Shown: one piece after another, positions 1 through 64,000 of the stretch
Numbering within the stretch: position 1 is the first letter of the stretch
Layout of the letters: each line of letters opens with the position of its first letter
IMG/VR virus record: IMGVR_UViG_3300013120_000738
Location: 163,726-227,725 of that record
Length of the DNA stretch: 64,000 bases
Reading direction: 5' to 3' (one strand)
Translations under genes and position numbers: made by a program
The notes under the pieces: model-generated
Database searches by the model: none
Told to the model about the DNA's origin: nothing
The model's input: the letters and a program-made list of their open reading frames with translations, nothing else

Positions 1-19
1 AGCACCCGGCTCCATCAAG

Positions 20-52
20 GGCGGGTCGCCATCTGGGCGATCCGCCTTTTTT
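20..52 (+). terminator. Intrinsic terminator
   Basis: GGCGGGTCGCC/GGCGATCCGCC stem followed by T6. Confidence 0.75.
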
Positions 53-117
53 CATGCGCCGATATTCCTTTGTCACAGTGAAGTATGGTTCACTGTCTCT
101 ATCTGGAGGAATGCGTT

Positions 118-314
118 ATGCTCACGTCCACCGATGTCAAGGCCGTCCCATTGAACGAGGATGGGTGGCCGGATACAAGACATATGTGCCGGATCTTTGC
201 CGCGTCTGCAGTGCGGCTTTCTACGCTGAGAATGAGCGTAGGTTGCGGGAGATCCCCGATGAGAATCGCGAGTATCAAGCCCAGTATGCTCATGCATGTG
301 GCTATCGCGACTAG
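118..314 (+). pseudogene. Small hypothetical protein, apparently frameshifted
   Basis: GGAGG then ATG118 (MLTSTDVKAVPLNEDGWPDT); a protein-like tail (YVPDLCRVCSAAFYAENE...) continues in the -1 frame to TAG at 314. Confidence 0.45.
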
Positions 315-439
315 TAATTCCCCAATTGGAAATTTTTTGTCACAGTCTCTCTGGGAATTTCCAACTTGGAAATGCGAGTGGGGCCAAGGGTTTCATCGCC
401 CCTTGGCCCCATCCTCGCACGGCGGAGAGACTGTCTCAT

Positions 440-745
440 TTAGCCCCGCATTCGGCATCGATCCGCCATCCAATTGTTTGACGCTGCAGTAGATGTGTTC
501 GACCGTGCCATCGGGGTTTCTGATCGCGATCCGGGGATTTCCTGATTGGAAAACCCTGAAGGTGTGAGTTTGATGCCTTGATGGCCCAATTCTTTGGCCC
601 AATCGCTCAAAGCACGCGGTTGCATGCCTTCTACGGCTCTGGTGGCGGTCTCGACGGTCTCGCCGCGTTGTACGACCAGCTCCAGGACTATCAGCCGTAC
701 AAGTGAACTGTACGTGATGCTGGCGATGAGTGGCTTGTCTGCCAT
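440..745 (-). CDS. Hypothetical protein, 3' part possibly frameshifted or mosaic
   Basis: GGAGG RBS and operator upstream; last 47 nt are identical to 23337-23383. Confidence 0.5.
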   Translation of the reverse strand: MADKPLIASITYSSLVRLIVLELVVQRGETVETATRAVEGMQPRALSDWAKELGHQGIKLTPSGFSNQEIPGSRSETPMARSNTSTAASNNWMADRCRMRG

Positions 746-875
746 GGGGTGAATCCTCCCGGCGATTTCCTAGCAGGAAACGCGTATAAACAGGAGCGGG
801 GTGCCGAGGATGTGGCTGCGAGCCTATGACGCTGCCAGTCGAACCTCGACACCCCGCGAGCGGAGAGACTGATTC

Positions 876-977
876 CTATTGGAGCCACCAGGCTCCCTGC
901 GGGGTCGACGTCAAGATGAACGTGCTGAACGCTGCGGACGCGACCGCGTAGGCCAGTACAACCAAAACAAACCGCAT
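876..977 (-). CDS. 33-aa hydrophobic peptide
   Basis: MRFVLVVLAYAVASAAFSTFIL; downstream of promoter at 1066. Confidence 0.4.
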   Translation of the reverse strand: MRFVLVVLAYAVASAAFSTFILTSTPQGAWWLQ

Positions 978-1101
978 GATCTTTCTCCGCGAAGTGTGTG
1001 AAAAAATGGCCGGGTCGCGACGAGCGACCCGACCGCTCGAAAGGAGATTGACTCGTACACTATCCTGTGACGAACCGATCCACAAGGTGAAATCCGCCAG
1101 A

Positions 1102-1314
1102 TCACCGCATCGAGATGATCTCGCGGACTTGGCCGTACTCCAGGAGTGGTGGCAGCTCGTACGTGCTGCTCGAGGGACGCGGCTGGCAGTGCTGCGTCAG
1201 CTCGTCGTACGATTCCACTCCCAGATAGTAGCGAGCCGCGATGATGCACATTTTGTGCGACCAGTTCGCGTGGACTTCTCGCAGCCGGTGAACCATCTGC
1301 AAAAACGTCTCCAT
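1102..1314 (-). CDS. Hypothetical protein
   Basis: RBS and promoter at 1369. Confidence 0.55.
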   Translation of the reverse strand: METFLQMVHRLREVHANWSHKMCIIAARYYLGVESYDELTQHCQPRPSSSTYELPPLLEYGQVREIISMR

Positions 1315-1569
1315 GTCTCTCCCTCCTCGAAAATAGTCCTCTTGCCGGTTATCTTCCGGCTGTCCGTTTGTGACAGACCGGTCCGAGGAGTGAAACTGGC
1401 TTTGGAGTTCTTGAATGGATATTTTCGGGCTTTGGTCGCATTCAGACCACCGACCGGCAGCGGCCGATTTCACGCGGGGCCACCGGCTTGTCACAGTGGG
1501 GCAGCGGAGAGAGGCGGCGGTGGTCGTCGCCGACCCGCACCACACCACTCTTTTTTCGGAGGTGCAGAC

Positions 1570-1755
1570 ATGCACAAGAAAGCCATCGCAGCCCTGCTCG
1601 AGTCTCTGGTCAAGCGCGTCGTCGCCAAGGCGAACGAGGCGGAGTGCGGCGACGAGCCCGCACTCGAGGAGGCGGAAGCCCGCACTCTCGTGGGGATCTG
1701 GCTCCGCAAGAACGCGGGGAAGGTCGTGAACGAGATCTGCGACGTCGAGGACTGA
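1570..1755 (+). CDS. Small protein MHKKAI..., paralog A
   Basis: GGAGG RBS, promoter 1489; paralog at 4961-5155. Confidence 0.8.
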   Translation: MHKKAIAALLESLVKRVVAKANEAECGDEPALEEAEARTLVGIWLRKNAGKVVNEICDVED

Positions 1756-1836
1756 TTTCACGCGAGTGATCGGTCTGTCACATGGCGTTGGGAGCACGGG
1801 GCTCCCAACGCTCCTTTTGTCTTTGGAGAGACTCAC

Positions 1837-2109
1837 ATGTCGTACGAACCCGACACAAGCCACTTGTCGCACGAGTGGCTCGGCATCGACCAGAAGGCGG
1901 CCGACGAAGGCGAAGCTGAAAAGCGATCCTTCCGATCCGTCACGAAGGTCGGCGAGCGGTACAAGAAACCGCGTGGCAAAAATGGCCGCACCCCGGCAGC
2001 ACGGGCCAAGGCCGAAAAGAAAGAGGCGAAGCTCTCGAAAGAGGCGGAAGCCCTCGCGAGAGAGGCACGGCTCCGCAAGATGATCAACCGCATCTTGTCG
2101 AGCGACTAG
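1837..2109 (+). CDS. Basic hypothetical protein
   Basis: Promoter 1776, leader hairpin, RBS. Confidence 0.7.
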   Translation: MSYEPDTSHLSHEWLGIDQKAADEGEAEKRSFRSVTKVGERYKKPRGKNGRTPAARAKAEKKEAKLSKEAEALAREARLRKMINRILSSD

Positions 2110-2509
2110 GTCTCTCCTCACACCGAGCAGGCCGCTTGGGGTCATCCCTGGGCGGCCTGCTCACTTATGCGCGTCCATTTCCACACAGGAAACGCCCCAA
2201 ATGTGCTACAGGACATAAGTTTCTTGCTGGGCCATATCGAAGAGTTCTTGGCGGTTCTCCAGCTGAATGTGTTGTTCCGAAAATGTTTGAGCGAACCCAG
2301 AACATATCTAGATGTGTTCCTCGAAGGAGCCTAAATCTTCTGTCTGACGCATTCAGAATCTTCAGATATATCCATTCTAGAGGAGAATTTTCCTTGAGTG
2401 GGCATATCTGGCGGTTCTGAACGTGCTTTCACGCTTGTATGGCCGTCTGTAACAGTATTGAAAGGGGAGGACAGGCCTTCCCGCAATTTCCAACCAGGAA
2501 AGGAGTGCT

Positions 2510-2812
2510 ATGAAAAAGCGAATAGTGGAGGTGCTGGCGTGGGACGAGATAAGTATGGTTCACTGTCTCTATCTGGATGCATGCGACGCCAGAATCGTGA
2601 ACGAGGACGACGAAGGCGAGCTGGCTCTGGAGATCAACGCGGATGATGCCACCATCGAGGCCTTCCTGCGGCGTCTCTGGCACGACGACGAGGACGAGCC
2701 GGGCTGGACAGTGGCCAAGATATCTCGCGGAGAGGCCACGATCACCGTAGAGTGGCGGAGCGACCGCAACCACCTCGCCGTGAACACGCTGATGTTTGGG
2801 CCGTACGCCTAG
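2510..2812 (+). CDS. Hypothetical protein
   Basis: Promoter 2448, hairpin, operator 2487 abutting AGGAG RBS. Confidence 0.75.
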   Translation: MKKRIVEVLAWDEISMVHCLYLDACDARIVNEDDEGELALEINADDATIEAFLRRLWHDDEDEPGWTVAKISRGEATITVEWRSDRNHLAVNTLMFGPYA

Positions 2813-2954
2813 AAGTCTCGAATATGCCCACCCAAAAGAATTTATTTCTGTGGGTGGGCTTCTTTGTGGATTTCGGGCGTGCTTTCACGTCCGTCTAGTC
2901 GTCTGTCACACCAGAGGAGTAATCCCCTGAATTTCCAACCAGGAAAGGACGAAC

Positions 2955-3230
2955 ATGAAGACATGGCAGACTGGACAAAGAGTCCGAATCCGTTGCACTG
3001 ATCGCGGCAAAGTAATAGCCCGCGACGAGGATCCCGTTTACTTGATCTGTGGGACTCACTCAACTCGAGGAATGTGGTTGAGCGTCGAGGATGACACATA
3101 TGACGGCTACACGGCCGACGTAATCGTCCACGACGACACAAGCGGCGACGCAGACGACCCCACGTACCGCGTCGTACTGCAGGACAGCCGAGGTTCTCTG
3201 AGCCCCCGCGTCGTTCTGGTCGCGGCTTAA
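2955..3230 (+). CDS. Hypothetical protein (possibly SH3/KOW-like beta protein)
   Basis: Promoter 2904, operator 2932; WQTGQRVRI start. Confidence 0.7.
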   Translation: MKTWQTGQRVRIRCTDRGKVIARDEDPVYLICGTHSTRGMWLSVEDDTYDGYTADVIVHDDTSGDADDPTYRVVLQDSRGSLSPRVVLVAA

Positions 3231-3310
3231 CGCACACACTACCGTTTGTCACACCAGGAGAGAGGGGAGGAAAGACCTCCCCGAATTTCCAACCAGGAAA
3301 GGAATAGCCA

Positions 3311-3652
3311 ATGGCGGAGACAAAATCACTGGAGCTCCCAATCGAGGACTCGTACGTCCCAAGTGCTGGAGAGCTCAACAACTTCGTGTACTTGGTCTGC
3401 AAGTACACAGTCAACTGGGGCATGCGGGCCTGTGACCTGCAAGTCTGTCTGATGATGGCTGGCGGAGCCGAAGAGATCAAAGGCAATGCAGGACTCACCA
3501 AGCTCTGTGAAGTGACCTGCGAGTACTTGTGGGATCACGTCTGCGGTGAGCCCGAGGAACCGACCACCGACCAACTCTTCGACCACATCAAAGAGGGCCT
3601 GCAGGCCTGGTACAAGAACAGCACGCCAGAAGAAAGGGCCGCAACCGAATAA
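3311..3652 (+). CDS. Hypothetical protein
   Basis: Promoter 3247, operator 3286. Confidence 0.75.
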   Translation: MAETKSLELPIEDSYVPSAGELNNFVYLVCKYTVNWGMRACDLQVCLMMAGGAEEIKGNAGLTKLCEVTCEYLWDHVCGEPEEPTTDQLFDHIKEGLQAWYKNSTPEERAATE

Positions 3653-3737
3653 ACGCGGCCGATATTGCTTGTCACACGTCCTTGGGGCGGGGATTATCCT
3701 CGTCCCAAGGATTTCCAAGCAGGAAAGCGAGAGACAG

Positions 3738-3917
3738 ATGATCTTTGTGATCCGAGACAACACCAACGCATGCTTGCTGACCGGCACGCGTGTCGTCGAA
3801 GCCGACGACGAACGAACAGCATGGGAGCACGTCGCCAAATCCTGGCCATTGCCCCCATACAACCAGAGAGACGACTGCGAGTATCAAATTGTCCCCCAAC
3901 CAGTGGAGAAGGCATGA
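3738..3917 (+). CDS. Hypothetical protein
   Basis: Promoter 3670, operator 3712. Confidence 0.65.
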   Translation: MIFVIRDNTNACLLTGTRVVEADDERTAWEHVAKSWPLPPYNQRDDCEYQIVPQPVEKA

Positions 3918-4132
3918 AAGCTGAAACACGACCAGGAATCATTACCAGCAGCCCAGATGACGCCGATTGCTTCGATTGGCTCAGTGATGGCTGGTATCAA
4001 ATATCTATCCGGCACACACCGGAAGCTCAAGCACTCATGGCGAAAGCCAAGAGCTGCATCGAAGATGGCGAGGACGTACCAGACGTGATCAGAAGACTGG
4101 AAGAGGCTGGCTTCGTCGTCTCCCGCCAATAG
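3914..4132 (+). CDS. Hypothetical protein
   Basis: ATGA-coupled to the previous gene. Confidence 0.7.
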   Translation: MKAETRPGIITSSPDDADCFDWLSDGWYQISIRHTPEAQALMAKAKSCIEDGEDVPDVIRRLEEAGFVVSRQ

Positions 4133-4162
4133 TCCCCTAGATTTCCCAGCAGGAAACGCATT

Positions 4163-4186
4163 GAGCCCCGGCTGCCGCCGGGGCTC
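4163..4186. terminator. Hairpin between convergent genes
   Basis: GAGCCCCGG/CCGGGGCTC. Confidence 0.6.
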
Positions 4187-4196
4187 TTCAAATGCG

Positions 4197-4907
4197 CTAT
4201 TCGCCGCAGTAAGCTTTGGCGGCGTCGAAGGCCTCTTCTTCGGATTTGGGTTCGCGATTGAATACCACGAAGAGACGATGATTGGGTATTGGAGAATCTG
4301 GCCACGCACCCCAATAGCGGCAGACTCCCTCGTCGTACTGCGGCACCGAGTCCGCGTCGTGAACGTCCTCGGAGCAGATCGAGGCCATTACCTGGAGCTC
4401 CCCATCGGGGTTCGTCGTCAAGTCGACGATGTACGGTCCAAGGAGGTCTTCCTTGTCGAAGCCGTCTCTCAGAGCGTGTTCATCCAACGTCGCGTTGTCC
4501 ACGATGTGGCCAGCAAAGATGTGTTGTTTCTCAGGCCAGCCGTAGACCGACGTGTTGCTCGTGGAGGTAATCACATCCGTCAGATAGTTGTGGCCTTCCT
4601 CCAAACGAACATGACAGGGAGTGTCAAGAGACCAAAGAAGCTCGGAGAATTCCTGGGATTCTTCTACACTGAGCCGATTGCCCTTGAATATCGGGTACCC
4701 CAGCTCGTCAAATCCTCTCGAGATCATATACTGGAGGTCTTGAGCTTTGGGTTGGCCTGCCCAGATTTCTTTGGTGCTGATGATGCGTCCGTCGTCGAGT
4801 TCGATGGCTTGCAGCTGTGCTCGGCAGGTTGTGCCGTCGTATTTGCAGTTCTCGTAGACGCGGAGATAGAGTTTGGTCGCTTTCAAGTGCTTTCTCCTTA
4901 TGCACAT
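4197..4907 (-). CDS. Hypothetical protein (~236 aa)
   Basis: Long ORF with protein-like composition. Confidence 0.7.
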   Translation of the reverse strand: MCIRRKHLKATKLYLRVYENCKYDGTTCRAQLQAIELDDGRIISTKEIWAGQPKAQDLQYMISRGFDELGYPIFKGNRLSVEESQEFSELLWSLDTPCHVRLEEGHNYLTDVITSTSNTSVYGWPEKQHIFAGHIVDNATLDEHALRDGFDKEDLLGPYIVDLTTNPDGELQVMASICSEDVHDADSVPQYDEGVCRYWGAWPDSPIPNHRLFVVFNREPKSEEEAFDAAKAYCGE

Positions 4908-4960
4908 GCCGAAGGGGGCGGCCCTCTCGGACCGCCCCCCGTTCGCACACACCACGCGGA

Positions 4961-5155
4961 CTAGCTCTCGTCGACGTCCTCGACGCCGCACACGGAGTCA
5001 ACGATGGTTCCGGCGTTCTTGCGGAGGTAGATGCCCACGAGCGTGCGGGCTTCGGCTTCCTCCAACGCGGGCTCTTCGCTCTCGGCCTCGTTGGCCTTCG
5101 CCACGACGCGCTTCACAATGCTGTCCACCAAATTCGCGATTGCCTTCTTGTGCAT
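4961..5155 (-). CDS. Small protein MHKKAI..., paralog B
   Basis: KRVVAKANEAE..EPALEEAEARTLVGI.LRKNAG shared with 1570-1755; promoter 5223. Confidence 0.8.
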   Translation of the reverse strand: MHKKAIANLVDSIVKRVVAKANEAESEEPALEEAEARTLVGIYLRKNAGTIVDSVCGVEDVDES

Positions 5156-5244
5156 GTCTGCACTCCTCTGAAAAAGCGTTGCGTGTGTGTGGGTCGCCAA
5201 CGCTGGCTCCCCTCTACTCCACTGTGACAAGCCGCCACCGGGAG

Positions 5245-5442
5245 TTAAATCGACGATCGCCGCCTTCGCAGCATTTGAAGGGCCGTATACTGCTGTGTGT
5301 CCTCTTCCGACGCGGCTTGTGACTTCTCCAAGCGTCCGCCACATCGAGGACATCGCGGCTGTGCAGCCCTTCTCCATTCCTTGTGCAAGACTTTGGACTT
5401 GCGTCCACAATCGGCACAAAAACCATAGGTCCAACTTGCCAT
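5245..5442 (-). CDS. Zinc-ribbon protein
   Basis: CADC...CPRC; promoter 5484. Confidence 0.65.
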   Translation of the reverse strand: MASWTYGFCADCGRKSKVLHKEWRRAAQPRCPRCGGRLEKSQAASEEDTQQYTALQMLRRRRSSI

Positions 5443-5505
5443 TGCTAAGACTCCAGATATTGGGGGTATTTCTCATGCCTTTCTGTGACAGACCACCCGC
5501 TGGGG

Positions 5506-5853
5506 TTAACTCTCCGCGATGATACTTTGCACGAGTTCTTTGAGTTCACGCGGCTTCATCGTCTGCAACAAGTACTCGGCTTGATCGCTGATCCCAGCGT
5601 TGTTGATGCTCGCAGCTTCGGCACCCTTCGCATCGTGGACGTGCTCATCGAGTAAGTTTTGGTCGTCGGCATCCTCGACGATTGCCGCGATCTCCTCGAT
5701 TGTTTGGGGATCCGGCCGATCCAGGCGATCAGGGATCTCTACCATCTCCACTAGACCCTCATCAGGACTCAATGCGTCGCCGATGTTGCCGGGATACGCG
5801 GTTTCGTCAGAGATAACGCCGACTAGGCGTCCGTCGTAGTATAGTGCGTACAT
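5506..5853 (-). CDS. Acidic hypothetical protein
   Basis: AGGAGG RBS; promoter 5874. Confidence 0.7.
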   Translation of the reverse strand: MYALYYDGRLVGVISDETAYPGNIGDALSPDEGLVEMVEIPDRLDRPDPQTIEEIAAIVEDADDQNLLDEHVHDAKGAEAASINNAGISDQAEYLLQTMKPRELKELVQSIIAES

Positions 5854-5888
5854 TTTGCTTCCTCCTACCGGTCTGTGACAGATCGACC

Positions 5889-6095
5889 CTAGCGGTGAAT
5901 ACGATCCTCTCGCCAAATGATCACCCAAGACTCCTTTCGGTCATGCGAGACCTTCGGTGGATCCCTTTTAGCCACGGATATAATTCCCTTCGCTGGGATC
6001 TCATTGTCCTTTATAGCGTTCCGCAGATGCTTCTCGAATTCGGCTTCTGGCAGGACATAGAATTCCACCGAGTGGATATCAAGATGGTCATTCAT
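5889..6095 (-). CDS. Hypothetical protein
   Basis: ORF in operon. Confidence 0.6.
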   Translation of the reverse strand: MNDHLDIHSVEFYVLPEAEFEKHLRNAIKDNEIPAKGIISVAKRDPPKVSHDRKESWVIIWREDRIHR

Positions 6096-6098
6096 GGC

Positions 6099-6296
6099 TT
6101 ACTCCGCGATCTGGCGAGCCCGTGTTTCACACGCGGCCTCATAAATGCGTTGGTAGAATAATTGTACTTCCGGATCAGAAGACTGTTCGAGGGTTTTGGC
6201 CTTCTCCATTGCACACGCACCGTGCGTGATCTCGGGGTTGCCGACGATCTGGCTTGTGTCGCCTACAGGTTCACGGCACACGCTGCATACACGCAC
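6099..6296 (-). CDS. Hypothetical CxxC protein
   Basis: GTG start; AAGGAGG RBS lies inside the operator at 6301. Confidence 0.6.
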   Translation of the reverse strand: MRVCSVCREPVGDTSQIVGNPEITHGACAMEKAKTLEQSSDPEVQLFYQRIYEAACETRARQIAE

Positions 6297-6334
6297 GCGA
6301 TTTCCTCCTTGGAATATGGCCCACCACAATAATA

Positions 6335-6592
6335 CTACCCACCCGCGTGCTCGCACGCGTCCGCGATTTCCTCCCTGGAAATCCGATAGATCAAATGTGT
6401 GCCACAATCCTCAGTGAATTGAATAGTCTCGTCCTCTTGCAGACCCACGGCCAAGGCAATCCCATAGATCACTTGGGACTCGTCCAACATGGGGCAAGCA
6501 CCGATTTGAATGAGCTTCCGGCCATCATCACATCGATATATGGGGAATTGCCCATTCTCTTCTTGCTTGCTAACGTAAATCAGTAATGCCAT
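6335..6592 (-). CDS. Hypothetical protein
   Basis: ORF in operon; contains operator 6367. Confidence 0.6.
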   Translation of the reverse strand: MALLIYVSKQEENGQFPIYRCDDGRKLIQIGACPMLDESQVIYGIALAVGLQEDETIQFTEDCGTHLIYRISREEIADACEHAGG

Positions 6593-6744
6593 TTGTCGTC
6601 TTCCGTTTCGTCGTCAACCTGGAGCTCGGCGTTATCCGCCGGAAAGTCTCCGTTCCGTGTCACGTCCTCGATCGTGTGTTCAACGGCAGCACGCGGTGCA
6701 TCCGTGAACGTCAAAACGACTGTGTAGTCTCCGCCCTTCGGCAT
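6580..6744 (-). CDS. 54-aa hypothetical protein (MPKGGDYTVV...)
   Basis: Read by hand; below the ORF-track cutoff; fills the operon gap. Confidence 0.55.
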   Translation of the reverse strand: MPKGGDYTVVLTFTDAPRAAVEHTIEDVTRNGDFPADNAELQVDDETEDDKWHY

Positions 6745-6747
6745 TTC

Positions 6748-7017
6748 TCATTCCTTCTTCCAGAGGCCATCATCGCCTTGTACCCAGCCATGCCCGACGC
6801 TCGGACGCGGCCACAGTGTTTTAATCGTGAACTCAGTCCGCCAAAGATACCCAACTCTCGTCGGGCGTGTGTCGGACCGTGTAGAGATGCGAAAGCCCTC
6901 GTCTTCGCCTTTGCAGCCGTGAGCGTAAGCGTGTCTGTCGCCCTCGACGATGTACAGATTGCTGGTGGCTCCGAGAGCTTTGGCACGGCTGACGCTTGCT
7001 TCTACTGCGTTTCTCAC
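6748..7017 (-). CDS. Hypothetical protein
   Basis: GTAGGAG RBS in a duplicated leader. Confidence 0.6.
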   Translation of the reverse strand: MRNAVEASVSRAKALGATSNLYIVEGDRHAYAHGCKGEDEGFRISTRSDTRPTRVGYLWRTEFTIKTLWPRPSVGHGWVQGDDGLWKKE

Positions 7018-7059
7018 GTGTTTCTCCTACGCTGTGGTGGTCGGGGAACTCGCCCCCGT

Positions 7060-7263
7060 TCACCATTTCTTAAAGACGTATGGCTTCCCGACCTCGTCCC
7101 CATCGAGTTCATCGGGATCACAATCCGAAAGATCTTCCTCCGCTGTCAGTTCAAGGTCGAACTTTTCAGCAGTACAAAGATCACCATCGATGAGCAAAAC
7201 CTTAGCATCCTCGGCTGGCGGCAAATTCGCAAAATACGTAGCTGCTTCTGCGTTCGTCATCAT
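7060..7263 (-). CDS. Acidic hypothetical protein
   Basis: Same duplicated leader and RBS. Confidence 0.6.
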   Translation of the reverse strand: MMTNAEAATYFANLPPAEDAKVLLIDGDLCTAEKFDLELTAEEDLSDCDPDELDGDEVGKPYVFKKW

Positions 7264-7325
7264 TTTCTCCTACGTTGTGGGGGCCGGGGAACTCGCCCCG
7301 GCCCCCGTCCGGCACCCCCAGGTCT

Positions 7326-7802
7326 TTACAGCCCTTCTGGATGCAAACTGTCTTTCAATGGCTCGCAGAATTCCGTACGGATCTCCATGAGGATTTTGCC
7401 GAGGTGGTTTTGGCCCTTGACGTGGCTGCATCCCTCGCAAGAGCAGACTCCCCAGAAGTCGTCGTGCCAGTTGTTGCCCTCGACAAGCTCCGCGTCCTCC
7501 GTCTGTGCCAGACGCTCCCAGAGATCCGGATTCCGCTTGAATTTGTCGCGGATGATCTCCCGCATGACGTCGATTTTGATGGCGTCCCACTCAGGACGCA
7601 AGGTGACGCGGCGGCCTGCCCGTTTGGCTTGGCCGGGCGTCGAGCAATCCTGGATGCCGTGTCGCTCTTCGATGTCCGTGGTCTTGGCCGCTTGAAATGC
7701 GTGCTCGCTCGAACTGAAGATCATGCCCTCGAAATGGACTTCGCACGGGTGGAAGTTGCTCAAGAATTTGTTGCTGCCCTTGAAGCTTTTGATGGCTTCC
7801 AT
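7326..7802 (-). CDS. NADAR (YbiA/DUF1768) family protein
   Basis: FLSNFHPC, SSEHAFQAAK, AKRAGR, W..IK..VM, LVEGNNWHDDFWG, GQNHLGKILM. Confidence 0.92.
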   Translation of the reverse strand: MEAIKSFKGSNKFLSNFHPCEVHFEGMIFSSSEHAFQAAKTTDIEERHGIQDCSTPGQAKRAGRRVTLRPEWDAIKIDVMREIIRDKFKRNPDLWERLAQTEDAELVEGNNWHDDFWGVCSCEGCSHVKGQNHLGKILMEIRTEFCEPLKDSLHPEGL

Positions 7803-7880
7803 TCGTCTCTCCTTTGCCTGGGGGTTCTGGGGACGCGAACCGTCCCCTTCACCCCACTGTGACAAACGTCGGCCTCCGAG

Positions 7881-8204
7881 TTAAACCCTGCAGGTCATTT
7901 GCCTCTTCAGTTCACGACCCCGCTCAGGTGTGCAAAAACCACCGTCCTTGAGTTGCCGCTGGAGGATTGCCGCCTCCCGCGTCGGCATCGGAATACTCAC
8001 GAATACTGGTCGACTATCGGTCCAAATGACGAGGCAAACTTCCTCATTGCACTTCGGACATTCTTTTGGCGGCGTCCCAGCCGTCCAATGAACGGTAAGA
8101 GTTTTATGCTCGTTGTAGAGCTGGTCACACTGGTTACAAAACCACCGACCGCCAGGCATAGTGTGGATCACTGGGGGAGCCTCCGATAAAAACTCCCTAA
8201 TCAA
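7881..8204 (-). CDS. Zinc-finger hypothetical protein
   Basis: CNQC...CPKC. Confidence 0.55.
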   Translation of the reverse strand: MIREFLSEAPPVIHTMPGGRWFCNQCDQLYNEHKTLTVHWTAGTPPKECPKCNEEVCLVIWTDSRPVFVSIPMPTREAAILQRQLKDGGFCTPERGRELKRQMTCRV

Positions 8205-8213
8205 AGATAAAGT

Positions 8214-8612
8214 ATGACTACCAAAATTTGTAGCCGTTGTAATACCTTAACTCCAATCGAGGAATTCCCATTAAAGTACAACAAAAATCATCCTACTGCT
8301 AGAAAATCACACTGTAAAACATGTGAATACAAACGAATTAGAGAAAAACACCAAAAGCACAAAGCAGAGTTTAAAAAACGTGCTATTGAGTACTTGGGTG
8401 GTAAATGCTCTAATCCGTCATGCCCAATTTCTTCGCTCAACCTTCCAATTGAGATTCTTGACTTTCACCACAAAGGCGATAAAGATTCTTGTATCTCAAC
8501 ATTACTTAGCAAAAACACAACATGGACAACCATCAAAAAAGAATTAGATAAATGCGTCTTGTTATGTGTTCTATGCCATCGCCTTGAGCATTTAAAAGTC
8601 GGGCGGGTCTAA
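8214..8612 (+). mobile_element. HNH homing-type endonuclease
   Basis: N-terminal CxxC; YLGGKC, DFHH, CVLLCVLCHRLEH; AT-rich and antisense to neighbours. Confidence 0.85.
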
Positions 8613-8676
8613 GGGTGACATCCCCTTAGACCCTTTTTGTCTCCTGCACACAGAAACAAAACCCGACTCGGAGAGA

Positions 8677-9570
8677 TCAGGACTCTTCCATACGCATGAT
8701 GTAATCCATCTCCGCTTCCAACTCCTCCACCGGCGACAAGTCCGCGTAAGGATTCGTCGGCTCCGGAACCGTCGCCACCGGCACATCCCGCGTCAACGGA
8801 CCTGCCGGGACCGAATCCTGCCACCGCTCCGCGTCCGTCGCCCCAACCAATACCTCCGGATGATCCGCGACAAACTCCCGAGTCTCGGCCGCGTTCGGAT
8901 ACCAGGCCCGATAGTTGCTGGCACAGGTCTTGCCGCAGCCCGCGATCTTGGACTGGGCTTGAGTGAGAGCACTCCAGCAGTAGCAGCACATCCCGGCCTC
9001 TTTGCCGATCTCGCTGATGGCCTTCGCGGGATCCTCAGCGATCCGTCGCAGCAAATCCACCACGTCCTGACCGCACTCGTTACGCTTCTCGAAGGTACCG
9101 GTCGGCTGAATCCAGCCAAAGAAGTCACCCTCGCCGAATCGGTGGGATTCCGCCACCGAGACGCAACCCTTGTTGCGGGAGCGGGGACCTGCCAGCTTGA
9201 GCGTGAACTTGGTCCCGTTCAGATCGATGCGGACTTGGGGATTCTTGAGGCCAGCCCCGCCAGCGTCGCGGCGTGCTCGGCATTGCTCCATGTGGTCGAC
9301 GATCGTCTCCATGCCGGTGATCGCCTCGGGCTTGCGATCCGCCAGAAGCGGCTGATCGACCTGGAAGACAAAGAAATGAGCCCAAGCGGCCTGATTGGGG
9401 AACCATTGGTGGTACTTGGCGTACTTGGCCAGCAGAGTGCCGCCGTATTCGTACGCGAAGTTGCTCTTGAGCGAGCCCGCCCTGTGGTATTTCGCCAACC
9501 GGCGAGCCACTTCAGCATCCTCGTGGGGGCTCTCGAACTCTCCGAAATTCTTGACCTTGTAAGTCGTCAT
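8677..9570 (-). CDS. DUF6011-like protein
   Basis: C-terminal GMCCYCWSALT...S...GCGKTCA motif; promoter 9612. Confidence 0.65.
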   Translation of the reverse strand: MTTYKVKNFGEFESPHEDAEVARRLAKYHRAGSLKSNFAYEYGGTLLAKYAKYHQWFPNQAAWAHFFVFQVDQPLLADRKPEAITGMETIVDHMEQCRARRDAGGAGLKNPQVRIDLNGTKFTLKLAGPRSRNKGCVSVAESHRFGEGDFFGWIQPTGTFEKRNECGQDVVDLLRRIAEDPAKAISEIGKEAGMCCYCWSALTQAQSKIAGCGKTCASNYRAWYPNAAETREFVADHPEVLVGATDAERWQDSVPAGPLTRDVPVATVPEPTNPYADLSPVEELEAEMDYIMRMEES

Positions 9571-9642
9571 CCGATCTCTCCTGATAAAAAAGGGTTTCCT
9601 GATCAACCCTTTGTGACAGACCATCCCCAGGAGTTAATTCGG

Positions 9643-9891
9643 CTAGGCTACATCTCTAGCCACAATATGGCATTCAACGCCACTGGGCAGCCGAACGACT
9701 GCACCCTTTTGCGTCAAAGCAATTACTGGGACAGGTTCGTCCCATTTGTACCCGTGTTTTCTCAAATACCAAGGATTAATTTGACCGAGCCCATAGCCCG
9801 ATATAAGTCGGACTTGACGCGGCTTACCGGGTATTCCCCAGTATTCTACCGCATGTTTGAACATCTCGCGGATTGTGTCAGCTCGGGACAC
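9643..9891 (-). CDS. Hypothetical protein
   Basis: ORF in operon. Confidence 0.6.
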   Translation of the reverse strand: MSRADTIREMFKHAVEYWGIPGKPRQVRLISGYGLGQINPWYLRKHGYKWDEPVPVIALTQKGAVVRLPSGVECHIVARDVA

Positions 9892-9894
9892 GGA

Positions 9895-10140
9895 TTATAT
9901 CCCTTCCAGAGCATCGAATGCTTCCGCGAAAGCCACCAACAGGCTCTCTTCGTCGTCGGGCGTCTCTTCGATGAAGGCCTCGATCGTCTCGACCGCGACC
10001 GGCTCGAATTCGCCCCTGTAAATGCGGGCCATCTCCTCGCCGAAGGCCTGATGACAGTGCTTGTGCATCATGTCGCTGCCGAAGGCGATACCATCCGTGA
10101 CGCGTTCGTCACAATACGGGCAAACAAGTACTTGCTCCAT
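9895..10140 (-). CDS. Hypothetical CxxC protein
   Basis: GGAGAG RBS; CPYC. Confidence 0.6.
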   Translation of the reverse strand: MEQVLVCPYCDERVTDGIAFGSDMMHKHCHQAFGEEMARIYRGEFEPVAVETIEAFIEETPDDEESLLVAFAEAFDALEGI

Positions 10141-10176
10141 GATTCTCTCCCTGTGAGCAAAAGATAGAAACCTCTG

Positions 10177-10380
10177 TCACTTGCTTGTGGCAGAGGAATC
10201 ATCGGGAGTGAAATTCGCAAGATCGGGATCGACGAGACGCGTGCACGCGCAGTGCTGGCTCTCGGTGGAGTTGGCGTCCTTGATGCGGCCGTCGATGATG
10301 AGAACGGAGCAGGGTGTGCCCCACGGCGTCCAGCCCTTGGCCCAAGTGATAGTAGGTTGCTGCTGTCCTTTTGATATCAT
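10177..10380 (-). CDS. Hypothetical protein
   Basis: GGAGG RBS; promoter 10402. Confidence 0.55.
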   Translation of the reverse strand: MISKGQQQPTITWAKGWTPWGTPCSVLIIDGRIKDANSTESQHCACTRLVDPDLANFTPDDSSATSK

Positions 10381-10472
10381 GACTATCCCTCCTTGGCCCC
10401 TTGTGACCAAGCCCCGCTCAGGGGTAAATCCTAGGGATAGCCCTTTGATCGAGCGTTTAGAACAGCCTCCCT

Positions 10473-10910
10473 CTATTCTATCTTTGGGTAGCCGTCGTAG
10501 TCCTCGTAATCCGCCGGGAAGATGTCAGGACGTGCTTCTAGGAGATCATCCCACGTCGCGTCCGGATTCTCCTCGACGACCGGTACAACGGCAGCATCCC
10601 AAATCTCGTCGACCAACTCCTCGGTATCCATCCTAGTTAAAGGAGCAACGCCATCCATCAACATACCATGAAGCTCTTCACGAAGATCGCTAGCTTTCAT
10701 CCAGGTCAGACGCATAGCATGCCAACGACCAAGAATACAAGCGAGCTCGTGCTTGAGATCGTTGTCGACGACGCAATCCTTGAACTCTTTCGCAGATATG
10801 TCGTACTCTCTCACGATACGGAGCGGATACCGCTTGACCAGACCCCGAGCGTATTCGAGAATCTGGTCTTTGGTCACTTCGAGTTCAGATAGGAGTAATT
10901 TCTGCTTCAC
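10473..10910 (-). CDS. Hypothetical protein
   Basis: GTG start after GGAGG. Confidence 0.6.
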   Translation of the reverse strand: MKQKLLLSELEVTKDQILEYARGLVKRYPLRIVREYDISAKEFKDCVVDNDLKHELACILGRWHAMRLTWMKASDLREELHGMLMDGVAPLTRMDTEELVDEIWDAAVVPVVEENPDATWDDLLEARPDIFPADYEDYDGYPKIE

Positions 10911-10911
10911 G

Positions 10912-11340
10912 TCAGCCCTCCACGGTCTGATAGAATTGCTCGGACTCGATCTCCTCTTCCTCGAGGCGTTTCTCAATGAGCTGCTGATCCGTGGCACCGG
11001 CCGCGATCGCCTTCCGGTACGCGGCGGCGGCCTGATACAGCCACTCCCACACTTTCAACTGTCCGGTCCGCTCATAAGGTGTGCTGACCTCTTCGTCGTC
11101 CAAGACGTCCTCGGCCGCGTACTGCAAAGCACTGAGCTCGGCCTGAGCCTTCTCCAAGTCCTCGTGCAGGTCCTGGATGGTCTTCTGAGCGTCCCGAAAC
11201 CAGAATTCGAGGGCACCGAAGGCAAAGACGTACTCGCTCGTTCCGAACTCGTCCTCGGCCTTCTTCGCCTTGCCGTCCTCGACAAGAGCGTCGGGATCGA
11301 CGGCCAAGACTTTCTTCATCCTCTCGCTATACCACACCAT
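10912..11340 (-). CDS. Coiled-coil hypothetical protein
   Basis: AGGAG RBS; promoter 11383. Confidence 0.7.
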   Translation of the reverse strand: MVWYSERMKKVLAVDPDALVEDGKAKKAEDEFGTSEYVFAFGALEFWFRDAQKTIQDLHEDLEKAQAELSALQYAAEDVLDDEEVSTPYERTGQLKVWEWLYQAAAAYRKAIAAGATDQQLIEKRLEEEEIESEQFYQTVEG

Positions 11341-11487
11341 CGCGTCTCTCCTGATAAGAGTGTAGAACCGCCATTGGTGTACTGTGACAGACCGCGACGC
11401 GAAGTGAAATCAAGGGCGGCTCACCTCCCATGGGCCTGTTGCAGGTGCGACCTGCTCACCACAACGAGTCTGTTGCCGCCATCGATC

Positions 11488-11766
11488 CTAGTCACGCGGG
11501 AAGAATTGATCCGCAATCCGCTGCAACAGGATCTCGTCGTCCGTCAAGATGAACAACGAGTGCACGTGGCCATCGTCGTAGAACGAAACGTGAGCCTCCT
11601 GATCGTCGGCCTTGACCAACATACCGCACAAGCCCTCGCTGTCGTCGACCTCAACGACCGTCAACTCGCCAGAGGCGGAATCGATGCATCCGAGCGGTAA
11701 CAGTGTCACATCGCAACCATCGGCTTCCAAACGCTCCACAATACCCAGAATCTTGTCGCTTGCCAT
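11488..11766 (-). CDS. Hypothetical protein
   Basis: Promoter 11816; GGAG RBS. Confidence 0.65.
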   Translation of the reverse strand: MASDKILGIVERLEADGCDVTLLPLGCIDSASGELTVVEVDDSEGLCGMLVKADDQEAHVSFYDDGHVHSLFILTDDEILLQRIADQFFPRD

Positions 11767-11844
11767 ATCACCAAGCTCCTCGTGTTGAAGTAATACTACC
11801 GATCCTAAAGCCGCTTGTGACAGACAATACCCCGGATGGTAAAT

Positions 11845-12063
11845 CTAGCCGAATAATCCGCCACCGGTCGGCTGATTGTCCTTCGCGAATTGGCAGGCCT
11901 CCTCGTAGATGGCCGGGAGCTCATGGTCCTCGGAATAGCTCCAACCTTTCACAGAGACCGGGGTTAAACCACACTTGTTCGTGACACCGACATGTCTGAT
12001 GTCGGGCGTGACAATCACATCCAACTTACCCACTTTCGTCGAGTGAGGTATCCTTTCGCTCAT
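11845..12063 (-). CDS. Hypothetical protein
   Basis: ORF in operon. Confidence 0.55.
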   Translation of the reverse strand: MSERIPHSTKVGKLDVIVTPDIRHVGVTNKCGLTPVSVKGWSYSEDHELPAIYEEACQFAKDNQPTGGGLFG

Positions 12064-12625
12064 GCGATTCCCTTTCTGGAACAAGACCGTACTTTGCGAG
12101 TACATCGGTCATGTGTTGAATGTAATCGGCCCCGCTCACCGGCTTATCAAGATTGTAAAATTCATTCCCATCAACCAGGTCAAGAAATAACCCGTCGCGT
12201 GCATGGTGTACAATCTCAAGGAGTCCTTCCACGCTCACCGCTTCCACACGCCCCACGCGTACGCTCGCGATTTCCTCCATGGAAATCGGCTGGACATTAA
12301 CATGGTATCTATACTCCCCAGTACAAGCACTTCCGGCCATGTAACCGGAATTCTCTTCAAAGGAGAGACCAGAGGCATCCCAGTTACCATCGGACGACTC
12401 AAAATCAACCCAAGGATGTTGCGGTGTCCACTGTTTCGCAATCAACTTCTTGCAGTCATCAGCAGTACACCGGAGCCAAGCGTTGTCCTCATACGACTCA
12501 CCACAGAGCCAAAGAACAAGAGCTGCGATCGGCGTTTCAGCCTCAATAGTCTCGTCGGCCTGTAGAGTAGGATCCCCCATAGTATCCTCATGCCGAACCA
12601 AGCAGGTCAACCGCCATTTATTCAT
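12026..12625 (-). CDS. Hypothetical protein
   Basis: 199-aa ORF; contains operator 12271. Confidence 0.65.
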   Translation of the reverse strand: MNKWRLTCLVRHEDTMGDPTLQADETIEAETPIAALVLWLCGESYEDNAWLRCTADDCKKLIAKQWTPQHPWVDFESSDGNWDASGLSFEENSGYMAGSACTGEYRYHVNVQPISMEEIASVRVGRVEAVSVEGLLEIVHHARDGLFLDLVDGNEFYNLDKPVSGADYIQHMTDVLAKYGLVPERESHERKDTSLDESG

Positions 12626-12751
12626 GCTTGTCCCCCCAACGCGTCTGAGTCCTTATGAATTCAACGATCGTGTCGGGGCAGTTCTCCAACTGCCCAACAA
12701 TCGTACGAAGGTCAGGCAAATCAAGGCCCTTCAAGTTCTCCTGTGCCGCCT

Positions 12752-13213
12752 TCAAGAGCTCAACAATTCCTGGTCGCCTCGGGTCGGAGCGTCCAACCAC
12801 CCAACCATCGCCTCAAGAGCCGTACTGATGTCCGCCATCGCCTCAAGAGCCGTACTGATGTCCGCTCGAGACAGCAACTCGGTAACCCGCGACAAGTCCT
12901 CAAGATTCATCTTGCCGAGGATTTTCGTGATCTGGCGGGTGGTGTTCAGTCTCGCGGCGTACTCGTCGGCTGCGGTTTTGGAGAGGAATACCGTGTACTC
13001 ATCTTCGAGTTCCGGCTTGGTGCCACGAATGAGGCTGTAGAAAGCCTTGAGATCGTATTCGGCTGATGTCGCCGCACCTGTCTTCGGTTCGCAGACGACG
13101 TACAGAATGTCGACTGGGCGGGAGTATAATTCCTCCCAGTCGGCTACCGACTCGCGAAGTACTCGAAATTCGTCTGCGACTTTACGTTGGTCTCGGAGTT
13201 CTTGGGATAGCAT
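12752..13213 (-). CDS. Hypothetical protein with internal repeat
   Basis: DISTALEAM twice. Confidence 0.65.
   Translation of the reverse strand: MLSQELRDQRKVADEFRVLRESVADWEELYSRPVDILYVVCEPKTGAATSAEYDLKAFYSLIRGTKPELEDEYTVFLSKTAADEYAARLNTTRQITKILGKMNLEDLSRVTELLSRADISTALEAMADISTALEAMVGWLDAPTRGDQELLSS
12805..12864. repeat. Exact 30-bp tandem duplication
   Basis: CCATCGCCTCAAGAGCCGTACTGATGTCCG twice. Confidence 0.95.
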
Positions 13214-13432
13214 TTACCTGCTCCTTAGGTGGGCTCGCTTTGCGAGTCTTTGGGCCTCGGGATCGTCAGGGATCATCATGAGGGTCGCGGCACAGCCCTT
13301 GCTTGCGGTGCCGATCATATAACCCGTTTGTTTTGTCGCTGTGCTACAGCTTACGCATGTGGTTGTCTCCGGCAGTGCTTCGAGTCGTGCGGCGGGGATC
13401 GGCTCCCCGCAGGCCTCGCAGTTTCTCTCCAT
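13214..13432 (-). CDS. TraR/DksA C4-type zinc-finger protein
   Basis: CEACGEPIPAARLEALPETTTCVSC; promoter 13468. Confidence 0.88.
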   Translation of the reverse strand: MERNCEACGEPIPAARLEALPETTTCVSCSTATKQTGYMIGTASKGCAATLMMIPDDPEAQRLAKRAHLRSR

Positions 13433-13496
13433 CGCTCTCTCCTGTGGATAGGGTTCTTCTGCCCGCTTGTGACAGGGGAATCCCCAGGAGTTAATA

Positions 13497-13787
13497 CTAG
13501 CTAAGGGCTATCTCTCGGATGTCGTTCTTAATGAATGTGAGGAAGATGTGGCTGTCATTACCCGCGTCGGCGTCGGTAACTTCCAGGTCTCCCCATGGGG
13601 CTTCCGCTTCCTTGATCACGATGTCGTCCGCCTCAGACCCGTCGAAAGTCCTCATAAAGTACGCGACGAGGAGCGGATCTCGCTCAATGGGATCATCGGG
13701 GACGAATAATAGGGTTTCGTCCGGCCTTGATGGGCAATTCTGGCACTCCACATAAGCAACAACGATCGCGAATTTGCCTTTTTGCAT
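13497..13787 (-). CDS. Hypothetical protein
   Basis: GGAG RBS. Confidence 0.6.
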   Translation of the reverse strand: MQKGKFAIVVAYVECQNCPSRPDETLLFVPDDPIERDPLLVAYFMRTFDGSEADDIVIKEAEAPWGDLEVTDADAGNDSHIFLTFIKNDIREIALS

Positions 13788-13808
13788 GTTTTTGTCTCCA
13801 AAGAAACA

Positions 13809-14135
13809 CCGGGATGATGGGTGCACCCACCATCCCGGCTGGATAACCGATTCTCGATGTCCTAGACTACCGACTACTCATCGCCAGCGGCCAGCGGGGG
13901 CGTGCATCTGACGCAGCCCGCTCGGCGGAAATCAGGCTCCTAGCCAGTAGCGTCAACAAATCACCAAATCTCGATCATCCTATCCTCCATCTGTGAAAAG
14001 CGGCGGGGCGGCCCCTGGTACGTGCTGTGACGCCTCCCAGGAGCCGCCAGGGCGACGACCCCGGCCTAGGGAAAGCTTACTCTGTCACCCCCGCTCCGCC
14101 ACATGCGAATCTAAAGGGTTCCGACCATGTGCACG
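13809..14135 (-). ncRNA. Candidate structured non-coding RNA
   Basis: No plausible minus-strand ORF; 12-bp stem 14007-14018/14037-14048; terminal hairpin 13809-13838. Confidence 0.3.
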
Positions 14136-14140
14136 AGTAC

Positions 14141-14329
14141 TTACCCAAACCCACGCAAAGACGCCCAACCGGGCAGCAACGCTAGAGCCAAAGTGGAAGC
14201 ACGAAAAACCGTGCACACGGTCTGAACTCGAGTCTTACATCGCGGCGGCCGACTGGCGGGATCGTCGCAACAACCTTTGACGACTCCCGCCAGCGACGCA
14301 ACCGCGATAATGATAATCAGTCCGTGCAA
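14141..14329 (-). CDS. Possible small membrane or secreted protein
   Basis: Hydrophobic N-terminus; promoter 14352. Confidence 0.35.
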   Translation of the reverse strand: MHGLIIIIAVASLAGVVKGCCDDPASRPPRCKTRVQTVCTVFRASTLALALLPGWASLRGFG

Positions 14330-14373
14330 AACTTGTCCCTCCTCAACCCACTGTGACCAACCATCCCCAGGGA

Positions 14374-14853
14374 TTAAACTCCTAAATCAGCTATCCGATG
14401 ATGATACGGACAAAGCAAAAGCGTTTTATCATGATCTAAAGGATCATCACCAAAATGATGCATATCAACCATTCGTCGGTCACCCTTTAAATCCAAATCA
14501 CAACCAGACGGATGTTGGCAGACAATACCAAATTTAGTTAAAAGCTCATCTTTCTTGATCATGTGCTCCCGACGATTTTTGGTTTGTCTCTTCTGCCTTT
14601 CCACACCAGTAAACTCGAAATCTCTCTTACACTTTTTGTCGCAGAAGTTATTCTTACACCGTTTGACTTGTGAAGGAATTCTCTCAAGTTCCTTCCCACA
14701 AGTTGCACAGCAAACCACAATCTTCCCGCTGCTACGTAAAGAATTACCATGTTTTGCCGTGCAACTAAGCGAACAGAATCTAGCTCTCCCTCGCTTTAAA
14801 TCTGCTGGTCTTGCGTCAAACTCGACGCCACATTGTTCACATTTTGTTTTCAT
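14374..14853 (-). mobile_element. HNH-type endonuclease with Zn ribbons
   Basis: CEQC, RFCSLSC, CATC, NFCDKKC; DMHH...LLCPYHH; AT-rich. Confidence 0.75.
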
Positions 14854-14894
14854 CGCTTCCACCTCCACTTTATTTTTGATGGAAGTGGAAGCGA
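14853..14894 (-). promoter_or_regulatory. Hairpin sequestering the RBS and start of the HNH gene
   Basis: 15-bp stem (one G-U) covering GGAGG and the A of AUG. Confidence 0.75.
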
Positions 14895-14971
14895 CAACAG
14901 TGGAGATGTCGCCATCGAAGGCGAGTCCAGTGTCTTTGCTGACCAATCCCACAGGGTCTTGCTGAGGCAAT

Positions 14972-15328
14972 TTACTGCGGCGAGCTACCACGCTCAGATT
15001 CGTCACTCGGAGACCTGTCGATACCTGTCATCCCCTCCTCTTCGAAGCCAGCATCATCCGGCTCCCACTGAAACGAAAAATCCTCATACTCCCAGTCACC
15101 AGCAATACCACCGGCACGGGCTCGATCAACAACAGCGTGAATTTGAGGACCTAATTCCTCATCCCACTCAATACGCGGATCAAGCGACTGAATTTCTCGC
15201 CTCTTCATCGCCTCCATCGTCGCATCATAGTCCTCGAACCGGAAGGTCCCATAGACTGTGCGAGTGTCGCCGTTAGACGCTCGGTATCGCTTGGAGACGC
15301 GACGCTCGTAAGGGTTGTCGCTTGGCAC
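14972..15328 (-). CDS. Hypothetical protein
   Basis: GGAGG RBS. Confidence 0.65.
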   Translation of the reverse strand: MPSDNPYERRVSKRYRASNGDTRTVYGTFRFEDYDATMEAMKRREIQSLDPRIEWDEELGPQIHAVVDRARAGGIAGDWEYEDFSFQWEPDDAGFEEEGMTGIDRSPSDESERGSSPQ

Positions 15329-15539
15329 TTACTTCCTCCTTCCAACGCTTAATGCAATCCAAGCAAGCACCCTCGACGTCGGGATCGATCCAGAACACAA
15401 ATTCGAGCTCCTCATCGTCCGTCACCAGTGCTTGCGGGATTGTGCCGTGACAATCCGGATATAGGTGCCAGTAGCCGTCCAAGCCGACGTATCGGCCATC
15501 CTCAACGATCTTCTGGCTCAAACTACCCATCCAAGACAT
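15273..15539 (-). CDS. Hypothetical protein
   Basis: Promoter 15561; GGAGG RBS. Confidence 0.6.
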   Translation of the reverse strand: MSWMGSLSQKIVEDGRYVGLDGYWHLYPDCHGTIPQALVTDDEELEFVFWIDPDVEGACLDCIKRWKEEVSAKRQPLRASRLQAIPSV

Positions 15540-15587
15540 GCTCTTGTCCTCCTGCCCACCTGTGACGAACCCACCGTCAGAGGTAAA

Positions 15588-15788
15588 TTAACGATAGTTC
15601 GCCGAACAGCCACCAATACTGTCGATGAACTGGTGCTCTACACCGCCATTCCGAGCAGTGATAACCGCATTACTGACCGATCCCGGCCGCGACGGACGAG
15701 CCAAAAAACGACACTTCGGACGACACTTCGGACACTCCGAATGTTCTTTAAAGTCAAACTGTGTCCCACAATGCTGACACTCGATCAT
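15588..15788 (-). CDS. Zinc-ribbon protein
   Basis: CQHC...CPKC. Confidence 0.55.
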   Translation of the reverse strand: MIECQHCGTQFDFKEHSECPKCRPKCRFLARPSRPGSVSNAVITARNGGVEHQFIDSIGGCSANYR

Positions 15789-15966
15789 GATAATTCTCCT
15801 TTTGAAGGGACGCCAAGGTTGGCTATCTGACCGCTGCCACAAGTACTTGTGGCCAGTGCTAAAGAGCTGGCCCGCTCCCTGCCACCTTTATCGCGCGTTA
15901 CCAACCCTGGCGTCCGCTCAAAAGAATGGCCGGGGGCTTTCGCCCCCGGCCCAGAACATCACACCC

Positions 15967-17193
15967 TTAGTTCTGTGCGTGATCCGAACCCGTCAGGCCC
16001 GCACCCATCTTCGCCGTCACCAAGAAGTCCGAGAAATCCTCGAACTTCTCCTTGGTGCCCTCCATGTCGTACTCGCCGCTGATCAGCGAGCCAACCCACG
16101 CGTTCAGGCGTCGGGAACCCTCCGTGCTGGCGTAATGCGTCGCCACTTCCGTCGCGAAGTTGATGCTGTCGTAGACCGTCGCCTTGGTCGGGAGGGTCTT
16201 CTGTCGCTTGTGCGACAAAGCATCGAGATTGGCCAGCCCATACAGGTGACTCGTGTCCCCCGTCATCGTGTGAAAGGCCTTGATAACCGGCGAGCCGATC
16301 ACATCCGTATCCTCGCCCAACGAGGACTGTGCACGACCTTCCGGCGTCGACAACGCCCAACCCTGGAGTCCAGGGGACTTCTTCAAGGACGGCTCGTCCA
16401 CGCCGACGATCTGCTTGTTGGCGTGCAGCTTCACGAGCAACTGGTAGAGCATGTTGCTCTCGTAGACCGACGCCCAGGACGTCGTAGCCGCTTCCATCCG
16501 CTGGCGGAGAGCCGCGTAGCCCTCGTCGTTGCCGAAACCATCCAAGGCCCGTGTGATCGCCGGAGTGACATCCTCCCCACCCTTGCCGATGCTCAACTGG
16601 CTGCGGAACGCCTTGGCGAATCCGATCATGCCATTCGAGCAGATCTGGCGAAGCAGCGAGAGGTAGATGTTCGGGCTCCCGTACCCGTCGACGGGCGTCC
16701 TCATGAGAAAACGATTCGAGAACATGTCGCCCGCGACGTCGAAGTTATTCGAGCCAGTTCGGGGCGTGTGGGTGGACTCCACGATGCCGTCGTGGTAGCC
16801 GATCTCCTGCCCATGGTATCGTTCGAGCAGATCCACGATGTCGTCGAAGCCCACGACCGGCCGCGTCGGCATGCTGGCGGCCCGCAAAGTCGTCTTGCCG
16901 GTCTGCTGATCCTTCTCGATGCAGACACGCAAGCGATCGTTCTGCTCCCGCTCCGCGATGCGGTTGAAAACCTCATCGTGATCGAAGTACTTGAAGCAGT
17001 TCGAACCGATGCCGAAACGAGCGAAGAGACTCGTCCAGAACCGGTCGGACGGCTGGTGCTTCTCGTCCTGCACGACCACGCCCGTCACGGTCTTGCGACC
17101 GGACTTCGCGTCTGTCTCCTGTTCCACGACGATGTCATTGATCGGCGTGATCCGGTAGTCGAACGAGTAGCGTTCGGTGAGAGAAGTAGTCAT
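15967..17193 (-). CDS. DUF932-like protein
   Basis: LLRQICSNGMIG motif; promoter 17255. Confidence 0.65.
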   Translation of the reverse strand: MTTSLTERYSFDYRITPINDIVVEQETDAKSGRKTVTGVVVQDEKHQPSDRFWTSLFARFGIGSNCFKYFDHDEVFNRIAEREQNDRLRVCIEKDQQTGKTTLRAASMPTRPVVGFDDIVDLLERYHGQEIGYHDGIVESTHTPRTGSNNFDVAGDMFSNRFLMRTPVDGYGSPNIYLSLLRQICSNGMIGFAKAFRSQLSIGKGGEDVTPAITRALDGFGNDEGYAALRQRMEAATTSWASVYESNMLYQLLVKLHANKQIVGVDEPSLKKSPGLQGWALSTPEGRAQSSLGEDTDVIGSPVIKAFHTMTGDTSHLYGLANLDALSHKRQKTLPTKATVYDSINFATEVATHYASTEGSRRLNAWVGSLISGEYDMEGTKEKFEDFSDFLVTAKMGAGLTGSDHAQN

Positions 17194-17456
17194 AGGTCTG
17201 AAACCTCCGAAAAAGGGTGTGAAAAATGTGGGGGATTGCCCCCGTCCAGTATCCTGTGACCAACCCATACTAGGCGGTTAAATCCAGGGGACTATTGGGC
17301 GATTATCGCGGCCACCAGTCGTACAAACGCTAGGACTAATCCCAAATGCCAAAACGGCCAAACCATAATGTTCGTACCTATGGGTCACCAACCGATAATC
17401 CCCCATACCCCTTTCAAATACGTTCGGACAGAATCCCCAGGATTATCCCCTGGGGC

Positions 17457-17765
17457 TCACCCCAAATTCTCCTCGATCGCGATGAAAATGTCTTCGAGAT
17501 CGAACCCATCGTTGATCTGGCAATCATCCTCCCAGACGTCGTCCGGACTCTCGACCGGATGAGGACCATAAAAGAAGGTCTCGTCGCCAGCATTCCTCGC
17601 CACAAAAAAGCTGGCAAGGACTACCCCATCTTCCTCAAGATGATAAAGAAGGGCATGCCGAGGATTCTCGCTGAGGTACTCGAACAGCTCGTCGAGAGAC
17701 CTTTGCTGGCGATTATCCTCGAACACGCCACTATCTTCGCCAAACGAACACAAATACGTTGTCAC
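17457..17765 (-). CDS. Acidic hypothetical protein
   Basis: GTG start after AAGGAG. Confidence 0.55.
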   Translation of the reverse strand: MTTYLCSFGEDSGVFEDNRQQRSLDELFEYLSENPRHALLYHLEEDGVVLASFFVARNAGDETFFYGPHPVESPDDVWEDDCQINDGFDLEDIFIAIEENLG

Positions 17766-17842
17766 TGTCTTGCTCCTTGATAGAAGAAACTGGCGACGCC
17801 CAAGACCACCCTGGACGCCGCCAGCCCCAAGCACAGGATACG

Positions 17843-19009
17843 CTAGAAGCGAAGCCGCCTCGCCTTCTTGTCCTTCCGGTTGAGAATGAACTGAGGCATC
17901 TCAACCGGTGTGGTAGCGATAGCAATCCTCGCCTGATTGTTGATCTCCTGCAGATGCGGATTCACCCGCAAAGTCCGCCACTCGCTCTCCTGCCAGAGAT
18001 ACTGCTGCTCCGGCATCGCAGTCCGAATCATCGGCCAGCGAGTATTCTTCGACTGAACCACCTGCTTGTGGCCCAATCCTGAATACTGCCGGAACACCCG
18101 ACCACTCATTTGCATCGTCGGACCCTTCCCCGAATCCCTCACCCACGCCGTAGCCAACGAAGGCTCATCAAAACCCTCCGTCAAGACCATGCAATTAATG
18201 AGACAAGGAATGTCGCCAGCCCGAAACGCCTGAAGTTTGTCCTCAGTCACCTTCGGCTCTCCACCGCGTACGACGTCGCTGACGATCCCTCGCTTCTGGA
18301 AGAGGTTGTGTAGCTCAAAACACTGCTCCAACTCCAGAAAGTAGAAGATCGACTTGCCCCAGCGATCCGGCTCAGCACAATAGAAATCGCAAATGGTCTC
18401 CGGATCCCACTTCGGGATCGAGAAATGGTGGTACTTGCTGAGGAAGCCATCCTGAATCAACTGATGGATACCCGCGTCCTTGATGACCTTCGAGAAGCAA
18501 AGCTTCATGCTGTCGGTCCGAAAGGGCGTCGCAGTCAGCCCAAGAACGAAGTCCGGCTCAATCGTGTTGTGCAAGTGAGTGCACGAGCTTGCGGCGTCGT
18601 GTTGTGCTTCGTCTATTATCATGAGGACCTTCTTACCGGCCTGTTTGGCGGCCAGAAGCTTCTCAGGATAACGATCGAACATCGACGTCGGGTGAAAATC
18701 CTGTAGGTCGATACCCTTCTGTGTGTTCTCGCGGCCAACCTGTCCAAGAAGGTTCCGCCGCATCGCCACCCAGCCCGTAACAAGATCAGGGAACTGAGAG
18801 CGGAGAACTTTCGCCAGAACGAGCCCCATGATGGACTTGCCGCTGCCGGTGGGACTCTCCACCATCACCGACTGCACAGCCGGTTCGATCTCGTCGGCAC
18901 CGTTCACATACTTGCCAGTGAACATGTCCACAGCTTTACCAACGATCCGACGCTGGTAGGGGCGTGGCTCCACACCTGTGCCGCTAATCGCGGCCTCGAT
19001 CCGTTTCAT
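17843..19009 (-). CDS. Superfamily II (ResIII/UvsW-like) helicase
   Basis: SPTGSGKS, DEAQH, GLTATPFRTD, INCMVLTEGFDEP, QMSGR. Confidence 0.92.
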   Translation of the reverse strand: MKRIEAAISGTGVEPRPYQRRIVGKAVDMFTGKYVNGADEIEPAVQSVMVESPTGSGKSIMGLVLAKVLRSQFPDLVTGWVAMRRNLLGQVGRENTQKGIDLQDFHPTSMFDRYPEKLLAAKQAGKKVLMIIDEAQHDAASSCTHLHNTIEPDFVLGLTATPFRTDSMKLCFSKVIKDAGIHQLIQDGFLSKYHHFSIPKWDPETICDFYCAEPDRWGKSIFYFLELEQCFELHNLFQKRGIVSDVVRGGEPKVTEDKLQAFRAGDIPCLINCMVLTEGFDEPSLATAWVRDSGKGPTMQMSGRVFRQYSGLGHKQVVQSKNTRWPMIRTAMPEQQYLWQESEWRTLRVNPHLQEINNQARIAIATTPVEMPQFILNRKDKKARRLRF

Positions 19010-19083
19010 AGCTGTCTCCTGTGCTTGGAATACACGAACTTATCCTGTGTACTCCTGTGACGAGCAACCCCCCAGGAGGTAAA

Positions 19084-19272
19084 TCAAGCAGCCCAAGCCC
19101 AACGAATACTAGTCGTCGCGTCCTTACCATTCGAAGGATGATATACCGTATACCAACCCTTCACAACAGCGACAACAATGAAACCCCTGTACGGACCTTC
19201 CTCGATCGTGTCGTCGACCTTGTACCTAGCTCCAGACAAAATGATGTCCCCCCAATTCCTCGATACGGTCAT
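19084..19272 (-). CDS. Hypothetical protein
   Basis: ORF in operon. Confidence 0.45.
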   Translation of the reverse strand: MTVSRNWGDIILSGARYKVDDTIEEGPYRGFIVVAVVKGWYTVYHPSNGKDATTSIRWAWAA

Positions 19273-19630
19273 GGATGGCCTTCACCCATTCGTAATCATT
19301 GGCCGTCCCAACATACGGAACGGCATCCCGAAAGATGATCAGACGACGCAACTCCTCATCGAAAGCAGGTACCACAAACGAAGCTCCCCAGTTATAGACG
19401 AGCTCCCCGTCCCACTCCCAAATGACGCAGCCCCGATCATCCTCCTTGTACAAGTTGATCTTGCCGAGCCAACATGTACCGTGATGTTCCTTCATCGCGG
19501 CAATGAGTTCCCGGTTAGTGTCATTGAGGACATCATCGGCCTCCGCTGGACAAAATCCACCACCCTGGCGGACAGAGTTCATGAAGGCCCGAAGATGCCT
19601 CTTCTTTGCCGCTGCCAACGTCGTTGTCAT
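19226..19630 (-). CDS. Hypothetical protein
   Basis: ORF downstream of promoter 19770. Confidence 0.6.
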   Translation of the reverse strand: MTTTLAAAKKRHLRAFMNSVRQGGGFCPAEADDVLNDTNRELIAAMKEHHGTCWLGKINLYKEDDRGCVIWEWDGELVYNWGASFVVPAFDEELRRLIIFRDAVPYVGTANDYEWVKAIHDRIEELGGHHFVWS

Positions 19631-19791
19631 GTCAGTCGTCCCCTAAACCATAATCGTCGATATCTGAAGTGAAAGACCCAGTATGGCTCCTATGCGGACA
19701 ATCCAAACAATCGTTAATCACAATAACCTTCGCTCGTGGCGACAATACCATAATGTCCTCCCCGAACCCTGTGACAGACAATCCCCAGGAG

Positions 19792-20064
19792 TTAAGTCCT
19801 CGGAACTACCCCATACGCTCTCTTGCGATACAAATCCTTATACCGAAGCGTCGCAAAAGTCTGAGCGATCCCGTCCCGCAACCGACGCTTCATCCGATTC
19901 GCCTGGCCCACAGTCAAAATCGCCTCAGAAAAATCACCACTACAAATATTGCGATCCTTCGTAAGTTCATCAATACCCTCATTGACCAGATCCATCACAT
20001 CATCAAAAAGATGCTCCCGGATCTCCTCTACCTGTTGCATCGTCACTGGCTTTATTCTTGGCAC
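19792..20064 (-). CDS. Hypothetical protein
   Basis: GAGGAGG RBS. Confidence 0.6.
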   Translation of the reverse strand: MPRIKPVTMQQVEEIREHLFDDVMDLVNEGIDELTKDRNICSGDFSEAILTVGQANRMKRRLRDGIAQTFATLRYKDLYRKRAYGVVPRT

Positions 20065-20318
20065 AATATCCTCCTCAATCTATCAGGATTTCCAGAAGTC
20101 GTAAAAACAAATGACGACCTAGTCGCCCTAGATCCAGTCGGTGTCACCCGCAAAACCGTATACTCCTCTTCATTGTACACCAACGTACCATGATCAGGAG
20201 CATAAACAATAAGGTCAGAATCAGGATTCTCCACCCGATCAGACACAGCCCAAAGCAAAGTACCATCAGTACCACTTATAGGTTGCTCAATCAAGTGATA
20301 GAAATGAAGATCAGTCAC
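20052..20318 (-). CDS. Hypothetical protein
   Basis: ORF in operon. Confidence 0.55.
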   Translation of the reverse strand: MTDLHFYHLIEQPISGTDGTLLWAVSDRVENPDSDLIVYAPDHGTLVYNEEEYTVLRVTPTGSRATRSSFVFTTSGNPDRLRRILCQE

Positions 20319-20975
20319 TTAAGACTCCAAGTATTCAGCAGCAGCTCTAAGCCGTTCTGGATTATCACCAAAAAGGCCTATACCACTATTACAATTCGAG
20401 CACAATAAACCACGATATTTGCCAGTTTTATGACAATGATCAATATGAAATGATGGACCAGTCGGTGATTTACAAATCTCACAAGTAGTACCCACCATTT
20501 CAGCTATTTCGAGGGCTTTTTCATTCGGCACACCCATTTTCTTACAACGACGAAGGATATGCTGTCGCTTATGAGCGGCACCAGTACAGTGCTTACAAGT
20601 AGATCTTCTACCATCATAACTATACTTGCTCTTCCAAAAATCCGTTAATGGTAGCTGACATTTACATTTGGTACAAACACGCTTACCATCTGAAAGAGTA
20701 ATCGCATGCCGGTGGCACTTTATACAAATAGAAGCTTTAGATGATTTCCGACCACCACATTGCGGACAAACATCCCTACCAGTACGAAGTTTTATATCAG
20801 TGCATTTTCTACATTGCTTCGCACGTTTGCTCTTACGAGCACCACAAGAGCATAAATCATACCGATTAGCTTGTGTTTGTGCTTTAGTTAATTGTTGTTC
20901 AACCTTCCTACAACCACCACACTGTTTGGCACGTCTATCCTTTTGCTTACCACACTTTGGGCATTTGTCTTTCAT
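20319..20975 (-). mobile_element. Endonuclease VII-family homing-type nuclease with repeated Zn knuckles
   Basis: CEICK...HIDHCHKTGKYRGLLCSNCNSGIG...DNP..L..AAEYL; repeated CxxCG..K....K.C..C. Confidence 0.88.
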
Positions 20976-22543
20976 TTGAAGCACCAATTAAATCGAGAAA
21001 CATTTGCTAGTACACAACCCATGACTTCTGTATATTTACCAGCAAATCTCTCATCATGCCAAGACATCCCCAACCCATGAACAAACTCATGTGCAGCAAC
21101 AGCAATAAGTTGTTTCTTCCCCTCCGACTTAAAATTCCACCGCTTCTTGAAGGACTTCGAGTAGCTGGCGTTCTGCTCAACCACCTTGCACGGGTTCAAG
21201 TAATAGACTCTCCCATAATCGCCCCGCTCATGCTGAGCAGCATCATCTTCGCTGAAAAGGAATCCTATGGAGAATTCATCCTCGACATCGAACAACCGAT
21301 GCATCTCCAGCATTATCCGACCCCAAAACCGGGCCAACTTAGTACTGTGGCTGGAGAACTCACCACTGCCCGGATCATAGTAAGCCGGAACCTTCAAATC
21401 CGTCTCATTCTTAAGGACGAACTGATGCCCCAGGGTAGCAACCTGCCGACGCGGTACCGGCCGCACCTCATCCGAATAAGCAGCCGCTCTGACCGGTCGG
21501 TCAGTCTCCGCCACCAAGTGGTATAGAGGATCCTGCGGTTCGTCCCCATCGACCACATCAATTCCATCCTGTGGCGACTCGACGATAGTAGGGGCAATTT
21601 GATCCTTCTCGACCCCATTAGGATACCCAGGATGCTCCCGTACTGGCTCCGGCGGAGCAACCGGCTCTGCCACCAGGTCCACTACATCCAAAGTCCGCTG
21701 ATGGCAAAGCTTCGTCCCATGGTACTCCTTATACCGAGGACCACGCCGACGATCCTTCAAAGCCGAGGACTTATCAACCGCCAGCTCCGTCACAAAATCC
21801 GAGAGCTCATTGCGGTACGGATTTACCAGCCCGTCGCGGTTCGCCGTTAGTACGTCATTACTCGCACCTTTCAGCTCAACGATAACCGTCCTATCGAACC
21901 CAGTCGACTGGACGAACATCGGAATCCCCCCAATCCTGACACACAGACGGTATTTTTTCGACCGGTTGGTCCAAACCTTACCGAAACCCAGGTCTCTTCG
22001 AGGACTACCTTTTCGGTAGGAAGTATCCAGGGTATTCCCGTCTACTTCGAGGGTACCGCTCCATTGAGCCCAGAAGGCGAACTTGCCGAAATTCTGGCGT
22101 AATTCCTCCTGCTGATCACCCTTCATGATCACGTCCGAACGCGTACCATGAAAATAGGTCTCTTCTCGCAGATCGTAATCGCCGCCACAGCCATCCGCAA
22201 CCCACGACCCAGAATGGATCTTCCAAGACTTGTGGGTAAAATAGAGAAGCTCTTTAGCTTTACCGAACCCCCCGACAGTGTGGTCAAAGTCCTTACCGGA
22301 CTCACCCAGGGCTAAGAGTTTGTCGCAAAGCTCCTCGCGGCTCATGGGGGCACCGTTATTCTCGACGGTAACCCAAGTATCTCCCTCAGGAGTCAGGCCG
22401 ATCTTGACCTGAATGTACATGCAACCGGGAGCATCCGTACAATTCTGGAGAATCTCCCGAACCCAAGCCCAGGTCGGATCCTCATAGTCGTTGGGGACCT
22501 TAGCAAAGAAAGAAGGCCCGATACGTACCTGATGCTGTGCCAT
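20972..22543 (-). CDS. GHKL (HATPase_c-like) ATPase with C-terminal HExxH motif
   Basis: REILQN, VENNG, ALGESGK, GGFGKAK; VAAHEFVHGLGMSWHDERF. Confidence 0.8.
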   Translation of the reverse strand: MAQHQVRIGPSFFAKVPNDYEDPTWAWVREILQNCTDAPGCMYIQVKIGLTPEGDTWVTVENNGAPMSREELCDKLLALGESGKDFDHTVGGFGKAKELLYFTHKSWKIHSGSWVADGCGGDYDLREETYFHGTRSDVIMKGDQQEELRQNFGKFAFWAQWSGTLEVDGNTLDTSYRKGSPRRDLGFGKVWTNRSKKYRLCVRIGGIPMFVQSTGFDRTVIVELKGASNDVLTANRDGLVNPYRNELSDFVTELAVDKSSALKDRRRGPRYKEYHGTKLCHQRTLDVVDLVAEPVAPPEPVREHPGYPNGVEKDQIAPTIVESPQDGIDVVDGDEPQDPLYHLVAETDRPVRAAAYSDEVRPVPRRQVATLGHQFVLKNETDLKVPAYYDPGSGEFSSHSTKLARFWGRIMLEMHRLFDVEDEFSIGFLFSEDDAAQHERGDYGRVYYLNPCKVVEQNASYSKSFKKRWNFKSEGKKQLIAVAAHEFVHGLGMSWHDERFAGKYTEVMGCVLANVSRFNWCFK

Positions 22544-22615
22544 CGTCGATATCTCCTGTGCTGAAGAATATACTTCCGATGACCCCATGTGACGAACCCA
22601 CCGCCAGAGGGTAAA

Positions 22616-22891
22616 TTAGGGGGATTCCTCCGACAAAGCCGCCACAAGCTCCTCAGCAAACCGAAACCCGCGTTCACGAGCTAGGACATCCGCCGTCTGG
22701 CAGTCGATTACCTCATCGTTCCAGTACAACAGCCCATCCCTCGCGGTGATCTCGACGTCCTCATCCAGAACTTCGAGGAGGGCTCGAACGTAGCCGGAAT
22801 GATAGTTCCATTGCTTGCTATCATCCGGCCAACGCTCTATAGCCGCTCTCCCGATCTGCAGACGACGCTTAACCTCGTCCACAGACATCAT
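22616..22891 (-). CDS. Hypothetical protein
   Basis: ATGA-coupled. Confidence 0.6.
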   Translation of the reverse strand: MMSVDEVKRRLQIGRAAIERWPDDSKQWNYHSGYVRALLEVLDEDVEITARDGLLYWNDEVIDCQTADVLARERGFRFAEELVAALSEESP

Positions 22892-23085
22892 TGCTGGTCA
22901 CCCCGCTGCTGGTAGTCCATACGAACGCGGTGCAAACGACGACCGAGTGCCACGAGTTCTTCCTCGGTCTCGCCATCAAGCTCATGAATGAGCGAAGAAA
23001 GCAGACGAGCCATCGGAAGATTAAACGAGCACTGAACAACCCCCTGAAACACCGGGGGCACATTAAAAACCGGCTTCTGAGCCAT
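22888..23085 (-). CDS. Hypothetical protein
   Basis: GGAGG RBS. Confidence 0.55.
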   Translation of the reverse strand: MAQKPVFNVPPVFQGVVQCSFNLPMARLLSSLIHELDGETEEELVALGRRLHRVRMDYQQRGDQQ

Positions 23086-23116
23086 AGCGACCTCCTCAAG
23101 TGGATAGAAATACGAG

Positions 23117-23653
23117 TTACTCTACCGACTCTGTGGCAGAAGCAATACTCTGAAGTAAATCCACAATAGGACTCAGCATCTGCCCCAAATCATCCTTCTC
23201 ATTGTCAATAAGACCCCGCAGAGCGTCCGCATACTCCCCAGCATTCTTCGAGACGCGATACCACCGACCCACAACAGTCCTAAGGGCTAACAAGATCGAA
23301 CCCTCCCCATGATAGGACTCAATAATCTCGAAGACATTAGCCCCGCATTCGGCATCGATCCGCCATCCAATTGTTTGACGCTGATGCTCGGCGAGCAACC
23401 TCCCAGCCATGTCCGATATCTCCAGGGCTTCCTTAAAATGAATCTCCCCAGGACTAAATCTCGGCTCCCTAACCCATTTGAAGGTGGGTACGCAGGACGC
23501 AGAATCCAACCGGTTATCCCAACCTTCATCCAAAATTTTCGAGATGGCCTCTTTCTTGTCGGTAGCCCGTACCGTAATCCGGCCGATGGTACCTTCCTGA
23601 TCTTGATCGTCCATCCAACCAAGATTACAAACCCACAGATCCTCGCGTGACAT
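23117..23653 (-). CDS. Hypothetical protein
   Basis: Operator 23659 overlaps the RBS. Confidence 0.7.
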   Translation of the reverse strand: MSREDLWVCNLGWMDDQDQEGTIGRITVRATDKKEAISKILDEGWDNRLDSASCVPTFKWVREPRFSPGEIHFKEALEISDMAGRLLAEHQRQTIGWRIDAECGANVFEIIESYHGEGSILLALRTVVGRWYRVSKNAGEYADALRGLIDNEKDDLGQMLSPIVDLLQSIASATESVE

Positions 23654-23673
23654 CGTGATTTCCTCTCTGGAAA

Positions 23674-24192
23674 TTAGAGGGATTTTAAGTAAGCCTGGAC
23701 CTCAGGGTGCCAGTCCTCTTGAAGATCATAGAAGGGTGTGTCCGCCGCCTCAGCAGCCTGACAACCAGGATGAGTGTCATAATCAAAATCGTCGCCTTGG
23801 GGCTCCTCCCAATAATCAGAAAACCCACCCTTCGTCGACCGCATGTCCACATGCTCAAGGACACTCCGGACAAGATCACAGACTTTCTTCGAGGCCTCGC
23901 CCATCTCAGGGAGAATATCCAAGAGCTCTGAACCGCTGTCCGAAGCGTAACCATTATCGACCCACTGGGCAAACCCACCATTTTCAACCTGATAGTTCAG
24001 ATTCCCCAGCATTACCGCCCGTCTCTCAGCTACACTGAGCTCCCGAAGGAATTGGGCGTATGTCCAAGATCTTGCGACGACGTCACCAGCAGCTTTACTG
24101 GTCGCTTCGCACTTCCTCCCTTGTTCTTGCCACTTATCGTAAGCAGCGTTCATGAGTTGTTGCCAGAGGCTATTGTCATCTACCGTTGCCAT
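23674..24192 (-). CDS. DMP19/DUF4375-family protein (DNA-mimic family)
   Basis: LNYQVENGGFAQWVDNGY; acidic; operator 24209 upstream. Confidence 0.75.
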   Translation of the reverse strand: MATVDDNSLWQQLMNAAYDKWQEQGRKCEATSKAAGDVVARSWTYAQFLRELSVAERRAVMLGNLNYQVENGGFAQWVDNGYASDSGSELLDILPEMGEASKKVCDLVRSVLEHVDMRSTKGGFSDYWEEPQGDDFDYDTHPGCQAAEAADTPFYDLQEDWHPEVQAYLKSL

Positions 24193-24225
24193 GCTCAACC
24201 TCCGATGATTTCCTAGCAGGAAATC

Positions 24226-24531
24226 CTAGTTGGCCAGATGATCCTCGTCCTGGCTCAAGTGGTTACGAAATGAATCCCCCCAATCCACCAAAGGCTTGTG
24301 AGAGACCTTGCCCTCGGTGAAGACTTCTTTGTTCTCTTCCCACCACGCACCAAGCAGAATTGTTTGTTGGACTTGTTCCATGCTTGGTAGGACGTCTGGG
24401 TGCCGATGGGTGATTGTGTCGCGGATCCCGCAGGGGACGAATGCCCCGTTAACATCTTGGGTGATCGCGATTTCCCACTGACGATCTGCTCCCTCGAGCA
24501 GAATTACACCAACAACTTGTGGTTTTGACAT
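24226..24531 (-). CDS. Hypothetical protein
   Basis: GAGGAGG RBS; promoter 24555. Confidence 0.65.
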   Translation of the reverse strand: MSKPQVVGVILLEGADRQWEIAITQDVNGAFVPCGIRDTITHRHPDVLPSMEQVQQTILLGAWWEENKEVFTEGKVSHKPLVDWGDSFRNHLSQDEDHLAN

Positions 24532-24607
24532 ATTACTGTCCTCCTCTGACTTACTGTGACAAACTACAGCCCTATGTTAATTTCGTACTAGGCTGCAAAC
24601 ATAAAAT

Positions 24608-25075
24608 ATGAAAACTTGTGAAAGATGCGAACAACCACAACCTATTACACACTTCAAATTACATAGAGGTAAAAGAGGAAATATATGTCGAAAATGTAGA
24701 AATAATGCAGCAAAAGCTAAAAATCGTTGCCCCCATTGCTACAAACCATTAGAAAATAATAGATGCCAACATTGTGGTAAACGTCACAAACAACGATATC
24801 AAGAAATAAAGAAAATAGTAATTGAACATTATGGTGGTAAGTGCCAATGCCCAGGATGCCAAGAAGATCGATTACCATTCCTTACTATAGATCATAAAAA
24901 TGGAGACGGAGCAGAACACCGCAGAAAAATCCCAGCAGCGAGAAAAAGAATTTACGCCTGGCTCCTAAAAGAAAACTTCCCAGACGATTTCCAAATATTA
25001 TGTTGGAACTGTAATTGTGCGAAATCTACTGATGGGCATTGCCCAGTACATACGCAAACAGCCCCACCCAAATAG
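24608..25075 (+). mobile_element. HNH endonuclease
   Basis: YGGKCQCPGC...FLTIDHKNGDG...FQILCWNCN; AT-rich, antisense. Confidence 0.85.
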
Positions 25076-25087
25076 GTGGGGCTGTTT
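25056..25087. terminator. Bidirectional terminator
   Basis: AAACAGCCCCACC/GGTGGGGCTGTTT between convergent genes. Confidence 0.7.
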
Positions 25088-25113
25088 AACGCGAGCAAGG
25101 ACAGGCAGGTAAT

Positions 25114-25791
25114 TCATGCCTTGACGTACTTGGTGCACGAACTGCCCATGGCGTCCGTGAACTCTTCCATCTTGCCGGTGTCCCGACCGCAGATGACCGA
25201 CAAACGCTGCAGCGTACCAGGCTTGAAGGCCTTCTTCTCCACCGGATCGATCAGTTCAGCAGCCTGATCCTCGTCCAAAATCTCCTCCTTCACGAGCTTC
25301 GTGATAGCCCGCTCCAGAGCCTTCTCGATGACCTCGCTGACGCCCTCGACCGCCAAAACGTCCCGGTTGAACTGGATGGTGGTCTCCTCGTACAACAAGT
25401 CCGCCACCGCGTCCGCACCGAGCAAATCGGCCAATTCCTCTTCCTGCTCCGGCTTCACGCCGTACTGAGCGGACCGATCCTGCACGACCAGCGTGACCTT
25501 CTCGCCCGACGCGTTCTGCACGACCATGGGCGTCTCGGGGAACACACCGATGTCGGCGTACGTGCTGAAGAATTGGGCCTCGGCGTAAGGCAACACAACC
25601 GCTTTGTGCACCTTCATCTTCGCGTCGATGGCCTTCTTGTCCGCCGCGAGTTGCGTCAACTCGTGCACGGACTCGGCGACTTTCTCGGAGGCGGGATCGC
25701 CGACCAACCACGTGGTCTGCTTTTTCTTAGTCTTCTTCGCACCCGCCTGCTTGTCCTGCTTCGCCGCAGCAGCTTTCGCAAAAAGTCCCAT
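25114..25791 (-). CDS. Hypothetical protein with basic N-terminal tail
   Basis: GAGGAGG RBS; promoter 25864. Confidence 0.75.
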   Translation of the reverse strand: MGLFAKAAAAKQDKQAGAKKTKKKQTTWLVGDPASEKVAESVHELTQLAADKKAIDAKMKVHKAVVLPYAEAQFFSTYADIGVFPETPMVVQNASGEKVTLVVQDRSAQYGVKPEQEEELADLLGADAVADLLYEETTIQFNRDVLAVEGVSEVIEKALERAITKLVKEEILDEDQAAELIDPVEKKAFKPGTLQRLSVICGRDTGKMEEFTDAMGSSCTKYVKA

Positions 25792-25895
25792 GATGGACCT
25801 CCTCAAAGTGAAAACATCGTTCGCTCGGCAACCACCATGGTCGCCGCATCGTTGATATCGCACTGTGACAAATACGTCCACCAAGGTTAAATCAA

Positions 25896-26189
25896 CTACT
25901 CGTCCCCCTCCGCAGGTGGTGAAGCCTCCCGCATCTTCTTATCAATAACCGACTCGGTCGGCGTAACAGGAACAGACGGACCCATCTTCCCAGTACTAGG
26001 ACCCTTCACCATCGGCCCAGTCCTCTCCGGAGATTCGATACCTACCTTCTTAAAAATAGCATCCAACCTCCTACACAGAACATCAGCCGCCTCACGATGA
26101 TGAAAATTAATAGCTTCCATCTGAGCCGTCGAATCCGCGTCCAAATACATCCCCTTCAGCTCATCAATAACAACCTCAAACTGAGACAT
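25896..26189 (-). CDS. Hypothetical protein
   Basis: AGGAGG RBS. Confidence 0.6.
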   Translation of the reverse strand: MSQFEVVIDELKGMYLDADSTAQMEAINFHHREAADVLCRRLDAIFKKVGIESPERTGPMVKGPSTGKMGPSVPVTPTESVIDKKMREASPPAEGDE

Positions 26190-26198
26190 AATGTCCTC

Positions 26199-26498
26199 CT
26201 AAATTTGTTCATCCCAATCCCAATAGCCACCCTTCGCACCACAAACCTCATCACGCGAAGGAGTCTCAACCCGGCAACTAATAACATTATTCGTAGTCGA
26301 AGCCCTAATCTCCTCCGAACCCCCACCCTCCAAAGACTCCACAAGCTCCCCAACAGTCCTGGCCCCAACCGACGCCGCCATCTGCTGAAGAACCTCCTTA
26401 TCTTCATACCAATCATCCATATCCGCCTTAATAGCCCTAAACTCCCCCTCACGCTTCCTCACATGGATCTCCGGGTGATAAGCAACTATCTTTCCCAT
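26199..26498 (-). CDS. Hypothetical protein
   Basis: G/T-skewed codons. Confidence 0.6.
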   Translation of the reverse strand: MGKIVAYHPEIHVRKREGEFRAIKADMDDWYEDKEVLQQMAASVGARTVGELVESLEGGGSEEIRASTTNNVISCRVETPSRDEVCGAKGGYWDWDEQI

Positions 26499-26571
26499 TT
26501 AACCAGCCCCCTAGTCTTGGTAACACACGAGGAATAGGAATATCCCCGACACGTATTTAAAGGACAAGAGC

Positions 26572-27291
26572 ATGAACACCACAACAGTACCAGTCGATCG
26601 CTACATCTGGCCACCACGCCCCGACGCGGCCATCCCCAGGGACGAAACAGACTTCCTGAAGGGCTCGACCTGGATCGCACAACTGAAATACAACGACAGT
26701 CGCTGTCTAGTAAAATATTTACCCGACAACACCGTCGAACTCTGGAACCGACACGGCGAAAAATTCAGATCATACACATGCCCAGACTGGCTAGCCGAAC
26801 AACTCCTCGAAGTACGATTCCTACTCGGCCTAGCCCCAAACGAATACCACCTACTCGACGGAGGACTACTCGACGCCAAACACAGGGCAATCAAAGACAC
26901 CATCGTGGTCTGGGATGTACTCGTCGACTCCGGCATGTACCAAGTCGGCACCACCTACCGCGACCGGTACGAAAAGTACTTCGGTGCCCACACCCGACAA
27001 AGACCATTCTGGAACTTCAGCCACCAGGACTACGAAAAATCCCACACCTTCGGATTCGCCCTCACCAAGAACACATTCTTCCCATCCAACCACAAACACC
27101 AAACCTGGGACGAACTATGGGAACGAGTCCACGCCGTCAACAAACCCTGGCTAAACATGGGCGTCGGCCCCCTACTCGAAGGCCTCGTCTTCAAAGACCT
27201 CAGCGGCAAACTCAAAAGAGCCTACCGCGAGAAAAACAACCAACACTGGGTTATGCGATCCCGCGTAGCCACCGGACGACACGCATTCTAA
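26572..27291 (+). CDS. ATP-dependent ligase-type adenylation domain (atypical, no OB-fold)
   Basis: QLKYNDSR (motif I), LLDGGL, VWDVL, EGLVFK. Confidence 0.75.
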   Translation: MNTTTVPVDRYIWPPRPDAAIPRDETDFLKGSTWIAQLKYNDSRCLVKYLPDNTVELWNRHGEKFRSYTCPDWLAEQLLEVRFLLGLAPNEYHLLDGGLLDAKHRAIKDTIVVWDVLVDSGMYQVGTTYRDRYEKYFGAHTRQRPFWNFSHQDYEKSHTFGFALTKNTFFPSNHKHQTWDELWERVHAVNKPWLNMGVGPLLEGLVFKDLSGKLKRAYREKNNQHWVMRSRVATGRHAF

Positions 27292-27333
27292 CTCCCCACA
27301 GTCGGGGAACCACCAAATAAGGAAACCCTGACT

Positions 27334-27804
27334 ATGGAACGAATCCTCATCAAAACAGTCCCCACGGGCCGCATCGAAATAACCATCGACGGCCCAACCC
27401 CCCTTATCCAATTCAACTGCGACTGCCTAGACGCCCGCCCCATCTGCCAAGCAATCTGCTGCCGCAACCGCCCCGACTACGCATGCGCCATAGACAACCC
27501 AGAAGACCTAGAAACCTTCAAAGACTGCCTAATCCCACACCCATTCGTCCCACAAGTCAAACTATTACCCCACCACGGCGGCCACTGCCTATTCCTAGAC
27601 GAAGACTCCAAATGTTCCATACACGACCACAAACCAACCATCTGTACCCGCTGGCACTGCAGCCCCGAAGGCGGAACCGCCGAAATCCGCGACAAAGGCT
27701 TCAGCCTCATCCCAGCCCTCGGCGATCTCCAACATGATTGGATAGAAAAAACTTATCCCGAAGCACCTAAACCCTCACCCCGCCCTCAGGGGACCACCGA
27801 ATAA
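27334..27804 (+). CDS. YkgJ/CxxCxxCC cysteine-cluster protein
   Basis: ICQAICC, CLFLDEDSKCSIHDHKPTICTRW. Confidence 0.8.
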   Translation: MERILIKTVPTGRIEITIDGPTPLIQFNCDCLDARPICQAICCRNRPDYACAIDNPEDLETFKDCLIPHPFVPQVKLLPHHGGHCLFLDEDSKCSIHDHKPTICTRWHCSPEGGTAEIRDKGFSLIPALGDLQHDWIEKTYPEAPKPSPRPQGTTE

Positions 27805-27872
27805 GGAAACATTGAGTATGTAAGCTCAATGTATTTAAGGATCCCACTAAAATTTCCCATAAGGAAAGCATC

Positions 27873-28283
27873 ATGGACAAAGAACAAGCCCAACTAAGCT
27901 GGTCACGAGCCAACAAACTCGCAGAACTCGCCGGAATCGCCCCACCGGCCGCCAGAAACTACATCTCAACCCTCAAAAAAGACACCGAAGAGGGCTGGAG
28001 ACAACTCACAACACTCCTCGACGGCGACAAGGACGCTCGAAACGGAATCATCCGAAACCACATCGACCTCGCCAAAGCCCACAAGACCCCACAAAGGGCT
28101 TCCAAGGGCGACCCCACACGCTCCCCACGGGCCGGAGCCCCCGCCGAATCCTCAAACGGTACCGAAGGAACCGCCGGGGTCGACATCAACCTCCTCCGAG
28201 CCCTAAAGAAACTCCTCACCAAGGGCTACGCACTCGAAGACATCCAAACAGGCTGCAAGTTCATCCAAGAACTACGCTCATAA
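27873..28283 (+). CDS. Hypothetical protein
   Basis: ATAAGGAAA leader like its neighbours. Confidence 0.65.
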   Translation: MDKEQAQLSWSRANKLAELAGIAPPAARNYISTLKKDTEEGWRQLTTLLDGDKDARNGIIRNHIDLAKAHKTPQRASKGDPTRSPRAGAPAESSNGTEGTAGVDINLLRALKKLLTKGYALEDIQTGCKFIQELRS

Positions 28284-28320
28284 GCACGCCCTAGTCCTCG
28301 ACCGCACCAGAAACATAGAA

Positions 28321-28610
28321 CGACCCCCGACCATTTCCACGGAGGAAATCGTACGGGGGCTCCTCTTATATCCGAACGTAATCTTACGCGTTCGCATAAG
28401 TCCTCATAAGGCCTTGAGGACTTTCTAGACGCCCGCTCGATTTCCTCCGTGGAAATAACCCCCCTTTACCGGGTGGCGGGCTTCACATATATCTCCGAGC
28501 TTCTCCTTTAGCTTCCCTTGAATTCTACGCGCGTGAAGGGCCGGAAGTCCTAGAGAGTGCTTGCGGGTCAGAAAGATATCTTCCGTGGCCTCGGAGATAT
28601 ATCCGGTCTT
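28321..28610. other. Putative replication origin or genome-end junction with nested inverted repeats
   Basis: 19-bp perfect IR 28333-28351/28438-28456; 13-bp perfect IR 28487-28499/28590-28602; strand skew inverts here. Confidence 0.6.
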
Positions 28611-28704
28611 GTTGGTGTTTTGGAGATTCGGGTATTTTATTTCTCTGTTAGTATAGTTATTGGTCTTTGTGGTGGGTTTCTTGGGGTGATTTCCCCTTTG
28701 GGAA

Positions 28705-29165
28705 TTATTTGGGCCAGCCGGTGTGGTTTCTGAACCAGTGGGTGAGTTTTTGGATGCTTTGGGGGTCGTTGAGGTCGCATTGGTAGCAGATTGTTGGGCG
28801 GTCTGCTGGTTGGATTGTGAGGGTTGTACCTTGGATTTTTATTTTGTGGCTTGGGGCGTGGCAGCAGGTGGCGGGTTTGTCGTAGGTCCAGCGGTGTGAG
28901 CCGTCTGGTCCTTGGTAGTAGTGGATGTGGAGGTGGGTTATTTGGGTTTGGAGTTCTTGTCTTATGGCTTCTATTGTTGGGTTTTTGGGGTTTGTGGGGG
29001 TTAGGAGGATTTGGTCTGTGATGTTGAATGCTTGTAGGTGTTTGAGGATTTGTTGTGGTGTGTAGGTTTTGTGAGGGTTTTGCCTGTGGGGAGTTGTGCT
29101 GTGTAGGTTTTGTTGGGGTTTGTGAGTTTTTGGAGGTTTTTTATGGTTGCTTTGATTTTGGTCAT
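28705..29165 (-). pseudogene. DLxDP-family protein, frameshifted (missed by ORF track)
   Basis: MTKIKATIK... joins the -1 frame KTYTPQQILKHL...CYQCDLNDPQSIQKLTHWF near 29070. Confidence 0.6.
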
Positions 29166-29199
29166 GATTTGTGTTTATGTCGTGGAGTTCTGGGATCCA

Positions 29200-29493
29200 T
29201 TAGTTTTCGAGTTGGTCTAGGAGGTCTGTGAGGTTGTCGGGTGTGGCTCCTATCCATTCTGTGGCTGTGGTGATGGCGTTTTGGATTCCTTCGGTGATTT
29301 TTTGCATTTTTTGGACGTAGTCGTGGAGTTGGTTGTAGGCTGAGAGGCCGTGTTGGGCGACGTGTCTTGGGTCTGTAGGGATTGTTTTTTTGAGGGTTTG
29401 GTAGAGGTGTCCGAGGTATTTGCAGAGGAGGCAGTAGTTTATTGCTTTTGCTATTTGGGTGTAATAACTCGAAAAACCTTCGCAAGAATTCAC
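29200..29493 (-). CDS. Hypothetical protein
   Basis: GTGA-coupled. Confidence 0.6.
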   Translation of the reverse strand: MNSCEGFSSYYTQIAKAINYCLLCKYLGHLYQTLKKTIPTDPRHVAQHGLSAYNQLHDYVQKMQKITEGIQNAITTATEWIGATPDNLTDLLDQLEN

Positions 29494-29810
29494 TCGAAAG
29501 AAGTCCTTATAATTTTTACGAGATTTTCTAGGACGTCTGGATCGGCTATTGGAAGTTTTCTATTCTCGGTACTAAAATGATGCTCTAGGAATGGGTTTTC
29601 TAGAACTACATCAAGAAAGTCACCGCTGTGATAAATCTTTGCTTGTTTTCGACTCTCGTATGGATTATGTGATTCACTGTAGACTCTAACTCGCGGAATT
29701 CTAGCGGCGTTATCAATCTCTACACCGCAATCGAAGCCCTGAGAAAGCAAGTATTCCTCGACACCGTGTAGGATCGCTGCGGTGATACCCCATTCAGCTG
29801 TCAGAATCAT
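29490..29810 (-). CDS. DLxDP-family protein
   Basis: LPIADPDVLENLV. Confidence 0.65.
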   Translation of the reverse strand: MILTAEWGITAAILHGVEEYLLSQGFDCGVEIDNAARIPRVRVYSESHNPYESRKQAKIYHSGDFLDVVLENPFLEHHFSTENRKLPIADPDVLENLVKIIRTSFE

Positions 29811-30102
29811 TTTACATAGAGCGTGTTGTACTTTTTCATATCCAGCACTTCTTCTGCCACATCCTCAAAAATCTGAGGGTCTGCTGTAGCGATTGGCAAA
29901 TTCAACCTCTCTAGTTCTTTCTCTAACACAGCTTCCAAATCATCGGTGTGTAAGTCGACTAATACTCCAGGACCAGGGTTGATAATTACTCTTACGGTTT
30001 GAGGTCAAGAATTATGATTTCAGCGTCAGGCTCTTCGAGGCCATTAGCACTTACTTCAACCCTGTTGACTCCTCTGCTGAGGAGCCGGAAGAAATACCTC
30101 AC
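29807..30102 (-). pseudogene. DLxDP-family protein, frameshifted
   Basis: VRYFFRLL...ILDLK joins the -1 frame TVRVIINPG...IATADPQIFEDV near 30000. Confidence 0.5.
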
Positions 30103-30365
30103 TTCCAATGCCCTTCTGCATCATCAAACTCGTCAGCTAGCCTTTGAGCTCTTATCCGGCGATTCTCCATCGATTCATGATCTTGGCCGGTGAGTTGTTT
30201 GTAAACCTCGTTGTAGGCCTCGGCTTGGCTAAGAGCCATACCGGGGTCACGAAGTTCACAGTTGAGCAATACAATGAGTGGTCCTACAGACGATTCTGAG
30301 AGTTGGATTGTTTTACCCGCCATAGGATTCCTCCGGCCTGTAATGCCGAACCATTCGCTCGGCAT
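30099..30365 (-). CDS. Hypothetical protein
   Basis: Coupled ORF. Confidence 0.6.
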   Translation of the reverse strand: MPSEWFGITGRRNPMAGKTIQLSESSVGPLIVLLNCELRDPGMALSQAEAYNEVYKQLTGQDHESMENRRIRAQRLADEFDDAEGHWK

Positions 30366-30768
30366 AGTGTTTCACGAGAGTATCCTGGTAAACCATTCTT
30401 CTGCCCGAAGAGCAGACCTGATCAGCATCAATAGGTTGGAACCACCTGTTGAACCAATGAGGATTCCCGCGACCACTTGTCTTGACTTTCGAAAGTCTTT
30501 CTAGGACTTCTTCGTCGTCTAGGATTACGGAGTGTACTGCGTCCTCGGCGACGGGCATCGCTGCGAGCATAACGTGATCGAAGGAGTTGAATTCGCAGTC
30601 TGCGTACAGTTTGATTTTTGGTATACGCTGTTGAACCGCCGCTTCGATACGCTTAATGACATCATCCGGAAGCTCAAAAGGGAATCCTGGATATGCCTTC
30701 AGCTTGTTCCTGGGGTCAGGTCTGCAAAGCGACAGCGTTCTTCTCGCGAATGGATTGCTCATTTTCAT
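30313..30768 (-). CDS. Hypothetical protein
   Basis: ATGA-coupled. Confidence 0.6.
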   Translation of the reverse strand: MKMSNPFARRTLSLCRPDPRNKLKAYPGFPFELPDDVIKRIEAAVQQRIPKIKLYADCEFNSFDHVMLAAMPVAEDAVHSVILDDEEVLERLSKVKTSGRGNPHWFNRWFQPIDADQVCSSGRRMVYQDTLVKHYAERMVRHYRPEESYGG

Positions 30769-30947
30769 TCTTTTGGTAACTCGTTGTCCAGGAGATCTTT
30801 AAGATCCTCGAACGTCACACCAGATTGTTTTTGGCACTGTTCGATCGTGTACTGGCGAGACCGCGCAAGAGCTATGGCTGTATCCGCTCTGTCCCGCATC
30901 CATGTGGCGATTCTATCGATCGCTTTTTCACGTTCTTCTGGTGTCAT
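30765..30947 (-). CDS. Hypothetical protein
   Basis: ATGA-coupled. Confidence 0.6.
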   Translation of the reverse strand: MTPEEREKAIDRIATWMRDRADTAIALARSRQYTIEQCQKQSGVTFEDLKDLLDNELPKE

Positions 30948-31144
30948 TGTTCTTCCGCTGCTCGTATAGTGCTAACGGTTTTGACAACAACTTCAACAGC
31001 GTCGACTTTGCGGGCCAACTCGCCCTCATCTACTCGCCTGTTGTGAATGACTTGTCCACACTTTACGGCGTGTTCTGAGAAATACTTCTTGTCTGTATAG
31101 CCCTTGTCGGCATCAACGTACTGAAGTCTGTATTCGTGTTGCAT
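30944..31144 (-). CDS. Hypothetical protein
   Basis: RBS present. Confidence 0.6.
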   Translation of the reverse strand: MQHEYRLQYVDADKGYTDKKYFSEHAVKCGQVIHNRRVDEGELARKVDAVEVVVKTVSTIRAAEEQ

Positions 31145-31151
31145 CGCTTCC

Positions 31152-31649
31152 TCACGAAGTCAAGAGTGGTTGGTCACAGTGAAACCGAACGTAACTCCGA
31201 CCCGACGCGGTGAGGATATGCTGGCAAAGCCAGTCGAAATCCTCAGTACTCATGAGCATCGTGCAGGCCGGGATGTTGTCGAGCATCTCTTTTTGCCAAT
31301 CAGCATGACGCTGTCGCTCGTGTTCGACGTCGTAATCGCCAGTCCTAAAAGGCGAATTGGATCGGTCATTAAAGGGCTCGAAGCCACCACCGACAACCAA
31401 TCCCTTACCGGCCTCAAAAACGTTGAAAGGACGATCCTCTTCACGATCGGACTTCCAGAGGAAGGCGAATGGAAGGCCACAAGCGATACTTTGGATTTCA
31501 TTCGGAATTACGGGGGTCCTGTCGCGGTTTTCGGCGAACATGAACTGCCACGTACATTGGCCGGTTTTGCCAAGTTTGTCCGTGGTCACGATTAGGATTG
31601 TTTTGTCCTGTTCGACGGATTCCTGTGTGAGTTCTGCTGTATCGCTCAT
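31152..31649 (-). CDS. Hypothetical protein
   Basis: AAGGAG RBS; promoter 31682. Confidence 0.7.
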   Translation of the reverse strand: MSDTAELTQESVEQDKTILIVTTDKLGKTGQCTWQFMFAENRDRTPVIPNEIQSIACGLPFAFLWKSDREEDRPFNVFEAGKGLVVGGGFEPFNDRSNSPFRTGDYDVEHERQRHADWQKEMLDNIPACTMLMSTEDFDWLCQHILTASGRSYVRFHCDQPLLTS

Positions 31650-31709
31650 GGGTTCTCCTTCAGATTATTTGATTTCTATAATGTGACAAAAGGTATCGAA
31701 AGAGTTAAA

Positions 31710-32033
31710 TCATGGTTGAGCTAAATCAACGTTAAAATGAGCTGCCAATCGCGTCATTAGGTCAATGAAATCGTCATAATCAGGACCGAGAGGCGTTGCA
31801 TCAGTATAGCGGTCTTTAACAACTCGAAATTGAGTGGCCGAATATGGTAATTCATGATCTGGAATGTCGGCTATAAAATCAGATAGAGCAATGACTCTAT
31901 TCCATAGTTTTAGTCCAGAGCATCTATAATCTCGGGCTACACAGAAAATTCGATATCAACGATCCAACACTCATAGAGAGAATAAGGAATTTCTTTGATG
32001 CGGAAAATTCTCGTTGTCAACATTCCTGATCAT
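31710..32033 (-). pseudogene. Interrupted ORF (two in-frame UGA, or one frameshift)
   Basis: Stop-free tail YRIFCVARDY...FNVDLAQP; see findings. Confidence 0.5.
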
Positions 32034-32126
32034 TTAGTTGATTCTTATGGGAAGATTTCAAACAGTGCTTTAATCCGGCTTCATCGGCTATCGCCGCGAG
32101 TAGCTCAGGGACCATTTGGATCATTC

Positions 32127-32354
32127 CTAAAAACCCGCTTGTAATCGCCCTATTGCGTTTTCTATTCCATTGCCGCTTTTTCTTTTATCGTCCCGACCAA
32201 GCAAAGTGTCTATGAGTGGGAGGCCTAGCTGTTGGCGGACGTAATTATTCAGGCTTAAGTCCGCAGCCTTAGCCCTTCTGTTCAAATCGTGTCTTTCGCT
32301 TTCGTGTCCCCTTACGGTGACAATAACGATGCACTTTTCCGGCTGTTCATCCAC
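32127..32354 (-). CDS. Ribbon-helix-helix-like DNA-binding protein
   Basis: IVTVRG..SERHDLNRRAKAADLSLNNYVRQQL. Confidence 0.6.
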   Translation of the reverse strand: MDEQPEKCIVIVTVRGHESERHDLNRRAKAADLSLNNYVRQQLGLPLIDTLLGRDDKRKSGNGIENAIGRLQAGF

Positions 32355-32758
32355 TATTTGATCTCCCTATCCCAGGACTTGCCAACTTCCCATGGATGCT
32401 TACCGTCTTCTTTCATGGCTTTCGCATCCTCTGAGAGTGTTTCTGTAATGGCGTTTAGAAATTGCTCAAAGGTACAGTTATAGAATACATTCTTTGTATT
32501 GCTCAATACTATAACGCCACCAATTATTGTATTATCTTCAAGAGTAAGTGTACCTCTTCCAATACCATCATCATCGTCGACCAGAAGATTACGTAAATCC
32601 TTAACTGTACGTGATGCTGGCGACTGTGACAAAGGAATATCGGCGCATTCAGTAAACTTGAGCCTAGCACACTCCGCATCTGGTACATCAATAGCAAAAT
32701 CGAAAACAAAACTTTTTTCGCTTTTTTCAGTGATTCGTACTAAAAAACTACCACTCAC
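32354..32758 (-). CDS. Hypothetical protein
   Basis: Coupled ORF. Confidence 0.6.
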   Translation of the reverse strand: MSGSFLVRITEKSEKSFVFDFAIDVPDAECARLKFTECADIPLSQSPASRTVKDLRNLLVDDDDGIGRGTLTLEDNTIIGGVIVLSNTKNVFYNCTFEQFLNAITETLSEDAKAMKEDGKHPWEVGKSWDREIK

Positions 32759-32994
32759 TGCACGATCCCTCGTATTTCGAAGCTGTACTTAGCCTTACCG
32801 AGAAGCCACCAAACCAGAATTCCAGTTGCAAGATCTCCGTTGGGCAATATCGCTTTTTGTGGTTTGGCTTTCAGCTCATTCAATGCTGCTGGTCTGCCTT
32901 CTATGAGCATTACTTCTGCGTTTGGGTCTTCAATACCTCCATCATCAAGCAATAAATAATTGCCATTGTCTTTTACGACCCTGTAAGCTCTCAT
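32755..32994 (-). CDS. Hypothetical protein
   Basis: ATGA-coupled. Confidence 0.6.
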   Translation of the reverse strand: MRAYRVVKDNGNYLLLDDGGIEDPNAEVMLIEGRPAALNELKAKPQKAILPNGDLATGILVWWLLGKAKYSFEIRGIVQ

Positions 32995-33320
32995 CCGTTC
33001 ACCGCAATAATAACTCTTTCATTCCCGTGGTTTTGAATTTGTAGGACTCTTGTAACGACAGGCTTTAATTCAAGAATGGGAGGTTCCGGCTCCCATTCGA
33101 GCATGTCATAGTCATAGGGATCATCGTCCCAATCCCAATATTCGTCCTGATCGTCCCACCCGTCGTCCCATTCGTCTTCGGGTTCATCGTCATACGGGCT
33201 CAAATTGTCCCAGGTCTCTTCTTCGAGATCGGCAAGATCTAAAGCCGCATCAGCCCATTCATCTTCAAGTTCTTGCCGCCAATCAAGCTTCTCGCGTCGT
33301 TCCTTCTTTCGGATCGGCAT
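32991..33320 (-). CDS. Highly acidic W/D-rich protein
   Basis: DEWDDGWDDQDEYWDWDDD. Confidence 0.6.
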   Translation of the reverse strand: MPIRKKERREKLDWRQELEDEWADAALDLADLEEETWDNLSPYDDEPEDEWDDGWDDQDEYWDWDDDPYDYDMLEWEPEPPILELKPVVTRVLQIQNHGNERVIIAVNG

Positions 33321-33973
33321 TAATCTCCTCCACACGGTCCGCCGTTCAACTTACAGAGATACTCGTCTTCGTAGAGATTTGGTCCCACCCGGTTGCAGAT
33401 CGGGCAACCGTAAGCGAACTGGTAGTCGATAGCCGGGACGCCATCAAGCCGAAGAAGACTTCGATCAATCCCAAGTTCATTTGCGACTTGCGTGAGAGCC
33501 AGTGAAGGATCCCAAGGACCCGAATCCGGTATCCGGAGGACTCCAACGACTTCCTCGAACGGGTGTTCGTGATCTACATAAGCATCCGAGTGTTCAACCT
33601 CGATCGTCCTCGGTGCCTTCTTCATCACTGCGTAATAGTCCATCTTAGGTCTCCTGAGTTTGTGGTTTCTCAGGTGTGACAGGCCCATGCTTCTTGGATA
33701 TCGAACAAGTGACGCTAAAATCTCCTCCAAATCAACATCAGGCTTTGATAAATCAAAAGCATATTGTTCAGCATCATGAGGCAGTGCTATCGTAAAAGGT
33801 TGGGCGGCAAGAATTATAGCAAGAAGAGACTTATCTAATGATTTGTCTACAGAATCGACGGGTTCGTCAGTCTCTATGTAAATTCCATGTCCTATTGCGT
33901 GGGCATACAAAGGCTCTTCCAAATGCTTATTCAGATAATCAAGAACTAGTTGCAGGAGCATGATTCGCCACAA
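33320..33973 (-). CDS. DLxDP-family N-half plus second domain (possibly two genes)
   Basis: FDLSKPDVDLEEIL; internal AGGAG-ATG (MDYYAV). Confidence 0.55.
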   Translation of the reverse strand: MWRIMLLQLVLDYLNKHLEEPLYAHAIGHGIYIETDEPVDSVDKSLDKSLLAIILAAQPFTIALPHDAEQYAFDLSKPDVDLEEILASLVRYPRSMGLSHLRNHKLRRPKMDYYAVMKKAPRTIEVEHSDAYVDHEHPFEEVVGVLRIPDSGPWDPSLALTQVANELGIDRSLLRLDGVPAIDYQFAYGCPICNRVGPNLYEDEYLCKLNGGPCGGD

Positions 33974-34244
33974 AATCTCTTACTTTGATATCCCTAATTA
34001 ACTGATCTAAGACCCTCTCAAGATCGACGCTAGGATTGCTAAGGTCATAGGCGGAACTTGAGATACCTGTACAAAGCAAATGTGCTATTTCTACTGTAGA
34101 GCCATAAATAAAAATACGAGTCATAACAGTATCAGAAACTGAAATATCAATCCTGTGCCCGTTCCACACTCCGTATGATTGTACATGATACGCAAAAATC
34201 CTGTACCTGAGATAAGACACGATTATATCAACTAATTGACTCAT
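33939..34244 (-). CDS. DLxDP-family protein
   Basis: YDLSNPSVDLERVL. Confidence 0.65.
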   Translation of the reverse strand: MSQLVDIIVSYLRYRIFAYHVQSYGVWNGHRIDISVSDTVMTRIFIYGSTVEIAHLLCTGISSSAYDLSNPSVDLERVLDQLIRDIKVRDFVANHAPATSS

Positions 34245-35200
34245 CTCCGTTTCTTTTTAGCCTTCTTAGCTGCCTCTGCTTCGCGTACCGATTCAACATC
34301 AATTTTGTAATACGGCTCATGTTGAGGAATCTGATATCCCCTCTTCACTAACTTCTCAACATATTCATCGCACAGGGATAACAGAAATTCCACGTCTCTC
34401 TCAAATTTAAGACCTCTCGCAGTTTTCAAATACCAGATCTGATTTTTCTGTTCGTGTGGACCAAAACTGAAATGATATGTTCTGATTCGGTCAGGACTGA
34501 TCTTATCAAAATCTGTGACACTCCAGCTAGACACATTAATACCATAAGTCAACTGATCTAATACTTTGTACGATCTACAATAAATCGGAATGAAATTCCC
34601 CCACTTCTGGTCAACAAACAATCCTGTCAATTGCTTTTTTTCTGACTCTGAACCGTTTATACAGAAGTACTTTAATCTCTTTATCCACCATCCGAGTAAA
34701 TCATTATCGCGTCTTAGTCCTAAGAAACCGAAATTGAAAATTCCACGCTTCAGATAAATCGTTTCAAGTGTCTTTATGTCTCGTATAGACTCCTCTGGAG
34801 TACACCTGTGCGGAGTTACCAAGATCGGAGATTCATCAAACAAAGGCTCCAAATCAAGATATTGCAACACATACTGATCAGGATCTAGATGAACTACTCT
34901 TTCATATTCCTTGAAAAGACGATTAAATACATGACCCTTGATAGCCGTACAAAGCTCTACGATAGTATAAGACTTAGCCCATCTTGGCGTTCTAAATTCT
35001 ACAATTCGATCGATAGCAGGGTTATCGCGAAGCTCTTGCGGAACTGCACTATGGCAATCGACGCTAGTATTGACTAGAATCCAAATAAACGGATCATCGT
35101 GGAACCTTTTAAAGGACTCTGCGAGCACTTGTACTTGTGGAGCATAATTAAGATCAGATATCGTGAAATACGCAATCACTTTAGCCCCTTCGTGACACAT
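34241..35200 (-). CDS. GT-A (GT8-like) glycosyltransferase
   Basis: ELCTAIK, HLDPD (DxD), LVTPH, GIFNFGF, FVDQKW, GINV. Confidence 0.85.
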   Translation of the reverse strand: MCHEGAKVIAYFTISDLNYAPQVQVLAESFKRFHDDPFIWILVNTSVDCHSAVPQELRDNPAIDRIVEFRTPRWAKSYTIVELCTAIKGHVFNRLFKEYERVVHLDPDQYVLQYLDLEPLFDESPILVTPHRCTPEESIRDIKTLETIYLKRGIFNFGFLGLRRDNDLLGWWIKRLKYFCINGSESEKKQLTGLFVDQKWGNFIPIYCRSYKVLDQLTYGINVSSWSVTDFDKISPDRIRTYHFSFGPHEQKNQIWYLKTARGLKFERDVEFLLSLCDEYVEKLVKRGYQIPQHEPYYKIDVESVREAEAAKKAKKKRR

Positions 35201-35427
35201 CTTTTACAGATGAAATCGTCCGGAGACCATCTATCACCTTCAGTTGTCGCTCTAAGCTTTGCATATTCATCGCTTCTATACCACTCTTCTAGCGAATGGT
35301 CGTTGATATTTGGGAGAGTTACTTCACGATGATAATCCATACAACAAAGAGCTAACTGCCCATCGTACATTATATGAACCCATTTGCAAATCCTACTACA
35401 TCGCCTTAAATTGCTGGACTTTTGCAT
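35176..35427 (-). CDS. Stand-alone SPASM-type Fe-S domain
   Basis: CSRICKWVHIMYDGQLALCCMDY...NI...SLEEWY....Y..LR...ICKRC. Confidence 0.8.
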   Translation of the reverse strand: MQKSSNLRRCSRICKWVHIMYDGQLALCCMDYHREVTLPNINDHSLEEWYRSDEYAKLRATTEGDRWSPDDFICKRCVTKGLK

Positions 35428-35559
35428 AGCTACTCTGCACGTGGACAAGGACGACCGGATCACCAGGGGCATCCAAATGATCCGTCGTCATAGAGAACTT
35501 TACGCCACCACCAACCTTAGGAGTAATTTCGGTGACGCGGTAAGCAACTGTCGATTCGT

Positions 35560-35751
35560 CTAGCACGATCGAAGAAGTCCTGTACCAATCAAATCGTTCA
35601 CAGCTTGTTTCAGAAGAGCCTCTTGTTGATGCTTCTTATGCTTCTCGTCCTTCTGAGTATGGGCGACGGCAGCCTCTTCATCAGTCAAGTCCACCGTTTC
35701 ACCACAGACAGGGCACCGAGCCTCAGTCGGGAACATCGTACCACTAAGCAT
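35560..35751 (-). CDS. Small Zn-finger protein
   Basis: CPVC...AH...H. Confidence 0.55.
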   Translation of the reverse strand: MLSGTMFPTEARCPVCGETVDLTDEEAAVAHTQKDEKHKKHQQEALLKQAVNDLIGTGLLRSC

Positions 35752-36046
35752 TTTCTTCTTCCTCTCTACGTCTTCGACGTCGCTTAACCTTCTCGATCCC
35801 ATCGGCAATAGCGGCCCACAGAAACACACCGCCAAGCCCAAGAACAAAACCTACCGGAATCTCAAAGACCACACAGAGCAACTTCTGCCAGAACGTAGCT
35901 GGACCAAAAGCCCACCAAATCCCGTAGATGGCACCACACCACAATGTGATCACAAAGATCGCAGAAATGATTGGTCCACCAATCACATTCAGCACAGTAT
36001 TGAAAAGAGCACTTTCTGCTCGATCAAGCAGTGTTCGCCGCCGCAT
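35744..36046 (-). CDS. Two-TM membrane protein
   Basis: Two hydrophobic stretches, basic C-tail. Confidence 0.65.
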   Translation of the reverse strand: MRRRTLLDRAESALFNTVLNVIGGPIISAIFVITLWCGAIYGIWWAFGPATFWQKLLCVVFEIPVGFVLGLGGVFLWAAIADGIEKVKRRRRRREEEENA

Positions 36047-37013
36047 TTTTTAGACCTTCCTCGAAAAATTGTACATGATTAAAGTGCTCGAAACCGAGCC
36101 GATTAGCCCAAGTCCGATCTTTTGTCTGATCACCAACATAAATGCACTGGTCGGGATCAAGAAAGTACTTGCGAATGAAGTAAACGCCCATTCCACTTTG
36201 AGGCTTCACACAATAACACGAGTCCCCAGGCGGTAAATGTGGGCAATACTGTAACTCATCCACGGTGACACCGAGCTGCTTGTGTGTCTCATCGAAGCAC
36301 GCTTTGGCTTGTTCTCTCGACAAAACTCCCTTCGAAACACCTGACTGATTCGACGCCCCCAAGAGAAGATAACCCTGATCCCGATAATATTGCATGACTT
36401 TACCGCGACCAGGAATAACAGAGACTTCACTTGGTTGGCACGGATACTTGCCGTTGCCGCCATTGGTGAATCTAAGAGTGCCATCATAATCGAAGATAAC
36501 AGCCTTGTTGCAGAATGCCGTTCCAAGGGGATTTCTCTTGAACTTGATCTTCTCGATCTTGGCGTAACCCTCGGCCATTGTGGGCTTCTCAAACTGCTTG
36601 CGGTACAGGAATAACACCGCTGGCGGGAAGATGTTTGGGTCATTCTTGGCTTGCGGGTGATCCGCGATCTCATTAGCAGTCCTGAAGACGCACTCATAAC
36701 GATCCCACATCCGGTGGAGTGCGTTGATTTGACAATCCTCGATTTTGATGTCCATCAAGACGCATTTGACCGGCACACCATGTTGTTTGGCGAGGTCGAT
36801 GAACGGTTGCCGCATGCCATTGGTCGGAAAGGTATTGTCGAGAACTACGCTCTCACCCTTAGCGAGACACCTACCGACTGCTGGTAGTAAATCCATGACC
36901 TTGCCGCTTACAAGATCTCGGCTGACGTGTCGATAGCCTCGGTCGATGTAAGTTTTGGAGATACCTGTTTTGCCGGAGGCTTGTGGCCCCACCAACATTA
37001 TCACTTCTTGCAT
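36024..37013 (-). CDS. Polynucleotide kinase/3'-phosphatase-like (P-loop kinase + HAD IIIA)
   Basis: GPQASGKT, VSRD, VVLDNT; IFDYDGTL, ASNQSGV, CPH...C.C.KP..GM, YVGD. Confidence 0.88.
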   Translation of the reverse strand: MQEVIMLVGPQASGKTGISKTYIDRGYRHVSRDLVSGKVMDLLPAVGRCLAKGESVVLDNTFPTNGMRQPFIDLAKQHGVPVKCVLMDIKIEDCQINALHRMWDRYECVFRTANEIADHPQAKNDPNIFPPAVLFLYRKQFEKPTMAEGYAKIEKIKFKRNPLGTAFCNKAVIFDYDGTLRFTNGGNGKYPCQPSEVSVIPGRGKVMQYYRDQGYLLLGASNQSGVSKGVLSREQAKACFDETHKQLGVTVDELQYCPHLPPGDSCYCVKPQSGMGVYFIRKYFLDPDQCIYVGDQTKDRTWANRLGFEHFNHVQFFEEGLKNAAANTA

Positions 37014-37064
37014 GAGATACTCTCTTTCATGTACGCGATTTCCAGTCTGGAAATCTGTTACAGA

Positions 37065-37388
37065 TTATGATTCATCCGTTAATTTCTTGTAGAGGATTTC
37101 TAACGTTAGGACTGAATCTTTTATTATTCTTTCTATTATCTCAATACTTTGGGGGCTGTTTAGATCTATTTCTTTGTGTAGGTCAGTCTGAAAAGTACCA
37201 CAAATAGAATATACATGGAGTTTTGTATCAGCAAAGTGAATATGTACTATATCTCTATCTTCTCCATAGACAACGAAAATAATAGGGCTTGTCGCTACAC
37301 CACGAAAACCAGTCAACTTGAAAGTAAGATTGGGGAATTTAGATCGAAGATGTTTGGCTAGGACCTCAGGGACAGTTAACATCACCAC
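37065..37388 (-). CDS. DLxDP-family protein
   Basis: IDLNSPQSIEII. Confidence 0.65.
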   Translation of the reverse strand: MVMLTVPEVLAKHLRSKFPNLTFKLTGFRGVATSPIIFVVYGEDRDIVHIHFADTKLHVYSICGTFQTDLHKEIDLNSPQSIEIIERIIKDSVLTLEILYKKLTDES

Positions 37389-37687
37389 CCAATCTTTATT
37401 GGCTTCTCTAGAACTTTTGCATCAAATCCGATATTCACAGCAATAGCTTTAGCCGGATCTTGCCAACAGAATCCCTCCAATTCTAACCCATTTTCAAATC
37501 TGACTGACACAATATATTCAGATAGACTCAAAGGACCTTTGAGGACTGTTACTTCAACGCATTCAACACCAGGCACCTCTGCACCTTCTGTCGTAACTAC
37601 AATAGAATTAGGACCTTTTATTCTTTCTCCATCGACTACAGTTGAATAGCCTGGGTGATTATGTGATTGTAAAAGCTTAAAAATCAC
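37382..37687 (-). CDS. Hypothetical protein
   Basis: Coupled ORF. Confidence 0.55.
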   Translation of the reverse strand: MIFKLLQSHNHPGYSTVVDGERIKGPNSIVVTTEGAEVPGVECVEVTVLKGPLSLSEYIVSVRFENGLELEGFCWQDPAKAIAVNIGFDAKVLEKPIKIGW

Positions 37688-38535
37688 GTCAGATGTTCCA
37701 CAAAATCCTTGACAGCGAATTCGATCAATTCTCGATCCATAAGTGTCATGCTTCTGTAATCGACTTTGCCAGCACCAGGAGTATAATTGTTAGTAACAAC
37801 GAACGATTTGCAAGTTGATGCTGGTCTTCTCAACGGATAATAGTGCTCAAAATCAGGGCTTACAACAATGTGAATAACATTACGCCGCGTATCTCTACCA
37901 ACAACATAAAACCAGCAATCCTCAGACGGAGAACTAATATCATGAGAGACCGATAAATTATCGGTAATCGTGACTATACCAGTACACGAACAAGAAACCA
38001 ATAAATGACATCGACTAAATAATTTGTCAGTCCTCGAACTATGTGAGTTCTTCTTAATAACCTCCTTCTTGAAGGTTAGTGGCACTAAGTCTTTCTTGCC
38101 CTTCAATTTCTTACTCGCAGACTCTCCACGTAGCTGATCAGTCCACTTAAAGAAATCATCTAAGCCTCCTTGGCTCCACTTGACACCAACTGGTAGGCTA
38201 CTGGTACGAGTGTTTTGCCATTGTGCTACTGCGTCTTCTGGCTTACAATCCTTCTTCTTTGTGATAGTGAAGTCGGAGAAGATTCTATAATTCCCGATCT
38301 CATTCTGTAGCTTAATCTGGCCAGTGACTGTAACAACACCGGCAGGAGAAGTCCTGGATTGGTGTAGAGTCATTCTAACATGCCGTTTCGAATTACTCAT
38401 AGTCCAATCAGGTTTTTGATTACGCCAATTGCCATCCCAAAGCAAGCAATTCTTTGTCTCGCGTACTTTATAACCCTGGCCTTCAAGGCCTTTTAAGACC
38501 AATTTTGTCAGGACTCGTTGAGGCAATCCGGGCAT
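37684..38535 (-). CDS. Hypothetical protein, paralog of 40376-41290
   Basis: EDCWF...YYP...MDRELIEFAVKDF. Confidence 0.7.
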   Translation of the reverse strand: MPGLPQRVLTKLVLKGLEGQGYKVRETKNCLLWDGNWRNQKPDWTMSNSKRHVRMTLHQSRTSPAGVVTVTGQIKLQNEIGNYRIFSDFTITKKKDCKPEDAVAQWQNTRTSSLPVGVKWSQGGLDDFFKWTDQLRGESASKKLKGKKDLVPLTFKKEVIKKNSHSSRTDKLFSRCHLLVSCSCTGIVTITDNLSVSHDISSPSEDCWFYVVGRDTRRNVIHIVVSPDFEHYYPLRRPASTCKSFVVTNNYTPGAGKVDYRSMTLMDRELIEFAVKDFVEHLT

Positions 38536-38954
38536 CTGATTATTCCTTCTCCATCTATTACAGATGGTGGTTCAGAGTTAAAATAATTATCAACTATAGC
38601 AAAAAGCTCATCGATAAATTGAGGATTCTCATAACCCAAGTGAGCTACTGAATCTTGTGGATCTTGGCCTTCTGGCACTGTAGTCATTGGCCAAGACCAG
38701 ATATCAATATAAGCTGCACCAGGGCAGATTGTGAGAGGAGGATGTACGCAACGCGGGTCTGGTGCACCATAGATCAGAGTAATATTTATACAGAAGCGGG
38801 GAGGATTCTCACCGGCACTGAGGTCATGGTTCACGATCGTGCTGGCGATCGCGTCCCCATAGCGCTCTCGCAGTAACCGATCTATCTCTTTACCAATCGC
38901 TAGGATCTCGTCCGGGACTTTGCTCTCTGGGATCCTCGGTACTTGTTCTGCCAT
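38508..38954 (-). CDS. DLxDP-family protein
   Basis: LGYENPQFIDEL. Confidence 0.6.
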   Translation of the reverse strand: MAEQVPRIPESKVPDEILAIGKEIDRLLRERYGDAIASTIVNHDLSAGENPPRFCINITLIYGAPDPRCVHPPLTICPGAAYIDIWSWPMTTVPEGQDPQDSVAHLGYENPQFIDELFAIVDNYFNSEPPSVIDGEGIIRCPDCLNES

Positions 38955-39325
38955 TTAGTAATTCCCAGGTGTGCCCCTTTTTCTTCCACGTGTGTTTGGA
39001 TCGTTCTTTTGTATGGACTTGTATTGTTGACGATCCTTTCTTCGCTATTTTGTGGATTCTATTGGCGGTGTAAGCAGCCTTAATAGTTTCCGGCAATTGG
39101 TCATAATTTAGAAGCACTTATTTCTCCTGTCTCTCGAGTTGTGATAAGTAATTACCCATTTATAGCTTTGATCAGCTTGGTCTTTCATATTTATCATTCT
39201 TGGCGACTAACATCCAACTCGTCAGGAGATTCATCAACTTCTCAGGTTCCCCAAGTCCCCCATACTTAGCAAGCTGGTACCGCAACTCGCGGCAGACCTT
39301 GTTGGCCCTTTCATTCCGCCTTTCT

Positions 39326-39718
39326 TCACGAGTTTTGTGGCTCACGCATTTCTTCCAATCGTTTCTGGAATTCCTCTTCCTGTTCCCGTAGCATCAATTC
39401 GCCTTCCGACCTGGTTCGATCGTAATGGGCCTGGCTTGTGCCATAGACAATATTGCCATTACCGGCAAAACGGTCATCGATATTAAACCTCGTGGACGGA
39501 ATAAAGCCTTTGCCGTGGAATCCTCGGACGTGATGGATATAGAGGCTGTAATGCTCAGTCTGCATAATCGGCCCATCGGTCGCATGTTTTATGTGCATGC
39601 TGACCGTAGGAGATTCCCCATAATCCTCGGCATGAGTTTCGTTGCGCCACGCCCCTTCGTCCCCGAAAAAGCGTTGCCAGTCACTCTTACTCAGCTTCTT
39701 CTTCCAGTCAGTCGGCAT
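39326..39718 (-). CDS. Hypothetical protein
   Basis: ORF in operon. Confidence 0.6.
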   Translation of the reverse strand: MPTDWKKKLSKSDWQRFFGDEGAWRNETHAEDYGESPTVSMHIKHATDGPIMQTEHYSLYIHHVRGFHGKGFIPSTRFNIDDRFAGNGNIVYGTSQAHYDRTRSEGELMLREQEEEFQKRLEEMREPQNS

Positions 39719-40071
39719 GGTTTCACTCGTTTCGGAAAGAGGATTTCAACGTACTTTGAAAAATGATTTGCGAGCTTCTCTTTGTCGCACCTGTAGCCTA
39801 GATGAAAGGCTAACAACGCCATAGAATACTGCATCCCAAGCGAAATTGTAGTATTCTTGCAGTACCGCATCAAGATCCGAAAAGCCCTATCGAACCTCAA
39901 CCAAAGGCGCAAGCCACCATCCGTAGGATGCTTCGTATCTAGAATAGTCAAGGCCTCGTGGACATCATCGGGGCATGGGTTGCTATTGAAATGCCCATCG
40001 AAGCACTTCTGGAGGTAGGGCAAGCATTCTTGTTCGAGTAATTCTTTGTGCTTGATCATGATAAACCTCAA
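39691..40071 (-). CDS. Hypothetical protein
   Basis: Coupled ORF. Confidence 0.55.
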   Translation of the reverse strand: MRFIMIKHKELLEQECLPYLQKCFDGHFNSNPCPDDVHEALTILDTKHPTDGGLRLWLRFDRAFRILMRYCKNTTISLGMQYSMALLAFHLGYRCDKEKLANHFSKYVEILFPKRVKPCRLTGRRS

Positions 40072-40379
40072 TCAGTAACGTAAGAAAAACCGTATTTGGT
40101 TGCCAGTGCCCCCAAACGCTCTTTAACAAGATCATTGGGAGTCGACGGAGAACGAACACCAACCCATGGTGGCTCCTGCCGTTCAAACCACTCTCCTCTT
40201 AACTCTTGTAGTTCTGAGAAATCTTCGATGAACTCTTCAATATTGAAATTCGGATCATCAAGCCTCTCCAAAAGAGTCTGACTATAAGACCCAATACAGA
40301 CAACTACCGATAAGTCCTCTCCAGACGTCTCGACCTCTACGAGAGTTGTTCCATCTCTAGTTCGCAAGTAATGAGTCAT
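40068..40379 (-). CDS. DLxDP-like protein
   Basis: ERLDDPNFNIEEFI. Confidence 0.6.
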   Translation of the reverse strand: MTHYLRTRDGTTLVEVETSGEDLSVVVCIGSYSQTLLERLDDPNFNIEEFIEDFSELQELRGEWFERQEPPWVGVRSPSTPNDLVKERLGALATKYGFSYVTD

Positions 40380-41290
40380 ACGCCGCTCAAAAAGTCCTCT
40401 ATTGCATGGCGAATCAATTTCTCATCTATCTGGGTGCAAGCCGAAAAATCTATGTAAGTACCTTCCGGCTGCAATGTCTTAGAAATTCTCCAATGTGGGC
40501 CAGCCTTTATAACTGGATAATACACTAGCTTATCACTTTTGATTTTTACTAGCATATGAGGAGAAGCCCCACTACCATTATAATTGGTAGAACAAGACAA
40601 ATGGAACCAGCATTCGGAATCTGGTACCTCAGCCCTGTCAGTGACACGAAGATTCGGCTCTATCCTAGCAAATCCCAGGACTTCGACCGTATGAAGAAAA
40701 TGCTTGATAGTGAAACGACGTCCATGAGATCGGCCGTGGCCAGAAGAAAATTCCTGGATAGTTGATTCTTCAAACGTCAACGGATCGTAAAGATCTTCCG
40801 TCTTGTCTTTCTTACGCCGCTCCTCTAGTGTGGCTCCAACGAATTTAGGAATATCCTGGATTGTCTCATCAAGTTGGCCAGCAATTCTATACCGCCTTAT
40901 TCCTTTCAAATCCTCTTCTGGAATATCAACTTTTTCATTACCTTTCAAGTCTGTCCATCTGATCCATCGTTCTCGAAACGGAGATTTTGCCTTTCTCCAT
41001 GTATTGAGTTCGCTCTTCACATGTACTTGAATATCAATAGAATGATACCATTCATCGACACCCGAGGGCCAACCTGTTTTATTCGCATGTGTCCCAAATG
41101 ATCTATATTCCTTCTTAGAAGAAGTCGTCATCACCGTGAACTTAACACCGCGTTCCGTATGGGTCGCGGTCCACTTTTCGTCCCCTTCCCGTTGCTTGTA
41201 AGGATTCTTGCGGATCACGAACCCTAGGTCCTCAAAGGCTTTCTTGAGCCTCAGGACGGCCTCTTTGTGGGTTATAGAAAGAACGGGCAT
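40376..41290 (-). CDS. Hypothetical protein, paralog of 37684-38535
   Basis: SECWF...YYP...IDEKLIRHAIEDF. Confidence 0.7.
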   Translation of the reverse strand: MPVLSITHKEAVLRLKKAFEDLGFVIRKNPYKQREGDEKWTATHTERGVKFTVMTTSSKKEYRSFGTHANKTGWPSGVDEWYHSIDIQVHVKSELNTWRKAKSPFRERWIRWTDLKGNEKVDIPEEDLKGIRRYRIAGQLDETIQDIPKFVGATLEERRKKDKTEDLYDPLTFEESTIQEFSSGHGRSHGRRFTIKHFLHTVEVLGFARIEPNLRVTDRAEVPDSECWFHLSCSTNYNGSGASPHMLVKIKSDKLVYYPVIKAGPHWRISKTLQPEGTYIDFSACTQIDEKLIRHAIEDFLSGV

Positions 41291-41423
41291 TTAAGTCTCC
41301 CATATCGCTTCGAAATCTTTAGCCACTGTATTCCATGTGTTGTGTCGGTCTTCATCGAAAGCCTTAGCCCGTTTTGCAAGCTCTTGCATAGACTTGATAG
41401 CGCGAACCGACACGCGTCAGGTG

Positions 41424-41717
41424 TCAGTTTTCGTCGAGCGTCTTTTCCATTGATGCCCGAAACATCGCTGCTTCACGGAATGCCCTCGCTACGTCCACTT
41501 GGATTGCCCGCGAAATGATCCCTGTCTCCCACGCACGTCCGCACGCAATAAATTCTGATCGTTCGACATCGGACGTCAAATCGCTCCATAGACGGTCGGC
41601 ATAATGCGATGCACACCGAGCGGCCTCGCCGCTCCTGGTTGCGTCGTTGTTCGGTTCGTCGGTCTTGCTCATTCGTTGGTCCTTTCGTTTTCGCCCAATG
41701 TGTGTAGAGCTTGTCAT
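41424..41717 (-). CDS. Hypothetical protein
   Basis: ORF in operon. Confidence 0.5.
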   Translation of the reverse strand: MTSSTHIGRKRKDQRMSKTDEPNNDATRSGEAARCASHYADRLWSDLTSDVERSEFIACGRAWETGIISRAIQVDVARAFREAAMFRASMEKTLDEN

Positions 41718-41774
41718 CCCCCGGCGTCGGTCACAGGTTCAATGCCTCTGCCGCGATCCGTTTGGTAGCAGACA

Positions 41775-42566
41775 TCACAGCCAACCCACCGCCAATGGCT
41801 TCCTGGTGAGTGATGATGGCTTGCAGGGCTTCTCGCATGGTGTTGTTTTCTTCCCGTCAAAGAATAATGCCGGGTCAAATTTCGGATCTTCAAAAAAGGG
41901 GATTGGTATTACTTTGCATCGTGAGCCACTGGATTGTCCAAACGTTACAACAAATTCTCCGGATTTCAAGCCAAGAGTTATGCTGCTGTATACTTTCGGA
42001 GCACTTAGGACTATAACAGATCGATTTTCTGCTTTCTTGGCTTTAGCCACGAATTTGACATCAGCATAACCAGCCGCTTTGAGTTTTCTCTTAAGGTCAT
42101 CTAATATAATGTTCTGGAGAATACCTTCAAACTTTGTTTTTTCTACGATCTCACCATCACATGTCTTAAGAATTTCAGTAACTGTGTTGACAACCTGTGG
42201 CCACTTGCCACTAAACACCATTGGATTTTGGCTAACAACCCAAACATCATTCTCGTCGTCAGATGGTTTATTATTTCGCTTAAAACATATATGCGGTTGA
42301 TATTCTGCTTTTACTTCGCCGTCGTATTTAGTTACAGCCTTCCGAACCGATATCAGAATACTCCGAATTCTCCATTCTGAAGTTTCAGTTTGGGATCTAG
42401 GGCTAATCATATCAAATTCAATTTGTGCACCACGCTTCATATTCATAGCAGTCACTCTATATAGAGTATTCCTAAAGTGACCATAGCCAAACTGCTTCAA
42501 AAAAGCCTTGAGAACATCAAAATCCTGTTCTCTATACGATACTGGAATCGCTGCTTTAGTCATCAA
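41775..42566 (-). CDS. Hypothetical protein with C-terminal DLxDP-like module
   Basis: PFFEDPKFDPALF. Confidence 0.65.
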   Translation of the reverse strand: MMTKAAIPVSYREQDFDVLKAFLKQFGYGHFRNTLYRVTAMNMKRGAQIEFDMISPRSQTETSEWRIRSILISVRKAVTKYDGEVKAEYQPHICFKRNNKPSDDENDVWVVSQNPMVFSGKWPQVVNTVTEILKTCDGEIVEKTKFEGILQNIILDDLKRKLKAAGYADVKFVAKAKKAENRSVIVLSAPKVYSSITLGLKSGEFVVTFGQSSGSRCKVIPIPFFEDPKFDPALFFDGKKTTPCEKPCKPSSLTRKPLAVGWL

Positions 42567-42787
42567 ATCTCCAAACCGTGCACTAATGGATCGACAGCCT
42601 CATGAATCTGTCGAATCCTGTCATCGTAGTCAACAATCTCCTGATTCGGATTACTGAGATCACGTACCTCAATCAAGGCCTTGAGAAGATTTGTCGCACG
42701 AAACGACCGTATCTTCTTCATGGGAGGACCGTTATCCATTATGACGATCTCTTTATTTGTCAGATCCAACAGTACCGCGTGAGGCAT
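42563..42787 (-). CDS. Hypothetical protein
   Basis: ATGA-coupled. Confidence 0.55.
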   Translation of the reverse strand: MPHAVLLDLTNKEIVIMDNGPPMKKIRSFRATNLLKALIEVRDLSNPNQEIVDYDDRIRQIHEAVDPLVHGLEI

Positions 42788-43445
42788 CTTTGAGTTGTCC
42801 TAATTGTTTGAGAAATAATTCCTCCAACGGTACGATAGCACCGCCGTGGACAGTGTAATCGCTGGTCTTCAACACGCCCGTACCGTCATCGTAAACACTG
42901 AACCAAAGCCGTATTCCAGAAGTTTGGCCTAGAACACTACTAGGTGCCGGTCTTGGTGGACCGTCGACGTACACAGCATTGTTTCTGCACGTTATCTTAC
43001 AGATCTTCAACGCTTCTGGAGCGTGTTCCTTCAAAAGCTTCCTCACAGCCGCTTTAGCAGTACTTGCTGGAAGGTTACAAAGGCGCATCTTTTGAACGTC
43101 TTTTTTGTTGTCCGCATCTCCCATCAAAGCTACGATCGTATCAACAACGACCAAAACCCTGTCAATAGTTCTTTGGGGGTCTGTGTTGGGATCTTCCAGG
43201 GCTCCGTGGCGAAACTCTAGGTGTTCTCGCTCGGCACTGCTATTGAAATTACTGCTCATTCCACCAATTATCGATAACCTAATCCCATCTTCATCACAAA
43301 ATACCTCGGGATTGCCAAAGATGGCAAGACGAAGACCATTATTCTTTCGAGTGAAGGCGATCTGGCGGGCCTTCAAAGAGTCCTCGAGAGTGAGTCGGAG
43401 CATGTCGCTGATTGTTAGTTCTTTTGGCATTAGTCGCGAACCCAT
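42753..43445 (-). CDS. Hypothetical protein with DLxDP-like module
   Basis: ALEDPNTDPQRTI. Confidence 0.6.
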   Translation of the reverse strand: MGSRLMPKELTISDMLRLTLEDSLKARQIAFTRKNNGLRLAIFGNPEVFCDEDGIRLSIIGGMSSNFNSSAEREHLEFRHGALEDPNTDPQRTIDRVLVVVDTIVALMGDADNKKDVQKMRLCNLPASTAKAAVRKLLKEHAPEALKICKITCRNNAVYVDGPPRPAPSSVLGQTSGIRLWFSVYDDGTGVLKTSDYTVHGGAIVPLEELFLKQLGQLKDASRGTVGSDK

Positions 43446-43780
43446 TCAATTATTTGTTCTTCTTTATAACACTTAGCCGCTTCTCTAGTCACCCTGCGAA
43501 GCTCAGTACTGACCAGGCTTCTAGGGTGTGACAAATCAAGTTTATGTGTGACGCAACGGCCTCTGAATCGACGGCCTTGATTAGTTGTCGGTACGTTATA
43601 ACCTCTGCGCCATATATCACGAACGAAAAAGATCAACAAGCCGTTCTCAATAGTCATCCAAACATGCCGTGGCTTGTGGCGGATAGTAATAATATTAGCA
43701 CCCATAGAGTGATCACACCAATTCCTCGTAATGAGGTCGGCGATCCTACGGATGACGGCAGTTTCTTCCTCGTGATTCAT
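43430..43780 (-). CDS. DLxDP-family protein
   Basis: LDLSHPRSL. Confidence 0.6.
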   Translation of the reverse strand: MNHEEETAVIRRIADLITRNWCDHSMGANIITIRHKPRHVWMTIENGLLIFFVRDIWRRGYNVPTTNQGRRFRGRCVTHKLDLSHPRSLVSTELRRVTREAAKCYKEEQIIEWVRD

Positions 43781-44160
43781 ATCTGAATTCTGTCTTCGAT
43801 GAGCGTCAATGCGAGTGCAAGCCCCTTCACATCCTCGCCGATCTGATCCGGATCAAGGATCATGAAGTTCGACATCCCTGCCATAGCTTCAAAAGTCGTA
43901 TACCCGTCAGTGATGATGAGCTTGAGGCCACGATTGGCACCAAAGTCGTTCCGAACACATGCCAAATTCGTACCACCTTCAGGCCTGCTCAGAACAGCAC
44001 TATCGAAATCAGGAAGCATAGCATTACTCTTGATCTCGTGGCTGAATGTGACGACATAACTGTTGGGATGAGCAAACCTCTGCAGGTGCTTCATCAACTC
44101 GTTGATTCGTCCTATAGCCTGCGTCGGCAGGCTCCCGCTAACATCGATCGCAATTAACAT
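43777..44160 (-). CDS. Stand-alone VWA-like domain protein
   Basis: IAIDVSGS (MIDAS), GGTN, IITDG; promoter 44182. Confidence 0.8.
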   Translation of the reverse strand: MLIAIDVSGSLPTQAIGRINELMKHLQRFAHPNSYVVTFSHEIKSNAMLPDFDSAVLSRPEGGTNLACVRNDFGANRGLKLIITDGYTTFEAMAGMSNFMILDPDQIGEDVKGLALALTLIEDRIQI

Positions 44161-44411
44161 GGATTTGTCCTCCTATAACATTGTGACAGAAGGACTCGAC
44201 GAGTTAAATCCGGATACGACAATGGCGGACGATAAAAACCGCCCGCCATTGCCGCCGTTCAACAAGGATGGACCCACTTTATTTTTAATTATCACCGCCT
44301 CGCCACGATCACCACCATCAAGTTCTGGTACGTACACAATACATTCATATGACCTACCATTCCCTTCTTTATCTTCCTGTGGAATAGTTATTACTCCATC
44401 ATTGTCGAATT

Positions 44412-44723
44412 TTATCCATCTATCAGGTGGTGATTGGCCATCCACGAGATTATTCCTTCTATTGATTGGGGATCACGTAAATCAAAAGATGTCCCACTAA
44501 GTGGCTGCGTATGCTGGCAATCAGCCTCTGCTATCTCTTCCCAAAAGCAGACATTTGCCAAAATATTAGTGGATAATACCTCTCGTGGGTCTTTAGGAAT
44601 CCAAATCCTTAATACAGTAGCCCTACCATGACTTACCTCCATAGACAAGACAGTAGCAAAGTGCTCTTTCTTGACTAGAGGTAATAATTGATCGGCAACC
44701 GGCCTAAAGAAGTATTCAGTCAT
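44412..44723 (-). CDS. DLxDP-family protein
   Basis: FDLRDPQSIEGII. Confidence 0.65.
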   Translation of the reverse strand: MTEYFFRPVADQLLPLVKKEHFATVLSMEVSHGRATVLRIWIPKDPREVLSTNILANVCFWEEIAEADCQHTQPLSGTSFDLRDPQSIEGIISWMANHHLIDG

Positions 44724-45015
44724 TGAAGACCGTCAATCTAATTGGTTTATCCGGCACGTGGCTACCACCACTAGTAGAATCATAATGCCAAGCCTGAATG
44801 TCGCCCTCATCATCCTGTACAACATCAATCTGACCAAACCTTACAGAGTTGCCTGTATCAGGGTTGTAAATTATAAGTGTGTGCATTCCTGCTGGCGGAT
44901 TCAGACCTGGCCTTTTTGCTCCTTCTAGCTGCGAAGCTTCGATGGTCAAGGTCCGTCTTTCTTTGTCCCAATCGAACAATTCTAATTTGTAGCTAGCTGA
45001 TTTCGTCGCGCACAT
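44716..45015 (-). CDS. Hypothetical protein
   Basis: AGGAGG RBS. Confidence 0.6.
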   Translation of the reverse strand: MCATKSASYKLELFDWDKERRTLTIEASQLEGAKRPGLNPPAGMHTLIIYNPDTGNSVRFGQIDVVQDDEGDIQAWHYDSTSGGSHVPDKPIRLTVFND

Positions 45016-45565
45016 TATAGAGCCTCCTTAACAAGCGACCCACGCCTTTTTTATTCTTGGTACGTTGGCTATGTGGTACCCAACTAGTTATTTGTCTCAA
45101 CTCCTCAGGGGTGCAAAGCTTGATAGCATGTCTAATCTGGCCTAATTTAGCACCACCATTCGCTATTGGCCCGTCTACATTTGGGGGCAATGAGACAACC
45201 ATAGGCTCAATGACATAAAGCCAATAATTCTTCAACGGCAGAATACTGTAAGCAAGATCTGCTGGGTGTTGTCCGACCTTGTCGAGCAATTGTTCAATAC
45301 TAGTTGGATCGGCTAAATTCACATCGAATAATACTGGCGATAGACCATAATCCTTACACAAGACATAATGAGCGTGGCAATCAGTTACGAAAATATTGCA
45401 ACTCAATTGTCGCCGTTTGAATGCAATGCTATTGCCAGTAACTCTTACTCCACATCCGATATGCTTTTTTATCTCAGCGGCTATGACTTCGGCATATTCA
45501 TTCTCAGCCCCAGTAAATGGTTGATCTCCTTTTGGCACATTATAATTCTTATTCTTTTGTTTCAT
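44993..45565 (-). CDS. DLxDP-family protein with C-terminal extension
   Basis: VNLADPTSIEQLL. Confidence 0.65.
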   Translation of the reverse strand: MKQKNKNYNVPKGDQPFTGAENEYAEVIAAEIKKHIGCGVRVTGNSIAFKRRQLSCNIFVTDCHAHYVLCKDYGLSPVLFDVNLADPTSIEQLLDKVGQHPADLAYSILPLKNYWLYVIEPMVVSLPPNVDGPIANGGAKLGQIRHAIKLCTPEELRQITSWVPHSQRTKNKKGVGRLLRRLYNVRDEIS

Positions 45566-45764
45566 TAGCTTTGTCGCCCTTACTTCTGCTCGGCCGCTTC
45601 ACAACAGTCGCAGAAACTGGATCATCACCGCTAGCTAGCGAAATATCTTTGGTATTGATCCGAATTCCGTGGTATTTTTCGGTCCACGAAACAAGTGCTT
45701 CTTTGATCGCGTCCTCACCGATCGTAAACTGAATCTCTCGGGCTGGTGTTGATCTAGGCATCAC
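45549..45764 (-). CDS. Hypothetical protein
   Basis: ORF in operon. Confidence 0.55.
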   Translation of the reverse strand: MMPRSTPAREIQFTIGEDAIKEALVSWTEKYHGIRINTKDISLASGDDPVSATVVKRPSRSKGDKANETKE

Positions 45765-45957
45765 TATACCTCTCAGCTTGTTTTATCCCTAGTACCGTCA
45801 TGTGCAATTCAACATCCTCGTCACCGACTTGTGCTACACCGGAGCATTCCTCTATCGAGTCCTCCACTAACTCCATGATTTCGTCTGCACATTCGTCTTC
45901 ATCGACGTTTTCACCTAATGAACGCACATCGACGTTGACGAGGATTTCTAGCTTCAT
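45754..45957 (-). CDS. Acidic hypothetical protein
   Basis: Promoter 45975; GGAG RBS. Confidence 0.6.
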   Translation of the reverse strand: MKLEILVNVDVRSLGENVDEDECADEIMELVEDSIEECSGVAQVGDEDVELHMTVLGIKQAERYSDA

Positions 45958-45989
45958 CTCTTTCTCCAGACCGCTGTTACAAACAGCAA

Positions 45990-46988
45990 TTATTCGGTAA
46001 ATCCTTTTGGATTTTTTCTATGCCACTCCCAGGCCGATTCAATTATTGGTATAATTCCTGTGTATTTTGGCTGCCAACCTAATACAGAACAAGCAAATGA
46101 TGAATCAGCCACCAAAACTGGCGGGTCGCCATCTCGACGAACCTCAATAGTATGGGGAATTTCTCGACCAGCCACAAACTGACATGTTTCGATTATCTCT
46201 TTAACAGTAGTTCCTTGCCCAGTACCAAGATTCAAAGCCAACGACGTATTAGGCTGTAACTTTCTCAAAGCTGCGACATGGGCAGAGGCTAGATCATCAA
46301 CATGAATGTAATCCCTTATGCAAGTTCCGTCGCGGGTCTGATAATTGTCTCCATATATGAAAACACGAGGCCTTTGATCAAGAGCTACCTGTAAAACTAG
46401 AGGGATCAAATGCGTTTCGGGTTCATGATCTTCACCAAGTTCACCTGAAGCACCGGCAGCATTAAAATACCGTAGAATAATATAACTGAACCCATATGCT
46501 CTTGCGTAATGATCTATTGCCCGTTCCATAAAAAGCTTCGTATATCCATAAGGATTCACCGGCACTTGCTCTTCTTTTTCGGTGATAGGTATACTCTTCG
46601 GGATGCCGTAAGTTGCACAACTACTAGAAAAGATTATTTGGTTTACTCCAACCTCCCGCATCGCTCCTAGAAGGCTTAGAGTTCCTGCAACATTGTTCTC
46701 ATAGTATTTCTCTGGGTCCTTAACAGATTCCTCGACATATGCTAAAGCAGCGAAATGCATTACTGCATCGATCTTTTTATCCTTGAGTGTTGATACTAAG
46801 AGTCTAGTATTCCTCAGATCACCGACTACAAGTTGCCAACGCAACAACTTTGATGACCGATAGACCGCTTCACTATGACCTCTCACCAAATTGTCATACA
46901 CCCAGACGTTATAACCTCGCCGAACTAACTCACGAGCAGCGAATGAACCCACATAACCGGCTCCACCAGTGACCAAAATATTATCCAT
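45990..46988 (-). CDS. galE: UDP-glucose 4-epimerase
   Basis: TGGAGYVGS, HFAA, SSSCATYG, PYGYTK, LRYFNAAGA, EDHEPETHLIP. Confidence 0.93.
   Translation of the reverse strand: MDNILVTGGAGYVGSFAARELVRRGYNVWVYDNLVRGHSEAVYRSSKLLRWQLVVGDLRNTRLLVSTLKDKKIDAVMHFAALAYVEESVKDPEKYYENNVAGTLSLLGAMREVGVNQIIFSSSCATYGIPKSIPITEKEEQVPVNPYGYTKLFMERAIDHYARAYGFSYIILRYFNAAGASGELGEDHEPETHLIPLVLQVALDQRPRVFIYGDNYQTRDGTCIRDYIHVDDLASAHVAALRKLQPNTSLALNLGTGQGTTVKEIIETCQFVAGREIPHTIEVRRDGDPPVLVADSSFACSVLGWQPKYTGIIPIIESAWEWHRKNPKGFTE

Positions 46989-64000: not shown

What the first reader, a model, noticed from the sequence alone, without database searches (positions are those of the whole stretch)
358..37053. A 16-site palindromic operator network linking early genes to the putative origin
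Seen: TTTCC-N5-GGAAA (often GCGATTTCC-N5-GGAAAT) occurs 16 times against about 0.06 expected. Most copies lie between a promoter and a start codon or overlap the RBS (766, 2487, 2932, 3286, 3712, 6301, 23659, 24209, 37039). Some are inside ORFs (538, 6367, 12271), and two form the 19-bp inverted repeat at the skew switch. Established: ParB-family KorB of RK2 and the mycobacteriophage L5 repressor (stoperators) act through dispersed sites. Inference: one dimeric protein co-regulates early genes and replication or partition. Candidates here are the ParB-HTH (51453-52484), XRE (52951-53301) and RHH (32127-32354) proteins.
Basis: partly seen in the sequence, partly recalled or inferred. Interest (0 to 1): 0.82.

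Follow-up and report, generated by a model that had tools for sequence, protein, structure and literature searches.

The report
Conserved hairpin motif punctuating huge-phage genes
A 15-base palindromic motif really is scattered 17 times through 37 kb of an uncultivated huge phage and is kept letter-perfect in its relatives, marking gene starts and operon ends, but what reads it is unknown and nothing ties it to a replication origin.

Summary
TTTCC-N5-GGAAA occurs 17 times exactly (0.13 expected), all between 358 and 37053, and 16 of 19 sites (two are near-sites) lie in the 19% of that stretch that is non-coding. The window is the last 64 kb of a 228-kb huge-phage contig. The same motif is the top inverted repeat in syntenic relatives whose marker protein is only 45-70% identical: 58 exact copies in 193 kb against 6 one-mismatch copies, about chance.

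The full motif is asymmetric (R-TTTCC-W-N-N-G-A-GGAAA-T-C-G) and co-oriented with transcription. It often carries or abuts the Shine-Dalgarno sequence, also sits inside operons and at operon ends before hairpins, and is absent from divergent promoter regions. A separate two-box promoter-like motif exists. The "skew switch" is a local convergent-gene junction, not an origin signal; relatives carry four co-oriented copies there.

My best reading (about 40%) is a sense-strand RNA hairpin acting after initiation. A DNA-bound dimer acting as a stoperator-like roadblock is a close rival (about 30%). None of the three proposed binder proteins gained support. The closest known cases are the dispersed repeats of Cluster O, K and A mycobacteriophages.

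The parts
318..332 (.). Near-site (1 mismatch, TTCCC arm) just upstream of a TGTCACA box
358..372 (.). Site 12 nt downstream of the TGTCACAG box, followed by a GC hairpin, at the convergent junction of genes 118-314(+) and 440-745(-)
538..552 (.). Site inside ORF 440-745(-)
766..780 (-). Site 20 nt upstream of the ATG (745) of gene 440-745(-), with a separate GGGAGGA Shine-Dalgarno sequence between
2178..2192 (.). Site in the 3' region after gene 1837-2109(+) and its hairpin
2487..2501 (+). Site in the 5' leader; its right arm plus GGAG forms the SD, 8 nt before the ATG at 2510
2932..2946 (+). Site in the 5' leader, 8 nt before the ATG at 2955
3286..3300 (+). Site in the 5' leader, 10 nt before the ATG at 3311
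3712..3726 (+). Site in the 5' leader, 11 nt before the ATG at 3738
4142..4156 (.). Site 9 nt after the stop of gene 3914-4132(+), directly before a GC hairpin at a convergent junction
6301..6315 (-). Near-site (1 mismatch), 4 nt before an in-frame GTG (6296)
6367..6381 (-). Canonical oriented site (loop AGGGA, flank TCGCG) in overlapping ORFs; an in-frame GTG lies 10 nt downstream
12271..12285 (-). Canonical oriented site inside ORF 12026-12625(-); an in-frame GTG lies 14 nt downstream
23659..23673 (-). Operon-internal site starting right after the upstream stop codon, 5 nt before the ATG at 23653
24209..24223 (-). Operon-internal site 2 nt after the upstream stop, 16 nt before the start of the DMP19-like gene. 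The promoter-like box for this operon is at 24561
27853..27867 (+). Site whose right arm serves as SD, 5 nt before the ATG of gene 27873-28283
28333..28357 (+). Left arm of the 25-nt inverted repeat. It holds site 28334 in sense orientation for the + operon ending at 28283
28432..28456 (-). Right arm of the inverted repeat. It holds site 28441 in sense orientation for the - strand genes arriving from the right
28480..28600 (-). Conserved ~90-nt non-coding block that precedes the first junction site in the window and in L118, L119, L128 and L123. An 11-nt inverted repeat brackets it
37039..37053 (-). Intergenic site 11 nt after the upstream stop and 25 nt before the ATG of the polynucleotide kinase/phosphatase-like gene 36024-37013

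Best explanation
The motif is an oriented 'punctuation' element of the early/middle gene region of a clade of uncultivated huge phages. It acts after promoter escape, not as a promoter operator. The most likely mechanism is as follows. Transcribed on the sense strand, it forms a 5-bp stem with a 5-nt loop (UUUCC / W-N-N-G-A / GGAAA) followed by U-C-G. The 3' half (GAGGAAAU, or GGAAAGGAG in the early leaders) is, or abuts, the Shine-Dalgarno sequence. A conserved trans-acting reader then recognises this hairpin to tune or shut off translation and/or transcript stability of the flagged genes. Copies at operon ends, and the tandem arrays of four at one conserved convergent junction, would then act as decoys or as 3'-end barrier elements.

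Shown: the motif, its conservation, its asymmetry, its orientation and its positions. Inferred: that it works as RNA, that a protein reads it, and what the outcome is.
For: 1. Selection: 17 exact sites against 0.13 expected, and 16 of 19 non-coding. It is the top inverted repeat in relatives L118, L119, L120, L122, L123 and L128, whose marker protein is 46-57% identical to the window's. Across the clade there are 58 exact copies in 193 kb against 6 one-mismatch copies, about chance.
2. Asymmetry and orientation: the 3' side is conserved beyond the dyad (loop ends in G-A, flank T-C-G-(C)-G) while the 5' side is not. Orienting by loop purines alone gives 39 '+' to 6 '-' in loci whose genes are mostly '+'. 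In the window the orientation flips with gene direction (766, 6301-24209, 28441 and 37039 on '-'; 27853 and 28334 on '+').
3. The site must be in the mRNA. The right arm or loop supplies the SD 4-11 nt before start codons at 2487, 2932, 3286, 3712, 27853, 23659 and 6301, and likewise in L315, L291, L119 and L123. ATG-initiated ORFs begin within 12 nt downstream of 19 of 78 sites in sense orientation against 8 of 78 in antisense (P = 0.03).
4. It is not a promoter element. A separate two-box motif, TT(T)AAC or TTTCAC, then N14-15, then TTGT(C/A)ACA, precedes genes 15 times. Sites 24209 and 23659 are operon-internal, downstream of the box at 24561. No site lies in the divergent region 25885-26096.
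5. Site-plus-hairpin modules end operons, and co-oriented arrays of four sit at the same junction in L118, L119, L123 and L128.
Against: The predicted probability that the 5-bp hairpin forms in its native context is no higher on the sense strand (mean 0.52) than on the antisense strand (0.61), and it is below 0.2 at many sites. Invariant arms, a freely varying centre and a 10-bp centre-to-centre half-site distance are the classic signature of a DNA-bound dimer. No compensatory or G-U stem variants occur, so structure alone is not what is selected. No RNA-binding regulator or nuclease family (CsrA-, RegA- or RegB-like) appears among the window's Pfam or PHROG hits. More than half of the sites are not within 30 nt of a start codon. 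Distant relatives carry other palindromes next to sigma-70-like promoters, which looks like DNA-level control.
Confidence: 0.4

Rival explanations
1. DNA-level site. A phage-encoded dimeric DNA-binding protein binds the 17-20-bp dyad. It acts mainly as an orientation-dependent roadblock to elongating RNA polymerase (stoperator-like), shutting off early and middle operons and insulating convergent ones.
For: The 5+5 arms are perfect with exactly N5 between them, so half-site centres are 10 bp (one helical turn) apart, and the central 3 bases vary. Invariance of this kind has precedent: the Cluster O 17-bp dyad has invariant arms at all 34 Corndog sites, and the authors read it as a dimeric-protein site (PMC4351075). 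Stoperators are intergenic and oriented with transcription (PMC4351075, PMC3203893). Sites lie in 5' leaders, inside operons and stacked at a convergent junction, where roadblocks would make sense. The near-site at 318 and the site at 358 bracket a TGTCACA box 40 bp apart. A small basic helical protein family (gene 27873-28283) sits next to the junction sites in six genomes. RNA folding gives no sense-strand advantage.
Against: A homodimer does not explain why only the 3' half is extended (G-A inside, T-C-G outside) in about 45 of 50 oriented sites. Divergent promoter regions carry no sites. Spacing between neighbouring sites shows no clear helical phasing (R = 0.39 at 10.5 bp, P about 0.05, no better than other periods; n = 20).
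Confidence: 0.3
2. A factor-dependent transcription pause, termination or processing signal. The hairpin plus U-C-G marks where a phage or host enzyme stops transcription or cuts the transcript, separating cistrons and closing operons.
For: All three convergent junctions in the site-bearing 37 kb carry a site beside a hairpin (314-440, 4132-4197, 28283-28700). The same holds for L124 4269 and L120 2382, and for the last copies of the arrays in L119, L123 and L128. Four co-oriented copies face a convergent operon in four relatives. A C+A-rich, G-poor tract, reminiscent of a Rho loading site, precedes the conserved block and the junction sites. Many GC hairpins next to sites lack a U-run.
Against: A terminator between an early promoter box and its own start codon (2487-3712), whose arm also serves as that gene's SD, would block the gene unless the signal is conditional. 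No nuclease or termination factor was identified. Nothing here measures 3' ends.
Confidence: 0.13
3. A promoter for a second polymerase or sigma factor, for example an N4-like hairpin promoter, or TTTCCA as a -35 with a TATAC-like -10.
For: Several sites in L120, L122 and L123 are followed after 14-16 nt by (T/C)ATAC(G/A). The conserved 3' flank could hold a start site. Tandem copies recall stacked early promoters.
Against: At eight or more sites the start codon is 0-8 nt after the motif and the motif itself is the SD, so it must be transcribed from upstream. At five or more junctions the 'promoter' would fire antisense into the 3' end of a convergent gene. The TATAC box is not general. A distinct, well-defined promoter-like motif already precedes genes.
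Confidence: 0.05
4. Replication origin or partition (centromere-like) sites read by a ParB/KorB-type protein, as the reader proposed for the pair at 28.3-28.5 kb.
For: There is a cluster of repeats in a non-coding region, and relatives have 4 copies there. KorB operators are likewise perfect dispersed palindromes (general knowledge). A weakly ParB-like ORF exists at 51453-52484.
Against: The cumulative GC skew falls steadily across the window, with only a 3.5-kb local excursion that matches convergent genes with C+A-rich coding strands. The copies in the arrays are co-oriented with transcription and spaced 63-146 bp apart, unlike iterons. The ParB-like ORF has no Pfam or PDB match. No initiator or ParA-like gene was found nearby.
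Confidence: 0.05
5. Mainly a recombination hot spot or cassette boundary, like T4-type promoter/stem-loop cassettes or the Cluster O repeats, spread by duplication and with little regulatory role of its own.
For: In L120 a ~600-nt module is duplicated, and each copy begins with the site (97.5% identity over 40 nt, then 87-89%). The window's early leaders are a repeated cassette. Sites are not at orthologous positions between relatives; for example, the DMP19-like gene has a site only in the window. Recombination between Cluster O repeats is documented.
Against: Most copies share nothing beyond about 20 nt. Letter-perfect maintenance across genomes at about 50% protein identity and 45-59% GC needs ongoing selection on the sequence itself.
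Confidence: 0.05

Closest known systems
Cluster O mycobacteriophage 17-bp dyad repeat (TGTTCGG-NNN-CCGAACA; PMC4351075)
   Same: There are dozens of copies per genome. The arms are invariant with almost no one-mismatch copies, and the centre varies. Copies are mostly intergenic and concentrated in one part of the genome, most are not near promoters, recombination between copies makes indels, and the function is unknown.
   Different: The sequence and geometry differ (7+3+7 against 5+5+5). The Cluster O sites show little orientation bias and are not tied to start codons. Here the motif is asymmetric, co-oriented with transcription, often carries the SD, and forms tandem arrays at one conserved junction.
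Cluster K mycobacteriophage start-associated sequences, SAS/ESAS (PMC3203893)
   Same: The repeat overlaps the RBS and contains an SD core, has positions conserved beyond what rRNA pairing needs, lies in one orientation, numbers 11-19 copies restricted to the non-structural half, is conserved across subclusters on non-orthologous genes, and has an unknown reader.
   Different: SAS is a non-palindromic 13-mer, almost always 3-7 bp from a start codon. Here only about a quarter to 40% of copies are that close, the core is a perfect dyad, and there are operon-end copies and arrays.
Cluster A (L5) stoperators
   Same: They are dispersed, intergenic and oriented with transcription, and are proposed to stop elongation (as summarised in PMC4351075 and PMC3203893).
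   Different: Stoperators are asymmetric 13-mers bound by the prophage repressor of a temperate phage. Here the core is a dyad, and no repressor or integrase, and no sign of lysogeny, was seen in the window.
KorB operators of RK2 and dispersed ParB/SopB sites (general knowledge)
   Same: They are perfectly conserved palindromes dispersed over a replicon and read by one protein.
   Different: Those sites have no fixed orientation and are placed relative to promoters. A true ParB/KorB protein was not confirmed here.
RNA-level analogues: T4 RegA/RegB regulons, lambda boxB, Csr/Rsm targets with sponge RNAs (general knowledge, not tested)
   Same: Many early mRNAs are hit at the SD. boxB has the same 5-bp stem and 5-nt purine-rich loop geometry. 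A multi-hairpin non-coding array alongside single RBS sites follows the Csr/Rsm logic.
   Different: In those systems the loop or single-stranded bases are conserved and the stems vary, whereas here the stems are invariant. No homologue of RegA, RegB, N or CsrA was found in the window.

Membership tests
   17 against 0.13 expected; also the top inverted repeat in relatives
   Only 358, 2487, 2932, 3286 and 3712 lie within about 50 nt downstream of a promoter-like box. 23659 and 24209 are operon-internal. None lies in 25885-26096
   Only the 3' half is extended (G-A inside, T-C-G outside), and the site is co-oriented with genes
   The candidates are weak: ParB-like PHROG hit at E = 1e-4, the XRE candidate has no hit, RHH matches NikA-like at 1.4e-4
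Stoperators (Cluster A mycobacteriophages) | Intergenic, within operons, one orientation relative to transcription | tested here: met
Stoperators (Cluster A mycobacteriophages) | Asymmetric 13-bp consensus bound by an immunity repressor of a temperate phage | tested here: not met
   The core here is a dyad with an unrelated sequence. No repressor or integrase family appears among the window's hits
Start-associated sequences (Cluster K) | Virtually all copies lie 3-7 bp upstream of a start codon and contain the SD core | tested here: inconclusive
   True for a subset: 19 of 78 sites have an ATG ORF within 12 nt, against 8 of 78 in antisense. Many copies are at operon ends or in arrays
Cluster O-type invariant dyad repeats | Invariant arms, variable centre, dozens of copies, clade-specific | tested here: met
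   58 exact against 6 one-mismatch copies. Absent from relatives at or below 40% marker identity
Cluster O-type invariant dyad repeats | Same sequence or homologous phages | tested here: not met
   The motif differs, and no similarity to GenBank phages was found
Replication origin (iterons at a skew switch) | Replichore-scale skew reversal at the site | tested here: not met
   Only a 3.5-kb local excursion; cumulative skew is otherwise monotonic
Replication origin (iterons at a skew switch) | Adjacent initiator gene or AT-rich unwinding element | tested here: inconclusive
   None was recognised in 26-30 kb. Most of those ORFs have no known family
CRISPR repeats or solitary repeat units | 28-37-nt repeat with regular spacers or a full repeat mimic | tested here: not met
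   Only about 20 nt are conserved and spacing is 63-146 bp. The metagenome CRISPR arrays that contain the 15-mer (L263, L301) share nothing else with it
Csr/Rsm-type regulon with sponge RNA | GGA in hairpin loops at the RBS, plus a multi-hairpin non-coding RNA | tested here: inconclusive
   Loops often read A-N-G-G-A and arrays of 4 exist, but the stems are invariant and the arm GGA would be paired
Csr/Rsm-type regulon with sponge RNA | A CsrA-family protein is encoded | tested here: not met
   None among the window's Pfam hits at E below 1e-4. The rest of the genome was not examined

The most novel reading that the evidence does not exclude
Huge phages of this clade, possibly infecting Planctomycetota, run a private post-transcriptional regulon. 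One invariant SD-bearing hairpin flags dozens of early and middle genes. A conserved non-coding transcript with four copies of the hairpin, preceded by a conserved structured block, acts as a decoy that titrates the hairpin's reader. This would be a virus-encoded counterpart of the Csr/Rsm protein-plus-sponge logic.
Probability: 0.12. Interest if true: 0.8.

Novelty: new variant of a known kind. Interest (0 to 1): 0.5.

Why it matters
Dispersed, letter-perfect short repeats have been described in several phage groups (Cluster A, K and O mycobacteriophages), but a function is known only for the stoperators. This case extends the phenomenon to uncultivated huge phages. It combines features that were previously seen separately: invariant dyad arms, strict orientation with transcription, embedding in ribosome-binding sites, and a conserved tandem array. 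It gives a sharp, testable handle on how a 230-340-kb phage schedules a roughly 37-kb block of early and middle genes: a 20-nt site, an all-or-none sequence rule, and a defined set of flagged genes. It also provides a clade marker that can be searched in metagenomes. The separate two-box promoter-like motif found along the way is useful for annotating these genomes.

Tried and rejected
- **Near-identical DNA:** none in plasmid or phage collections, and no cultured-phage relative of the marker protein.
- **GATTTCC-N5-GGAAATC in viral contigs:** only single chance hits. The 18-mer TTTCCAGGGAGGAAATCG found only the source contig and unrelated coding matches.
- **Two-site pattern in metagenomes:** Only about 8 loci were clade members.
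- **Literature search for the motif string:** nothing.
- **Promoter reading of the motif:** rejected (see rivals). The sigma-70 consensus scan shows no enrichment.
- **Rfam:** nothing at the junction except a sub-threshold rdlD hit.
- **RNA hairpin probability, sense against antisense:** no difference.
- **Helical phasing of site spacing:** not significant at n = 20.
- **Gene 27873-28283 as binder:** it is conserved next to the junction sites in 6 genomes. However, Pfam, Atlas, PDB sequence and fold searches give no DNA- or RNA-binding assignment, and no homologue was found in the fetched parts of L120, L122 and L125.
- **Proteins downstream of sites:** all are ORFans.
- **Walking the right end:** my first gene-walking look-up there failed because the ORF start differed from the recorded product.

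Full report
**What the window is.** The 538-aa ORF at 20972-22588(-) is 100% identical to a gene on IMG/VR contig IMGVR_UViG_3300013120_000738, which is 227,725 bp long. Coordinates place window base 1 at contig base 163,726 and window base 64,000 at the contig end. Identical proteins also occur on a 340-kb contig. Nothing similar exists among GenBank phages or plasmids. The family hits are:
- a helicase and a polynucleotide kinase/phosphatase;
- sugar-nucleotide enzymes;
- a DMP19-like protein;
- several endonuclease VII/HNH-like ORFs;
- two Srd-like ORFs.

No structural genes were recognised. The nearest relatives of the marker protein in genome bins sit in Planctomycetota MAGs, including a 400-kb contig. 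This is only a hint about the host.

**The observation.** TTTCC-N5-GGAAA occurs 17 times exactly, against 0.13 expected. Allowing one mismatch adds 4 matches against 2.76 expected in total, and two of them (318 and 6301) sit in context.
- All sites lie between 318 and 37053.
- The remaining 27 kb of the window has none.
- The 11.4 kb to the left of the window on the same contig has none.
- About 8.8 kb beyond the right end, on a near-identical contig, has none.

With a curated gene map, 16 of 19 sites are non-coding where 19% of the DNA is non-coding (P = 1.4e-9). My automatic gene caller mis-assigned 26.0-28.3 kb. Reading the sequence shows four tiled + strand genes there, 26097-28283, one with a CxxCxxCC domain.

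**Conservation.** The marker protein has more than 300 homologues on large contigs. I fetched syntenic loci.

| Locus | Exact copies |
|---|---|
| L118 | 6 |
| L119 | 6 |
| L120 | 5 |
| L122 | 5 |
| L123 | 7 |
| L128 | 10 |

- In these six loci the same 15-mer is the most frequent 5+5 inverted repeat. Their marker identity is only 46-57% and their GC ranges from 45 to 59%.
- L124, L125, L129 and L136 have 1-2 copies. L189 (45% identity) and all relatives at or below 40% identity have none.
- Some distant relatives carry a different dispersed palindrome. For example, TGCAA-N4-TTGCA occurs 6-8 times in L140 and L156, often between a terminator and a sigma-70-like promoter.
- Across 193 kb of clade sequence there are 58 exact copies and only 6 one-mismatch copies, about the chance number. 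The motif is all-or-none.
- Sites are not at orthologous positions. For example, only the window's DMP19-like gene has one.

The motif is conserved more strictly than the genes.

**Anatomy.** Read on the coding strand, the motif is longer and asymmetric: R-TTTCC-W-N-N-G-A-GGAAA-T-C-G-(C)-G.
- In the tandem arrays, where no gene constrains it, the loop still ends in G-A and the flank is T then C or T then G. The base before TTTCC is G more often than the A that symmetry would require.
- Orienting sites by loop purine content alone gives 39 '+' to 6 '-' in relatives whose genes are mostly '+'. In the window the orientation follows local gene direction.
- A second class, the window's early leaders plus 27853, keeps only the 15-mer. 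Its right flank is GGAG or GGA, so GGAAAGGAG forms a long Shine-Dalgarno sequence 8-11 nt before the ATG.

**Where the sites sit.**
- *In 5' leaders.* 2487, 2932, 3286 and 3712 follow a repeated cassette: TTTCACGC, then N12-13, then TGTCACA, then a variable GC hairpin, then the site, then the ATG.
- *Between cistrons.* 23659 starts immediately after a stop codon and ends 5 nt before the next ATG. 24209, 37039, 6301, L122 6299 and L118 13371 are similar.
- *Just upstream of starts in other clade members.* In L315 three genes have the site exactly 8 nt before the ATG.
- *At operon ends next to GC hairpins.* Examples are 358, 4142, 28334, 28441, L124 4269 and L120 2382.
- *As arrays of four co-oriented copies.* These occupy one conserved convergent junction in L118, L119, L123 and L128 and are preceded by a conserved ~90-nt non-coding block. 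The window has one copy facing each way at that junction.
- *A few inside ORFs.* These are 538, 6367 and 12271.

An ATG-initiated ORF begins within 12 nt downstream of 19 of 78 sites in sense orientation, against 8 of 78 in antisense (P = 0.03).

**Promoters are something else.** A two-box motif, TT(T)AAC or TTTCAC, then N14-15, then TTGT(C/A)ACA(GT), occurs 15 times in the window, co-oriented with genes. It recurs in L123, L125 and the left flank. Sigma-70-type promoters are not enriched. Sites 24209 and 23659 lie downstream of the first gene of an operon whose box is at 24561. Divergent control regions such as 25885-26096 contain no site. The palindrome is therefore not a promoter. Apart from 5-6 leader copies it is also not a promoter-proximal operator.

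**The 'origin'.** The inverted repeat is real: 25 nt, 92% complementary. It lies where the + operon ending at 28283 meets - strand genes arriving from the right. The GC/AT-skew reversal is confined to 26.0-29.5 kb, where both convergent gene sets have C+A-rich coding strands. Cumulative skew over the window shows no turn. I found no initiator gene, AT-rich unwinding element or ParA-like gene. The origin link is unsupported, although replication cannot be excluded by sequence alone.

**Who reads it.**
- the ParB-like ORF has PHROG hits at E = 1e-4 only, with no Pfam or PDB match;
- the 'XRE' ORF has no hits;
- the RHH ORF has a weak NikA-like hit.

A positional candidate emerged instead. The small basic protein encoded by 27873-28283 has a site on its RBS and one after its stop. 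Its family sits directly beside the junction sites in the window and in L118, L119, L123, L124 and L128. Its AlphaFold model is helical (mean pLDDT 77) with a disordered Arg/Pro-rich linker. It matches no solved fold or family, so it remains only a lead.

**RNA or DNA?**

For an RNA (post-initiation) role:
- the asymmetric 3' extension;
- strict co-orientation with transcription;
- obligatory presence in mRNAs where the site is the SD;
- positions inside operons and in 3' regions;
- absence from untranscribed control regions;
- the all-or-none rule, since one mismatch in a 5-bp stem destroys it.

For a DNA role:
- invariant arms with a free centre, exactly one helical turn apart;
- the lack of any G-U or compensatory variants;
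- no sense-strand advantage in predicted hairpin formation (0.52 against 0.61);
- precedents: Cluster O dyad repeats with invariant arms, and oriented stoperators;
- the DNA-like context of other palindromes in distant relatives.

Helical phasing of neighbouring sites is not significant with 20 spacings. I put the RNA-level reading at about 0.4, the DNA roadblock at about 0.3, a termination or processing signal at about 0.13, and promoter, origin/partition and pure recombination scar at about 0.05 each.

**Comparison with known systems.** The nearest described phenomena are:
- the Cluster O 17-bp dyad repeat, with invariant arms, 34 copies, mostly not at promoters, recombination between copies and unknown function;
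- the Cluster K start-associated sequences, which are RBS-embedded, oriented, restricted to the non-structural half and have an unknown reader;
- Cluster A stoperators.

The present motif shares no sequence with any of them and combines their features, adding a conserved tandem array. I therefore rate it a new variant of a known kind, of moderate interest.

Noticed in passing
window, e.g. 5229(-), 7864(-), 24561(-), 25870(-), 31688(-), 45981(-), 63918(-) and 71, 338, 1489, 3247, 3670 (+); also L123, L125, L349: A two-box promoter-like motif, TT(T)AAC or TTTCAC, then N14-15, then TTGT(C/A)ACA(GT), precedes genes on both strands and is co-oriented with them. It loosely resembles ECF-sigma promoters (AAC ... 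GTC). Sigma-70-type promoters are not enriched.
   Followed up: partly
window 54902-54976 (-): A tRNA with anticodon TCA (ARAGORN calls it tRNA-SeC; Rfam tRNA score 63.9 bits), i.e. a possible UGA suppressor. Among confident window genes the stop codons are TAA 26, TGA 18 and TAG 14, so this window shows no sign of recoding.
   Followed up: partly
window 26000-29500: A compositional island. The coding strands of both convergent gene sets are strongly C+A-rich (GC skew reaches -0.5 and then +0.55), and they encode T/P/Q/N/K/H-rich proteins. The equivalent regions of L118, L123 and L128 look the same.
   Followed up: partly
window 28480-28600 (-); L118 5020-5090; L119 615-700; L128 2690-2760; L123 1405-1470: A ~90-nt non-coding block is conserved at the nucleotide level between phages whose proteins are about 50% identical. 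In the window it is bracketed by an 11-nt inverted repeat (28489-28499 and 28590-28600). RNAalifold predicts a hairpin with two compensatory pairs, and there is no Rfam match. It could be a small RNA or a 3'-UTR element.
   Followed up: partly
window 81-107 and 2551-2577; 56-79 (+) and 32623-32646 (-): There are exact long repeats. A 27-mer lies once in a 5' leader and once inside gene 2510-2812. A 24-mer that includes a TGTCACA box lies on opposite strands 32 kb apart. These suggest cassette shuffling.
   Followed up: no
window 27873-28283 (+); L118 5585-6049, L119 1163-1687, L123 2478-2951, L124 4345-4788, L128 3241-3771 (all -): A fast-evolving small protein family has invariant Trp and Arg residues and a conserved R-x-S-K-G-D-P-x-R-P-x-R-A-G-A-P linker. 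It is always encoded next to the junction sites. It has no known fold or family.
   Followed up: yes
window, coordinates not resolved: Four ORFs match endonuclease VII PHROGs, several match HNH endonucleases, and two match the T4 Srd anti-sigma family. This suggests many free-standing homing-endonuclease-like genes and T4-style host-takeover functions.
   Followed up: no
L120 2365-2950 and 3736-4330: A tandemly duplicated ~600-nt module in which each copy starts with the motif (97.5% identity over the first 40 nt, 87-89% further on). This is consistent with recombination at the sites, as reported for Cluster O repeats.
   Followed up: partly
L140, L141, L156 (distant relatives): A different dispersed palindrome, TGCAA-N4-TTGCA (extended form TTTGCAA...TTGCAAA), occurs 6-8 times per 21 kb. 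It typically lies after a terminator and just before a TTGACA-N17-TAGATT promoter.
   Followed up: partly
L188, L189, L190, L192, L193 (genome contigs): The closest marker-protein relatives in genome bins are in Planctomycetota MAGs (Pirellulaceae, Planctomycetaceae, Isosphaeraceae), including a 400-kb contig. This is a host hint from binning only. L189 lacks the motif.
   Followed up: no
L263, L301, L307 (metagenome contigs): CRISPR arrays whose 36-37-nt repeats begin with ATTTCC-N5-GGAAAC and end in ATTGAAGC. They share the 15-mer with the phage motif and nothing else, which is probably coincidence.
   Followed up: partly

Follow-up and report, generated by a model that had tools for sequence, protein, structure and literature searches.

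Mirror-image strand skew around a conserved site in a group of uncultured huge phages

Strand asymmetry of base composition is a common signature of replication, and a switch of GC or keto skew marks the origins of many bacteria, plasmids and viruses (reviewed in PMC3269016). At such Lobry-type switches the sign of the skew changes at one point, the strand running away from that point is rich in G and T, and the effect is independent of gene direction. A second form of asymmetry is found in vertebrate mitochondria, where a GT-rich heavy strand is paired with an AC-rich light strand, with strong effects at third codon positions, on codon and amino-acid use, and in a gradient along the genome (PMC1794132, PMC3269014); this asymmetry is genome-wide, of one polarity, and attributed to deamination of a long-exposed single strand. 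GC-skewed R-loop zones occur downstream of CpG-island promoters and in class-switch regions (PMC3787257). R-loops also prime replication at the T4 origins oriF and oriG, in T7 and in ColE1. Finally, strand-biased orientation of single motifs can serve as anti-restriction, as for the CAGCAG sites of T7 and EcoP15I.

Here we describe a locus in a group of uncultured huge phages in which a conserved DNA element is flanked for 1-6 kb on each side by DNA whose strands are almost sorted into G/T and A/C at silent sites, in mirror image, a pattern that was not found described in the papers searched. It shares the switch, the polarity and the independence from gene direction with replication origins, but third positions are about 90% one class, against a few to about 20% normally, the arms span 1-6 kb rather than whole replichores, there is no genome-scale inversion in the window, genes converge on the site, and keto/amino class behaves as conserved at silent sites. 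With the mitochondrial asymmetry it shares the two-letter sorting, of similar strength at third codon positions, the reshaping of codon and amino-acid use, and the gradation with position, but it is local and mirrored, lies in a dsDNA phage of at least 340 kb, and shows no excess of transitions. As in R-loop zones, the G-rich strand (the non-template strand in those zones) runs outward from a central element on both sides over kilobases; however, T-richness is not needed for R-loops, no outward promoters have been demonstrated, and the annotated genes run inward. As in the T7 case, strand asymmetry removes palindromic or inverted sites from a stretch of phage DNA, but here this is wholesale base sorting in a few kb around one site, with mirror polarity, rather than single motifs across a genome.

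The skewed arms and their genes

The window analysed is a stretch of 64,000 nucleotides from IMG/VR record IMGVR_UViG_3300013120_000738 (positions 163,726 to 227,725). The first-pass annotation of this sequence had noted a plus strand rich in C and A regardless of gene direction that turns rich in G and T between about 28.3 and 28.6 kb, and this observation is confirmed. In 300-nt windows the keto skew (G+T-A-C) is -0.25 to -0.37 from 25.9 to 28.4 kb and +0.38 to +0.66 from 28.5 to 29.5 kb, while the rest of the window has a mean of -0.036 and a standard deviation of 0.087, so that the arms lie about 4 and about 8 standard deviations out; the cumulative minimum, where the sign changes, is at 28,464. 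The features of the locus are as follows.

25896-28330, no strand: left arm, plus strand C/A-rich (A.30, C.355, G.18, T.16), with genes on both strands
25896-26189, minus: 97-aa gene with an AGGAGG ribosome-binding site and a G/T-rich coding strand (third positions 91% G/T)
26199-26498, minus: 99-aa gene with a G/T-rich coding strand; it has an ortholog in the relative L013 (749-1006)
26572-27291, plus: small ATP-dependent ligase-like protein (239 aa, K-x-N-D-x-R motif; phrog_114, 3.7e-6; 201 homologs, some with PF01068), third positions 86% A/C; the synteny anchor for all related loci
27334-27804, plus: CxxCxxCC (PF03692-like) metal-binding protein, third positions 90% A/C
27873-28283, plus: 136-aa protein, helix-turn-helix-like (a lead only), the last gene before the core
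28333-28456, no strand: nested inverted repeat with outer arms of 25 nt, each containing an ATTTCC-N5-GGAAAT palindrome, and two inner hairpins at 28369-28398 and 28398-28423
28476-28608, plus: conserved single-copy block at the point where the skew changes sign, with a core motif ..TCCTTTAGCTTCCCTTGAATTCT.. at 28504-28526, bracketed in this genome by a 13-bp perfect inverted repeat (28487-28499 / 28590-28602)
28560-29465, no strand: right arm, plus strand G/T-rich (A.125, C.11, G.36, T.40 over 28560-29480)
28705-29199, minus: open frame of 164 codons with no ATG, GTG or TTG start, continuing the frame of the upstream gene across a TAA stop; its composition is P/T/N/K/Q/H-rich because the skew also reaches codon positions 1 and 2
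29200-29493, minus: 97-aa gene whose coding strand is A/C-rich from codon 11 onward, its first 10 codons being unskewed

That the skew might merely follow the coding strand had been named in advance as an outcome that would overturn the observation, and computing it by codon position shows that it does not. Third positions are 91% G/T in the minus-strand genes 25896-26498, 86-90% A/C in the plus-strand genes 26572-28283, and about 90% A/C on the coding strand of the minus-strand genes 28705-29493, whereas positions 1 and 2 are near normal in the intact genes. The skew is therefore strand-specific rather than coding-strand-specific and, as the annotation had claimed, it does reshape codon use. 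Most genes in the arms of this window do have an A/C-rich coding strand, but across the clade both orientations are common in the left arm, with the A/C-rich strand coding in 237 windows and the G/T-rich strand in 192 (45%), which refutes transcription-coupled asymmetry of the annotated genes.

The left border of the skew lies at about 25,890, in an intergenic gap, and the right border at about 29,465, where the skew ends abruptly about 10 codons inside gene 29200-29493 and GC content drops from about 0.53 to about 0.44. No terminal repeats or target duplication were found at these two positions, and insertion of a mobile element was rejected. A foreign origin of the module was rejected as well, because relatives share it and the newcomer genes are the less skewed ones: HNH or zinc-finger-like genes inserted inside the L013 arm are much less skewed than their neighbours. 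The frame 28705-29199 shares a weak DLNDP motif with L013 gene 6406-6738, and erosion of its start codon was suspected from this comparison, but the homology is too weak to claim it; a scan for stop-codon recoding was uninformative. A promoter-like TTTACC..N17..TATATC is present, as the annotation had pointed out for a TTTACC-containing element in the switch region, but was not picked up by a consensus scan. An Rfam search reported only the tRNA.

A conserved block at the switch

An assembly join had likewise been put forward as a condition that would refute the observation, and comparison with independent assemblies excludes it; an assembly or sequencing artefact is likewise refuted. The locus is 99.9% identical in at least 5 independent assemblies, with 99.93-100% identity over up to 12.7 kb in four other JGI assemblies, and the protein is carried on 12 contigs of up to 340 kb. 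Nor is the pattern a peculiarity of this genome: most of about 80 related metagenome contigs from lakes, sea, sediment and soil, up to 310 kb long and drawn from JGI, ENA, Tara and Logan data, show the same mirror switch 1-7 kb downstream of the ligase-like gene, over ligase divergence down to about 42-45% identity. The same polarity holds in about 20 related loci that carry both arms. A profile anchored on the conserved block jumps from -0.27 to +0.36..+0.49 across the block and decays to about 0 by about 3-5 kb on either side, while in the window third-position skew has a tail out to about 14 kb on the left. One marine lineage keeps the ligase and the block but has no skew. Beyond these relatives, a DNA search of known phages with 25.8-29.6 kb found nothing, a protein search with the ligase found only 23-26% identical genes in five uncultured phages of 0.6-0.7 Mb, of which the two examined (LR745206 and LR756501) showed no skew, and GTDB genomes hold no relative of the ligase and thus no prophage or host clue.

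The switch coincides with an apparently non-coding block of about 130 nt (28476-28608) that is single-copy in the window and always has the same orientation relative to the ligase. RNAalifold finds no consensus pairs on either strand. An R-x-x-R-N-A-K-E-G-P-S-like reading suggested the C-terminus of a minus-strand protein, which was rejected as the sole explanation since the stop-to-stop frames are only 31-162 codons, many lack a start codon, and lineages differ by 1-nt indels; a plus-strand mini-ORF reading (..AFLCVP..) is not conserved either, and the window has a stop there.

The inverted repeats singled out by the annotation are real but fare less well. The 25-nt repeat (28333-28357 / 28432-28456) is 92% complementary, its perfect core being the 19-bp repeat noted earlier, and the 28320-28470 stretch that holds the nested repeat folds with z = -8.0 against shuffles. 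However, the equivalent 150 nt in 15 relatives fold no better than shuffles, so that the nested repeat was rejected as the conserved origin structure, and no conserved inverted terminal repeat or hairpin-forming palindrome marks the junction. The two 'operators' within it are copies of a generic intergenic palindrome found 19 times in the window, mostly just upstream of gene starts, and are not origin-specific.

Possible readings: replication origin, joined ends or selected strands

The annotation had inferred a bidirectional origin or a junction of two termini with end-initiated replication, and this interpretation is partly supported. In our best reading, which we hold only tentatively, the locus is a conserved cis-acting site of a clade of uncultured huge phages, most likely a replication-initiation zone from which DNA synthesis diverges, with the block and the nearby small palindromes as its core. 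What the analysis demonstrates is the skew and its independence from gene direction, its conservation across the clade, its anchoring on the block, its decay with distance, the weaker skew of recently inserted genes, and a substitution pattern at equilibrium in which keto/amino class is conserved; that the polar process is replication is our inference. The polarity, with the strand running 5'->3' away from the core rich in G/T and its partner in A/C, is that of leading-strand and lagging-template asymmetry at a bidirectional origin, here taken to near saturation at silent sites. In this view fork direction near the core would always be outward, so that a strand-asymmetric substitution bias present everywhere cannot average out as it does elsewhere; alternatively, composition may be selected because these strands work as single strands at initiation. 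DNA-metabolism genes (ligase, SNF2-type helicase, GHKL ATPase, endonuclease) lie within 10 kb on the left.

Other observations speak against an origin. Genes converge on the core, which would be head-on to forks leaving it, and class-changing transversions are suppressed as well as transitions, which a purely transition-based replication bias does not predict. The marine lineage mentioned above keeps the ligase and the block but has no skew. Cumulative skew, proposed beforehand as a check, was computed over the 64-kb window but not over the whole genome, and GC skew stays negative on both flanks with the cumulative curve falling on both sides, so that there is no genome-scale inversion within +/-30 kb. 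No strongly AT-rich stretch stands out in 200-nt windows, and no initiator gene was identified. As for an initiator site, the unique conserved block is present, but no iteron array specific to the core or DnaA boxes are evident, and the evidence on this point tips neither way. Sequencing reads were not examined, so that neither initiation nor physical termini were measured and origin and joined ends were not separated.

Joined genome ends are a less likely alternative. Here the core would be, or contain, the terminal repeat or packaging site of a linear genome, synthesis primed at each end would displace the 5'-ended strand for a few kb, and the two arms would be the genome ends, joined in assemblies through terminal redundancy or concatemers. 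The polarity is the same as for an origin, since the 5'-ended strands at the junction are G/T-rich; the left flank is GC-richer than the right in every long locus, as expected where a late module meets an early module; and genes run towards the junction from both sides. The HTH-like gene abutting the core holds a position compatible with a small-terminase-like role, again a lead only. Of 19 contigs that reach the block, 12 stop 85-551 nt beyond it, against 2 of 7 in the next 2 kb, but the stops are scattered rather than aligned, differ between assemblies of the same phage (+910, +1299 and +1581 in loci L036, L037 and L039) and lie in extreme G/T-rich DNA, which points to assembly fragility. 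No terminal-protein or protein-primed polymerase gene was seen in the window, although the search was not exhaustive. Furthermore, resection to 3' tails, the usual fate of phage ends, predicts the opposite polarity, and at least 5 assemblies of this phage and 7 other lineages read straight through the core.

The simple mechanism offered at first, that exposed single strands become G/T-rich by deamination, predicts excess transitions and is not supported. The direction of the bias, amino to keto by both C->T and A->G, has the same form as the mitochondrial asymmetry, as do the sorting and its gradation, and an AID/APOBEC-like or adenosine deaminase-like activity of host or phage, or unusually long ssDNA exposure, could be imagined. 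However, at silent sites of close relatives the transition flux in the arms is 0.46 times that of the flanks (p = 1e-4), which fits a polarity-locked asymmetry (predicted 0.32) or a fixation bias giving 91% saturation (predicted 0.45), but not add-on hypermutation (predicted 1.83). The ratio of transitions to class-preserving G<->T changes is 1.27 versus 5.19 in the flanks (p = 6e-14), and that of class-changing transversions (A<->T / C<->G) to class-preserving changes 0.29 versus 0.83 (p = 2e-4), such that class-changing substitutions are 3-4 times rarer relative to G<->T changes than in the flanks. Divergence in the arms equals that of the flanks in the pair of related loci L048/L052, dinucleotide observed/expected ratios lie between 0.71 and 1.32 with no TC or WRC signature (TC 1.04, GC 0.95, CC 1.32), and codon positions 1 and 2 and the reading frames are preserved in the left arm. 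Ongoing hypermutation is thus disfavoured and very unlikely, and the pattern is actively maintained.

The same substitution pattern, the lack of a mutational context signature and the conservation of the skew across the clade speak for a more novel reading, doubtful at present but not excluded, in which the arms are a selected functional device rather than a mutational scar. Weak purifying selection on keto/amino class at every silent site would maintain several kb around a unique control element, whether or not it is an origin, in a two-letter code per strand. Neither strand of such arms can form Watson-Crick hairpins or contain palindromic (restriction) sites, inward transcripts are C-rich, G-poor and unstructured and hence Rho-prone, and outward transcripts are G-rich and hence R-loop-prone; the benefit would be structure-free, palindrome-free strands, or polar RNA properties, for a single-strand step of initiation, packaging or defence evasion. 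Against this, no known process requires a mirror polarity of this kind, the gradual decay and the tolerance of unskewed inserted genes look more like a by-product than a design, a polarity-locked mutational asymmetry gives similar flux predictions, and one lineage manages without the skew.

Whichever reading is correct, the arms are a natural test case for separating mutation bias from selection on base composition, with saturation at the mitochondrial level but in dsDNA, on a kb scale, and with the flanks as an internal control in the same genome. The skew also shows how composition pressure can push proteins toward P/T/N/K/Q/H-rich, low-complexity sequence. It defeats gene callers, as a real CxxCxxCC gene was missed and antisense ORFs were called, and it may break assemblies, so this region is probably mis-annotated or missing in many viral contigs. 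If the core is an origin or a terminus, the switch gives a sequence-only marker for a key cis site in a large, uncultured clade of huge phages whose replication and packaging are otherwise unknown.

Provenance and strand-specific composition of the locus

The sequence under study is the last 64 kb of the IMG/VR contig IMGVR_UViG_3300013120_000738 (227,725 bp) and derives from an uncultured huge phage. The ligase-like protein encoded at 26572-27291 is carried on 12 contigs, the longest of which is 340,278 bp. A neighbouring gene on the minus strand (20972-22588) encodes a 523-538-aa protein without any Pfam or PHROG hit, but its language-model features match viral GHKL-ATPase clusters (HATPase_c_3) at 0.98-0.99. 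These clusters are about 90% viral, and genes of similar size (about 500 aa) at the syntenic position in two related loci, L011 and L012, may be its counterparts. A DNA-level search of the GenBank phage collection found nothing similar, and GTDB genomes hold no relative.

The strand skew described in the first-pass annotation is confirmed. In 300-nt windows (G+T-A-C)/N runs at -0.25 to -0.37 from 25.9 to 28.4 kb and at +0.38 to +0.66 from 28.5 to 29.5 kb, compared to -0.036 +/- 0.087 in the rest of the window, and the cumulative minimum is located at 28,464. The skew is of the keto/amino and not the purine/pyrimidine type, since G and T rise together. The features of the locus that bear on its interpretation are the following:

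25896-26498, minus strand: two genes, both with good ribosome-binding sites; third codon positions 91% G/T
26572-28283, plus strand: three genes including the ligase-like gene; third codon positions 86-90% A/C
28333-28456: nested inverted repeat
28476-28608: conserved block of about 130 nt
28705-29493, minus strand: genes with third codon positions about 90% A/C on the coding strand

A skew that merely followed the coding strand had been named in advance as grounds for dismissing the observation, but the comparison of genes in both orientations shows that it belongs to the DNA strand, not to the mRNA. Codon positions 1 and 2 stay near normal in the left arm, whereas in the right arm they shift as well and give rise to P/T/N/K/Q/H-rich proteins. 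Here a 164-codon open frame (28705-29199, minus strand) without an ATG, GTG or TTG start follows gene 29200-29493 in the same frame across a TAA stop, and a 54-aa ATG ORF (29001-29165, minus strand) overlaps it in another frame. This may reflect read-through, a non-canonical start or gene decay; start codons require T and G, which this coding strand lacks. The extreme skew also misleads gene prediction. In the loci L006-L008, at the position equivalent to 27334-27804, the JGI gene caller missed the 156-aa CxxCxxCC gene and called a 46-aa antisense ORF instead, and in the related locus L013 V/G-rich antisense ORFs were called in the G/T-rich arm. A 46-nt direct repeat (27294-27339 and 27778-27823, 78% identical) covers the intergenic leader and ribosome-binding site upstream of 27334 and recurs after that gene's stop, where it is followed only by ATG-TAA and a hairpin.

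An unsupported assembly join was the other objection raised beforehand, and the locus is not an artefact of this kind: four further JGI assemblies from other samples carry the same 10-12.7 kb at 99.93-99.97% identity, one short contig matches at 100%, and only a handful of SNPs fall in or near the arms.

Conservation of the skew and the element at the switch

The mirror skew is a clade-wide feature. Ligase homologues with 56-62% identity reside in syntenic loci (L010-L013) with the same C/A-rich stretch and, where the contig is long enough, an abrupt change to +0.5..+0.69. A ligase-anchored scan of metagenome contigs returned 80 loci from lakes, sea water, sediments and soils. Of the 77 loci of at least 1.5 kb that were scored (these plus loci retrieved earlier), 58 have a 500-nt window beyond -0.3 or +0.35, and about 20 contain both arms with the switch 1-7 kb downstream of the ligase. 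The arms are 1-6 kb long, and a profile anchored on the conserved block steps from -0.27 to +0.36..+0.49 and decays to about 0 by 3-5 kb, while in the window itself the third-position skew shows a weaker tail to about 14 kb on the left. A classifier validated on the window's genes finds both gene orientations in the left arm across the clade (237 versus 192 windows), but mostly minus-strand genes in the right arm (115 versus 29). Genes that look like recent insertions, namely HNH or zinc-finger-like ORFs in L013, are much less skewed than their neighbours. One marine lineage (L025, L029, L033, L042 and L071) retains the ligase, and L025, L029 and L033 also carry the block, yet it has no skew; more distant ligase carriers lack it as well. 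Our literature searches found nothing describing kb-scale, near-saturated keto/amino arms in phages, although absence from the literature searched is not proof of novelty.

The block at 28476-28608 is conserved at the nucleotide level, always has the same orientation relative to the ligase, was detected in 24 loci and occurs once in the window. Read on the minus strand it can be translated into a basic C-terminal peptide, but the frames containing it are only 31-162 codons from stop to stop, many have no start codon, and lineages differ by 1-nt indels inside the block. No consensus RNA structure was found on either strand, and we therefore treat the block as a DNA-level cis element of unknown ligand.

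The inverted repeats and hairpins listed in the first-pass annotation are present, and the stretch containing the nested repeat at 28333-28456 folds far better than shuffled sequences (z = -8.0), but this large repeat is lineage-specific. Its arms are two copies of the palindrome ATTTCC-N5-GGAAAT, which with one mismatch allowed occurs 19 times in the window against 0.25 expected (e.g. at 357, 6366, 12270, 23658, 24208, 27852, 28333, 28440 and 37038, with a cluster at 317-4157). Most copies lie in short intergenic gaps a few bases upstream of start codons, where GGAAA, in the 3' half, doubles as the ribosome-binding site. The palindrome also recurs in many related phages, variants such as GGAATAATTCC lie near the switch in other lineages, and it is a candidate translational or transcriptional control hairpin, or an operator.

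In every long locus the left flank is GC-richer than the right, and genes converge on the core. In the window the GC content drops, at about 29,465, from about 0.52-0.54 left of the switch to about 0.44 on its right, and the same difference is seen in the long related loci L054, L056, L065, L073 and L096; the switch therefore marks a boundary between two compositional domains of the genome. The GC-rich left side includes a run of minus-strand genes interrupted on the opposite strand by an HNH/endonuclease VII-like gene (24608-25075, plus strand; GC 0.38) that looks like a homing-endonuclease insertion. The GC-poor right domain carries four minus-strand genes (36024-37013, 45990-46988, 48162-49142 and 57414-58418) comprising a polynucleotide kinase/phosphatase, two nucleotide-sugar epimerase paralogues and a methyltransferase-like gene, and the kinase together with the ligase-like gene would make an end-healing and end-sealing pair. 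The only tRNA in the window (54902-54976, minus strand) has the anticodon TCA, which reads UGA; ARAGORN labels it SeC and Rfam scores it as tRNA at 63.9 bits. This suppressor-type tRNA hints at stop-codon reassignment in part of this phage, and a crude ORF-length scan with TGA, TAG or TAA read as sense was uninformative in this respect.

Substitution patterns in the arms

In order to distinguish mutation from maintenance, we compared close pairs of loci (85.5-99.8% identical) at third-codon-like sites oriented to the G/T-rich strand. In the flanks, transitions, class-preserving transversions (G<->T, A<->C) and class-changing transversions (A<->T, C<->G) occur at 280 : 54 : 45, whereas in the arms they occur at 153 : 120 : 35. 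The ratio of transitions to class-preserving changes falls from 5.19 to 1.27 (p = 6e-14), and that of class-changing transversions to class-preserving changes from 0.83 to 0.29 (p = 2e-4). The analysis rests on a few hundred events and on phase-inferred third positions in the arms. In the one pair with ample data on both sides (loci L048 and L052), transitions per silent site in the arms are 0.46x those in the flanks (p = 1e-4), while overall divergence is the same.

For 91% saturation, a two-state model predicts a relative flux of 1.83 if an extra amino-to-keto mutation pressure is added, 0.45 for a fixation bias, and 0.32 if a ubiquitous 10:1 strand asymmetry simply has its polarity fixed in the arms and randomised elsewhere. 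The data exclude the first model and do not cleanly separate the other two, but the suppression of A<->T and C<->G changes leans towards a class-based fixation bias. No dinucleotide context signature of a deaminase is present, and ongoing hypermutation is disfavoured by these tests. A directly selected two-letter composition fits the substitution data best; such strands would be structure-free and palindrome-free, or would give polar RNA properties. No demonstrated mechanism exists for it, however, and we consider this reading doubtful, though more likely than joined genome ends.

Interpretation of the polarity

The first-pass annotation had proposed a bidirectional origin or a junction of two genome termini with end-initiated replication, and this interpretation is supported in part. 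The polarity is that of DNA synthesis diverging from the core, and it is wrong for a replication terminus, for 3'-tailed resected ends and for transcription of the annotated genes; transcription coupling and artefact are effectively excluded. Joined genome ends with end-primed strand displacement share the polarity and gain some support from the compositional domain boundary and from the fact that 12 of 19 contigs that reach the block (L011, L027, L029-L031, L033, L043, L049, L060, L064, L068 and L075) stop 85-551 nt beyond it, usually inside extreme G/T-rich sequence. This is an assembly-fragile zone, caused by coverage loss, strain variation or real ends. Yet the stops are scattered, assemblies of the same phage end at different points, and many assemblies cross the site, and we regard joined ends as unlikely. 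Read-end pile-ups, coverage gradients and variant spectra were not examined here.

The skew, its conservation and its substitution pattern are results of the analysis, while replication as the underlying process is inferred. Several observations speak against an initiation zone: genes converge on the core, no genome-scale inversion is seen within the 64 kb of the genome that were analysed, no strongly AT-rich stretch stands out in 200-nt composition windows, no iteron array specific to the core was seen, and one lineage lacks the skew. A bidirectional initiation zone nevertheless best ties together the unique conserved element, the mirror symmetry, the decay with distance and the polarity-locked substitution pattern, and it is our preferred, if tentative, reading of this site in the phage genome.
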